Shown here piece by piece: positions 1 through 64,000 of a stretch of 64,000 nt of DNA. The notes beneath the pieces are model-generated. The model was not told where the DNA came from, did no database searches, and saw only the letters and a list, made by a program, of their open reading frames with translations. The position numbers and the translations under genes are program-made. Source of the DNA: Eledone cirrhosa (taxonomy: Eukaryota); assembly GCA_964016885.1 (NCBI GenBank), contig OZ024743.1, positions 205,034,001 to 205,098,000 of the forward strand, written 5' to 3'. Each line of letters opens with the position of its first letter. Position 1 is the first letter of the stretch.

Positions 1-342
1 GAAAACCATTAAAAATGTCATTAAAAACTACACTGAAAACCCATTAAACCCCCATTAAAAGCGCACCCAAAACTTTATAAAAAACCAAATAAAAACCCCA
101 TTAAAATACCATTAAAACGGCATAAAACACCATTAAAACTACATTAAAACTCAATTAAAAATTCCATTTAAATCTCCATTATAAACTCAATTAAAACTCC
201 ATTAAAACTCAATTAAAAACTCCATTAAAAACACACACACATGAAGTTACATGCTGGCTTGCACACTTATAGCGATTGCTATTTCCTTTTAATTTCATTA
301 AAACTAGGATGTTTTAGAAAGATAAAAACAAAACTGAATAAT

Positions 343-473
343 GAAGAGACTAGGGAGGGGTAAAGAAAGGCAGATCAGGCTGTAGAGGACAGTAGGGGGA
401 GAAGAGGGAAGAGACTTGGGAGGGGTAAAGAAAGGCAGATCTGGCTGTAGAGGACAGTAGGGGGAGAAGAGGG
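343..473 (+). repeat. 65-bp purine-rich direct dimer within macrosatellite unit
   Basis: gaagagact(a/t)gggaggggtaaagaaaggcagatc(a/t)ggctgtagaggacagtagggggagaagagg starts at 343 and 408; present in every unit except the deleted unit 3. Confidence 0.93.
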
Positions 474-534
474 AGAAATAAACTAAATTATAAACTAAGT
501 TATAAACTAAATTATAAACTAAATTAAAAACTCA

Positions 535-862
535 ATAAAATAAAATAAAATAAAATAAAATAAAATAAAATAAAATAAAATAAAATAAAATAAAATAAAA
601 TAAAATAAAATAAAATAAAATAAAAAATAAAATAAAATAAAATAAAATAAAATAAAATAAAATAAAATAAAATAAAATAAAATAAAATAAAAAAAATAAA
701 ATAAAATAAAATAAAATAAAAAAAAATAAAAAATATAAATAAAATAAAATAAAATAAATAAAATAAAATAAAATAAAATAAAATAAAATAAATAAAAATA
801 AAATAAAATAAAAAAAAATAAAAAAAAATTAAATATAAAAAATAAATAAAATAAAATAAAAT
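535..862 (+). repeat. (AAAAT)n pentanucleotide microsatellite (one per unit except unit 3)
   Basis: Direct reading; source of the spurious FILFY ORFs. Confidence 0.97.
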
Positions 863-1329
863 AAGAACTCAATTAAAAACTCAGTAAAAACTCAATTAAA
901 AACTCAATTAAAAACTCAATCGAAGCACCATTAAAACACCATTAAAAACTCCACTATAAACCCACTAAACCCATTAAAAACCAATTAAAAATTCAATTAC
1001 ACATCCCATTAGAAATTTCATTAAAAACTCAATTAAAAGTTCCATTGAAAACACATTCAAAACCCATTAACCCCATATTAAAAGTTCATAAAACTCTATT
1101 AAAAACCCAATAACAAACCAATTAAAACGCCATTAAAACGCCACAAAACACAATAAAATGTCATAAAAACGCCATTAAAACATCACAAAAAGCCCAACTA
1201 AAAAACCATTAATAATGTCATTAAAAATTCCATAAAAATCCATTAAAAACTCCACTAAAAGCCCATTAAAAAGTTCATTAAAAGCCATATTATAAATTTC
1301 ATAAAAAACAATTGAAAACCCCATTATTT

Positions 1330-4300
1330 ATGAGCCTTTTTTTATGAGTTTTTAATAGTGTTTTAATTCAGTTTTTAATTGCGTTTAAAATTGGGTTTTA
1401 ATGGCTTTTTAATGGTGTTTTAATGGGATTTTCGATGGTGTTTAATGGGTTTTTTATGGAGTTTTTAATTGGGTTTTCAATGGTGTTGTTTATGAGTTTT
1501 TAAATGGGTTTTTAATGGAATTTTTGATTGCGTTTTTAATGAAATTTTTAATAGATTCAAGGATGTTTTAATGGAGTTTTTAATGGCGTTTTAATTGTGT
1601 TTTTATGGTGTTTAAATGCGTTTTAATGATTTTTAATTGGGTTTTTAATGGAGTATTTTTAATGAGCTCTTAATGGATTTTTCAATTGGATACTTAATGG
1701 GTTTTAATGGAATTTATAATAAGGGTTCTAATTGACTTTAAATATGATTTTTAATGGAGTTTTTAATGAAATTTCTAATGGTGTTTTTAATTGCGTTTCC
1801 CCCCGTGAGGGTTTTAATGGCATTTTAAATGACATTTTAATGAGTTTTTATGATGTTTTAATGGCGTTGTAATTGTTTTTTATTGGGTTTTTAATATAAT
1901 TTTGTATGAGCTTTTAATGGGGGTTTTCAATGTTGTTTTTAATGGAGTGTTTAATGGAATTTTAATGGGGGTTTGATAAAAAAAATTAATTGCTTTTTAA
2001 TTTAATTTTTAATGCGTTTTTGATGGTATTTAAGTGCGTTCATGATGATCTTTTTAATGGATTTTTAATGGGGTTTTAATTGAATTTTAATGGTGTTTTC
2101 AATGTAATTTTTAATGATAGTTTAATGGTGTTTTAATGACGTTTTAATTGTGTTTTTTATGGTGTTTTAGTGACGTTTAAATAGGATTTTTAATTGGTTT
2201 TTTAATTGAGTATTTATATGAGTTTTCACTGGTGTTTTTAATGGGTTTTTCAATATTGCATTTAATGAAATTTTTAATATGGTTTCAAATGGAATTTTTA
2301 ATGTGTTTTTAATTGGGTTTCTAGTGACGTTTTTAATGGTACTTTAAATGACGTTTTAATGACTTTTATGGCGTTTTAATGGGTTTTTTAATTGGGTTTT
2401 TAATGTAGTTTTTTAAAAGATCTTTACTTCGGATTTTATGGGTTTTCAATGCGGTTTTTAATGGTATATTAATGGAGTTTTTGGTGTGGTTGTTAATGGT
2501 ATTAGTGACATTTTAATGTGTTTTTAATGGTGTTTTAAGCGAGTTTCTGATTTAGTTTAAATTTAAATATTTGATGGTCCTTCTAATGGGCTTTAATGGA
2601 TGTGTAATGTGTTTAATGCAATTTTAATGGGGTTTAATGGGGGTAGTAGGTTTCAATGGGTTTTAATGGAGTTTTAATGGCTAGTGCTCTTTTTTTTTTA
2701 GAGTTTTTAATGGTGTTTTTAATGGTTTTTCATTGAGCTTTTAATTGCGTTTTTAATTGCGTTTTTAATCTAGTTTAAAAATTGAGTTTTAATGGGTTTT
2801 TCAATTAGGTTTTTAATGGATTTATAATGGTGTTTTTTACGGACCCTTTAATCTTTTATAATGGGTTTTCAATGCCGTTTTAATGGTGTTTTTTAATGGT
2901 ATCCTTAATGACGCTTCGATAAGTTTCAATGTTATTTTAATGGGGTTTTGATTGATTTTTTAATGGAGTTTTTTTAATGAACTTTTATTGGGGTTTTCAA
3001 TCAGGTTTTTAACTGAATTTTTAATGTTTTTCAATTAGATTTTTTATGGAGTTTTTATGGGCTTTTTAATGAGTTTTTAATGGTGTGCTAATTGAGTTTT
3101 CAATTACCTTTTTAATTGAGTATAAAATCGAGTTTTTACTAAGTTTTTAATGAATTTTTAATGGAATTTTAATGGGGTTTCCAATGGACTTTTAATTGTG
3201 TTTTAATGGGGTTTTAAAATTTGTTTTTAGTTGCATTTTTCAGGGGCTTTTAATGGGGCTTAATGGGGGTTTAATGGGGGATTTAATTGAGTTTTTAATG
3301 GAGTTTAATAGAGTTTATAATGGAGGTTTTAATGGAGTTTTTAATGAAGTTTTAATGTAGTTTTTAATGAGGTTTTTAATGACGATTTTAATGGCGTTCT
3401 TAATGGCGTTTTAATGGTATTTTATGGCATTTTAATGACGGTTGTAATGGTTTTTAATGGAGTGTTAATTGGTTATTAATTGTATTTTAATGGGTTTTAT
3501 GAGCTTTTTAATGGACTTTTTAGTGGTGTTTTTAATGGAGTTTTTAATGGGTCTTTTAATGGAATTTGCAATGTAGTTTTTAATGGTGTTTTCAATTGTA
3601 TTTTTAATGACGTTTTAATGGTGTTTTTTATGGCGTTTTAATAGGATTTTTAATTGTTTTTTTTAAGGACTATTATTATGGGTTTTTTATGTAATTTTAT
3701 AATGGGATTTTCAGTAGGGTTTTTAATTGGATTTTTAATGGAGTTTATAATATGGTTTTTAATTGGATTTTTAAAGAATTTATAATTGCGGTTTTAATAT
3801 AGTGTTTAATGGAGTATTTAATTGGTTTTTAATGGTAATTTTAATGGAGTGTTTAATGTGTTTTTAATGGGGGAGGAGGGGGTAAAATGCAGTTTTTAAT
3901 TGAGTTATCAATGGAGTTTTTAATGACATTTTTAATGACGTTTTAATAGCGTTTTATGACGTTTTAATGACGTTTTAATGGTTTTTTTATTGGGTTTTGG
4001 GAGTTTTTATGAGCTTCTAATTAGGTTTTAAATGGGGTTTTCAATGAGGTTTTTAGTGGAATTTTTAATGGGCCTTTAATGTATTTTTAATGGGATTTTA
4101 ATGTTTTTTATGGCGTTTTTAATGGTATTTTAAATGCTGTTTTAATGTTTCTTTTATGGCCTTTTAATTGGGTTTTTGATTGAGTTTTTAATGGATTTTT
4201 TTAACGAGAATTATGAAGTTTAATGGGTTTCCAGTGTGTTTTAAATGAAGTTTTTGATAATATTTTTAATGGAATTTTAATGGCGGTTATGGGATTTTAA

Positions 4301-4574
4301 TGGGTTCTGATGGTATTTTTGTGGGTTTTAATGGGGTGTTAAATGGTTTTAATGTTGTTTTACTTGCGCTTTCGATTACGTTTACAATTAAGTTTTTACT
4401 GTTTTTAATTGGATTTTTAATGGATTTTAATGTGGTTTTTAATGGAATTTTAATGGTGTTTTAATATAGTTTTTAATGGGTTTCGGATGTAGCTTTTAAT
4501 GGTGGTTTAGTGTGCTTTTTATTGGGTTTTTAATGAGTTTTTATGAGCTTTTCAATGGAGTTTTTAATGGTGTT
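1330..4574 (+). repeat. Degenerate TTTT(T)AATGG minisatellite arm (T/G-rich orientation), unit 1
   Basis: Hundreds of ~9-11 bp variants (ttttaatgg, ttttaattg, ttttatgg, ttttaatga). Confidence 0.93.
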
Positions 4575-4777
4575 TATATATATATATATACATACATACA
4601 TATATATGTATATATATGTATTTACACATATATATGTGTATATATATATGTGTATATATATATTTACACATATATATGTGTATATATATATTTACACATA
4701 TATATGTGTATTAAATATATATATATATATAAATATATATACATATATTAAATATATATATATATATATATATATAT

Positions 4778-4814
<37 letters not shown>

Positions 4815-4916
4815 TATATATATATATATATATATTAAATATATATATATATATATATATATTAAATATATATATATATATATATATATTAAATATATAT
4901 ATATATATATATATAT

Positions 4917-4961
<45 letters not shown>

Positions 4962-5187
4962 TATATATATATATATATATATATATTCCACTTTCATGTT
5001 ACACACTATATAAAAACTGGGATTTATATTTTGCGTTAGTGCCATATTAAGCTGACAACGATATATTCGTATCTTAAAAAATATTTTTTTTAGATCACAT
5101 TGTTCTAGATATTATTAAAATTATGAAATCTATTTTCAATTTGCACGAACACTTGCATATACTACATACATACATTTATATAGACAC

Positions 5188-5577
5188 TAACACAAATATT
5201 AGCATATACATAATTTCTTAGTCATTGAGGATGTGTTTTTATACATACATATGCATATTGCATACATACATACATACACACATACAAGCATATACATAGA
5301 CATACACACACACATATATACACACACTGTATATATATATATACATACACACACACACACATATATATATACACACACACACTATATATATATAGTGTGT
5401 GGTGTATATATATATATGTGTGTGTGTGTATGTATATATATACAGTGTGTATATATATGTGTGTGTATGTGTATGTATATGCTTGTATGTGTGTATGTAT
5501 GGATGCAATATGCATATGTATGTATAAAAAACACATCCTCAATTACTAAGAAAATATGTATATGCTAATATTTGTGT

Positions 5578-5579
<2 letters not shown>
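5188..5579. repeat. ~390-bp near-perfect palindrome (copies at 11322-11713, 16226-16621, 22639-23034, 28792-29181)
   Basis: Left end taacacaaatattagcatatacataatttcttagtcattgaggatgtgttttt is the reverse complement (2 mismatches) of right end aaaaacacatcctcaattactaagaaaatatgtatatgctaatatttgtgtta; symmetry continues to the centre cactatatatatatagtg. Confidence 0.93.
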
Positions 5580-5609
<30 letters not shown>

Positions 5610-5674
5610 CGCACACACTATATATATATATATATATATACATACACACTATATATATATATATACACACACAC

Positions 5675-5745
<71 letters not shown>

Positions 5746-5747
5746 AA

Positions 5748-7485
5748 TCCCATTAAAAACCACATTAAAAATTCAATTAAAAATCTATTTTGAAAAACCC
5801 ATTAAAAAAACCCCATTATAAGCTCATAAAACACTCCATTAAAACCCCAACCAAACCCCCCATTAAAACACAATTAAAACATCATTAAGAATGCCAATAA
5901 AAGCGCCATTAAAAACCACATTGGAAACCCATAAAAACCCAATTAAAACAAAATTAAAGTTTCCATTAAAAGTCCCCATTAAAACTCCATTAAAACCCCC
6001 ATTAACCCCCCCTCGAAAAGACATTAAAACCTCAAATTTAAACCGAAATAAAAACTCAATTAAAACGCAATTAAAAACTCAATTAAAACACCATTAAAAA
6101 CACAATTAAAAGCCCATTAAACCAATTAAAATTGCATTAACACACCACTAAGGTTCCATTGGAAAACCATTAAAAATGTCATTAAAAACTACACTGAAAA
6201 CCCATTAAACCCCCATTAAAAGCGCACCCAAAACTTTATAAAAAACCAAATAAAAACCCCATTAAAATACCATTAAAACGGCATAAAACACCATTAAAAC
6301 TACATTAAAACTCAATTAAAAATTCCATTTAAATCTCCATTATAAACTCAATTAAAACTCCATTAAAACTCAATTAAAAACTCCATTAAAAACACACACA
6401 CATGAAGTTACATGCTGGCTTGCACACTTATAGCGATTGCTATTTCCTTTTAATTTCATTAAAACTAGGATGTTTTAGAAAGATAAAAACAAAACTGAAT
6501 AATGAAGAGACTAGGGAGGGGTAAAGAAAGGCAGATCAGGCTGTAGAGGACAGTAGGGGGAGAAGAGGGAAGAGACTTGGGAGGGGTAAAGAAAGGCAGA
6601 TCTGGCTGTAGAGGACAGTAGGGGGAGAAGAGGGAGAAATAAACTAAATTATAAACTAAGTTATAAACTAAATTATAAACTAAATTAAAAACTCAATAAA
6701 ATAAAATAAAATAAAATAAAATAAAATAAAATAAAATAAAATAAAATAAAATAAAATAAAATAAAATAAAATAAAATAAAAAATAAAATAAAATAAAATA
6801 AAATAAAATAAAATAAAATAAAATAAAATAAAATAAAATAAAATAAAAAAAATAAAATAAAATAAAATAAAATAAAAAAAAATAAAAAATATAAATAAAA
6901 TAAAATAAAATAAATAAAATAAAATAAAATAAAATAAAATAAAATAAATAAAAATAAAATAAAATAAAAAAAAATAAAAAAAAATTAAATATAAAAAATA
7001 AATAAAATAAAATAAAATAAGAACTCAATTAAAAACTCAGTAAAAACTCAATTAAAAACTCAATTAAAAACTCAATCGAAGCACCATTAAAACACCATTA
7101 AAAACTCCACTATAAACCCACTAAACCCATTAAAAACCAATTAAAAATTCAATTACACATCCCATTAGAAATTTCATTAAAAACTCAATTAAAAGTTCCA
7201 TTGAAAACACATTCAAAACCCATTAACCCCATATTAAAAGTTCATAAAACTCTATTAAAAACCCAATAACAAACCAATTAAAACGCCATTAAAACGCCAC
7301 AAAACACAATAAAATGTCATAAAAACGCCATTAAAACATCACAAAAAGCCCAACTAAAAAACCATTAATAATGTCATTAAAAATTCCATAAAAATCCATT
7401 AAAAACTCCACTAAAAGCCCATTAAAAAGTTCATTAAAAGCCATATTATAAATTTCATAAAAAACAATTGAAAACCCCATTATTT
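5748..7485 (-). repeat. Same minisatellite in inverted orientation (CCATTAAAA arm), interrupted by the purine/AAAAT island
   Basis: ccattaaaa/caattaaaa/cataaaa are reverse complements of the motif; polarity flips back at ccattatttatgagcc (~7480; ~1325 in unit 1). Confidence 0.9.
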
Positions 7486-10400
7486 ATGAGCCTTTTTTTA
7501 TGAGTTTTTAATAGTGTTTTAATTCAGTTTTTAATTGCGTTTAAAATTGGGTTTTAATGGCTTTTTAATGGTGTTTTAATGGGATTTTCGATGGTGTTTA
7601 ATGGGTTTTTTATGGAGTTTTTAATTGGGTTTTCAATGGTGTTGTTTATGAGTTTTTAAATGGGTTTTTAATGGAATTTTTGATTGCGTTTTTAATGAAA
7701 TTTTTAATAGATTCAAGGATGTTTTAATGGAGTTTTTAATGGCGTTTTAATTGTGTTTTTATGGTGTTTAAATGCGTTTTAATGATTTTTAATTGGGTTT
7801 TTAATGGAGTATTTTTAATGAGCTCTTAATGGATTTTTCAATTGGATACTTAATGGGTTTTAATGGAATTTATAATAAGGGTTCTAATTGACTTTAAATA
7901 TGATTTTTAATGGAGTTTTTAATGAAATTTCTAATGGTGTTTTTAATTGCGTTTCCCCCCGTGAGGGTTTTAATGGCATTTTAAATGACATTTTAATGAG
8001 TTTTTATGATGTTTTAATGGCGTTGTAATTGTTTTTTATTGGGTTTTTAATATAATTTTGTATGAGCTTTTAATGGGGGTTTTCAATGTTGTTTTTAATG
8101 GAGTGTTTAATGGAATTTTAATGGGGGTTTGATAAAAAAAATTAATTGCTTTTTAATTTAATTTTTAATGCGTTTTTGATGGTATTTAAGTGCGTTCATG
8201 ATGATCTTTTTAATGGATTTTTAATGGGGTTTTAATTGAATTTTAATGGTGTTTTCAATGTAATTTTTAATGATAGTTTAATGGTGTTTTAATGACGTTT
8301 TAATTGTGTTTTTTATGGTGTTTTAGTGACGTTTAAATAGGATTTTTAATTGGTTTTTTAATTGAGTATTTATATGAGTTTTCACTGGTGTTTTTAATGG
8401 GTTTTTCAATATTGCATTTAATGAAATTTTTAATATGGTTTCAAATGGAATTTTTAATGTGTTTTTAATTGGGTTTCTAGTGACGTTTTTAATGGTACTT
8501 TAAATGACGTTTTAATGACTTTTATGGCGTTTTAATGGGTTTTTTAATTGGGTTTTTAATGTAGTTTTTTAAAAGATCTTTACTTCGGATTTTATGGGTT
8601 TTCAATGCGGTTTTTAATGGTATATTAATGGAGTTTTTGGTGTGGTTGTTAATGGTATTAGTGACATTTTAATGTGTTTTTAATGGTGTTTTAAGCGAGT
8701 TTCTGATTTAGTTTAAATTTAAATATTTGATGGTCCTTCTAATGGGCTTTAATGGATGTGTAATGTGTTTAATGCAATTTTAATGGGGTTTAATGGGGGT
8801 AGTAGGTTTCAATGGGTTTTAATGGAGTTTTAATGGCTAGCGCTCTTTTTTTAAGAGTTTTTAATGGTGTTTTTAATGGTTTTTCATTGAGCTTTTAATT
8901 GCGTTTTTAATTGCGTTTTTAATCTAGTTTAAAAATTGAGTTTTAATGGGTTTTTCAATTAGGTTTTTAATGGATTTATAATGGTGTTTTTTACGGACCC
9001 TTTAATTTTTTATAATGGGTTTTCAATGCCGTTTTAATGGTGTTTTTAATGGTATCCTTAATGACGCTTCGATAAGTTTCAATGTTATTTTAATGGGGTT
9101 TGGATTGATTTTTTAATGGAGTTTTTTTAATGAACTTTTATTGGGGTTTTCAATCAGGTTTTTAACTGAATTTTTAATGTTTTTCAATTAGATTTTTTAT
9201 GGAGTTTTTATGGGCTTTTTAATGAGTTTTTAATGGTGTGCTAATTGAGTTTTCAATTACCTTTTTAATTGAGTATAAAATCGAGTTTTTACTAAGTTTT
9301 TAATGAATTTTTAATGGAATTTTAATGGGGTTTCCAATGGACTTTTAATTGTTTTAATGGGGTTTTAAAATTTGTTTTTAGTTGCATTTTTCAGGGGCTT
9401 TTAATGGGGCTTAATGGGGGTTTAATGGGGGATTTAATTGAGTTTTTAATGGAGTTTAATAGAGTTTATAATGGAGGTTTTAATGGAGTTTTTAATGAAG
9501 TTTTAATGTAGTTTTTAATGAGGTTTTTAATGACGATTTTAATGGCGTTCTTAATGGCGTTTTAATGGTATTTTATGGCATTTTAATGACGGTTGTAATG
9601 GTTTTTAATGGAGTGTTAATTGGTTATTAATTGTATTTTAATGGGTTTTATGAGCTTTTTAATGGGCTTTTTAGTGATGTTTTTAATGGAGTTTTTAATG
9701 GGTCTTTTAATGGAATTTGCAATGTATTTTTTAATGGTGTTTTCAATTGTATTTTTAATGACGTTTTAATGGTGTTTTTTATGGCGTTTTAATAGGATTT
9801 TTAATTGGTTTTTTAAAGGACTATTATTATGGGTTTTTTATGTAATTTTATAATGGGATTTTCAGTAGGGTTTTTAATTGGATTTTTAATGGAGTTTATA
9901 ATATGTTTTTTAATTGGATTTTTAAAGAATTTATAATTGCGGTTTTAATATAGTGTTTAATGGAGTATTTAATTGGTTTTTAATGGTAATTTTAATGGAG
10001 TGTTTAATGTGTTTTTAATGGGGGAGGAGGGGGTAAAATGCAGTTTTTAATTGAGTTATCAATGGAGTTTTTAATGACATTTTTAATGACGTTTTAATAG
10101 CGTTTTATGACGTTTTAATGACGTTTTAATGGTTTTTTTATTGGGTTTTGGGAGTTTTTATGAGCTTCTAATTAGGTTTTAAATGGGGTTTTCAATGAGG
10201 TTTTTAGTGGAATTTTTAATGGGCCTTTAATGTATTTTTAATGGGATTTTAATGTTTTTTATGGCGTTTTTAATGGTATTTTAAATGCTGTTTTAATGTT
10301 TCTTTTATGGCCTTTTAATTGGGTTTTTGATTGAGTTTTTAATGGATTTTTTTAACGAGAATTATGAAGTTTAATGGATTTCCAGTGTGTTTTAAATGAA

Positions 10401-10863
10401 GTTTTTGATAATATTTTTAATGGAATTTTAATGGCGGTTATGGGATTTGAATGGGTTCTGGTGGTATTTTTGTGGGTTTTAATGGGGTGTTAAATGGTTT
10501 TAGTGTTGTTTTACTTGCGCTTTCGATTACGTTTACAATTAAGTTTTTACTGTTTTTAATTGGATTTTTAATGGATTTTAATGTGGTTTTTAATGGAATT
10601 TTAATGGTGTTTTAATATAGTTTTTAATGGGTTTCGGATGTAGCTTTTAATGGTGGTTTAGTGTGCTTTTTATTGGGTTTTTAATGAGTTTTTATGAGCT
10701 TTTCAATGGAGTTTTTAATGGTGTTTATATATATATATATATACATACATATATATGTATATATATATATTTACACATATATATGTGTATATATATATGT
10801 GTATATATATATTTACACATATATATGTGTATATATATATTTACACATATATATGTGTATTAA

Positions 10864-10896
<33 letters not shown>

Positions 10897-10897
10897 T

Positions 10898-10932
<35 letters not shown>

Positions 10933-11084
10933 TATATATATATATATTAAATATATATATATATATATATATTAAATATATATATATATATATATATATT
11001 AAATATATATATATATATATATATATTAAATATATATATATATATATATATATATTAAATATATATATATATATATATATATAT

Positions 11085-11125
<41 letters not shown>

Positions 11126-11711
11126 CACTTTCATGTTACACACTATATATAAACTGGGATTTATATTTTGCGTTAGTGCCATATTAAGGTGACAACGATA
11201 TATTCGTATCTTAAAAAATATTTTTTTTAGATCACATTGTTCTAGATATTAAAATTATTAAATCTATTTTCAATTTGCACGAACACTTGCATATACTACA
11301 TACATACATTTATATAGACACTAACACAAATATTAGCATATACATAATTTCTTAGTCATTGAGGATGTGTTTTTATACATACATATGCATATTGCATACA
11401 TACATACACACATACAAGCATATACATAGACATACACACACACATATATACACACACTGTATATATATATATACATACACACACACACACATATATATAT
11501 ACACACACACACTATATATATATATAGTGTGTGGTGTATATATATATATGTGTGTGTGTGTATGTATATATATACAGTGTGTGTATATATATGTGTGTGT
11601 ATGTGTATGTATATGCTTGTATGTGTGTATGTATGGATGCAATTTGCATATGTATGTATAAAAAACACATCCTCAATTACTAAGGAAATATGTATATGCT
11701 AATATTTGTGT

Positions 11712-11743
<32 letters not shown>

Positions 11744-11802
11744 CGCACACACTATATATATATATATATATACACACTATGTATATATATATACACACAC
11801 AC

Positions 11803-11852
<50 letters not shown>

Positions 11853-14800
11853 CCCATTAAAAACCACATTAAAAATTCAATTAAAAATCTATTTTGAAAA
11901 ACCCATTAAAAACCCCATTATAAGCTCATAAAACACTCCATTAAAACCCCAACCAAACCCCCCATTAAAACACAATTAAAACATCATTAAGAATGCCAAT
12001 AAAAGCGCCATTAAAAACCACATTGGAAACCCATAAAAACCCAATTAAAACAAAATTAAAGTTTCCATTAAAAGTCCCCATTAAAACTCCATTAAAACCC
12101 CCATTAACCCCCCCCCCCTCGAAAAGACATTAAAACCTCAAATTTAAACCGAAATAAAAACTCAATAAAAACGCAATTAAAAACTCAATTAAAACACCAT
12201 TAAAAACACAATTAAAAGCCCATTAAACCAATTAAAATTGCATTAACACACCACTAAGGTTCCATTGGAAAACCATTAAAAATGTCATTAAAAACTACAC
12301 TGAAAACCCATTAAACCCCTATTAAAAGCGCCCCCAAAACTTTATAAAAAACCAAATAAAAACCCCATTAAAATACCATTAAAACGGCATAAAACACCAT
12401 TAAAACTACATTAAAACTCAATTAAAAATTCCATTTAAATCTCCATTATAAACTCAATTAAAACTCCATTAATTGCGTTTAAAATTGGGTTTTAATGGCT
12501 TTTTAATGGTGTTTTAATGGAATTTTAATGTGATTTTCGATGGTGTTTAATGGGTTTTTTATGGAGTTTTTAATTGGGTTTTCAATGGTGTTGTTTATGA
12601 GTTTTTAAATGGGTTTTTAATGGAATTTTTGATTGCGTTTTTAATGAAATTTTTAATAGATTCAAGGATGTTTTAATGGAGTTTTTAATGGTCTTTTTAA
12701 TGGCGTTTTAATTGTGTTTTTATGGTGTTTAAATGCGTTTTAATGATTTTTAATTGGGTTTTTAATGGAGTATTTTTAATGAGCTCTTAATGGATTTTTC
12801 AATTGGATACTTAATGGGTTTTAATGGAATTTATAATAAGGGTTCTAATTGACTTTAAATATGATTTTTAATGGAGTTTTTAATGAAATTTCTAATGGTG
12901 TTTTTAATTGCGTTTCCCCCCGTGAGGGTTTTAATGGCATTTTAAATGACATTTTAATGAGTTTTTATGATGTTTTAATGGCGTTGTAATTGTTTTTATT
13001 GGGTTTTTAATATAATTTTGTATGAGCTTTTAATGGGGGTTTTCAATGTTGTTTTTAATGGAGTGTTTAATGGAATTTTAATGGGGGTTTGATAAAAAAA
13101 ATTAATTGCTTTTTAATTTAATTTTTAATGCGTTTTTGATGGTGTTTAAGTGCGTTCATGATGATCTTTTTAATGGATTTTTAATGGGGTTTTAATTGAA
13201 TTTTTAATGGTGTTTTCAATGTAATTTTTAATGATAGTTTAATGGTGTTTTAATGACGTTTTAATTGTGTTTTTTATGGTGTTTTAGTGACGTTTAAATA
13301 GGATTTTTAATTGGTTTTTTAATTGAGTATTTATATGAGTTTTCACTGGTGTTTTTAATGGGTTTTTCAATATTGCATTTAATGAAATTTTTAATATGGT
13401 TTCAAATGGAATTTTTAATGTATTTTTAATTGGGTTTCTAGTGACGTTTTTAATGGTACTTTAAATGACGTTTTAATGACTTTTATGGCGTTTTAATGGG
13501 TTTTTTAATTGGGTTTTTAATGTAGTTTTTTAAAAGATCTTTACTTCGGATTTTATGGGTTTTCAATGCGGTTTTTAATGGTATATTAATGGAGTTTTTG
13601 GTGTGGTTGTTAATGGTATTAGTGACATTTTAATGTGTTTTTAATGGTGTTTTAAGCGAGTTTCTGATTTAGTTTAAATTTAAATATTTGATGGTCCTTC
13701 TAATGGGCTTTAATGGATGTGTAATGTGTTTAATGCAATTTTAATGGGGTTTAATGGGGGTAGTAGGTTTCAATGGGTTTTAATGGAGTTTTAATGGCTA
13801 GTGCTCTTTTTTTTAGAGTTTTTAATGGTGTTTTTAATGGTTTTTCATTGAGCTTTTAATTGCGTTTTTAATTGCGTTTTTAATCTAGTTTAAAAATTGA
13901 GTTTTAATGGGTTTTTCAATTAGGTTTTTAATGGATTTATAATGGTGTTTTTTACGGACCCTTTAATTTTTTATAATGGGTTTTCAATGCCGTTTTAATG
14001 GTGTTTTTTAATGGTATCCTTAATGACGCTTCGATAAGTTTCAATGTTATTTTAATGGGGTTTTGATTGATTTTTTAATGGAGATTTTTAATGAACTTTT
14101 ATTGGGGTTTTCAATCAGGTTTTTAACTGAATTTTTAATGTTTTTCAATTAGATTTTTTATGGAGTTTTTATGGGCTTTTTAATGAGTTTTTAATGGTGT
14201 GCTAATTGAGTTTTCAATTACCTTTTTAATTGAGTATAAAATCGAGTTTTTACTAAGTTTTTAATGAATTTTTAATGGAATTTTAATGGGGTTTCCAATG
14301 GACTTTTAATTGTGTTTTAATGGGGTTTTAAAATTTGTTTTTAGTTGCATTTTTCAGGGGCTTTTAATGGGGCTTAATGGGGGTTTAATGGGGGATTTAA
14401 TTGAGTTTTTAATGGAGTTTAATAGAGTTTATAATGGAGGTTTTAATGGAGTTTTTAATGAAGTTTTAATGTAGTTTTTAATGAGGTTTTTAATGACGAT
14501 TTTAATGGCGTTCTTAATGGCGTTTTAATGGTATTTTATGGCATTTTAATGACGGTTGTAATGGTTTTTAATGGAGTGTTAATTGGTTATTAATTGTATT
14601 TTAATGGGTTTTATGAGCTTTTTAATGGGCTTTTTAGTGATGTTTTTAATGGAGTTTTTAATGGGTCTTTTAATGGAATTTGCAATGTAGTTTTTAATGG
14701 TGTTTTCAATTGTATTTTTAATGACGTTTTAATGGTGTTTTTTATGGCGTTTTAATAGGATTTTTAATTTTTTTTTTTAAGGACTATTATTATGGGTTTT

Positions 14801-15822
14801 TTATGTAATTTTATAATGGGATTTTCAGTAGGGTTTTTAATTGGATTTTTAATGGAGTTTATAATATGGTTTTTAATTGGATTTTTAAAGAATTTATAAT
14901 TGCGGTTTTAATATAGTGTTTAATGGAGTATTTAATTGGTTTTTAATGGTAATTTTAATGGAGTGTTTAATGTGTTTTTAATGGGGGGGAGGGGGGTAAA
15001 ATGCAGTTTTTAATTGAGTTATCAATGGAGTTTTTAATGACATTTTTAATGACGTTTTAATAGCGTTTTATGACGTTTTAATGACGTTTTAATGGTTTTT
15101 TTATTGGGTTTTGGGAGTTTTTATGAGCTTCTAATTAGGTTTTAAATGGGGTTTTCAATGAGGTTTTTAGTGGAATTTTTAATGGGCCTTTAATGTAATT
15201 TTAATGGGATTTTAATGTTTTTTATGGCGTTTTTAATGGTATTTTAAATGCTGTTTTAATGTTTCTTTTATGGCCTTTTAATTGGGTTTTTGATTGAGTT
15301 TTTAATGGATTTTTTTAACGAGAATTATGAAGTTTAATGGGTTTCCAGTGTGTTTTAAATGAAGTTTTTGATAATATTTTTAATGGAATTTTAATGGCGG
15401 TTATGGGATTTTAATGGGTTCTGGTGGTATTTTTGTGGGTTTTAATGGGGTGTTAAATGGTTTTAATGTTGTTTTACTTGCGCTTTCGATTACGTTTACG
15501 ATTAAGTTTTTACTGTTTTTAATTGGATTTTTAATGGATTTTAATGTGGTTTTAATGGAATTTTAATGGTGTTTTAATATAGTTTTTAATGGGTTTCGGA
15601 TGTAGCTTTTAATGGTGGTTTAGTGTGCTTTTTATTGGGTTTTTAATGAGTTTTTATGAGCTTTTCAATGGAGTTTTTAATGGTGTTTATATATATATAT
15701 ATACATACATACATATATATGTATATATATATTTACACATATATATGTGTATATATATATGTGTATATATATATTTACACATATATATGTGTATATATAT
15801 ATTTACACATATATATGTGTAT

Positions 15823-15860
<38 letters not shown>

Positions 15861-15890
15861 TTAAATATATATATATATATATATATATAT

Positions 15891-15927
<37 letters not shown>

Positions 15928-15946
15928 TATATATATATATATATAT

Positions 15947-16026
<80 letters not shown>

Positions 16027-16619
16027 CACTTTCATGTTACACACTATATATAAACTGGGATTTATATTTTGCGTTAGTGCCATATTAAGCTGACAACGAT
16101 ATATTCGTATCTTTAAAAATATTTTTTTTAGATCACATTGTTCTAGATATTATTAAAATTATTAAATCTATTTTCAATTTGCACGAACACTTGCATATAC
16201 TACATACATACATTTATATAGACACTAACACAAATATTAGCATATACATAATTTCTTAGTCATTGAGGATGTGTTTTTATACATACATATGCATATTGCA
16301 TACATACATACATACACACATACAAGCATATACATAGACATACACACACACATATATACACACACTGTATATATATATATACATACACACACACACACAT
16401 ATATATATACACACACACACTATATATATATATAGTGTGTGGTGTATATATATATATGTGTGTGTGTGTATGTATATATATACAGTGTGTGTATATATAT
16501 GTGTGTGTATGTGTATGTATATGCTTCTATGTGTGTATGTATGGATGCAATATGCATATGTATGTATAAAAAACACATCCTCAATTACTAAGAAAATATG
16601 TATATGCTAATATTTGTGT

Positions 16620-16651
<32 letters not shown>

Positions 16652-16722
16652 CGCACACACTATATATATATATATATATACATACACACTATATATATAT
16701 ATATACACACACACTATATATT

Positions 16723-16769
<47 letters not shown>

Positions 16770-19700
16770 AATCCCATTAAAAACCACATTAAAAATTCAA
16801 TTAAAAATCTATTTTGAAAAACCCATTAAAAACCCCATTATAAGCTCATAAAACACTCCATTAAAACCCCAACCAAACCCCCCATTAAAACACAATTAAA
16901 ACATCATTAAGAATGCCAATAAAAGCGCCATTAAAAACCACATTGGAAACCCATAAAAACCCAATTAAAACAAAATTAAAGTTTCCATTAAAAGTCCCCA
17001 TTAAAACTCCATTAAAACACCCATTAAACCCCCCTCGAAAAGACATTAAAACCTCAAATTTAAACCGAAATAAAAACTCAATTAAAACGCAATTAAAAAC
17101 TCAATTAAAACACCATTAAAAACACAATTAAAAGCCCATTAAACCAATTAAAATTGCATTAACACACCACTAAGGTTCCATTGGAAAACCATTAAAAATG
17201 TCATTAAAAACTACACTGAAAACCCATTAAACCCCCATTAAAAGCGCACCCAAAACTTTATAAAAAACCAAATAAAAACCCCATTAAAATACCATTAAAA
17301 CGGCATAAAACACCATTAAAACTACATTAAAACTCAATTAAAAATTCCATTTAAATCTCCATTATAAACTCAATTAAAACTCCATTAAAACTCAATTAAA
17401 AACTCCATTAAAAACACACACACATGAAGTTACATGCTGGCTTGCACACTTATAGCGATTGCTATTTCCTTTTAATTTCATTAATACTAGGATGTTTTAG
17501 AAAGATAAAAACAAAACTGAATAATGAAGAGACTAGGGAGGGGTAAAGAAAGGCAGATCAGGCTGTAGAGGACAGTAGGGGGAGAAGAGGGAAGAGACTT
17601 GGGAGGGGTAAAGAAAGGCAGATCTGGCTGTAGAGGACAGTAGGGGGAGAAGAGGGAGAAATAAACTAAATTATAAACTAAGTTATAAACTAAATTATAA
17701 ACTAAATTAAAAACTCAATAAAATAAAATAAAATAAAATAAAATAAAATAAAATAAAATAAAATAAAATAAAATAAAATAAAATAAAATAAAATAAAATA
17801 AAATAAAATAAAATAAAATAAAATAAAATAAAATAAAATAAAATAAAATAAAAAAAAAAAAAATAAAATAAAATAAAAAAAACTAAAAAATATAAATAAA
17901 ATAAAATAAAATAAATAAAATAAAATAAAATAAAATAAATAAAAATAAAATAAAATAAAAAAAAATAAAAAAAAATTAAATATAAAAAATAAATAAAATA
18001 AAATAAAATAAGAACTCAATTAAAAACTCAGTAAAAACTCAATTAAAAACTCAATTAAAAACTCAATCGAAGCACCATTAAAACACCATTAAAAACTCCA
18101 CTATAAACCCACTAAACCCATTAAAAACCAATTAAAAATTCAATTACACATCCCATTAGAAATTTCATTAAAAACTCAATTAAAAGTTCCATTGAAAACA
18201 CATTCAAAACCCATTAACCCCATATTAAAAGTTCATAAAACTCTATTAAAAACCCAATAACAAACCAATTAAAACGCCATTAAAACGCCACAAAACACAA
18301 TAAAATGTCATAAAAACGCCATTAAAACATCACAAAAAGCCCAACTAAAAAACCATTAATAATGTCATTAACAATTCCATAAAAATCCATTAAAAACTCC
18401 ACTAAAAGCCCATTAAAAAGTTCATTAAAAGCCATATTATAAATTTCATAAAAAACAATTGAAAACCCCATTATTTATGAGCCTTTTTTATGAGTTTTTA
18501 ATAGTGTTTTAATTCAGTTTTTAATTGCGTTTAAAATTGGGTTTTAATGGCTTTTTAATGGTGTTTTAATGGAATTTTAATGGGATTTTCGATGGTGTTT
18601 AATGGGTTTTTTATGGAGTTTTTAATTGGGTTTTCAATGGTGTTGTTTATGAGTTTTTAAATGGGTTTTTAATGGAATTTTTGATTGCGTTTTTAATGAA
18701 ATTTTTAATAGATTCAAGGATGTTTTAATGGAGTTTTTAATGGTCTTTTTAATGGCGTTTTAATTGTGTTTTTATGGTGTTTAAATGCGTTTTAATGATT
18801 TTTAATTGGGTTTTTAATGGAGTATTTTTAATGAGCTCTTAATGGATTTTTCAATTGGATACTTAATGGGTTTTAATGGAATTTATAATAAGGGTTCTAA
18901 TTGACTTTAAATATGATTTTTAATGGAGTTTTTAATGAAATTTCTAATGGTGTTTTTAATTGCGTTTCCCCCCGTGAGGGTTTTAATGGCATTTTAAATG
19001 ACATTTTAATGAGTTTTTATGATGTTTTAATGGCGTTGTAATTGTTTTTTATTGGGTTTTTAATATAATTTTGTATGAGCTTTTAATGGGGGTTTTCAAT
19101 GTTGTTTTTAATGGAGTGTTTAATGGAATTTTAATGGGGGTTTGATAAAAAAAATTAATTGCTTTTTAATTTAATTTTTAATGCGTTTTTGATGGTGTTT
19201 AAGTGCGTTCATGATGATCTTTTTAATGGATTTTTAATGGGGTTTTAATTGACTTTTTAATGGTGTTTTCAATGTAATTTTTAATGATAGTTTAATGGTG
19301 TTTTAATGACGTTTTAATTGTGTTTTTTATGGTGTTTTAGTGACGTTTAAATAGGATTTTTAATTGGTTTTTTAATTGAGTATTTATATGAGTTTTCACT
19401 GGTGTTTTTAATGGGTTTTTCAATATTGCATTTAATGAAATTTTTAATATGGTTTCAAATGGAATTTTTAATGTGTTTTTAATTGGGTTTCTAGTGACGT
19501 TTTTAATGGTACTTTAAATGACGTTTTAATGACTTTTATGGCGTTTTAATGGGTTTTTTAATTGGGTTTTTAATGTAGTTTTAAGCGAGTTTCTGATTTA
19601 GTTTAAATTTAAATATTTGATGGTCCTTCTAATGGGCTTTAATGGATGTGTAATGTGTTTAATGCAATTTTAATGGGGTTTAATGGGGGTAGTAGGTTTC

Positions 19701-21240
19701 AATGGGTTTTAATGGAGTTTTAATGGCTAGTGCTCTTTTTTAAAGAGTTTTTAATGGTGTTTTTAATGGTTTTTCATTGAGCTTTTAATTGCGTTTTTAA
19801 TTGCGTTTTTAATCTAGTTTAAAAATTGAGTTTTAATGGGTTTTTCAATTAGGTTTTTAATGGATTCATAATGGTGTTTTTTACGGATCCTTTAATTTTT
19901 TATAATGGGTTTTCAATGCCGTTTTAATGGTGTTTTTTAATGGTATCCTTAATGACGCTTCGATAAGTTTCAATGTTATTTTAATGGGGTTTTGATTGAT
20001 TTTTTAATGGAGTTTTTTTAATGAACTTTTATTGGGGTTTTCAATCAGGTTTTTAACTGAATTTTTAATGTTTTTCAATTAGATTTTTTATGGAGTTTTT
20101 ATGGGCTTTTTAATGAGTTTTTAATGGTGTGCTAATTGAGTTTTCAATTACCTTTTTAATTGAGTATAAAATCGAGTTTTTACTAAGTTTTTAATGAATT
20201 TTTAATGGAATTTTAATGGGGTTTCCAATGGACTTTTAATTGTGTTTTAATGGGGTTTTAAAATTGGTTTTTAGTTGCATTTTTCAGGGGCTTTTAATGG
20301 GGCTTAATGGGGGTTTAATGGGGGATTTAATTGAGTTTTAATGGAGTTTAATAGAGTTTATATTGGAGGTTTTAATGGAGTTTTTAATGAAGTTTTAATG
20401 TAGTTTTTAATGAGGTTTTTAATGACGATTTTAATGGCGTTCTTAATGGCGTTTTAATGGTATTTTATGGCATTTTAATGACGGTTGTAATGGTTTTTAA
20501 TGGAGTGTTAATTGGTTATTGATTGTATTTTAATGGGTTTTATGAGCTTTTTAATGGGCTTTTTAGTGGTGTTTTTTTTAATGGAGTTTTTAATGGGTCT
20601 TTTAATGGAATTTGCAATGTAGTTTTTAATGGTGTTTTTAATTGTATTTTTAATGACGTTTTAATGGTGTTTTTTATGGCGTTTTAATAGGATTTTTAAT
20701 TGGTTTTTTAAAGGACTATTATTATGGGTTTTTATGTAATTTTATAATGGGATTTTCAGTAGGGTTTTTAATTGGATTTTTAATGGAGTTTATAATATGT
20801 TTTTTAATTGGATTTTTAAAGAATTTATAATTGCGGTTTTAATATAGTGTTTAATGGAGTATTTAATTGGTTTTTAATGGTAATTTTAATGGAGTGTTTA
20901 ATGTGTTTTTAATGGGGGAGGAGGGGGGTAAAATGCAGTTTTTAATTGAGTTATCAATGGAGTTTTTAATGACATTTTAAATAACGTTTTAATAGCGTTT
21001 TATGACGTTTTAATGACGTTTTAATGGTTTTTTTATTGGGTTTTGGGAGTTTTTATGAGCTTCTAATTAGGTTTTAAATGGGGTTTTCAATGAGGTTTTT
21101 AGTGGAATTTTTAATGGGCCTTTAATGTATTTTTAATGGGATTTTAATGTTTTTATGGCGTTTTTAATGGTATTTTAAATGCTGTTTTAATGTTTCTTTT
21201 ATGGCCTTTTAATTGGGTTTTTGATTGAGTTTTTAATGGA

Positions 21241-21668
21241 TTTTTTTTAACGGATTTTTTTTTAATGGATTTTTTTTAATGGATTTTTTTTAATGGATTT
21301 TTTTTTAATGGATTTTTTTTTAATGGATTTTTTTAAATGGATTTTTTTAATGGATTTTTTTAATGGATTTTTTTTAATGGATTTTTAATGGATTTTTAAT
21401 GGATTTTTAATGGATTTTTAATGGATTTTTAATGGATTATTAATGGATTTTTAATGGCTTTTTAATGGATTTTTTTAATGGATTTTTTTAAATGGCTTTT
21501 TTAATGTCTTTTTAATGGGTTTTTTAAATGGTGTTTTAATGTTTCTTTTATGGCCTTTTAATTGGGTTTTTGATTGAGTTTTTAATGGATTTTTTTTAAC
21601 GGATTTTTTTTTAATGGATTTTTTTTAATGGATTTTTTTTAATGGATTTTTTTTAATGGATTTTTTTA
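21241..21668 (+). repeat. Unit-4-specific homogeneous expansion of (T)nAATGGA
   Basis: Run of tttttaatgga-type monomers plus a local ~75-bp duplication, replacing ttaacgagaattatg seen in other units. Confidence 0.9.
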
Positions 21669-22167
21669 TGAAGTTTAATGGGTTTCCAGTGTGTTTTAAA
21701 TGAAGTTTTTGATAATATTTTTAATGGAATTTTAATGGCGGTTATGGGATTTTAATGGGTTCTGGTGGTATTTTTGTGGGTTTTAATGGGGTGTTAAATG
21801 GTTTTAATGTTGTTTTACTTGCGCTTTCGATTACGTTTACAATTAAGTTTTTACTGTTTTTAATTGGATTTTTAATGGATTTTAATGTGGTTTTTAATGG
21901 AATTTTAATGGTGTTTTAATATAGTTTTTAATGGGTTTCGGATGTAGCTTTTAATGGTGGTTTAGTGTGCTTTTTATTGGGTTTTTAATGAGTTTTTATG
22001 AGCTTTTCAATGGAGTTTTTAATGGTGTTTATATATATATATATATACATACATATATATGTATATATATATATTTACACATATATATGTGTATATATAT
22101 ATGTGTATATATATATTTACACATATATATGTGTATATATATATTTACACATATATATGTGTATTAA

Positions 22168-22200
<33 letters not shown>

Positions 22201-22201
22201 T

Positions 22202-22246
<45 letters not shown>

Positions 22247-22339
22247 TATATATATATATATATATATTAAATATATATATATATATATATTAAATATATA
22301 TATATATATATATTAAATATATATATATATATATATTAA

Positions 22340-22373
<34 letters not shown>

Positions 22374-22392
22374 TATATATATATATATATAT

Positions 22393-22439
<47 letters not shown>

Positions 22440-23032
22440 CACTTTCATGTTACACACTATATATAAACTGGGATTTATATTTTGCGTTAGTGCCATATTA
22501 AGCTGACAACGATATATTCGTATCTTAAAAAATATTTTTTTTAGATCACATTGTTCTAGATATTATTAAAATTATTAAATCTATTTTCAATTTGCACGAA
22601 CACTTGCATATACTACATACATACATTTATATAGACACTAACACAAATATTAGCATATACATAATTTCTTAGTCATTGAGGATGTGTTTTTATACATACA
22701 TATGCATATTGCATACATACATACATACACACATACAAGCATATACATAGACATACACACACACATATATACACACACTGTATATATATATATACATACA
22801 CACACACACACATATATATATACACACACACACTATATATATATATAGTGTGTGGTGTATATATATATATGTGTGTGTGTGTATGTATATATATACAGTG
22901 TGTGTATATATATGTGTGTGTATGTGTATGTATATGCTTGTATGTGTGTATGTATGGATGCAATATGCATATGTATGTATAAAAAACACATCCTCAATTA
23001 CTAAGAAAATATATATATGCTAATATTTGTGT

Positions 23033-23064
<32 letters not shown>

Positions 23065-23070
23065 CGCACA

Positions 23071-23107
<37 letters not shown>

Positions 23108-23139
23108 CACACTATATATATATATATACACACACACAC

Positions 23140-23186
<47 letters not shown>

Positions 23187-26100
23187 AATCCCATTAAAAA
23201 CCACATTAAAAATTCAATTAAAAATCTATTTTGAAAAACCCATTAAAAACCCCATTATAAGCTCATAAAACACTCCATTAAAACCCCAACCAAACCCCCC
23301 ATTAAAACACAATTAAAACATCATTAAGAATGCCAATAAAAGCGCCATTAAAAACCACATTGGAAACCCATAAAAACCCAATTAAAACAAAATTAAAGTT
23401 TCCATTAAAAGTCCCCATTAAAACTCCATTAAAACACCCATTAAACCCCCCCTCGAAAAGACATTAAAACCTCAAATTTAAACCGAAATAAAAACTCAAT
23501 TAAAACGCAATTAAAAACCCAATTAAAACACCATTAAAAACACAATTAAAAGCCCATTAAACCAATTAAAATTGCATTAACACACCACTAAGGTTCCATT
23601 GGAAAACCATTAAAAATGTCATTAAAAACTACACTGAAAACCCATTAAACCCCCATTAAAAGCGCACCCAAAACTTTATAAAAAACCAAATAAAAACCCC
23701 ATTAAAACACCATTAAAACGGCATAAAACACCATTAAAACTACATTAAAACTCAATTAAAAATTCCATTTAAATCTCCATTATAAACTCAATTAAAACTC
23801 CATTAAAACTCAATTAAAAACTCCATTAAAAACACACACACATGAAGTTACATGCTGGCTTGCACACTTATAGCGATTGCTATTTCCTTTTAATTTCATT
23901 AAAACTAGGATGTTTTAGAAAGATAAAAACAAAACTGAATAATGAAGAGACTAGGGAGGGGTAAAGAAAGGCAGATCAGGCTGTAGAGGACAGTAGGGGG
24001 AGAAGAGGGAAGAGACTTGGGAGGGGTAAAGAAAGGCAGATCTGGCTGTAGAGGACAGTAGGGGGAGAAGAGGGAGAAATAAACTAAATTATAAACTAAG
24101 TTATAAACTAAATTATAAACTAAATTAAAAACTCAATAAAATAAAATAAAATAAAATAAAATAAAATAAAATAAAATAAAATAAAATAAAATAAAATAAA
24201 ATAAAATAAAATAAAAAATAAAATAAAATAAAATAAAATAAAATAAAATAAAATAAAATAAAAAAATAAAATAAAATAAAATAAAAAAAACTAAAAAATA
24301 TAAATAAAATAAAATAAAATAAATAAAATAAAATAAAATAAAATAAAATAAAATAAAATAAAATAAAATAAAATAAATAAAAATAAAATAAAATAAAAAA
24401 AAATAAAAAAAAATTAAATATAAAAAATAAATAAAATAAAATAAAATAAGAACTCAATTAAAAACTCAGTAAAAACTCAATTAAAAACTCAATTAAAAAC
24501 TCAATCGAAGCACCATTAAAACACCATTAAAAACTCCACTATAAACCCACTAAACCCATTAAAAACCAATTAAAAATTCAATTACACATCCCATTAGAAA
24601 TTTCATTAAAAACTCAATTAAAAGTTCCATTGAAAACACATTCAAAACCCATTAACCCCATATTAAAAGTTCATAAAACTCTATTAAAAACCCAATAACA
24701 AACCAATTAAAACGCCATTAAAACGCCACAAAACACAATAAAATGTCATAAAAACGCCATTAAAACATCACAAAAAGCCCAATTAAAAAACCATTAATAA
24801 TGTCATTAAAAATTCCATAAAAATCCATTAAAAACTCCACTAAAAGCCCATTAAAAAGTTCATTAAAAGCCATATTATAAATTTCATAAAAAACAATTGA
24901 AAACCCCATTATTTATGAGCCTTTTTTTATGAGTTTTTAATAGTGTTTTAATTCAGTTTTTAATTGCGTTTAAAATTGGGTTTTAATGGCTTTTTAATGG
25001 TGTTTTAATGGGATTTTCGATGGTGTTTAATGGGTTTTTTATGGAGTTTTTAATTGGGTTTTCAATGGTGTTGTTTATGAGTTTTTAAATGGGTTTTTAA
25101 TGGAATTTTTGATTGCGTTTTTAATGAAATTTTTAATAGATTCAAGGATGTTTTAATGGAGTTTTTAATGGTCTTTTTAATGGCGTTTTAATTGTGTTTT
25201 TATGGTGTTTAAATGCGTTTTAATGATTTTTAATTGGGTTTTTAAAGGAGTATTTTTAATGAGCTCTTAATGGATTTTTCAATTGGATACTTAATGGGTT
25301 TTAATGGAATTTATAATAAGGGTTCTAATTGACTTTAAATATGATTTTTAATGGAGTTTTTAATGAAATTTCTAATGGTTTTTTTAATTGCGTTTCCCCC
25401 CCGTGAGGGTTTTAATGGCATTTTAAATGACATTTTAATGAGTTTTTATGATGTTTTAATGGCGTTGTAATTGTTTTTTATTGGGTTTTTAATATAATTT
25501 TGTATGAGCTTTTAATGGGGGTTTTCAATGTTGTTTTTAATGGAGTGTTTAATGGAATTTTAATGGGGGTTTGATAAAAAAAATTAATTGTTTTTAATTT
25601 AATTTTTAATGCGTTTTTGATGGTGTTTAAGTGCGTTCATGATGATCTTTTTAATGGATTTTTAATGGGGTTTTAATTGAATTTTTAATGGTGTTTTCAA
25701 TGTAATTTTTAATGATAGTTTAATGGTGTTTTAATGACGTTTTAATTGTGTTTTTTATGGTGTTTTAGTGACGTTTAAATAGGATTTTTAATTGGTTTTT
25801 TAATTGAGTATTTATATGAGTTTTCACTGGTGTTTTTAATGGGTTTTTCAATATTGCATTTAATGAAATTTTTAATATGGTTTCAAATGGAATTTTTAAT
25901 GTGTTTTTAATTGGGTTTCTAGTGACGTTTTTAATGGTACTTTAAATGACGTTTTAATGACTTTTATGGCGTTTTAATGGGTTTTTTAATTGGGTTTTTA
26001 ATGTAGTTTTTTAAAAGATCTTTACTTGGGATTTTATGGGTTTTCAATGCGGTTTTTAATGGTATATTAATGGAGTTTTTGGTGTGGTTGTTAATGGTAT

Positions 26101-28291
26101 TAGTGACATTTTAATGTGTTTTTAATGGTGTTTTAAGCGAGTTTCTGATTTAGTTTAAATTTAAATATTTGATGGTCCTTCTAATGGGCTTTAATGGATG
26201 TGTAATGTGTTTAATGCAATTTTAATGGGGTTTAATGGGGGTAGTAGGTTTCAATGGGTTTTAATGGAGTTTTAATGGCTAGTGCTCTTTTTTTTAGAGT
26301 TTTTAATGGTGTTTTTAATGGTTTTTCATTGAGCTTTTAATTGCGTTTTTAATTGCGTTTTTAATCTAGTTTTAAAATTGAGTTTTAATGGGTTTTTCAA
26401 TTAGGTTTTTAATGGATTTATAATGGTGTTTTTTACGGACCCTTTAATTTTTTATAATGGGTTTTCAATGCCGTTTTAATGGTGTTTTTTAATGGTATCC
26501 TTAATGACGCTTCGATAAGTTTCAATGTTATTTTAATGGGGTTTTGATTGATTTTTTAATGGAGTTTTTTTTAATGAACTTTTATTGGGGTTTTCAATCA
26601 GGTTTTTAACTGAATTTTTAATGTTTTTCAATTAGATTTTTTATGGAGTTTTTATGGGCTTTTTAATGAGTTTTTAATGGTGTGCTAATTGAGTTTTCAA
26701 TTACCTTTTTAATTGAGTATAAAATCGAGTTTTTACTAAGTTTTTAATGAATTTTAATGGAATTTTAATGGGGTTTCCAATGGACTTTTAATTGTGTTTT
26801 AATGGGGTTTTAAAATTGGTTTTTAGTTCATTTTTCAGGGGCTTTTAATGGGGCTTAATGGGGGTTTAATGGGGGATTTAATTGAGTTTTTAATGGAGTT
26901 TAATAGAGTTTATAATGGAGGTTTTAATGGAGTTTTTAATGAAGTTTTAATGTAGTTTTTAATGAGGTTTTTAATGACGATTTTAATGGCGTTCTTAATG
27001 GCGTTTTAATGGTATTTTATGGCATTTTAATGACGGTTGTAATGGTTTTTAATGGAGTGTTAATTGGTTATTAATTGTATTTTAATGGGTTTTATGAGCT
27101 TTTTAATGGACTTTTTAGTGGTGTTTTTAATGGAGTTTTTAATGGGTCTTTTAATGGAATTTGCAATGTAGTTTTTAATGGTGTTTTCAATTGTATTTTT
27201 AATGACGTTTTAATGGTGTTTTTTATGGCGTTTTAATAGGATTTTTAATTGGTTTTTTAAAGGACTATTATTATGGGTTTTTTATGTAATTTTATAATGG
27301 GATTTTCAGTAGGGTTTTTAATTGGATTTTTAATGGAGTTTATAATATGGTTTTTAATTGGATTTTTAAAGAATTTATAATTGCGGTTTTAATATAGTGT
27401 TTAATGGAGTATTTAATTGGTTTTTAATGGTAATTTTAATGGAGTGTTTAATGTGTTTTTAATGGGGGATGAGGGGGGTAAAATGCAGGTTTTAATTGAG
27501 TTATCAATGGAGTTTTTAATGACATTTTTAATTACGTTTTAATAGCGTTTTATGACGTTTTAATGACGTTTTAATGGTTTTTTAATTGGGTTTTGGGTTT
27601 TGGGAGCTTCTAATTAGGTTTTAAATGGGGTTTTCAATGAGGTTTTTAGTGGAATTTTTAATGGGCCTTTAATGTATTTTTAATGGGATTTTAATGTTTT
27701 TAATGGTATTTTAAATGCTGTTTTAATGTTTCTTTTATGGCCTTTTAATTGGGTTTTTGATTGAGTTTTTAATGGATTTTTTTTAACGAGAATTATGAAG
27801 TTTAATGGGTTTCCAGTGTGTTTTAAATGAAGTTTTTGATAATATTTTTAATGGAATTTTAATGGCGGTTATGGGATTTTAATGGGTTCTGGTGGTATTT
27901 TTGTGGGTTTTAATGGGGTGTTAAATGGTTTTAATGTTGTTTTACTTGCGCTTTCGATTACGTTTACAATTAAGTTTTTACTGTTTTTAATTGGATTTTT
28001 AATGGATTTTAATGTGGTTTTTAATGGAATTTTAATTGTGTTTTAATATAGTTTTTAATGGGTTTCGGATGTAGCTTTTAATGGTGGTTTAGTGTGCTTT
28101 TTATTGGGTTTTTAATGAGTTTTTATGAGCTTTTCAATGGAGTTTTTAATGGTGTTTATATATATATATATATACATACATATATATGTATATATATATA
28201 TTTACACATATATATGTGTATATATATATGTGTATATATATATTTACACATATATATGTGTATATATATATTTACACATATATATGTGTAT

Positions 28292-28349
<58 letters not shown>

Positions 28350-28350
28350 T

Positions 28351-28422
<72 letters not shown>

Positions 28423-28549
28423 TATATATATATATATATATATTAAATATATATATATATATATATTAAATATATATATATATATATATATATTAAATAA
28501 ATATATATATATATATATATATTAAATATATATATATATATATATATAT

Positions 28550-28592
<43 letters not shown>

Positions 28593-29270
28593 CACTTTCA
28601 TGTTACACACTATATATAAACTGGGATTTATATTTTGCGTTAGTGCCATATTAAGCTGACAACGATATATTCGTATCTTAAAAAATATTTTTTTTAGATC
28701 ACATTGTTCTAGATATTATTAAAATTATTAAATCTATTTTCAATTTGCACGAACACTTGCATATACTACATACATACATTTATATAGACACTAACACAAA
28801 TATTAGCATATACATAATTTCTTAGTCATTGAGGATGTGTTTTTATACATACATATGCATATTGCATACATACATACACACATACAAGCATATACATAGA
28901 CATACACACACACATATATACACACACTGTATATATATATATACATACACACACACACACATATATATATACACACACACACTATATATATATATAGTGT
29001 GTGGTGTATATATATATATGTGTGTGTGTATGTATATATATACAGTGTGTGTATATATATGTGTGTGTATGTGTATGTATATGCTTGTATGTGTGTATGT
29101 ATGGATGCAATATGCATATGTATGTATAAAAAACACATCCTCAATTACTAAGAAAATATGTATATGCTAATATTTGTGTTATATACATATATATATGTAT
29201 ATATATATATACGCACACACTATATATATATATATACATACACACTATATATATATATATACACACACAC

Positions 29271-29317
<47 letters not shown>

Positions 29318-32300
29318 AATCCCATTAAAAACCACATTAAAAATTCAATTAAAAATCTATTTTGAAAAACCCATTAAAAACCCCATTATAAGCTCATAAA
29401 ACACTCCATTAAAACCCCAACCAAACCCCCCATTAAAACACAATTAAAACATCATTAAGAATGCCAATAAAAGCGCCATTAAAAACCACATTGGAAACCC
29501 ATAAAAACCCAATTAAAACAAAATTAAAGTTTCCATTAAAAGTCCCCATCAAAACTCCATTAAAACCCCCATTAAACCCCCCCCCCTCGAAAAGACATTA
29601 AAACCTCAAATTTAAACCGAAATAAAAACTCAATTAAAACGCAATTAAAAACTCAATTAAAACACCATTAAAAACACAATTAAAAGCCCATTAAACCAAT
29701 TAAAATTGCATTAACACACCACTAAGGTTCCATTGGAAAACCATTAAAAATGTCATTAAAAACTACACTGAAAACCCATTAAACCCCTATTAAAAGCGCA
29801 CCCAAAACTTTATAAAAAAACAAATAAAAACCCCATTAAAATACCATTAAAACGGCATAAAACACCATTAAAACTACATTAAAACTCAATTAAAAATTCC
29901 ATTTAAATCTCCATTATAAACTCAATTAAAACTCCATTAAAACTCAATTAAAAACTCCATTAAAAACACACACACATGAAGTTACATGCTGGCTTGCACA
30001 CTTATAGCGATTGCTATTTCCTTTTAATTTCATTAAAACTAGGATGTTTTAGAAAGATAAAAACAAAACTGAATAATGAAGAGACTAGGGAGGGGTAAAG
30101 AAAGGCAGATCAGGCTGTAGAGGACAGTAGGGGGAGAAGAGGGAAGAGACTTGGGAGGGGTAAAGAAAGGCAGATCTGGCTGTAGAGGACAGTAGGGGGA
30201 GAAGAGTGAGAAATAAACTAAATTATAAACTAAGTTATAAACTAAATTATAAACTAAATTAAAAACTCAATAAAATAAAATAAAATAAAATAAAATAAAA
30301 TAAAATAAAATAAAATAAAATAAAATAAAATAAAATAAAATAAAATAAAATAAAAAATAAAATAAAATAAAATAAAATAAAATAAAATAAAATAAAATAA
30401 AATAAAATAAAATAAAAAAAATAAAATAAAATAAAATAAAAAAAACTAAAAAATATAAATAAAATAAAATAAAATAAATAAAATAAAATAAAATAAAATA
30501 AAATAAAAAAAATAAAAATAAAATAAAATAAAAAAAAATAAAAAAAAATTAAATATAAAAAATAAATAAAATAAAATAAAATAAGAACTCAATTAAAAAC
30601 TCAGTAAAAACTCAATTAAAAACTCAATTAAAAACTCAATCGAAGCACCATTAAAACACCATTAAAAACTCCACTATAAACCCACTAAACCCATTAAAAA
30701 CCAATTAAAAATTCAATTACACATCCCATTAGAAATTTCATTAAAAACTCAATTAAAAGTTCCATTGAAAACACATTCAAAACCCATTAACCCCATATTA
30801 AAAGTTCATAAAACTCTATTAAAAACCCAATAACAAACCAATTAAAACGCCATTAAAACGCCACAAAACAATAAAATGTCATAAAAACGCCATTAAAACA
30901 TCACAAAAAGCCCAACTAAAAAACCATTAATAATGTCATTAAAAATTCCATAAAAATCCATTAAAAACTCCACTAAAAGCCCATTAAAAAGTTCATTAAA
31001 AGCCATATTATAAATTTCATAAAAAACAATTGAAAACCCCATTATTTATGAGCCTTTTTTATGAGTTTTTAATAGTGTTTTAATTCAGTTTTTAATTGCG
31101 TTTAAAATTGGGTTTTAATGGCTTTTTAATGGTGTTTTAATGGAATTTTAATGTGATTTTCGATGGTGTTTAATGGGTTTTTTATGGAGTTTTTAATTGG
31201 GTTTTCAATGGTGTTGTTTATGAGTTTTTAAATGGGTTTTTAATGGAATTTTTGATTGCATATATAATGAAATTTTTAATAGATTCAAGGATGTTTTAAT
31301 GGAGTTTTTAATGGTCTTTTTAATGGCGTTTTAATTGTGTTTTTATGGTGTTTAAATGCGTTTTAATGATTTTTAATTGGGTTTTTAATGGAGTATTTTT
31401 AATGAGCTCTTAATGGATTTTTCAATTGGATACTTAATGGGTTTTAATGGAATTTATAATAAGGGTTCTAATTGACTTTAAATATGATTTTTAATGGAGT
31501 TTTTAATGAAATTTCTAATGGTGTTTTTAATTGCGTTCCCCCCCGTGAGGGTTTTAATGGCATTTTAAATGACATTTTAATGAGTTTTTATGATGTTTTA
31601 ATGGCGTTGTAATTATTTTTAATTGGGTTTTTAATATAATTTTGTATGAGCTTTTAATGGGGGTTATCAATGTTGTTTTTAATGGAGTGTTTAATGGAAT
31701 TTTAATGGGGGTTTGATAAAAAAAATTAATTGCTTTTTAATTTAATTTTTAATGCGTTTTTGATGGTGTTTAAGTGCGTTCATGATGATCTTTTTAATGG
31801 ATTTTTAATGGGGTTTTAATTGACTTTTTAATGGTGTTTTCAATGTAATTTTTAATGATAGTTTAATGGTGTTTTAATGACGTTTTAATTGTGTTTTTTA
31901 TGGTGTTTTAGTGACGTTTAAATAGGATTTTTAATTGGTTTTTTAATTGAGTATTTATATGAGTTTTCACTGGTGTTTTTAATGGGTTTTTCAATATTGC
32001 ATTTAATGAAATTTTTAATATGGTTTCAAATGGAATTTTTAATGTGTTTTTAATTGGGTTTCTAGTGACGTTTTTAATGGTACTTTAAATGACGTTTTAA
32101 TGACTTTTATGGCGTTTTAATGGGTTTTTTAATTGGGTTTTTAATGTAGTTTTTTAAAAGATCTTTACTTGGAATTTTATGGGTTTTCAATGCGGTTTTT
32201 AATGGTATATTAATGGAGTTTTTGGTGTGGTTGTTAATGGTATTAGTGACATTTTAATGTGTTTTTAATGGTGTTTTAAGCGAGTTTCTGATTTAGTTTA

Positions 32301-34445
32301 AATTTAAATATTTGATGGTCCTTCTAATGGGCTTTAATGGATGTGTAATGTGTTTAATGCAATTTTAATGGGGTTTAATGGGGGTAGTAGGTTTCAATGT
32401 GTTTTAATGGAGTTTTAATGGCTAGTGCTCTTTTTTTAAGAGTTTTTAATGGTGTTTTTAATGGTTTTTCATTGAGCTTTTAATTGCGTTTTTAATTGCG
32501 TTTTTAATCTAGTTTAAAAATTGAGTTTTAATGGGTTTTTCAATTAGGTTTTTAATGGATTTATAATGGTGTTTTTTACGGATCCTTTAATTTTTTATAA
32601 TGGGTTTTCAATGCCGTTTTAATGGTGTTTTTTAATGGTATCCTTAATGACGCTTCGATAAGTTTCAATGTTATTTTAATGGGGTTTTGATTGATTTTTT
32701 AATGGAGTTTTTTTAATGAACTTTTATTGGGGTTTTCAATCAGGTTTTTAACTGAATTTTTAATTTTTTTCAATTAGATTTTTTATGGAGTTTTTATGGG
32801 CTTTTTAATGAGTTTTTAATGGTGTGCTAATTGAGTTTTCAATTACCTTTTTAATTGAGTATAAAATCGAGTTTTTACTAAGTTTTTAATGAATTTTTAA
32901 TGGAATTTTAATGGGGGTTTCCAATGGACTTTTAATTGTGTTTTAATGGGGTTTTAAAATTGGTTTTTAGTTGCATTTTTCAGGGGCTTTTAATGGGGCT
33001 TAATGGGGGTTTAATGGGGGATTTAATTGAGTTTTTAATGGAGTTTAATAGAGTTTATAATGGAGGTTTTAATGGAGTTTTTAATGAAGTTTTAATGTAG
33101 TTTTTAATGAGGTTTTTAATGACGATTTTAATGGCGTTCTTAATGGCGTTTTAATGGTATTTTATGGCATTTTAATGACGGTTGTAATGGTTTTTAATGG
33201 AGTGTTAATTGGTTATTAATTGTATTTTAATGGGTTTTATAAGCTTTTTAATGGGTTTTAGTGATGTTTTTAATGGAGTTTTTAATGGTCTTTTAATGGA
33301 ATTTGCAATGTATTTTTTAATGGTGTTTTCAATTGTATTTTTAATGACGTTTTAATGGTGTTTTTTATGGCGTTTTAATAGGATTTTTAATTGGTTTTTT
33401 AAAGGACTATTATTATGGGTTTTTTATGTAATTTTATAATGGGATTTTCAGTAGGGTTTTTAATTGGATTTTTAATGGAGTTTATAATATGGTTTTTAAT
33501 TGGATTTTTAAAGAATTTATAATTGCGGTTTTAATATAGTGTTTAATGGAGTATTTAATTGGTTTTTAATGGTAATTTTAATGGAGTGTTTAATGTGTTT
33601 TTAATGGGGGAGGAGGGGGGTAAAATGCAGTTTTTAATTGAGTTATCAATGGAGTTTTTAATGACATTTTTTATGACGTTTTAATAGCGTTTTATGACGT
33701 TTTAATGACGTTTTAATGGTTTTTTTTATTGGGTTTTGGGAGTTTTTATGAGCTTCTAATTAGGTTTTAAATGGGGTTTTCAATGAGGTTTTTAGTGGAA
33801 TTTTTAATGGGCCTTTAATGTATTTTTAATGGGATTTTAATGTTTTTTATGGCGTTTTTAATGGTATTTTAAATGCTGTTTTAATGTTTCTTTTATGGCC
33901 TTTTAATTGGGTTTTTGATTGAGTTTTTAATGGATTTTTTTTAACGAGAATTATGAAGTTTAATGGGTTTCCAGTGTGTTTTAAATGAAGTTTTTGATAA
34001 TATTTTTAATGGAATTTTAATGGCGGTTATGGGATTTTAATGGGTTCTGGTGGTATTTTTGTGGGTTTTAATGGGGTGTTAAATGGTTTTAATGTTGTTT
34101 TACTTGCGCTTTCGATTACGTTTACAATTAAGTTTTTACTGTTTTTAATTGGATTTTTAATGGATTTTAATGTGGTTTTTAATGGAATTTTAATGGTGTT
34201 TTAATATAGTTTTTAATGGGTTTCGGATGTAGCTTTTAATGGTGGTTTAGTGTGCTTTTTATTGGGTTTTTAATGAGTTTTTATGAGCTTTTCAATGGAG
34301 TTTTTAATGGTGTTTATATATATATATACATACATATATATGTATATATATATATTTACACATATATATGTGTATATATATATGTGTATATATATATTTA
34401 CACATATATATGTGTATATATATATTTACACATATATATGTGTAT

Positions 34446-34478
<33 letters not shown>

Positions 34479-34662
34479 ATAAATCTACCAAGAGTTTACG
34501 GTAGTGTCCAATCCGTATGAAGAACTCAATGTATTCCGGATATCATGGAAAGAAGAAATGTAATGAAAAATCACTTTCGGTGAAAGATAAACGGTATACA
34601 GAGTCAAGATAAAATATTAAACAAATAATGAATAAACAATTCCTTATATTAAACAAAAAAAG

Positions 34663-34816
34663 TTCATTATTTAACGATCGTTTCTAGGATATATATGTGT
34701 TAGAGTTGGCATGCATATTCAACAGATCTATGTACAAAATTATACAAAATTATACAAACTATCAAGATTAAATATACATACCAACACATATATACGCCGT
34801 CTTCAGAAATAATGAA
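34663..34816 (-). ncRNA. Type I hammerhead ribozyme with very long stem II (PLE-A 3' end)
   Basis: Minus strand: UUCAUUAUUU-CUGAAGA-[~115-nt hairpin]-GAAA-CGAUCG-UU^AAAUAAUGAA; 10-bp stem I, intact core, palindromic stem III, GUU triplet. Confidence 0.8.
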
Positions 34817-35460
34817 ATATATTTATTGATAATAACAACAATTCAAACTTTCAGGTCCGTTTGGGAACAAAATTGACCAATGAAAATACAAAAGGTTTAA
34901 TGCCGTTCGGTGTGTGTATATACATGTAATAACCCTTACACATATTTTACAAAAATGTATGCACAACCTGTATACTCATACAAAAAGGATGGATGCAAAT
35001 ACAAAATTTCAAGGTTAATGTCTCTGTAAGTTTATAATGCACAGATAAGATGCGTATAGATACATAAATATGAAATAAATGTATACACATATTTTCATAC
35101 TAACACATATCCGTACAATCACACATACACGCGCGTATATGCATAAACATACACATAAACTACAAACATACAAACACACACACACCACCACTCACATATA
35201 TATATGTGGATATAAAATCCTAAGCACATGGATATTAATTCACTCACATAAACACTGGCACACACATTTAGATAAAGATACAGAAATTAGGTGGGAGGGG
35301 GGGGAGGTCAGTATTCAACAGTTTGGGCTGCCTGCTTAATATAGATGTATCTATAAACTAAGAAAATAAAAAATAATAATAAATAATAAATAAACATTAA
35401 AAAGGAAAGAAAAGAAAAAGAAAAAAGAAAAAAGAAAGAAGAAAGAAATATATCAAGAAA

Positions 35461-35491
<31 letters not shown>

Positions 35492-35720
35492 TCCACATAT
35501 ATATACCTATATATATATATACACATACATATACACATACATACACATACATACACACACACCCACACATATACATATACACATACACATATACAAACAC
35601 TTACATACATATACACACATCCACACTTAGAATATAACATACACACACATATATAAACATATACATATACACACATAGATACAAATACACTCATACATAT
35701 AAATACACATATATATATAC

Positions 35721-35773
<53 letters not shown>

Positions 35774-36066
35774 CATACACTCATACATAGGCATATAATC
35801 ACACATACTATATAGACACACATATATATACACACATACATACACATATACCTACACTTACATACATATATACATACAGATAAACACATACATACCTATA
35901 TATACACACACAAATACATACAGACATATATACATACATACAGACAAATACTTACGCATCTATATATCGGTATATACATACAAACACCACTACACTCTCA
36001 CACAACTCAGACATACAAAGAAAAAGGTATATACCCATACACATATACATATACAAATAGAGAAAC

Positions 36067-36098
<32 letters not shown>

Positions 36099-36404
36099 AT
36101 ATACATATACATATATATATATATATACATACATATACATATACACATACACACATACACATACAAACACATACATACACGTACACATACATAGATATAT
36201 ATACACACACATACACACATACACATACATATATAGTCATACACACACATACACCTACACGAACATACACATACACATATACAAAGATATATATACACAC
36301 ACACACACACATACACACACACACATATATATTAAAAAAAAAATAAAAAAAAAAAAAAATATATATAAAAAAAAAATAAAGATATATATATATATATATA
36401 TACG

Positions 36405-36458
<54 letters not shown>

Positions 36459-36907
36459 CACATACATACACACATACATAGACATATACGTACATACATA
36501 CATATACATAGATACATACACATACATACATACATATATATATATATACACACATAGACATATACATACATACACACACGACATACATACACACATATAT
36601 ACTCATACATAGAATTAGATATATAAACATACATACATACGCACTTACATATACTCATATATACCAATACAAACGCATCCATATATGCGTATATACATAG
36701 AAACACCACTACACCCTCACCCAATTCAGATATACAAAGAAAAAGGCATATACATATACATATAAACACGCATCAATAGAGATATATATACACATATATA
36801 CATATATATATATATGTGTGTACACACATACACTTATATACATATACCCACACACACATACAACCATAAATACACATACAAACACCCACATATATAAATA
36901 TATACAC

Positions 36908-36938
<31 letters not shown>

Positions 36939-37081
36939 TAAAAGACAGACATGCACACATATATATTTTTTTATACACATATATATACACATATATATAC
37001 ACATATACACACCCTCACATATACACATACACATAAGTTATATTATAATAATAAATAATATATATATATATATACACATAC

Positions 37082-37112
<31 letters not shown>

Positions 37113-38848
37113 CATATATATATATATACACACACACACATATGAATATAGACATATAAACACACATAGATATATATACATACATATATACACATACATA
37201 TACACACACACACATATACACATTCACATATACATGTGTGTGCATACACACATATATATACATACACACATATACACATAAACACATATATGTGTATACA
37301 TGCACACACACACATATATCCACATAGATACGAAGATATACATATAAATAGAGAGACATACATATATATACACACACACACATATACATACATACATACA
37401 CACACATATATATATATATACATATACATATATATATATATACATATATACACATATATATATATATATATATATACACATACAGACATACTCATACACA
37501 TACATATACACACATGCATATATACACACATATACAGATACATACACACATATATATATATACACACACAATCATACATTCTTATTTGCATGCGCATATA
37601 TGTATTTTTATATTCAGATATAAATACCCAAATATATATACACACCTACCTACATATATATTCATACATACACGCTTCCAAACACAGATGATAATAGTAT
37701 GGGGGAAAGGGGGGGGGGGTGGAGAAGGGGATTATAGTAAATATATGTTTCAAGAAACATAGAATATTCTCTGTATCTAGATCCAATGTATGTTTATACA
37801 TAGTATCAGTGTTAGGAAATACAATAAACAAGGAATAAGGCAAAATTTATGCAATTCAAAATAAATAAGTATACCATTAATTATATGTTAACTAAACTAA
37901 AGATAGTTAACATATTGATTTCTAAGGTGTAAATTAGTTAGGTTTATAATATTTGAAGCAGAATTTTGAAGTTAAATAGTAGTAGAGTATTAATTATAGT
38001 ATAACTAAATTAAAGTTAATAACTTTATGGTATCAATATTAGGAAATGAATTTAGTAATAGGGAAAAAAACAAATAAAGTATTACATCGGTAGTAGAATA
38101 TAAAATATAGGTTAATTAAATTAAAAATTATATATTTATTTCTATAGTATATGTTAATTAGGTATATAATAAATAAAACAGATATTGTATTTTATCAATA
38201 GCAGAATATAATTATATGCAAATAGAGATCAAAATTAATACATATACATATACATATACATACACATATATATATATACACATATATATACATATATATA
38301 TATACATATATACACACATACATACGCACACACATACACATACACATATACATATACGTATTTTTTCAAAAATTGCAAAGAATATATTAACTAGGTATAA
38401 ATCCAAAACACATCCCATTCTATGATTAGATGACATTCTGCAATTCGTCTGTATAAGGATATTAATTTTAAGCCAATTAAATTAAATTTTTAGGTTGATT
38501 AAAATTAAAACCAAATTATAAATATATTTCTAAAATGTATATTAATTAGGTCTATATTACTAAAAATTATTTCTCTGTCATTGGATACACTATATTTTGT
38601 TATATTTTATCTGTAAAAGAATTATAATTAAAAAAAAAAAAAAAAAAAAAAAATTATAATAAAAGGTTTAAATAAATTAAAATTAATCTATAAATTAAAA
38701 TACTAAGTATATATTAGTAATATTTAAAGGTTTTTCACAATTTATGATTACATAATATTTTATATTCTCATCTGTAATAGAATTTTAATTAAATTAAATT
38801 TATAGGTTAACTAACAATTAAATTAAATTAATTTCTAAAATAATGTTA

Positions 38849-41166
38849 TTAATTAGGTTTATATTTAATTGTTTTTTTTAGTTTATGATTACACGATATA
38901 ATTAATTCCTGTCGTTTATTTAATAGGATATCCTTAGATTTCATTATTTCAAATAGTTCTTGGGAACATAATCTACATTCATTTCTATTATTTTGATAAG
39001 GGGTGGCTCTTTTGAGCACACTCCAGGTCAAATCATATTCTATATTCTTATTTTTATAACTATTGATTTTTTCTGCTAGAGATGTTGTATTAGCCAGTGC
39101 GGCATTTTTAAAACTATGCTTATGGGTATTAAACCTTGTCTTAAAATTGTTAGAGGTAGCTCCTATATATGAGCAAATAGAATCTTTAGTTTTAACATTA
39201 CATTTATAGACTATGTTGTTAACAAGACAATTCCCTTTTAATGGGCAGTTTGCTTTGTTTCTACAGTTACAACCTTTCGTTAATTCTGTATTTGAGGAGA
39301 TATTATGGTTAATTTGATGTACTGGTGGTATACTTATGGTTTTCTTACATTTATATGCATTATAGGCACTTATATTTTGTTTTATGTTATTTGTTGTAGA
39401 GTATGAGAATTTAACTGTAGACCTATTTAAGATTTGATGGTATTTGTGGTTTGGCGGGAAGTTTTTCTCTAGGATATAAAAAAATTTTTTAGCAATATTA
39501 TCCTTAATTTGTAAATTAAATGGAGCATTATACCAAGTAACCCGTCTATTACGGTTTCTATGTTGTTTATTATTTTTATTATTTTTATAGGTTGTATCGT
39601 GATTTTTACTAGGAGGATTAATGTTAATGAACTCACCACAACCATTTTTAGTTATATTTGTAGATTTAGGTGTTTTATCCTTTTTATTAGGAGTTTTATT
39701 AATATGATAAGTAGTTTTTTGAGAGTTACTATACTTTATATTAGAAGATTTGGTATTTTGGGGTATAGTGTGGGTGGCATTTAGGTGTGTACTTTTCATT
39801 TGGTGTTTGTTGGTAATATTAGGTTGTATGCTTTCAGTATTTTTAGTAGAAGGTATATATTCTAATCTATTTTTGTGGCCACTTCTATCTAGAGCTTCGT
39901 TATAGAAGGTCGCATTTTTATCAAATACATCTTGGTTAGAAGAAAGGTTAGAAATTCTAAGTGATATATTATATGCAAGGTTTTTAAGGATAGATTTAGG
40001 GTGATTAGATTGTGAGTGTATGTAATGTAAGTTTTGGTTTGGTTTATGGTAAGGTTGGTAGATACCCGTAGCTAAATCTAAAGTTATATCTAGGAAATTT
40101 ACTACTTTACTTGTTTTTTCAAAAGTAATATTAAGATTATAATAGTCTTTAAGGAAAGTTCTAATATGTTTTTTGTTTTTTTCAATTTCTGAAAGGCTAA
40201 GGTTGTTAGAAAGAAGAAGACAGTCATCACGATATAAACCACCTTTGAGGTGGGGAAAGGAGGCATTTATGTTGAAAAGGAGAAAGAGGCCCACAAGATC
40301 AGTAATTTGGGCGGAATCGCTTGAACCCATAGTAATATCAAAAAGATTACTATATGTGTTTCTGGTCCAGTATTCATTCTGAAATTCAATAAGTGTTAGT
40401 CTAGCATGTGTAATAATATTAATGTCATCCAAAGTTAAGTTAGATCTATTTTTAGCAAATATCAATTCAGGAGTATAGGTGATATAGAAGAATAGTAATT
40501 ATCTATATCAAATTGTAGAAATGAAGCAGAAGATTTACATCTAATATTTTTAAACCAGTTAATTACCTGGGAAGTGTTTTCCCAGAGTGGTAAAATAACG
40601 TGTTTTCTTATTTGTGGGATGACTCTATCCAAAATTTTTTTGCTAATTATTCCAATATCTGATTTGGAGGGACATATAAGTCTAATAGAAGGATTTGAGT
40701 TAAAATTTGATTTATGATCCTTCAGGTTGAAGTGTAGTCTTTTCAATGCCAAAGGTTCAGTTCTATCTTCAATGTTTAGTTTTTTTACTATGTTGTGTGT
40801 TTTGTTGTTGATGTTGGTGAGTGACGCATTATTAGATTTTTTATAATTTTTTCTGAGTTCTTTATATATGAATTCATTATAATGTTCAATATCCATATGA
40901 TACAAGTTACCAGTTTTGTCCGAGTGGACATGGATTTTTTTAGACTTTTTTAGGTCCAATAGGGTAGAATCAAGGTCCTTTTGAAAGACGGATTTATACT
41001 TTTTAAATTTGAGGTGTTTAATTAAATTAAAAAGGTCTTTCTCGAAGTCTTCAAGTAAAAAGTTGTGTGGTGGATTCTTGTAAGTATTGAAATCATACAT
41101 ATATTTCCGATCTGCTTGTTTAGATTTTCTATCGAGGTGGTAGGCTCTCCATCTAACCCTTCTGAT
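38849..41166 (-). pseudogene. PLE polyprotein (reverse transcriptase + GIY-YIG endonuclease), one frameshift at ~40463, N-terminus lost
   Basis: Frame is open upstream of the ORF-track start to IRRVRWRAY at 41166. RT motifs QFDIDNYYSSI, FDITMGSSDSA, LYRDD, VNFLDI; linker CNCRNKANCPLKGNC; IVY...YIG, R..H; C-terminal CRLC..E...LNKR.E...CNH. Confidence 0.92.
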
Positions 41167-41380
41167 ATATTATATATATATTATATATTATATATATATT
41201 ATATATATATTATATATTATATATATATTATATATATATATATTATATATATATATATATTATATATATATTATATATATATATATATTATATATTATAT
41301 ATATATTATATATATATATATATTATATATTATATATATATTATATATATATATATATATATTATATATTATATATATAT

Positions 41381-41414
<34 letters not shown>

Positions 41415-41972
41415 ATATATTATATATATATTATATATATATATATTATATATATATTATATATATATATATTATATATATATATATTATATATATTTAT
41501 ATTATATATATATTATATATATATATATATTATATATATATATATATTATATATATATATATATTATATATATATATATTATATATATATATATTATATA
41601 TATATATATATTATATATATATATATTATATATATATATATATTATATATATATATATTATATATATATATATTATATATATATTATATATATATATATA
41701 TTATATATATATATATATTATATATATATATATTATATATATATATATATTATATATATATATATTATATATATATATATATTATATATATATATTTTAT
41801 ATATATATATATATATTATATATTATATATATATATATATTATATATATATATATTATATATATATATATATTATATATATATATATTATATATATATAT
41901 ATTATATATATATATATATTATATATATATATATTATATATATATATATTATATATATATATTATATATATT

Positions 41973-42004
<32 letters not shown>

Positions 42005-42020
42005 ATATATTATATATATT

Positions 42021-42051
<31 letters not shown>

Positions 42052-42270
42052 ATACATTATATATATTTATATATATTATATATTTATATATATTATATAT
42101 ATATATATATTATATATATATATATATTATATATATTTATATATATTATATATATTTATATATATTATATATATATATATATTATATATATATATATATT
42201 ATATATATTTATATATATTATATATATATATATATTATATATATATATATATATATAATAATATATATAA
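41167..42270. repeat. Interrupted (TA)n microsatellite
   Basis: Direct reading. Confidence 0.97.
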
Positions 42271-42413
42271 TGCCAAAAAAGCACCCAGCTCTCACTGTAA
42301 ATGAGGTTGGTGTTAGGAAGGGCATCCAGCTGTAGAAATCAGTTCCCGTCCCACCCTTGCAAGCAGGGAAAAGCGGATGTAAAATGATGATGATGATGAT
42401 GATGATGAATGAT
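42271..42413 (+). mobile_element. 5'-truncated SINE with RTE-derived tail and (ATG)n
   Basis: Matches the 3' half of 44025-44359; ends cccgtcccacccttgcaagcagggaaaagcggatgtaaa(atg)n. Confidence 0.88.
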
Positions 42414-42527
42414 ATATATATATATAATATATATTATATATATTGTATATATATTATATATATTGTATATATATTATATATATTGTATATATATGTATAT
42501 ATATTGTATATATATATATATATAATA

Positions 42528-42570
<43 letters not shown>

Positions 42571-42581
42571 ATATATAATAT

Positions 42582-42932
42582 ATCATCATCATTTCATTCA
42601 TCATTTCATTTTACGTCCACTTTTCCCTGCTTGCAAGGGTGGGACGGGAACTGATGCTGGCTTGATTTCTACAGCTGGATGCCCTTCCTAACACCAACCT
42701 CATTTACAGTGAGTGCTGGGTGATTTTTTTTTTTTCTACCGTGGCACCTCTACGCCCACTTTGCAGTGGAATGATATGGACCCCAGTCCCTATCATCTCA
42801 TTTCTACAGCTGAGTAAACTGGAGCATCATGAAATAAAGTGTCTTGCTCAAGGAAACAACACATCACCCGGTCTGAGAATTGAACTCACAACCTTTCGAT
42901 TGCAAGGCCAATGCTCTAACCACTAAGCCATG
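42582..42932 (-). mobile_element. Near full-length tRNA-derived CORE-type SINE with RTE tail
   Basis: Reverse complement of 44025-44359, including A box, B box and (CAT)n tail. Confidence 0.9.
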
Positions 42933-42960
42933 TATATGTATAATATATATATTATATATA

Positions 42961-43924
42961 GCGGTGCTCAGGTGCCCACATTGCACAGATGGTTCTATAG
43001 AAATAGTGGACACCTTCCGTTACCTGGGTGACAAAATCAGCAGTGGTGGAGGGTGCTCTGAAAGTACAGTAGCCAGAGCTTATACCACTATTGGCCGCTA
43101 AAGGGTTCTCTCTAAAAATGAAAGGCAGGCTGTATGATGTCTGCATACGAACAGCAATGTTACATGGCAGTGAGACCTGGCATTGTGTGCAGAGGATATA
43201 CGCAGACTGGAGAGGAACGAAGCTTGCATGCTCTGCTGGATGTGTAATAGTAATATACGTGAACGGCAAAGCATAAATGAACTAAGGGATAAATTAGGAA
43301 TAAGAGGGATTAGATGTTGTTTACTCGAGAGAAGACTATGTTGGTACGGTCACGTGATGCACATGAAAGACGACAGCTGTATAAAAAAGTGCAGGGCGAT
43401 AAAAATAGATGGTAGCCACGGAGTAGGCAGACCCAGAAAAACCTGGGACGACTTGATAAATTCCGACCTCACACACTTACACCTCTCCAAGACAATGTCA
43501 CTGGACCGAGATCTTTGGCGTTACATAGTAATACAGAAGACACGCCTTGCCTAAGTACAAAGCGAAACCTACAGTCAGTAGGCACCACTAACAAAAATAC
43601 ACCCCCGTCCCACTACCACCACCCCTTTCAATGTAAAGTTATGTTGGTACCACAACATCCAGGCCGAATCAAATGAGGTCGTGTAGGTGTCACGACAAAA
43701 AAAACACACAGTCCACGCTTTAATGTGGCCGTGTAAGTAACACGGTAAAAAACCTCCAGTCCACACTAAACGTGGTTGGTGTTAGGAAGGGCATACAGCC
43801 GTAGAAAACCCGCCAGACAGTGCTATACGAGCAAGTCAACCAATCTTGCCTCAAGTGGGAAAATTCTCGTCCAAACCCATGCAAGCGTGGAAGATGGACG
43901 GTAAACGATGATGATGATGATGAT
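42961..43924 (+). mobile_element. RTE LINE family 2, 3' fragment with deletions, ~370-bp 3' UTR and (GAT)n tail
   Basis: Translates to IEIVDTFRYLG, MLHGSETW, RRLCWYGHVMHM, GRPRKTW; near-identical to 63600-64000. Confidence 0.9.
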
Positions 43925-43939
43925 ATAATACATATATTA

Positions 43940-43979
<40 letters not shown>

Positions 43980-44024
43980 TATATTATATATATTATATAT
44001 ATAATGTATATATTATATATATAT

Positions 44025-44359
44025 GGAGGCACATGGCTTAGTGGTTAGAGCATTGGCCTTGCAATCGAAAGGTTGTGAGTTCAATTCTCAGACAGGGTGA
44101 TGTGTTGTTTCCTTGAGCAAGACACTTTATTTCACATTGCTCCAGTTTACTCAGCTGTAGAAATGAGATGATAGGGACTGGGGTCCATATTATTCCACTG
44201 CAAAGTGGGCGTGGAGGTGCCACGGCAAAAAAGCACCCAGCACTCACTGTAAATGAGGTTGGTGTTAGGAAGGGCATCCAGCTGTAGAAATCAAGCAGAA
44301 TCAGTTCCCGTCCCACCCTTGCAAGCAGGGAAAAGCGGACGTAAAATGATGATGATGAT
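44025..44359 (+). mobile_element. Full-length tRNA-derived SINE: tRNA head + CORE-like box + RTE 5'UTR-like segment + RTE 3' tail
   Basis: A box tggcttagtgg, B box gttcaattc, CORE-like ccttgagcaagacactt, segment aaaagcacccag...ggtgttaggaagggcatcca shared with 59589-59641, tail identical to 62735-62795. Confidence 0.92.
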
Positions 44360-45637
44360 ATAATATATATATTATATATATATATAATATATATATATAT
44401 AATATATATATATAATATATATATTATATATATATATATTTTATATATATTATATATATAATTTTATATATATTATATATATATATAATGTATATATTAT
44501 ATATATTATATATATATATAATGTATATATTATATATAATGTATATATTATATATATTATATATATATATAATGTATATATTATATATATTATATATATA
44601 TATAATGTATATATTATATATATTATATATATATATATAATATATATATTTTATATATATTATATATATATATAATATATATATTTTATATATATTATAT
44701 ATATATATAATATATATATTTTATATATATTATATATATATATAATATATATATTATATATATATATAATATATATATTTTATATATATTATATATATAT
44801 ATAATATATATATTATATAAATATATAATATATATATTTTATATATATTATATATATATATAATATATATATTATATAAATATATAATATATATATTTTA
44901 TATATATTATATATATATTTTATATATAATATATATATATATAATATATATATTATATATATATATAATATATATATTATATATATATATAATATATATA
45001 TTATATATATATATAATATATATATTATATATATATATAATATATATATTATATATATATATATATTATATATATATATAATATATATATTATATATATA
45101 TATAATATATATATTATATATATATATAATATATATATTATATATATATATAATATATATATTATATATATATATAATATATATATTATATATATATATA
45201 ATATATATATTATATATATATATATAATATATATATTATATATATATATATAATATATATATAATATATATATATAATATATATATAATATATATATTAT
45301 ATATATATATAATATATATATTATATATATATATAATATATATATTATATATATATATAATATATATATTATATATATATATAATATATATATTATATAT
45401 ATATATATAATATATATATTATATTTATATATAATATATATATTATATTTATATATAATATATATATTATATATATTATATATATATATAATATATATAT
45501 TATATATATAATATATATATTATATATATATATAATATATATATTATATATATATATATTATATATATTATATATATATATAATATATATATTATATATA
45601 TATATAATATATATATTATATATATATATAATATATA

Positions 45638-45714
<77 letters not shown>
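44360..45714. repeat. Interrupted (TA)n microsatellite
   Basis: Direct reading. Confidence 0.97.
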
Positions 45715-45719
<5 letters not shown>

Positions 45720-45830
45720 TTGAAAAAAATGAAAACGAAATTTCATTTCTCACTCTTAGTATGGCACTTACTTAAATGTAAGTATGTATGTATACGTACA
45801 TACATATATGTATACAGACGTACAGTAGCA

Positions 45831-45898
<68 letters not shown>

Positions 45899-46253
45899 TA
45901 CATACAGGTACACATACATATATGCACGCATCAGTTTAGCGGACGCTTATTATAACGCCGCTTTGTTCGTTTGTAAACAAACTGAACAGCCTGAATTTAT
46001 GCCATACGGTGTTAAGGCAACCACGTCACCTTTTGTTCAACACTGATACAGGAACGATGTACTAGTTTCAAGCTTGTTAGCTATCATCAGCACCGTATTT
46101 TCATCTGCCAGATAGTTGAACGTTCGAAAGTATATACTTTCCTTATGAAAATTAATGGCTGAGCAGCCTAATTTGCATATTGAGTGAGTTAAATCAGTCA
46201 GGCATACCGAAAACGATAAGTTGAAAAAAATGAAAACGAAATTTCATTTCTCA
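45715..46253 (-). mobile_element. Putative retrozyme B: 501-bp non-coding unit with 38-bp terminal direct repeat and one HHR
   Basis: ataagttgaaaaaaatgaaaacgaaatttcatttctca at 45715-45752 and 46216-46253; HHR at 46054-46096; (TA)n on both sides. Confidence 0.78.
46054..46096 (-). ncRNA. Minimal type I hammerhead ribozyme
   Basis: Minus strand: ACGGUG-CUGAUGA-U-AGCU-AACA-AGCU-U-GAAA-CUAG-UA^CAUCGU; 6-bp stem I (one GU), 4-bp stem II, palindromic ACUAGU, GUA triplet. Confidence 0.88.
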
Positions 46254-46325
46254 TATATATATATATATATATATTTTATATATATTATATATATATATAT
46301 ATAATATATATATTATATATATATA

Positions 46326-46357
<32 letters not shown>

Positions 46358-46517
46358 TTTATATATATTATATATATATATAATCTATATATTATATATA
46401 TTATATATATATATAATATATATATTATATATATTATATATATATATTTCATATATATTATATATATATATAATATATATATTCTATATATTATATATAT
46501 ATATAATATATATATTC

Positions 46518-46549
<32 letters not shown>

Positions 46550-46569
46550 TTTATATATATATATATATA

Positions 46570-46607
<38 letters not shown>

Positions 46608-46786
46608 ATATATATATATTTTATATATATATATATATTTTATATTTATATATATATTATAATATATATATATTTTATATATATTATATATATATATATA
46701 TTTTATATTCATATATATTTTATATATATTATATATATTAAATAATATATATATATTTTATATATATTATATATATATATATTTTA

Positions 46787-46833
<47 letters not shown>

Positions 46834-47452
46834 TATATATATTTTATATATATTATATATATTATATATATTTTATATATATTATATATATATATAATAT
46901 ATATATATAATATATATATTATATATATTATATATATATATTTTATATATATATATATTTTATATATATATATATATATATTTTATATATATATATATAT
47001 ATTTTATATATATATATATATATATTTTATATATATATATATATATTTTATATATATATATAATATATATATTTTATATATATATATATATAATATATAT
47101 ATTTTATATATGTATATATATATATATATTTTATATATATATATATATAATATATATATTTTATATATATATAATATATATATTATATATATTATATACA
47201 TGTATAATATATATATTTCATATATATATATATATATATATAATATATATATATTTTATATACATATATATATTATATATATATAATATATATATTTTAT
47301 ATATATATAATATATATATTATATATATTATATACATGTATAATATATATATTTCATATATATATATATATATATAATATATATATATTTTATATACATA
47401 TATATATTATATATATTATATACATATATATATATATATATATACCTATATA

Positions 47453-47492
<40 letters not shown>

Positions 47493-47780
47493 CATATTAT
47501 ATATATTATATACATATATATATTATATACATATTATATATTATATACATATTATATATTATATACATATTATATATATATATATTATATACATTATATA
47601 CATATATATATTATATACATATTATATATATATATTATATACATATATATATTATATACATATTATATATATATATATTATATATATATATATATTATAT
47701 ATATACATATTATATATATATTATATATATTATACATAATATATATATATATTATACATATATATATATATATATATATT
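46254..47780. repeat. Interrupted (TA)n microsatellite
   Basis: Direct reading. Confidence 0.97.
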
Positions 47781-47798
47781 TATTTATTTATTAAAATA

Positions 47799-47874
47799 AC
47801 AGATTAAAGTTTAAGCAAAGAATCGCTGCTTTCACCCTTAACGGGATCTTCTGAAACTAACAAAGTCAATCTGT
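47799..47874 (-). ncRNA. Type I hammerhead-like motif with variant core (CAGAAGA)
   Basis: Minus strand: ACAGAUUGA-cuuuguu-AGUUU-CAGAAGA-U-CCC-GUUAA-GGG-U-GAAA-GCA-gcgauucuu-UGC-UU^AAACU-UUAAUCUGU; all three stems pair, core has U4->A. Confidence 0.7.
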
Positions 47875-47947
47875 AAACGCAGAACTGGATATTTCAAAAA
47901 ACGTTGCAACCGGAGGAAGACAGGAAGACGATACTTTGGTTCATGGT

Positions 47948-48209
47948 GACGTTCGATGGCAAAGAACGGGAAAAACGAATAATACGTCATTAATAGGAGC
48001 GGTGAAAAACAATTACGTGCAAGGACAGAACCACGTTTATGGTATAAAAGAGGTCGTAGACTAATGTTCTCTAAGTGGTGCATAGAGACGTTCTCTGGCA
48101 ATGAACGGAAAAAACGAAGATAATAAGTCATATGTGGAGCGTGGAGAACAATAGCGTGCAAAGACAAAACCACGTAAATGGTATAGCAGAAGTCGTAGAC
48201 TAAAATTCT
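47948..48209. repeat. Diverged 139-bp tandem duplication in PLE-B 3' region
   Basis: gacgttc..tggcaa.gaacgg.aaaaacgaa...cgtgcaa.gaca.aaccacgt..atggtata...ga.gtcgtagactaa begins at 47948 and 48087. Confidence 0.85.
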
Positions 48210-48784
48210 AACTAGGAGACCAAATGAATCTCCGCTACAGAGTTAAGAACAAAGTAAATAAATACAATACAGAAGTAATAGGAACAAATAAATACATACA
48301 CGCAAACAGATACGTACATACACAAGCATACGCAAAACCTTACCATAGGTATACAAAACCACGCACATATAAATATGTGTATGTGTGTATGCTTGTGTAC
48401 AAATAAATAAATAATTATATAAACGTATATAAGTAAATAAATACGTAAATAACAAGCGCACACACATACCTACAAATAAATACATGAAGGTTCGGAGACG
48501 TAAGTCAACTAAAACAAGAAGTACACATATACACACACCCACCATACGTACGAACCTGCATACTCATGCAGACGCAAAACTCCCATATACACATAACCAA
48601 GCCCTAAATACCAGAATATGTAAAAATTATATGCCAAAACAGTCAAATATACGTACGAGAAGGTATACATACCTTCACAAAACATACGGGTAATATATAC
48701 TTACCTATGCAAATAAGTAAAGGAATAAACAAAACATATACTTAGCTCCCACATCAAGACGTAAATATCCACGTATAGATCGTG

Positions 48785-49375
48785 CTATCCGTTAGGGTAT
48801 AACGTAGGGCTGTAATACAGGAAAGTTTTGTGCAATTTATGTTTACAAGCCGAAATTGCCTCAGATTTTTTGTTTAAGATGCGGTCTGTGGCGTAGAGTA
48901 TTTCCAGGGCCTCAGCGGCGCATAGGTCACATGGTCTTTTATTTCCGTTATACGATCTAGCCCTAGCTAGGATCTCCCAGTGTAACTTATATTGGGTGTG
49001 GTTGTCTTTTAGACTCCAGATATAAGCTGAAAGTGACGTCATATTCCTTCTTAGAGGGTAACGAAAAGAATGGGTATGCATGTAAAGACGCTGCTTGAAA
49101 CTATTGGCGGTTAACCCTATGTAGGCCCTACGGGACGTGGGTGTTACAACCTTACATTTGTAGACAATGTTACTAGAGAGGCATTTCCCGGATAGGGGAC
49201 AATCAGCCCGATTCCTACAATTACAGTTAGTACTAACTACAGGGTTGCACGTGTTCCTACGGCTAGGTAGTTTAGCTAAATTTGAAGCTGTGATGTTATG
49301 TGCAAGGTTAGGAGTCGTTGAGTAAGAAATTTTAATAGTGTTTATATTAAAAATTTTACTATATTTATCTGTAGG
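48785..49375 (-). pseudogene. PLE-B C-terminal linker + GIY-YIG endonuclease (5'-truncated, frame open)
   Basis: Extending the ORF-track frame upstream gives KIFNINTIKISYSTTPN...CNCRNRADCPLSGKCLSSNIVYKC...AYIGLTANSFKQRLYMHTHSF...CDLCAAE...LNKKSEAISACKH. Confidence 0.9.
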
Positions 49376-49462
49376 GGTTGCTCTTCAGTTCTTATATATT
49401 TGATATATATTTTCCTTATCGAGCCCTCTCTGGATTTTAGTCTTCAATTTTATTATTATTAC

Positions 49463-49493
<31 letters not shown>

Positions 49494-49574
49494 CATATTA
49501 TATATATATATTATATACATATTATATATATATATTATACATATTATATATATATTATACATATTATATATATA

Positions 49575-49612
<38 letters not shown>

Positions 49613-49747
49613 CATATTATATATATAATATATATATTATATATAATATATATATATTATATATAATATATATATATAATATATATATATAATATAAAAT
49701 ATTAAACAAATAATGAACAAACAATTCCTTATATTAAACAAAAAAAG

Positions 49748-49902
49748 TTCACTATTTAACGATCGTTTCTAGGGTATATATGTGTTATAATTGGTATGCA
49801 TATTTAACAGATCTATGTACAAAATTATACAAAATTATACAAATTATCAAGATTAAATATACATACCTAACTCATATATACGCCGTCTTCAGAAATAATG
49901 AA
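49748..49902 (-). ncRNA. Long-stem-II hammerhead ribozyme, PLE-A copy 2
   Basis: UUCAUUAUUU-CUGAAGA...GAAA-CGAUCG-UU^AAAUAGUGAA; core unchanged, stem I change U-A to U-G keeps pairing. Confidence 0.8.
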
Positions 49903-50675
49903 GTATATTTATTGATAATAACAACAATTCAAAATATCAGTTCAAAATTGACCAATGAAAACACAAAGGGTTAAAAAGCAGTTTGGTGTGTGTATATACA
50001 TGTAAAACCCCACACACATTTTACAATAATGTGTGTATAATTTGTATGTGCATACTAAAAAGATGGATGCAAATAAAAAATTTCAAGGTTAATATCTCTG
50101 TAAGCTTAATGCGCTGATAAGATACGCAATGATACTTATGGAGTCAAGCATATAATATATTTTTTTCATACTCACACATATCAGTATAATCACACATACA
50201 TGTGCGTATATATATAAATATACACATAACCACGAACACACAAACACACACACTCCCCCACTCACATTTATATATGTGGATATAAAATCATAAGCAAATA
50301 GAAATTAAGTCACTCACATAAACACACTGGTACACACATTTCAAGATCAAGATACAGAAATTAGGTGGGAGGGGGGGGAGGGGTCAGTATTTGATTGTCA
50401 GACCAGACAGCCTAATATAAATGTATCTATAAATTATGAAAAATAAAAAATAAAAAAATAAAAACAATAAAATATAATACATATAATATAATGTACATAC
50501 GCATACAGATATACATACACATACATACATGTACGCGCACATAGAGATATCTACACATACATACATACACACATACCTATACTTTCATACACACGCATAC
50601 ATTTACACGAACATACACATACACATATAAAAAGATATAAATACGGACACACACACGCGCAACACATACACACAT

Positions 50676-50726
<51 letters not shown>

Positions 50727-50835
50727 TATACACACACACATAGACTCATATATATATACATACACATACATACACTTATACACAAACATATATATCCCAC
50801 ACTCATACCACCATAAAAACACATACAAACATCCA

Positions 50836-50873
<38 letters not shown>

Positions 50874-51091
50874 TATATCAACATACACACACGTACACAT
50901 ATATGTATATATACATACACATATACACACATACACATATATATATACACACACACATAAAATACAGACATGCACATATATATATATATATATATATATT
51001 TCATTACTCTTATATATACACATAGTATATATACATACACAACCTCACTTATACACATATACACATAAGTTATATTACAATAATAATAAAG

Positions 51092-51130
<39 letters not shown>

Positions 51131-51273
51131 TATACACACATATACACATATACATACATACACATACATATACATACATACATACACATACATACATACA
51201 CCTAAATATAAACATATATAAATACACACATACGAATAAAGACATATATTCACACATAGACACCTATATACAC

Positions 51274-51307
<34 letters not shown>

Positions 51308-53154
51308 CCATATACACACACATACACATACATACACATATACATATACATACACATATACACACACGCACACACATACAGACACACATACACACTCACA
51401 TATATATATATATATATATATATATGTGTATGTGAGTGTGCGCAAATACATATATATATATACACACACACATACAAACACACACAAACACATACATATG
51501 CATACGTGCACACACACACACATATATCACATAGATACGAAGATAAACATATAAATAGAGAGACATACAAATATATACAGAACCCATATACACATACATA
51601 CAAACACGCATATACATATATATACATATATACACACATATATATTCCTATATACAAGCATACACATACACACACATATATACATATACATACACAAATA
51701 CATACCACGCATTCACATACACGTACATATATAATACATATATATACATATATATACATACATATGTATGTACAATCATATATACACACTCAATCTTACA
51801 TTCATATTTACATGCTCATATATGTATTTTTATATTTAGAAATAAATACCAAAGAAACTATATAGACACCCATCTACACATATATTCATACATATACACT
51901 TACAAAAACAGATGATAATAGTATGGGGGAAAGGGGGGGTTTGGAGAAGGGGATCAAAGTAAATATAAGTTTCAAGAAACATATAATATTTTCCATATCT
52001 TAATTCAATGTATGTTCCCACATATTTACAGTGCTAGGAAATACGAAATCTATGCATCACAAAATAAAAAAGTATACCATTAATCATATGTCAACTAAAC
52101 CAAAGATAGTCAACATATTGATTTCCAAGGTGTAAATTAGTTAGGTTTATAATATTTGAAGCAGAATTATGAAGTCAAACAGTAGTAGATTATTAATTAC
52201 ATTATAACTAAATTAAAGTTAATAACATTATGGTATCAATATTAGGAGATGAATTTAGTAATAGGGAAAAGAAACCCAAATAAAAATAAAATAAAGTATT
52301 ACATCGGTAGTAGCATATAAATTATATGTTAACTAAGTTAAAAATTATATATTTTTTTCAATAGTATATGTTAATTAGTATATGTTAATTAGGTATACAA
52401 TACATAAAGCAGATATTGTATTTCATCAATAGCATAATATAATTATATGCAAATAAAAATCAAAATTAATACGCATACATATACATATACATACACATAC
52501 ACATACATATACATATACATACACATATATATATATATATATATACATATATATACACATACATACATATATAGTCACATAAATATACATACAGATACAC
52601 ATACAACACACACATATACATATACATATAGATATACATATCTTTTTCAAAAAATTTGCACAGAATATATTAACTAGGTATATATCCAAAAACACCTCCC
52701 ATTCTATGATTACATGACATTCTGCAATTTGTCTGTACAAGGATACTAATTTTAAGCAAATTAAAATTAAAATTAAAGTTTTAGGTTGATTAAAGCTAAA
52801 ACCAAATAATAAATATATTTCCAAAATGTATATTAATTAGGTCAATAATACTAAAAATTCTATCTCCGTCATAGGATACATGATATTATTTTGTTATATT
52901 TTATCTGTAAAAGAATTATAATAAAAAAAATTATAATAAAAGGTTAAACTAAATTAAAAAATTATAATAAAAGGTTAAAATAAGTTAAAATTAATCTATA
53001 AATTAAATTACTGAATATATATTATTAGTAATATTTAAAGGTTTTTCAAAATTAATGATTACATAATATTTTCTCATCTGTAATAAAATATTAATTAAAT
53101 TAAATTTATAGGTTAACTAACATTTAAATTAAATTAAATTCTAGAATAATGTTA

Positions 53155-54492
53155 TTAATTAGGTTTATAATATTTAAATGTTTTTTTTAGTTTATGATTA
53201 CACGATATAATTAATTCCTGTCTTTTATTTAATAAGATATCCCTAGACTTCATTATTTCAAATAGTTCTTGGGAACATAATCTACATTCCTTTCTATTAT
53301 TTTGATAAGGGGTGGCTCTTTTGAGCACACCCCAGGTCAAATCATATTTTATATTTTTATTTTTATAACTATTGATTTTTTCTGCTAGAGATGTTGTATT
53401 AGCCAGTGCGGCATTTTTAAAGCTATGTTTGTGGGTATTATACCTTGTCTTAAAATTGTTAGAGGTAGCTCCTATATATGAGCAAATAGAATCTTTAGTT
53501 TTAACATTACATTTATAGACTATGTTGTTAACAAGACAATTCCCTTTTAATGGGCAGTTTGTTTTGTTTCTACAGTTCATCCTTTCGTTAATTCTGTATT
53601 TGAGGAGATATTATTGTTAATTTGATGTACTGGTGGTATACTTATAGTTTTCTTACATTTATATGCATTATATGCACTTATATTTTGTTTTATGTTATTT
53701 GTTGTAGAATATGAGAATTTAACTGTAGACCTATTTAAGATTTGATGGTATTTGTGGTTTGGCGGGAAGTTTTTCTCAAGGATATAAAAAAATTTTTTAG
53801 CAATATTATCCTTAACTTGTAAATTAAAAGGAGCATTATACCAAGTAACTCGTCTATTACGGTTTCTATGTTGTTTATTATTTTTATTATTTTTATATGT
53901 TGTATCATGATTTTTACTAGGAGGAATAATGTTAATGATCTCACCACAACTATTTTTAGTTATATTTGTAGATTTAGATGTTTTATCTTTTTTATTAGGA
54001 GTTTTATTATTAATATTTATTATAGTCTTATGATGAGTAGTTTTTTGAGGGTTACTATACTTTATATTAGAAGATTTAGTATTTTGGGGTATACTGTGGG
54101 TGGCATTTAGGTGTGTACTTTTCATTTGGTGTTTGTTGGTAATATTATGCTGTATGCTTTCAGTATTTTTAGTAGAAGGTATATACTCTAATCTATTTTT
54201 GTGGCCACTTCTATCTAGAGCTTCATTATAAAAGGTCGCATTTTTATCAAATACATCTTGGTTAGAAGAAAGGTTAGAAATTCTAAGTGATATATTATAT
54301 GCAAGGTTTTTAAGGATAGATTTAGGGTGATTAGATTGTGAGTGTATGTAATGTAAGTTTTGGTTAGGTTTATGGTAAAGTTGGTATATACCCGTAGCTA
54401 AATCTAAAGTTATATCTAGGAAATTTACTACTTTACTTGTTTTTTCAAAAGTAATATTAAGATTATAATAGTCTTTAAGGAAAGTTCTAATA
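53155..54492 (-). pseudogene. PLE-A copy 2 RT C-terminus + GIY-YIG, 1-nt frameshift at ~53578
   Basis: Same protein as 38849-40165; GGT TGT AAC TGT became GGA TG- AAC TGT. Confidence 0.9.
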
Positions 54493-54728
54493 CCAATTAT
54501 AACACATATATACCCTAGAAACGATCGTTAAATAGTGAACTTTTTTTGTTTAATATAAGGAATTGTTTGTTCATTATTTGTTTAATATTTTATCTTGACT
54601 CTGTATACCGTTTATCTTTCACCGAAATTGGATTTTCATTACATCTCTTCTTTCCATGATATCCGGAATACATTGAGTTCTTCATACGGATTGGACACTA
54701 CCGTAAACTCTTGGTAGATTTATCTACA
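54490..54728 (+). mobile_element. Inverted copy of the PLE-A 3' terminus joined to the truncated 5' end
   Basis: Reverse complement of 34474-~34712, carrying copy-2 variants (ccctagaaac, aaatagtgaa); 'ata' microhomology at junction. Confidence 0.92.
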
Positions 54729-54981
54729 TATATATAATATATATATTATATATATAATATATATATTATATATAATATATATATTATATATATAATATAT
54801 ATATATATTATATATAATATATATATTATATATATAATATATATATATTATATATAATATATATATTATATATATAATATATATTATATATATATATATA
54901 ATATATATATAATATATATTATATTATATATATATTATATATATTATATATATATTATATATATTATATATATATTATATA

Positions 54982-55170
54982 GGGCGGTGGATTGGCAGTA
55001 TCGGTAGAGGGTCGGACGCCATGCTTTGACGCATAGAGTTACGACCCTTGCCATTCTGAGTTCAAATGCCGCCGAGGTAAACTTTGCCTTTCATCCTTAC
55101 GGGGTCGATAAAATAAAGTACCAGTAATGTACTGGGTAATTGTGGCCTTGTGCCAAAAGTAGAAACAATT
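54982..55170 (+). mobile_element. tRNA-derived SINE with Meta-like central domain
   Basis: A-box-like tggcagtatcgg, B box gttcaaatgcc, central gcctttcatccttacggggtcgataaaataaagtaccag. Confidence 0.8.
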
Positions 55171-55228
55171 ATATATATATTATATATATTATATATATAT
55201 ATTTTATATATATATATTTTATATATAT

Positions 55229-55409
55229 AATTGTTTCTACTTTTTGGCACAAGGCCAGCAATTATTCCAGTGCATTACTGGTACTTTATTTTATCGACCC
55301 CGTAAGGATGAAAGGCAAAGTTAACCTCGGCGGGATTTGAACTCAGATCATAAAGGGAGGTAACTCTATGCTTCAAAGCATGGCATCCGACCCTTACCGA
55401 TACTGCCAA
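55229..55409 (-). mobile_element. Second copy of the same SINE, inverted (tail-to-tail)
   Basis: Reverse complement of 54991-55170 with substitutions. Confidence 0.82.
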
Positions 55410-55477
55410 ATATATATTTTATATATATAATATAAATATTATATATATTATATATATATTATATATATTATATATAT

Positions 55478-55534
55478 TCTCGTTTACTCGTTTACCTGTT
55501 TCAGCCATCCGGCTGAGGCCATGCTGGGGCACCG
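55478..55534 (-). mobile_element. Short 3'-end fragment of another SINE/LINE
   Basis: Minus strand cggtgccccagcatggcctcagccggatggctgaaacag + (gtaaacga)2 tail; hairpin plus short tandem tail, inside (TA)n. Confidence 0.55.
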
Positions 55535-55921
55535 TATATATATATATTTTATATATATATATTTTATATATATATATATTTTATATTTATAATATAAATA
55601 TTATATATATTATATATATATATATATATATTTTTATATATATTTTATATATATATATGTATAATATATATATTATATATATAATATATATATTATATAT
55701 ATATATATTATAAATATATATATAATATATATATTATATATATTTTATAAATATATATATATATTGGAATAAATGCTCTGAAATAGCGATATATATGTGA
55801 ATATAGACATAGAATATTCGAAAATATTCTGTATGTTTATAATAAACATTTTGAAGACCTAATCGCTATAGAATAGAATACGTCACGTATTACAATTAGA
55901 TTCTCGATAAAAGCAAGGGAA

Positions 55922-55964
55922 GTAATCTACGCGTTTCATTCTTGTTAGAAATCATCAGGACTAC
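55922..55964 (-). ncRNA. Minimal type I HHR (also 56232-56274, 56542-56584; broken copy 56852-56886)
   Basis: Reverse complement of the motif at 57147-57189. Confidence 0.88.
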
Positions 55965-57146
55965 ATATCCAGTGCTTTTATCGAGAATGACACAGCTAGA
56001 GACTTATAGAATACTTAGCTGTGTACAGGAACTGGTTTGAAAGAGCGGTTGCCGGTCCGGCAGAAATTAGAAATTGGAATAAATGCTCTGAAATAGCGAT
56101 ATATATGTGAATATAGACATAGAATATTCGAAAATATTCTGTATGTTTATAATAAACATTTTGAAGACCTAATCGCTATAGAATAGAATACGTCACGTAT
56201 TACAATTAGATTCTCGATAAAAGCAAGGGAAGTAATCTACGCGTTTCATTCTTGTTAGAAATCATCAGGACTACATATCCAGTGCTTTTATCGAGAATGA
56301 CACAGCTAGAGACTTATAGAATACTTAGCTGTGTACAGGAACTGGTTTGAAAGAGCGGTTGCCGGTCCGGCAGAAATTAGAAATTGGAATAAATGCTCTG
56401 AAATAGCGATATATATGTGAATATAGACATAGAATATTCGAAAATATTCTGTATGTTTATAATAAACATTTTGAAGACCTAATCGCTATAGAATAGAATA
56501 CGTCACGTATTACAATTAGATTCTCGATAAAAGCAAGGGAAGTAATCTACGCGTTTCATTCTTGTTAGAAATCATCAGGACTACATATCCAGTGCTTTTA
56601 TCGAGAATGACACAGCTAGAGACTTATAGAATACTTAGCTGTGTACAGGAACTGGTTTGAAAGAGCGGTTGCCGGTCCGGCAGAAATTAGAAATTGGAAT
56701 AAATGCTCTGAAATAGCGATATATATGTGAATATAGACATAGAATATTCGAAAATATTCTGTATGTTTATAATAAACATTTTGAAGACATAATCGCTATA
56801 GAATAGAATACGTCACGTATTACAATTAGATTCTCGATAAAAGCAAGGGAAGTAATCTACGCGTTTCATTCTTGTTAGAAATCATCGCTTTTATCGAGAA
56901 TCTAATTGTAATACGTGACGTATTCTATTCTATAGCGATTAGGTCTTCAAAATGTTTATTATAAACATACAGAATATTTTCGAATATTCTATGTCTATAT
57001 TCACATATATATCGCTATTTCAGAGCATTTATTCCAATTTCTAATTTCTGCCGGACCGGCAACCGCTCTTTCAAACCAGTTCCTGTACACAGCTAAGTAT
57101 TCTATAAGTCTCTAGCTGTGTCATTCTCGATAAAAGCACTGTATAT

Positions 57147-57189
57147 GTAGTCCTGATGATTTCTAACAAGAATGAAACGCGTAGATTAC
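57147..57189 (+). ncRNA. Minimal type I HHR (also 57457-57499, 57767-57809, 58077-58119, 58387-58429)
   Basis: GUAGUC-CUGAUGA-U-UUCU-AACA-AGAA-U-GAAA-CGCG-UA^GAUUAC; stem I extended by perfect 16-bp attctcgataaaagca/tgcttttatcgagaat (57123-57211); predicted cut after 57183. Confidence 0.9.
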
Positions 57190-58553
57190 TTCCCTTGCTT
57201 TTATCGAGAATCTAATTGTAATACGTGACGTATTCTATTCTATAGCGATTAGGTCTTCAAAATGTTTATTATAAACATACAGAATATTTTCGAATATTCT
57301 ATGTCTATATTCACATATATATCGCTATTTCAGAGCATTTATTCCAATTTCTAATTTCTGCCGGACCGGCAACCGCTCTTTCAAACCAGTTCCTGTACAC
57401 AGCTAAGTATTCTATAAGTCTCTAGCTGTGTCATTCTCGATAAAAGCACTGGATATGTAGTCCTGATGATTTCTAACAAGAATGAAACGCGTAGATTACT
57501 TCCCTTGCTTTTATCGAGAATCTAATTGTAATACGTGACGTATTCTATTCTATAGCGATTAGGTCTTCAAAATGTTTATTATAAACATACAGAATATTTT
57601 CGAATATTCTATGTCTATATTCACATATATATCGCTATTTCAGAGCATTTATTCCAATTTCTAATTTCTGCCGGACCGGCAACCGCTCTTTCAAACCAGT
57701 TCCTGTACACAGCTAAGTATTCTATAAGTCTCTAGCTGTGTCATTCTCGATAAAAGCACTGGATATGTAGTCCTGATGATTTCTAACAAGAATGAAACGC
57801 GTAGATTACTTCCCTTGCTTTTATCGAGAATCTAATTGTAATACGTGACGTATTCTATTCTATAGCGATTAGGTCTTCAAAATGTTTATTATAAACATAC
57901 AGAATATTTTCGAATATTCTATGTCTATATTCACATATATATCGCTATTTCAGAGCATTTATTCCAATTTCTAATTTCTGCCGGACCGGCAACCGCTCTT
58001 TCAAACCAGTTCCTGTACACAGCTAAGTATTCTATAAGTCTCTAGCTGTGTCATTCTCGATAAAAGCACTGGATATGTAGTCCTGATGATTTCTAACAAG
58101 AATGAAACGCGTAGATTACTTCCCTTGCTTTTATCGAGAATCTAATTGTAATACGTGACGTATTCTATTCTATAGCGATTAGGTCTTCAAAATGTTTATT
58201 ATAAACATACAGAATATTTTCGAATATTCTATGTCTATATTCACATATATATCGCTATTTCAGAGCATTTATTCCAATTTCTAATTTCTGCCGGACCGGC
58301 AACCGCTCTTTCAAACCAGTTCCTGTACACAGCTAAGTATTCTATAAGTCTCTAGCTGTGTCATTCTCGATAAAAGCACTGGATATGTAGTCCTGATGAT
58401 TTCTAACAAGAATGAAACGCGTAGATTACTTCCCTTGCTTTTATCGAGAATCTAATTGTAATACGTGACGTATTCTATTCTATAGCGATTAGGTCTTCAA
58501 AATGTTTATTATAAACATACAGAATATTTTCGAATATTCTATGTCTATATTCA

Positions 58554-58993
58554 TATATATATATATATTATATATATAATATATATATTATATATATATA
58601 TATATTTATAAAATATATATATATATATTTTATATATATAATATATATATTATATATATAATATATATATTATATATATTTTATAAATATATATATATAT
58701 TATTTATATAATATATATAATTATATATACATATATTTTATAAATATATATATATATATATTTTATATATATATATATAATATATATATTATATATATAA
58801 TATATATATTATATATATATATTTTATAATATATATATATTTTATAAATATATATATATATATAGTTATATATATATAATATATATATTATATATATATA
58901 TATTTTATAAATATATATATATATTTTATAAATATATATATCATATATATATTATATATATAATATATATATTATCTATATATATATTTTATA

Positions 58994-59026
<33 letters not shown>

Positions 59027-59180
59027 TTTATATAAATATATAATATATATATTTTATAAATATATATATATATATTTTATATAAATATATAATATATATA
59101 TTATATATATAATATATATATTATATATATATATATTTTATAAATATATATATATATTTTATATAAATATACATATATTT

Positions 59181-59212
<32 letters not shown>

Positions 59213-59275
59213 ATAAATATATATTTTATATAAATATATATATATATATATATATAAATATATATATATTTTATT
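58554..59275. repeat. Interrupted (TA)n microsatellite
   Basis: Direct reading. Confidence 0.96.
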
Positions 59276-59506
59276 AATATAAAAGGTCAACAGTTGACAT
59301 GATAGTGATTTTGACGATTTTGACTTTGATTTTGATTTTGTATCAGAACTGTCGGTAATATATGTATATATATATATATGTGTTTGTGAGTTGTGTGTGT
59401 GATTGTATGCATGAATGAGTGTTGGTATGTGTGGTTGTGGTTTGTATGCATGAGTATTAGTGTGTGAGTCGTGTCAATAAGTTTTTTTTTTTTTTTTTTT
59501 TTTTTT

Positions 59507-62500
59507 AAATGACCATGCTGTAAAATGGAGGGGTAGAGAGGGCCCTTGAGTCTAGTAAGACATCCTCTCTAGTGCTGGTGGCACAAATAAAAGCACCCAG
59601 TCCATGCTGTAAAGTGGCGCTGGTGTTAGGAAGGGCATCCAACCAGTGTATCAATGCCAAAAAGCTTATCAGCACAGCAACAAAACAGCATAGAAAAAAA
59701 AATATGAAGACGTCGCATCTCAGAGTTGCAACACTTAATGTTGGCACTCTCAGAGGTAGATCTGCTGAAATAGCGGAGATGCTGGAGAGAAGGCAGGTGG
59801 ATGTGTGCTGCGTGCAAGAGGTGAGATGGAGAGGTGCCTCTGCGAGACTAGTCGTAGGCAAGCGTCTTAGCTATAAGCTATTCTGGGTAGGTAAGGATGA
59901 TGGGTTAGGGGGAGTAGGCATTTTCCTGGCTGAGAAATGGATCAATAAGACAATAGAGGTAGTTCGAGTTAGTAATCGAATAATTAAGCTTAGATTAGTT
60001 GTAGGTAGGAGACTACTGACAATCATCTCGGTCTATGCTCCCCAAGCAGGCCTAGGCAAAGATGAGAAAGACTGCTTTTATGAGCAACTTTTGCAAACAA
60101 CCACAATGACAGAGGACGGAGACATTGTTATGCTAGCAGGAGACTTCAATGGTCATGTTGGACAGCTCCAGGATGGTTACACTGGGGTACATGGTGGGCA
60201 TGGTTACGGTTCAAGAAATGAAGAAGGAGTGAGACTTCTTGAATTTTGTGATGCAAGTACATTGACTATTTGCAACACAAACTTCCAGAAACCTGCCAAT
60301 CACCTAATAACCTACAAATCTGGTGAGCACATAAGCCAGATTGACTTCCTGCTAGTTAGGCAGCGGGACAGGCAGATAGTGTCTAATACCAAGGCATACC
60401 CTGGGGAAGAATGTACCCCACAGCATAGGTTAGTTGTTAGTGATATCTCAGTAAGCAAGAGATGGAATGAGCCATATAGGAAGGTGTGGAGAAGAAAGGT
60501 CTGGAAGCTAAAAGACCTTTCACTAAAATTCAAATTTAGGAAAGCCCTTCAAGATGTATATGACGAAAAAGAAGACGATTTAGAGACGTATGACATAGAT
60601 AATAACTGGAAGTTCTTACGTGACAACTTGCTGAAGGCTACTGATGAAACTTGTGGCTGGAGCAGAGCCCCAACCAGACAGAGAGTGACCTGGTGGTGGA
60701 ACAGCAGTGTAGATAAGGCTATTAGAGACAAAAGACTAGCATGGAAGGCTTGGAATAAGGGTGGGAGTAGGGAAGAATATACAGCCACTAAGAGAGAAGC
60801 TAGATGTCAGGTGTACTTAGCACGCAGGGAGGCAGAGAGTAGGAGGTTTGCCAATGTTCTGCGACGGGAAGATCAGAGGCGTGCGGTGTTCCACATTGCA
60901 AGGCAGTGTGTCAATGCAAATCAGGATGTTGTTGGTGATAAATGTGTCCGGGATGATGCCGGTGTACTTAGTGTCACGAATGACCAGAAAAAGGAGGCCT
61001 GGAAATGCCATTATGAGAGACTGATGAATGTGGAGAACGAATGGGAGAGAGAGAAATTACCCTTGGTAGATCCGACAGAGGGACCAGCTATTGAGATTGA
61101 CGAATATAGGGTCCAAGAGGCGATTAGGGAAATGAAAAATGGTAAGGCGGCCGGACCATCGGGAATAGTTGCTGAGATGCTGAAGGCATCAGGGGACGTA
61201 GGCACTAAACTGGTTGCACGCATAATCAATCAGGCTATATATGGTGGTGTCATACCCAAAGACTGGTGCAGCAGTATTCTCATAAATTGCTACAAAGGTA
61301 AAGGGGATGCTTTGGAGAGGAGCAATTATAGGGGTATAAAACTGATAGATCAGGTTATGAAAGTGGCAGAAAGGATTTTAGCACAACTAATTAGAGAAAG
61401 GGTCAAACTAGATGAGATGCAGTTTGGTTTTGTGCCTGGGAAGAGTACAACAGATGCCCTCTTCTTGGTGAGACAAATGCAAGAGAGGTTCTTAGAGAAG
61501 AATAAGCCACTATACTTGGCCTTTGTTGACCTAGAGAAGGCCTTTGATAGGGTACCCCGATCTGTCATCTGGTGGTCCCTAAGGAAGCTGGGTGTTGAGG
61601 AATGGCTTGTAAGGACAGTGCAAACTTTGTACAGAGGTACTCTCAGTAAAGTCAGGGTAGGAATGGAGTTTAGTGAGGAATTCCAGATACAAGTAGGAGT
61701 ACATCAGGGTTCGGTCCTCAGCCCGCTCTTGTTCATTATAGTCCTCCAAGCCATAACAGAGGAGTTTAAGACTGGCTGTCCATGGGAACTTCTCTATGCT
61801 GACGATCTGGCTCTTATGGCAGAATCAGTAGAGGAGCTAGAGAATAAATTCCGGCTATGGAAACAGCAGTTGGAAGCAAGAGGACTGAGAGTAAATCTAG
61901 CTAAGACAAAAGTGTTGATGAGTAGAAAAGAGGACAAAACCCTGATTCCGTCAGGGAAATGGCCATGTTCGATATGCAGAAAAGGAACTGGCATAAATTC
62001 TATAAAATGCACACAATGTAGGTCCTGGGTACACAAGAGATGTAGCGGGATAGCAGGCAAACTAACAGGTAGGGAGAAATATGTATGCAGTAGATGTACA
62101 GGGAAATTAGACAGTAGAAGTCGCACTGATAGACACATTTTTCAAATGCGAGAGGGCGCTATAGAAGTGGTGGATAGCTTCCGGTACCTAGGAGATCAGA
62201 TTAGCATGGGAGGAGGGTGTTCCGAGGCCATAGTATCTAGAATAAGGACGGGTTGGAAGAAGTTTAGGGAGCTGCTTCCTCTGTTGACGAAGAAGGGTTT
62301 CTCCCTGCGTACGAAAGGCCGGTTGTATGATGCCTGTGTGAGGAGCGCGATGCTGCATGGTAGTGAGACATGGGCAGCTACCGCAGAAGATATGCGACGG
62401 CTGGAGAGAAATGAGGCAAGCATGCTCCGTTGGATGTGCAGTGTAAATGTGCGTGAACGACCCAGCATAAATGTGTTGAGAGAGAAACTGTGTCTGAGAG

Positions 62501-62796
62501 GGATAGAATGTAGTGTACGGGAGAGGAGACTGAGGTGGTATGGACATGTGATGCGCATGGAGGATGACCGATGGGTGAAGAAGTGCCAGGAAATGCCAGT
62601 TGAAGGAAGACGTAGTAGAGGTAGACCACGAAAAACATGGGCGGAGATGGTGAGAACAGACCTCAGATCATTGAAGCTCACGGTGGAGATGACGAGGGAC
62701 CGTGACGAGTGGAGAGATGCTGTGCTGAATAAGACCCGTCCCACCCTTGCAAGCAGGGAAAAGCGGACGTAAAATGATGATGATGATGATGATGAT
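59507..62796 (+). mobile_element. RTE-clade LINE family 1, apparently full length (5' boundary approximate)
   Basis: Short 5' UTR with hairpin tagagagg/cctctcta and ggtgttaggaagggcatcc motif, single intact ORF, (ATG)n tail right after the stop. Confidence 0.93.
59704..62772 (+). CDS. RTE ORF: AP endonuclease + reverse transcriptase + PHD finger (intact; first ATG 59704, frame open from 59572)
   Basis: APE motifs ATLNVGTL, VQEVRW, SVYAPQ, AGDFNGHVG, QIDFLL, QHRLV; RT motifs QFGF, FVDLEKAFDRV, GVHQGSVLSPLLF, LLYADD, FRYLG; RTE C-terminus RLRWYGHVMRM, RGRPRKTW. Confidence 0.96.
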   Translation: MKTSHLRVATLNVGTLRGRSAEIAEMLERRQVDVCCVQEVRWRGASARLVVGKRLSYKLFWVGKDDGLGGVGIFLAEKWINKTIEVVRVSNRIIKLRLVVGRRLLTIISVYAPQAGLGKDEKDCFYEQLLQTTTMTEDGDIVMLAGDFNGHVGQLQDGYTGVHGGHGYGSRNEEGVRLLEFCDASTLTICNTNFQKPANHLITYKSGEHISQIDFLLVRQRDRQIVSNTKAYPGEECTPQHRLVVSDISVSKRWNEPYRKVWRRKVWKLKDLSLKFKFRKALQDVYDEKEDDLETYDIDNNWKFLRDNLLKATDETCGWSRAPTRQRVTWWWNSSVDKAIRDKRLAWKAWNKGGSREEYTATKREARCQVYLARREAESRRFANVLRREDQRRAVFHIARQCVNANQDVVGDKCVRDDAGVLSVTNDQKKEAWKCHYERLMNVENEWEREKLPLVDPTEGPAIEIDEYRVQEAIREMKNGKAAGPSGIVAEMLKASGDVGTKLVARIINQAIYGGVIPKDWCSSILINCYKGKGDALERSNYRGIKLIDQVMKVAERILAQLIRERVKLDEMQFGFVPGKSTTDALFLVRQMQERFLEKNKPLYLAFVDLEKAFDRVPRSVIWWSLRKLGVEEWLVRTVQTLYRGTLSKVRVGMEFSEEFQIQVGVHQGSVLSPLLFIIVLQAITEEFKTGCPWELLYADDLALMAESVEELENKFRLWKQQLEARGLRVNLAKTKVLMSRKEDKTLIPSGKWPCSICRKGTGINSIKCTQCRSWVHKRCSGIAGKLTGREKYVCSRCTGKLDSRSRTDRHIFQMREGAIEVVDSFRYLGDQISMGGGCSEAIVSRIRTGWKKFRELLPLLTKKGFSLRTKGRLYDACVRSAMLHGSETWAATAEDMRRLERNEASMLRWMCSVNVRERPSINVLREKLCLRGIECSVRERRLRWYGHVMRMEDDRWVKKCQEMPVEGRRSRGRPRKTWAEMVRTDLRSLKLTVEMTRDRDEWRDAVLNKTRPTLASREKRT

Positions 62797-62902
62797 ATAT
62801 ATTATATAAATATATATATATTTTATAAATATATATACATATTTTATATATATATATATATGTTATATAAATATATATATATTTTATATATATATATATA
62901 TA

Positions 62903-64000
62903 AGAGCGAATTGATCTAGACGAAATGCAGTTCGGGTTTGTGTCAGGTAAAAGTGCAACAGACGCTCTTTACGTTGTACGACAACTACAGGAGAAGTACC
63001 TGGCTAAAAGTAAACCCCTATACTTAGCTTTTGTTGACTTGGAGAAAGCCTTTGACAGAGTACCCCGTTCCATTATCTGGTGGGCCCTTAGAAAACTAGG
63101 TGTTGATGAATTTCTTGTGAGAGCTATACAAGCCATGTATAAAGAAACAGTAAGCAAGGTTAGAATTAACAACGAATATAGTGAAGAGTTTAGCGTAAAA
63201 GTTGGTGTTCATCAGGGCTCCGTCCTTAGCCTCCTACTATTTATTATTGCCCTTCAGGCTATAACAGAGGAGTTCAAGATCGGCTGCCCATGGGAACTCC
63301 TATATGCAGATGATCTAACGCTCATAGCTTAATCAATGGCTGAACTAGAGAAGAAATTCCAAACATGGAAGCACGGCCTAGAATCAAAAGGCCTTAAAGT
63401 TAACTTGTCTAAGACTAAAGTTCTAGTTTGTAGGAAGGAAAATAGAGCACTGGTCCCGTCTGGGAAATGGCCATGCTCAGTGTGTAGGAAAGGAGTAGGC
63501 AGAAAGTTCATTTTATGTCCCAAATGCAAAGTATGGGTGCATAAAAGATGTAGTGGGATCACAGGTAAGCTAACTAAGAACATAGATTTTACATGTGGCC
63601 GGTGCTCTGGTGCAATAAGTAGCAGCAAGTGCCCACAAAATACTAGCTCTTTCAATTGCACAGAGGGTTGTATAGAAATAGTGGACAGCTTCCGTTGCCT
63701 GGGTGACAAAATCAGCAGTGGGGGAGGGTGCTCTGAAAGTACAGTAGCTAGAGTCAGAACGGGATGTAAAAAGTTCAGAGAGCTTATACCACTATTGGCC
63801 GCTAAAGTGTTCTCTCTAAAAATGAAAGGTAGGCTGTATGATGCCTGCATACGAACAGCAATGTTGCATGGCAGTGAGACCTGGCATTGTGTGCAGAGGA
63901 TATACGCAGACTTGAGAGAAACGAAGCTTGCATGCTCCGCTGGATGTGTAATAGTAATATAGGTGAACGGCAAAGCATAAACGAACTAAGGGAGAAATTA
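62903..64000 (+). mobile_element. RTE LINE family 2, 5'-truncated defective copy (runs off window)
   Basis: RT motifs QFGF...LLYADD, in-frame TAA at 63330-63332, PHD finger, frameshift after HGSETW. Confidence 0.92.

What the first reader, a model, noticed from the sequence alone, without database searches (positions are those of the whole stretch)
34475..58553. Co-located PLE + retrozyme system: four HHR families with their likely mobilising enzymes
Seen: within 24 kb lie two PLE families (RT/GIY-YIG), each ending in an HHR, and two non-coding HHR elements. All are bounded by (TA)n, and two share a divergent inverted architecture. Known: PLEs carry type I HHRs in their terminal repeats and are proposed to mobilise non-LTR retrozymes; YRDD, CxCx5C and C-terminal CxxC...CxH fit the Naiad group. 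Inference: an autonomous/non-autonomous pair in which PLE protein retro-inserts ribozyme-processed circles into TA microsatellites.
Basis: partly seen in the sequence, partly recalled or inferred. Interest (0 to 1): 0.85.

Follow-up and report, generated by a model that had tools for sequence, protein, structure and literature searches.

The report
Retrozymes bearing Penelope insertion footprints
Two small non-coding ribozyme repeats sit in this genome as back-to-back arrays with one long and one short fixed end, just as its Penelope-like jumping genes do, so Penelope-type enzymes likely copied them in, probably from circular RNA; their closeness to two Penelope copies here is likely chance.

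Summary
The four hammerhead families are real: two PLEs and two non-coding retrozymes (R1, 310 nt; R2, about 484 nt), with 4,500-25,000 motif hits each. The PLEs are Hydra-clade, not Naiad, and their window copies are broken. Co-location is near chance (about 1.5 such clusters expected) in a TA-rich hot spot. Trans-mobilisation is strongly supported. R1 insertions are divergent two-arm arrays with two fixed 3' ends: 53 of 53 end pairs are one long plus one short, the PLE 'tail' footprint. R2 (14 of 16 clear), PLE-A and PLE-B follow the rule; an RTE-tail control does not. Both R1 arms carry the same haplotype (32 of 34; 4.2 shuffled) and join at scattered phases with microhomology. Likely mechanism: a PLE protein cuts (TA)n and primes both target ends at two sites on one template, probably a circle copied for many laps. 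The partner is unproven: young Neptune-type PLEs also follow the rule, and their tail lengths fit better. The pairing is already proposed in print; this footprint was not found in my searches. An earlier scan note saw a similar tandem-plus-inverted insert on other DNA.

The parts
34475..41170 (-). PLE-A copy 1 (Hydra clade): slightly 5'-truncated, frameshifted ORF 41169-38849, ~4.2-kb microsatellite-rich 3'UTR, ends at the family's long end
34663..34816 (-). PLE-A hammerhead-like motif: canonical core, 115-nt stem II hairpin, GUU site
45715..46253 (-). Retrozyme R2, 1.1 units, ending at the family's long end; HHR at 46054-46096
47785..49377 (-). PLE-B (Hydra clade), 5'-truncated to EN + 3'UTR, ending at the short end; HHR variant (U4A, CUU site) at 47808-47858
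49378..49461 (+). PLE-B inverted tail-only arm, from the short site to the long end
49691..54492 (-). PLE-A copy 2 body, truncated within RT, ending at the short end; HHR at 49748-49902
54490..54727 (+). PLE-A copy 2 inverted arm, ending at the long end
55758..56886 (-). Retrozyme R1 left arm, 3.6 units of 310 nt, long end (phase 165)
56887..58553 (+). Retrozyme R1 right arm, 5.4 units, short end (phase 130); first HHR at 57147-57189

Best explanation
R1 and R2 are non-coding hammerhead repeats whose insertions show the same head-to-head, one-long-end-plus-one-short-end structure as this genome's PLEs, and they are likely inserted in trans by a PLE protein that would cut a (TA)n target and prime both target ends at two fixed internal sites of one template RNA, probably a self-cleaved, re-circularised monomer copied for several laps. 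Shown: architecture, fixed ends, strict long+short pairing, shared arm haplotype, scattered junction phases, junction microhomology. Inferred: (1) HHR cleavage and circularisation of array transcripts; (2) recognition by a PLE RT-EN, perhaps as a dimer; (3) two primed cDNAs made from the same RNA; (4) joining of their 3' ends by microhomology-mediated repair. PLE-A and PLE-B are Hydra-clade elements that use the same two-site insertion, often on linear RNA with a fixed 5' end. Which PLE family serves R1 or R2 is not shown, and their nearness in this window reflects a TA-rich hot spot.
For: R1 has two fixed 3' ends (1,056 and 1,253 genome hits). On C1 up to 217.8 Mb, 53 of 53 divergent end pairs within 20 kb are long+short, none long+long or short+short (82 long and 100 short ends examined; 29 and 47 unpaired). 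In loci chosen by the HHR alone, 8 of 10 insertions are divergent and all 8 are long+short. R2: 14 of 16 clear, 2 ambiguous. PLE-A: 16 of 17 scorable. PLE-B: 12 of 14 clear, 2 ambiguous. Adjacent minus-then-plus versus plus-then-minus hits among the first 100: PLE-A 33:2, PLE-B 15:2, R2 16:2, RTE-tail control 2:2. Arms share haplotype in 32 of 34 arrays, 19 haplotypes, shuffle mean 4.2, maximum 13. Both arms exceed one unit in 41 of 47, up to 27 units. No arm begins at phases 1-12, just after the cleavage site (0 of 94), whereas 14 of 33 PLE-A pairs have both arms stopping near one place. Microhomology of 2 nt or more in 24 of 35 junctions without insertion versus 19% by chance; 16 of 51 junctions have inserted bases. 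A purified PLE cuts and extends both strands and starts at two adjacent internal sites that define the tail (PMC11167929).
Against: No RNA evidence of expression, cleavage or circles. Long arms stop at the short-site phase more often than chance (9 of 47 vs 3.3; p 0.005, window chosen after looking), which suits twin priming on a linear multimer in some events. Arm lengths barely correlate (rho 0.23, p 0.13). Junction phases are not perfectly flat (chi-square p 0.04). Homogeneous linear multimer transcripts would also give matching arms. In vitro, the Anolis PLE did not need HHR cleavage. Absence of array-wide changes from the HHR core (0 of 16 sites) is expected about half the time by chance. 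No sequence homology ties R1 or R2 to any of seven PLE 3' ends after multiple testing. Samples come from the start of contig C1, and many loci were chosen for having minus/plus pairs.
Confidence: 0.65

Rival explanations
1. PLE-mobilised as above, but the template is an uncleaved linear multimer transcript read through a parent array, with the two primers landing in different units.
For: Long-arm stops are enriched at the short-site phase (9 of 47); the window's PLE-B inverted arm is exactly short site to long end; unprocessed RNA was the main substrate in vitro; one array switches haplotype inside an arm (L187).
Against: 38 of 47 long arms stop elsewhere; no arm starts just after the cleavage site; arrays would shrink each generation without re-expansion; R1 and R2 keep canonical cores while PLE-A and PLE-B carry H17=U or U4A.
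Confidence: 0.22
2. One reading: the co-located PLE-A and/or PLE-B (Hydra) are the specific partners of R1 and R2.
For: Both are abundant and young; PLE-A has intact 813-aa ORFs (3 of 4 examined); R2 lies near PLE-A more often than random (7 of 39 vs 1.8); R2 long end vs PLE-B long end nominal p 0.011.
Against: Tails: PLE-A 136, PLE-B 86, R1 26-35, R2 61; Neptune-type E 38, G 41, F 50, D 64. Best end matches are Neptune-type E (R1, nominal p 0.006-0.024) and D (R2, p 0.002), not significant over about 70 comparisons. Window copies are broken, and action in trans needs no neighbour.
Confidence: 0.3
3. Single short copies are inserted by PLEs and the tandem arms grow later by local amplification (unequal crossover), as the 2026 preprint suggests for retrozyme arrays.
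For: Model stated in 10.64898/2026.07.22.740005; units within arrays are near identical; a few private changes recur in two units (L170, L085).
Against: Both arms are multi-unit in 41 of 47 very young arrays (private change rate 4e-4 per base); private changes are almost all single-unit, with no spreading blocks; arm lengths have mean close to s.d. (1,400 and 1,228), as for a stochastic polymerase stop.
Confidence: 0.08
4. The arrays are moved by another machinery (RTE or other LINE, DNA transposon) or are fold-back assembly artefacts.
For: An intact-looking RTE ORF lies 1 kb away; RTE-tail copies also sit in TA (10 of 30).
Against: No (ATG)n tail; the RTE control is not divergent (2:2); junction phase and arm length differ at every locus, so no fixed palindromic master; the two arms are not mirror images, which excludes fold-back reads.
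Confidence: 0.03

Closest known systems
Hydra clade PLEs (Craig et al. 2021, PMC8557442; e.g. Hydra-1_Obim)
   Same: C-terminal EN, RWR/RWK, DKT, YRDD, CxCx5C linker, CxxC and CxH around the EN end, no CCHH, HHR present, (TA)n target; Hydra-1_Obim's listed HHR also has U at the cleavage position.
   Different: PLE-A unit is 6.45-6.68 kb (Hydra generally under 3 kb) with a 4.2-kb microsatellite-rich 3'UTR and a 115-nt stem II; tails are 136 and 86 nt rather than 30-40; thousands of copies with clear pLTR tandems.
Metazoan non-LTR retrozymes (Cervera and de la Pena 2020, PMC7229834; Li et al. 2026, 10.64898/2026.07.22.740005)
   Same: Non-coding head-to-tail repeats of a few hundred nt with one type I HHR per unit, low GC; proposed to spread through circRNA with PLE help.
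   Different: Here the arrays are head-to-head two-arm structures with fixed long and short ends, not described in the text I read; unlike the Xenopus families, no homology to a PLE pLTR was found; R2 (about 460-520 nt) holds an internal microsatellite.
PLE tail and inverted pLTR; internal two-site initiation of Anolis Poseidon (PMC11167929, PMC3846280)
   Same: Inverted head-to-head arm, tail at one end only, two adjacent initiation sites, AT-rich target, both strands extended.
   Different: The in vitro work saw no difference in start site between strands and did not address pairing per insertion; here pairing is near-obligate long+short and applies to non-coding passengers with multi-unit arms.
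Naiad PLEs
   Same: (TA)n target, tail and inverted structures.
   Different: Naiads have an N-terminal EN, CxC domain, DKA and no canonical HHR; PLE-A and PLE-B have a C-terminal EN, DKT and an HHR.
L1 twin priming (recalled, not read here)
   Same: Two target ends prime on one RNA; the cDNAs join by microhomology.
   Different: L1 primes first at the poly(A) end and its segments do not overlap; here both sites are internal and fixed, and both arms repeat the same sequence many times.

Membership tests
Naiad | GIY-YIG EN N-terminal to RT | tested here: not met
   EN follows RT in full ORFs L114, L115, L117, L119; definition
Naiad | DKG modified to DKA; no canonical HHR | tested here: not met
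   DKT in both families; HHR-like motif present
Hydra PLE | C-terminal EN, single ORF | tested here: met
   813-aa PLE-A ORF in 3 of 4 loci; PLE-B 641 aa then frameshift in L119. EN called by motif; Pfam gave no hit
Hydra PLE | RWK-type motif and DKT | tested here: met
   RWR and DKT in PLE-A and PLE-B
Hydra PLE | CxCx5C linker; CxxC and CxH at EN end; CCHH absent | tested here: met
   no CxxC before YIG, unlike Neptune-type D, E, F
Hydra PLE | HHR and (TA)n insertion | tested here: met
   HHRs are variants, activity untested
Hydra PLE | Groups with named Hydra RTs in a phylogeny | tested here: inconclusive
   Quick tree separates PLE-A/B/C plus 14 of 118 unnamed homologues (SH-aLRT 100) from DKG-type PLEs; no named reference could be loaded; Hydra-1_Obim compared by eye only
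Hydra PLE | Generally under 3 kb | tested here: not met
   PLE-A 6.45-6.68 kb, PLE-B 3.26 kb; a typical, not diagnostic, trait
Non-LTR retrozyme | Short non-coding tandem units, one type I HHR each | tested here: met
   R1 310 nt up to 27 units; R2 about 460-520 nt up to 6 units
Non-LTR retrozyme | Not simply the pLTR of an autonomous PLE | tested here: met
   Units read through into the next unit, not an ORF; only microsatellite-level matches to PLE-A/B/C and none to Neptune-type ends; PLE survey incomplete
Non-LTR retrozyme | Self-cleavage and accumulation as circRNA | not testable with these tools
   No RNA holder listed; core intact; R1 monomer folds stably as a circle, z -4.5
PLE-mobilised element | Tail at one end plus inverted head-to-head arm | tested here: met
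   control
RTE-mobilised SINE | RTE-type (ATG)n 3' tail, no divergent arms | tested here: not met

The most novel reading that the evidence does not exclude
Animal retrozyme arrays are born whole in one event: a PLE dimer makes a double-strand cut in (TA)n, each half starts at one of two fixed sites on a single ribozyme-made RNA circle, and two rolling-circle cDNAs of up to about 27 laps are joined head to head. The long+short rule holds for Hydra and Neptune-type PLEs and for passengers with no detectable homology to them, so it would be the general PLE integration mechanism, and the short RNA region around the two sites (kept among R1-like families while the ribozyme changes) would be a portable signal for writing circular RNA into genomes.
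Probability: 0.4. Interest if true: 0.8.

Novelty: new variant of a known kind. Interest (0 to 1): 0.6.

Why it matters
Two open questions meet here: which enzyme moves animal retrozymes, and how PLEs make their inverted-plus-tail insertions. Published support for the PLE-retrozyme link, as far as I read, is shared ribozymes, co-occurrence and pLTR homology in Xenopus. This genome gives an insertion footprint in over a thousand very young R1 arrays, with exact start sites, a strict pairing rule and intact candidate enzymes, so an existing in vitro assay could test it directly. It also argues that these tandem arrays arise at insertion, not by later satellite-like growth.

Tried and rejected
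Rfam scans: no hammerhead at gathering score; the E-value listing was swamped by TA/CA miRNA look-alikes, with only 150 of 259 rows shown. Pfam on the window's PLE frames: nothing significant. PDB sequence search: nothing. DNA search of the genome with the R1 monomer returned nothing because common words are skipped; exact patterns were used instead. PF26215 is not in the search library; PF01541 was used and gave the Neptune-type families. Searches for a PLE carrying the R1/R2 loop-II sequence: 10 and 3 hits, old relics with no PLE ORF beside them in tblastn for L154-L163; two base combinations were not covered. An R1-like HHR next to Neptune-type G proved to be a separate small insertion. Partner assignment by end similarity: nominal hits only. 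Sequencing runs: no RNA holder listed; contigs of four runs of unknown kind show the monomer joined end to start, which tandem DNA also gives; not used as evidence. Naiad, RTE mobilisation, fixed palindromic master and fold-back artefact were rejected as set out above. Two scripts stopped on errors; the missing parts were rerun. The careful tree did not finish. The host species was not determined.
Full report
OBSERVATION. The window is C4:205,034,001-205,098,000 of a 3.0-Gb assembly; the host was not determined. Reading 34-59.6 kb and translating the frames confirms five elements between (TA)n tracts: PLE-A copy 1 (34475-41170), R2 (45715-46253), PLE-B (47785-49461), PLE-A copy 2 (49691-54727) and the R1 array (55758-58553). 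Rfam finds no hammerhead at gathering score, but stems I-III and the core can be traced in each. R1 and R2 have the canonical core, a GUA site, a U-U pair at the base of stem II and the same 6-nt loop II. PLE-A has a 115-nt stem II and GUU (43 of 43 copies in L094-L113). PLE-B has U4A (37 of 38) and CUU (47 of 47). No window PLE can supply protein: copy 1 is frameshifted and lacks about 32 N-terminal codons, copy 2 starts inside RT, and PLE-B has only the EN. Three elements, not two, are divergent.

CLADE. Craig et al. 2021 (PMC8557442; passages, section 11 and supplement rows seen) define Naiad by an N-terminal EN and no canonical HHR. They define Hydra by a C-terminal EN, RWK, DKT, CxCx5C, CxxC/CxH, no CCHH, an HHR and (TA)n targets. 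Full copies elsewhere in the genome (PLE-A 813 aa, intact in 3 of 4 loci examined; PLE-B 641 aa to a frameshift) meet the Hydra list and fail the Naiad list. PLE-A and PLE-B are 48% identical over RT; of 118 homologues, 96 contain DKT and 103 a YRDD-type motif. A quick tree of 22 rows separates PLE-A/B/C and 14 homologues from the DKG-type PLEs; no named reference was in it.

CO-LOCATION. Exact motif counts are R1 4,541, R2 10,718, PLE-A 8,100 and PLE-B 25,327, all lower bounds. Converting these roughly to loci (1,250; x0.55; x0.6; x0.8, factors judged by eye from the first 100 hits), about 1.5 four-family clusters of 24 kb are expected under uniform placement. Pairwise proximity on C1 is mildly raised (R2 near PLE-A 7 of 39 vs 1.8; R1 near PLE-B 3 of 9 vs 1.3; R1 near PLE-A 2 of 23 vs 1.1) and flat against the RTE control. 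The region is 18% pure TA run against 2.5% around RTE-tail loci. It is a landing hot spot, not a unit.

THE FOOTPRINT. R1 arms end at phase 165 after the cleavage site (long; 1,056 hits) or at 130-139 (short; 1,253 hits). Among 82 long and 100 short ends on C1 up to 217.8 Mb (18 listed long ends beyond that were left out), 53 divergent pairs lie within 20 kb and all 53 are long+short; 29 long and 47 short ends were unpaired. These patterns see only those two ends. Loci picked by the HHR alone agree: 8 of 10 insertions are divergent and all 8 are long+short; one runs into a gap and one shows a single arm. In regions I chose for minus/plus pairs, R2 gives 14 of 16 clear, PLE-A 16 of 17 scorable and PLE-B 12 of 14, with none long+long or short+short. 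Among the first 100 hits of each pattern, minus-then-plus neighbours within 12 kb outnumber plus-then-minus 33:2 (PLE-A), 15:2 (PLE-B) and 16:2 (R2), but 2:2 for an RTE-type (ATG)n tail. RTE tails abut TA in 10 of 30, against 14 of 16 outer R1 ends in the HHR-selected loci (by eye). The tail at one end and the inverted arm are known PLE marks (PMC3846280, passages). Frangieh et al. (PMC11167929, parts 1-2 of 4) call the tail unique to PLEs, show it is the gap between two internal RT start sites, and show that the protein cuts and extends both strands.

ONE TEMPLATE, MANY LAPS. In 34 R1 arrays with full units on both arms, 32 have the same haplotype in both (19 haplotypes; shuffle mean 4.2, maximum 13). 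One mismatch is a single-unit change; the other (L187) starts both arms on one haplotype and switches inside the long arm. In 47 simple two-arm insertions both arms exceed one unit in 41 and two units in 30; the longest has 27 units. Inner ends are scattered round the monomer (chi-square p 0.04) and none of 94 falls at phases 1-12. In contrast, 14 of 33 PLE-A pairs have both arms stopping near one spot just 5' of the ribozyme core, as expected for run-off at a transcript start (inference). Of 51 junctions, 16 have inserted bases, and 24 of the other 35 have 2 nt or more of microhomology against 19% by chance. Array-wide substitutions in 37 arrays fall at 16 sites: none in the 12 core bases, five at free ribozyme positions (N7, 10.1, loop II). 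Two of 46 single-unit changes do hit the core; 0 of 16 is weak on its own. Against the circle: long arms stop at the short-site phase in 9 of 47 (3.3 expected, post hoc window), arm lengths correlate weakly (rho 0.23, p 0.13), and cleavage was not needed in vitro. No RNA data were available.

WHICH PARTNER. R1 and R2 share nothing with PLE-A, -B or -C beyond the ribozyme core and microsatellite. A GIY-YIG search (10,595 candidates, 150 scored) and 20 fetched loci showed at least five families with DKG or YLDD, a Cx4CxxC linker and CCHH-type EN (Neptune/Nematis-type by motif) and long open frames, one with 1,025 aa from Met and pLTRs (L268; 780 long-end hits). They too end in (TA)n at two sites and form long+short pairs. 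Tails are PLE-A 136, PLE-B 86, D 64, F 50, G 41, E 38, R2 61, R1 26-35. End-anchored similarity favours E for R1 (p 0.006-0.024) and D for R2 (p 0.002; PLE-B 0.011), none significant over about 70 comparisons. R1-related families (L266, L237, L282) keep the region round the two ends at 75-78% while their ribozymes differ, and they also end long+short, which points to that region as the cis signal. The partner is open; I lean slightly to the Neptune-type families.

PRIOR WORK. Cervera and de la Pena 2020 (PMC7229834; passages and Discussion) propose circRNA templates, tandem cDNA and PLEs as candidates; the 2020 review repeats this (PMC7761336, passages). Li et al. 2026 (10.64898/2026.07.22.740005; parts 1-3 of 5, abstract through discussion; supplements not available and may bear on this) argue from co-occurrence and Xenopus pLTR homology, and suggest local amplification for the arrays. 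Craig et al. note non-autonomous Chlamys elements with multicopy insertions. I found no report of divergent retrozyme arrays, fixed long/short ends in retrozymes, or obligate pairing in searches; the library lacks most subscription papers. An earlier scan note (e1-7908855) saw a tandem-plus-inverted hammerhead insert in another genome and its follow-up called it a PLE tail; I tested that reading here and R1/R2 read through unit to unit with no ORF. L1 twin priming is recalled, not read.

VERDICT. Real elements; wrong clade; co-location incidental; trans-mobilisation by a PLE about 0.9; one template with two primers about 0.75; circle about 0.65. New variant of a known kind, interest 0.6.

Noticed in passing
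window 1-34400: About 5.6 tandem copies of a ~6.1-kb unit built from 11/12-mer AT-rich satellite, (AATAA)n, a 65-bp purine-rich dimer and CA/TA palindromes.
   Followed up: no
window 59524-62772 (+), fragments 62904-63962 and 43174-43554: RTE-type LINE ORF of 1,082 aa with AP endonuclease, RT and a PHD-like finger; short RTE-tail copies at about 42275-42410, 42590-42740 and 44020-44340.
   Followed up: partly
window 54985-55170 (+) and 55210-55410 (-): Convergent pair of a SINE-like repeat separated by (TA)n; the RTE-tail pair at 42275-42740 is also convergent.
   Followed up: no
window 34820-38849 and 49900-53155: PLE-A carries a ~4.2-kb 3'UTR made largely of CA/TA microsatellite, kept in full-length tandem units (6.45-6.68 kb); unusual for Hydra elements.
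   Followed up: partly
window 34685-34800 (-): PLE-A ribozyme stem II is a 115-nt hairpin (about -40 kcal/mol) kept in both copies despite substitutions.
   Followed up: partly
L088:3276-4943 (-): Third Hydra family (PLE-C, 54% to PLE-A) with a C-for-U4 core variant, also divergent.
   Followed up: partly
L266:332-705, L237:2449-2864, L282:9008-9103: R1-related retrozyme families that keep the end region but have different ribozymes, one with a C3U/G8A-type core.
   Followed up: partly
L274:7500-7720, L280:3266, L268, L271: Small palindromic non-coding element with an R1-like ribozyme and long/short ends; source unknown.
   Followed up: partly
L266-L285: At least five young Neptune/Nematis-type PLE families and one further DKT/YVDD family (L276); over ten distinct hammerhead-like motifs in these flanks.
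   Followed up: partly
L135 (C1:5.54 Mb): R2 array whose units alternate at one base (A,G,A,G), as from a dimeric template; an R1 array lies directly beside it.
   Followed up: no
L131-L133, L079: PLE-B palindromic insertions whose two arms meet inside the ribozyme core, at the same spacing in four independent loci.
   Followed up: no
L159-L163: Old, dispersed hammerhead relics sharing the R1/R2 loop II.
   Followed up: no
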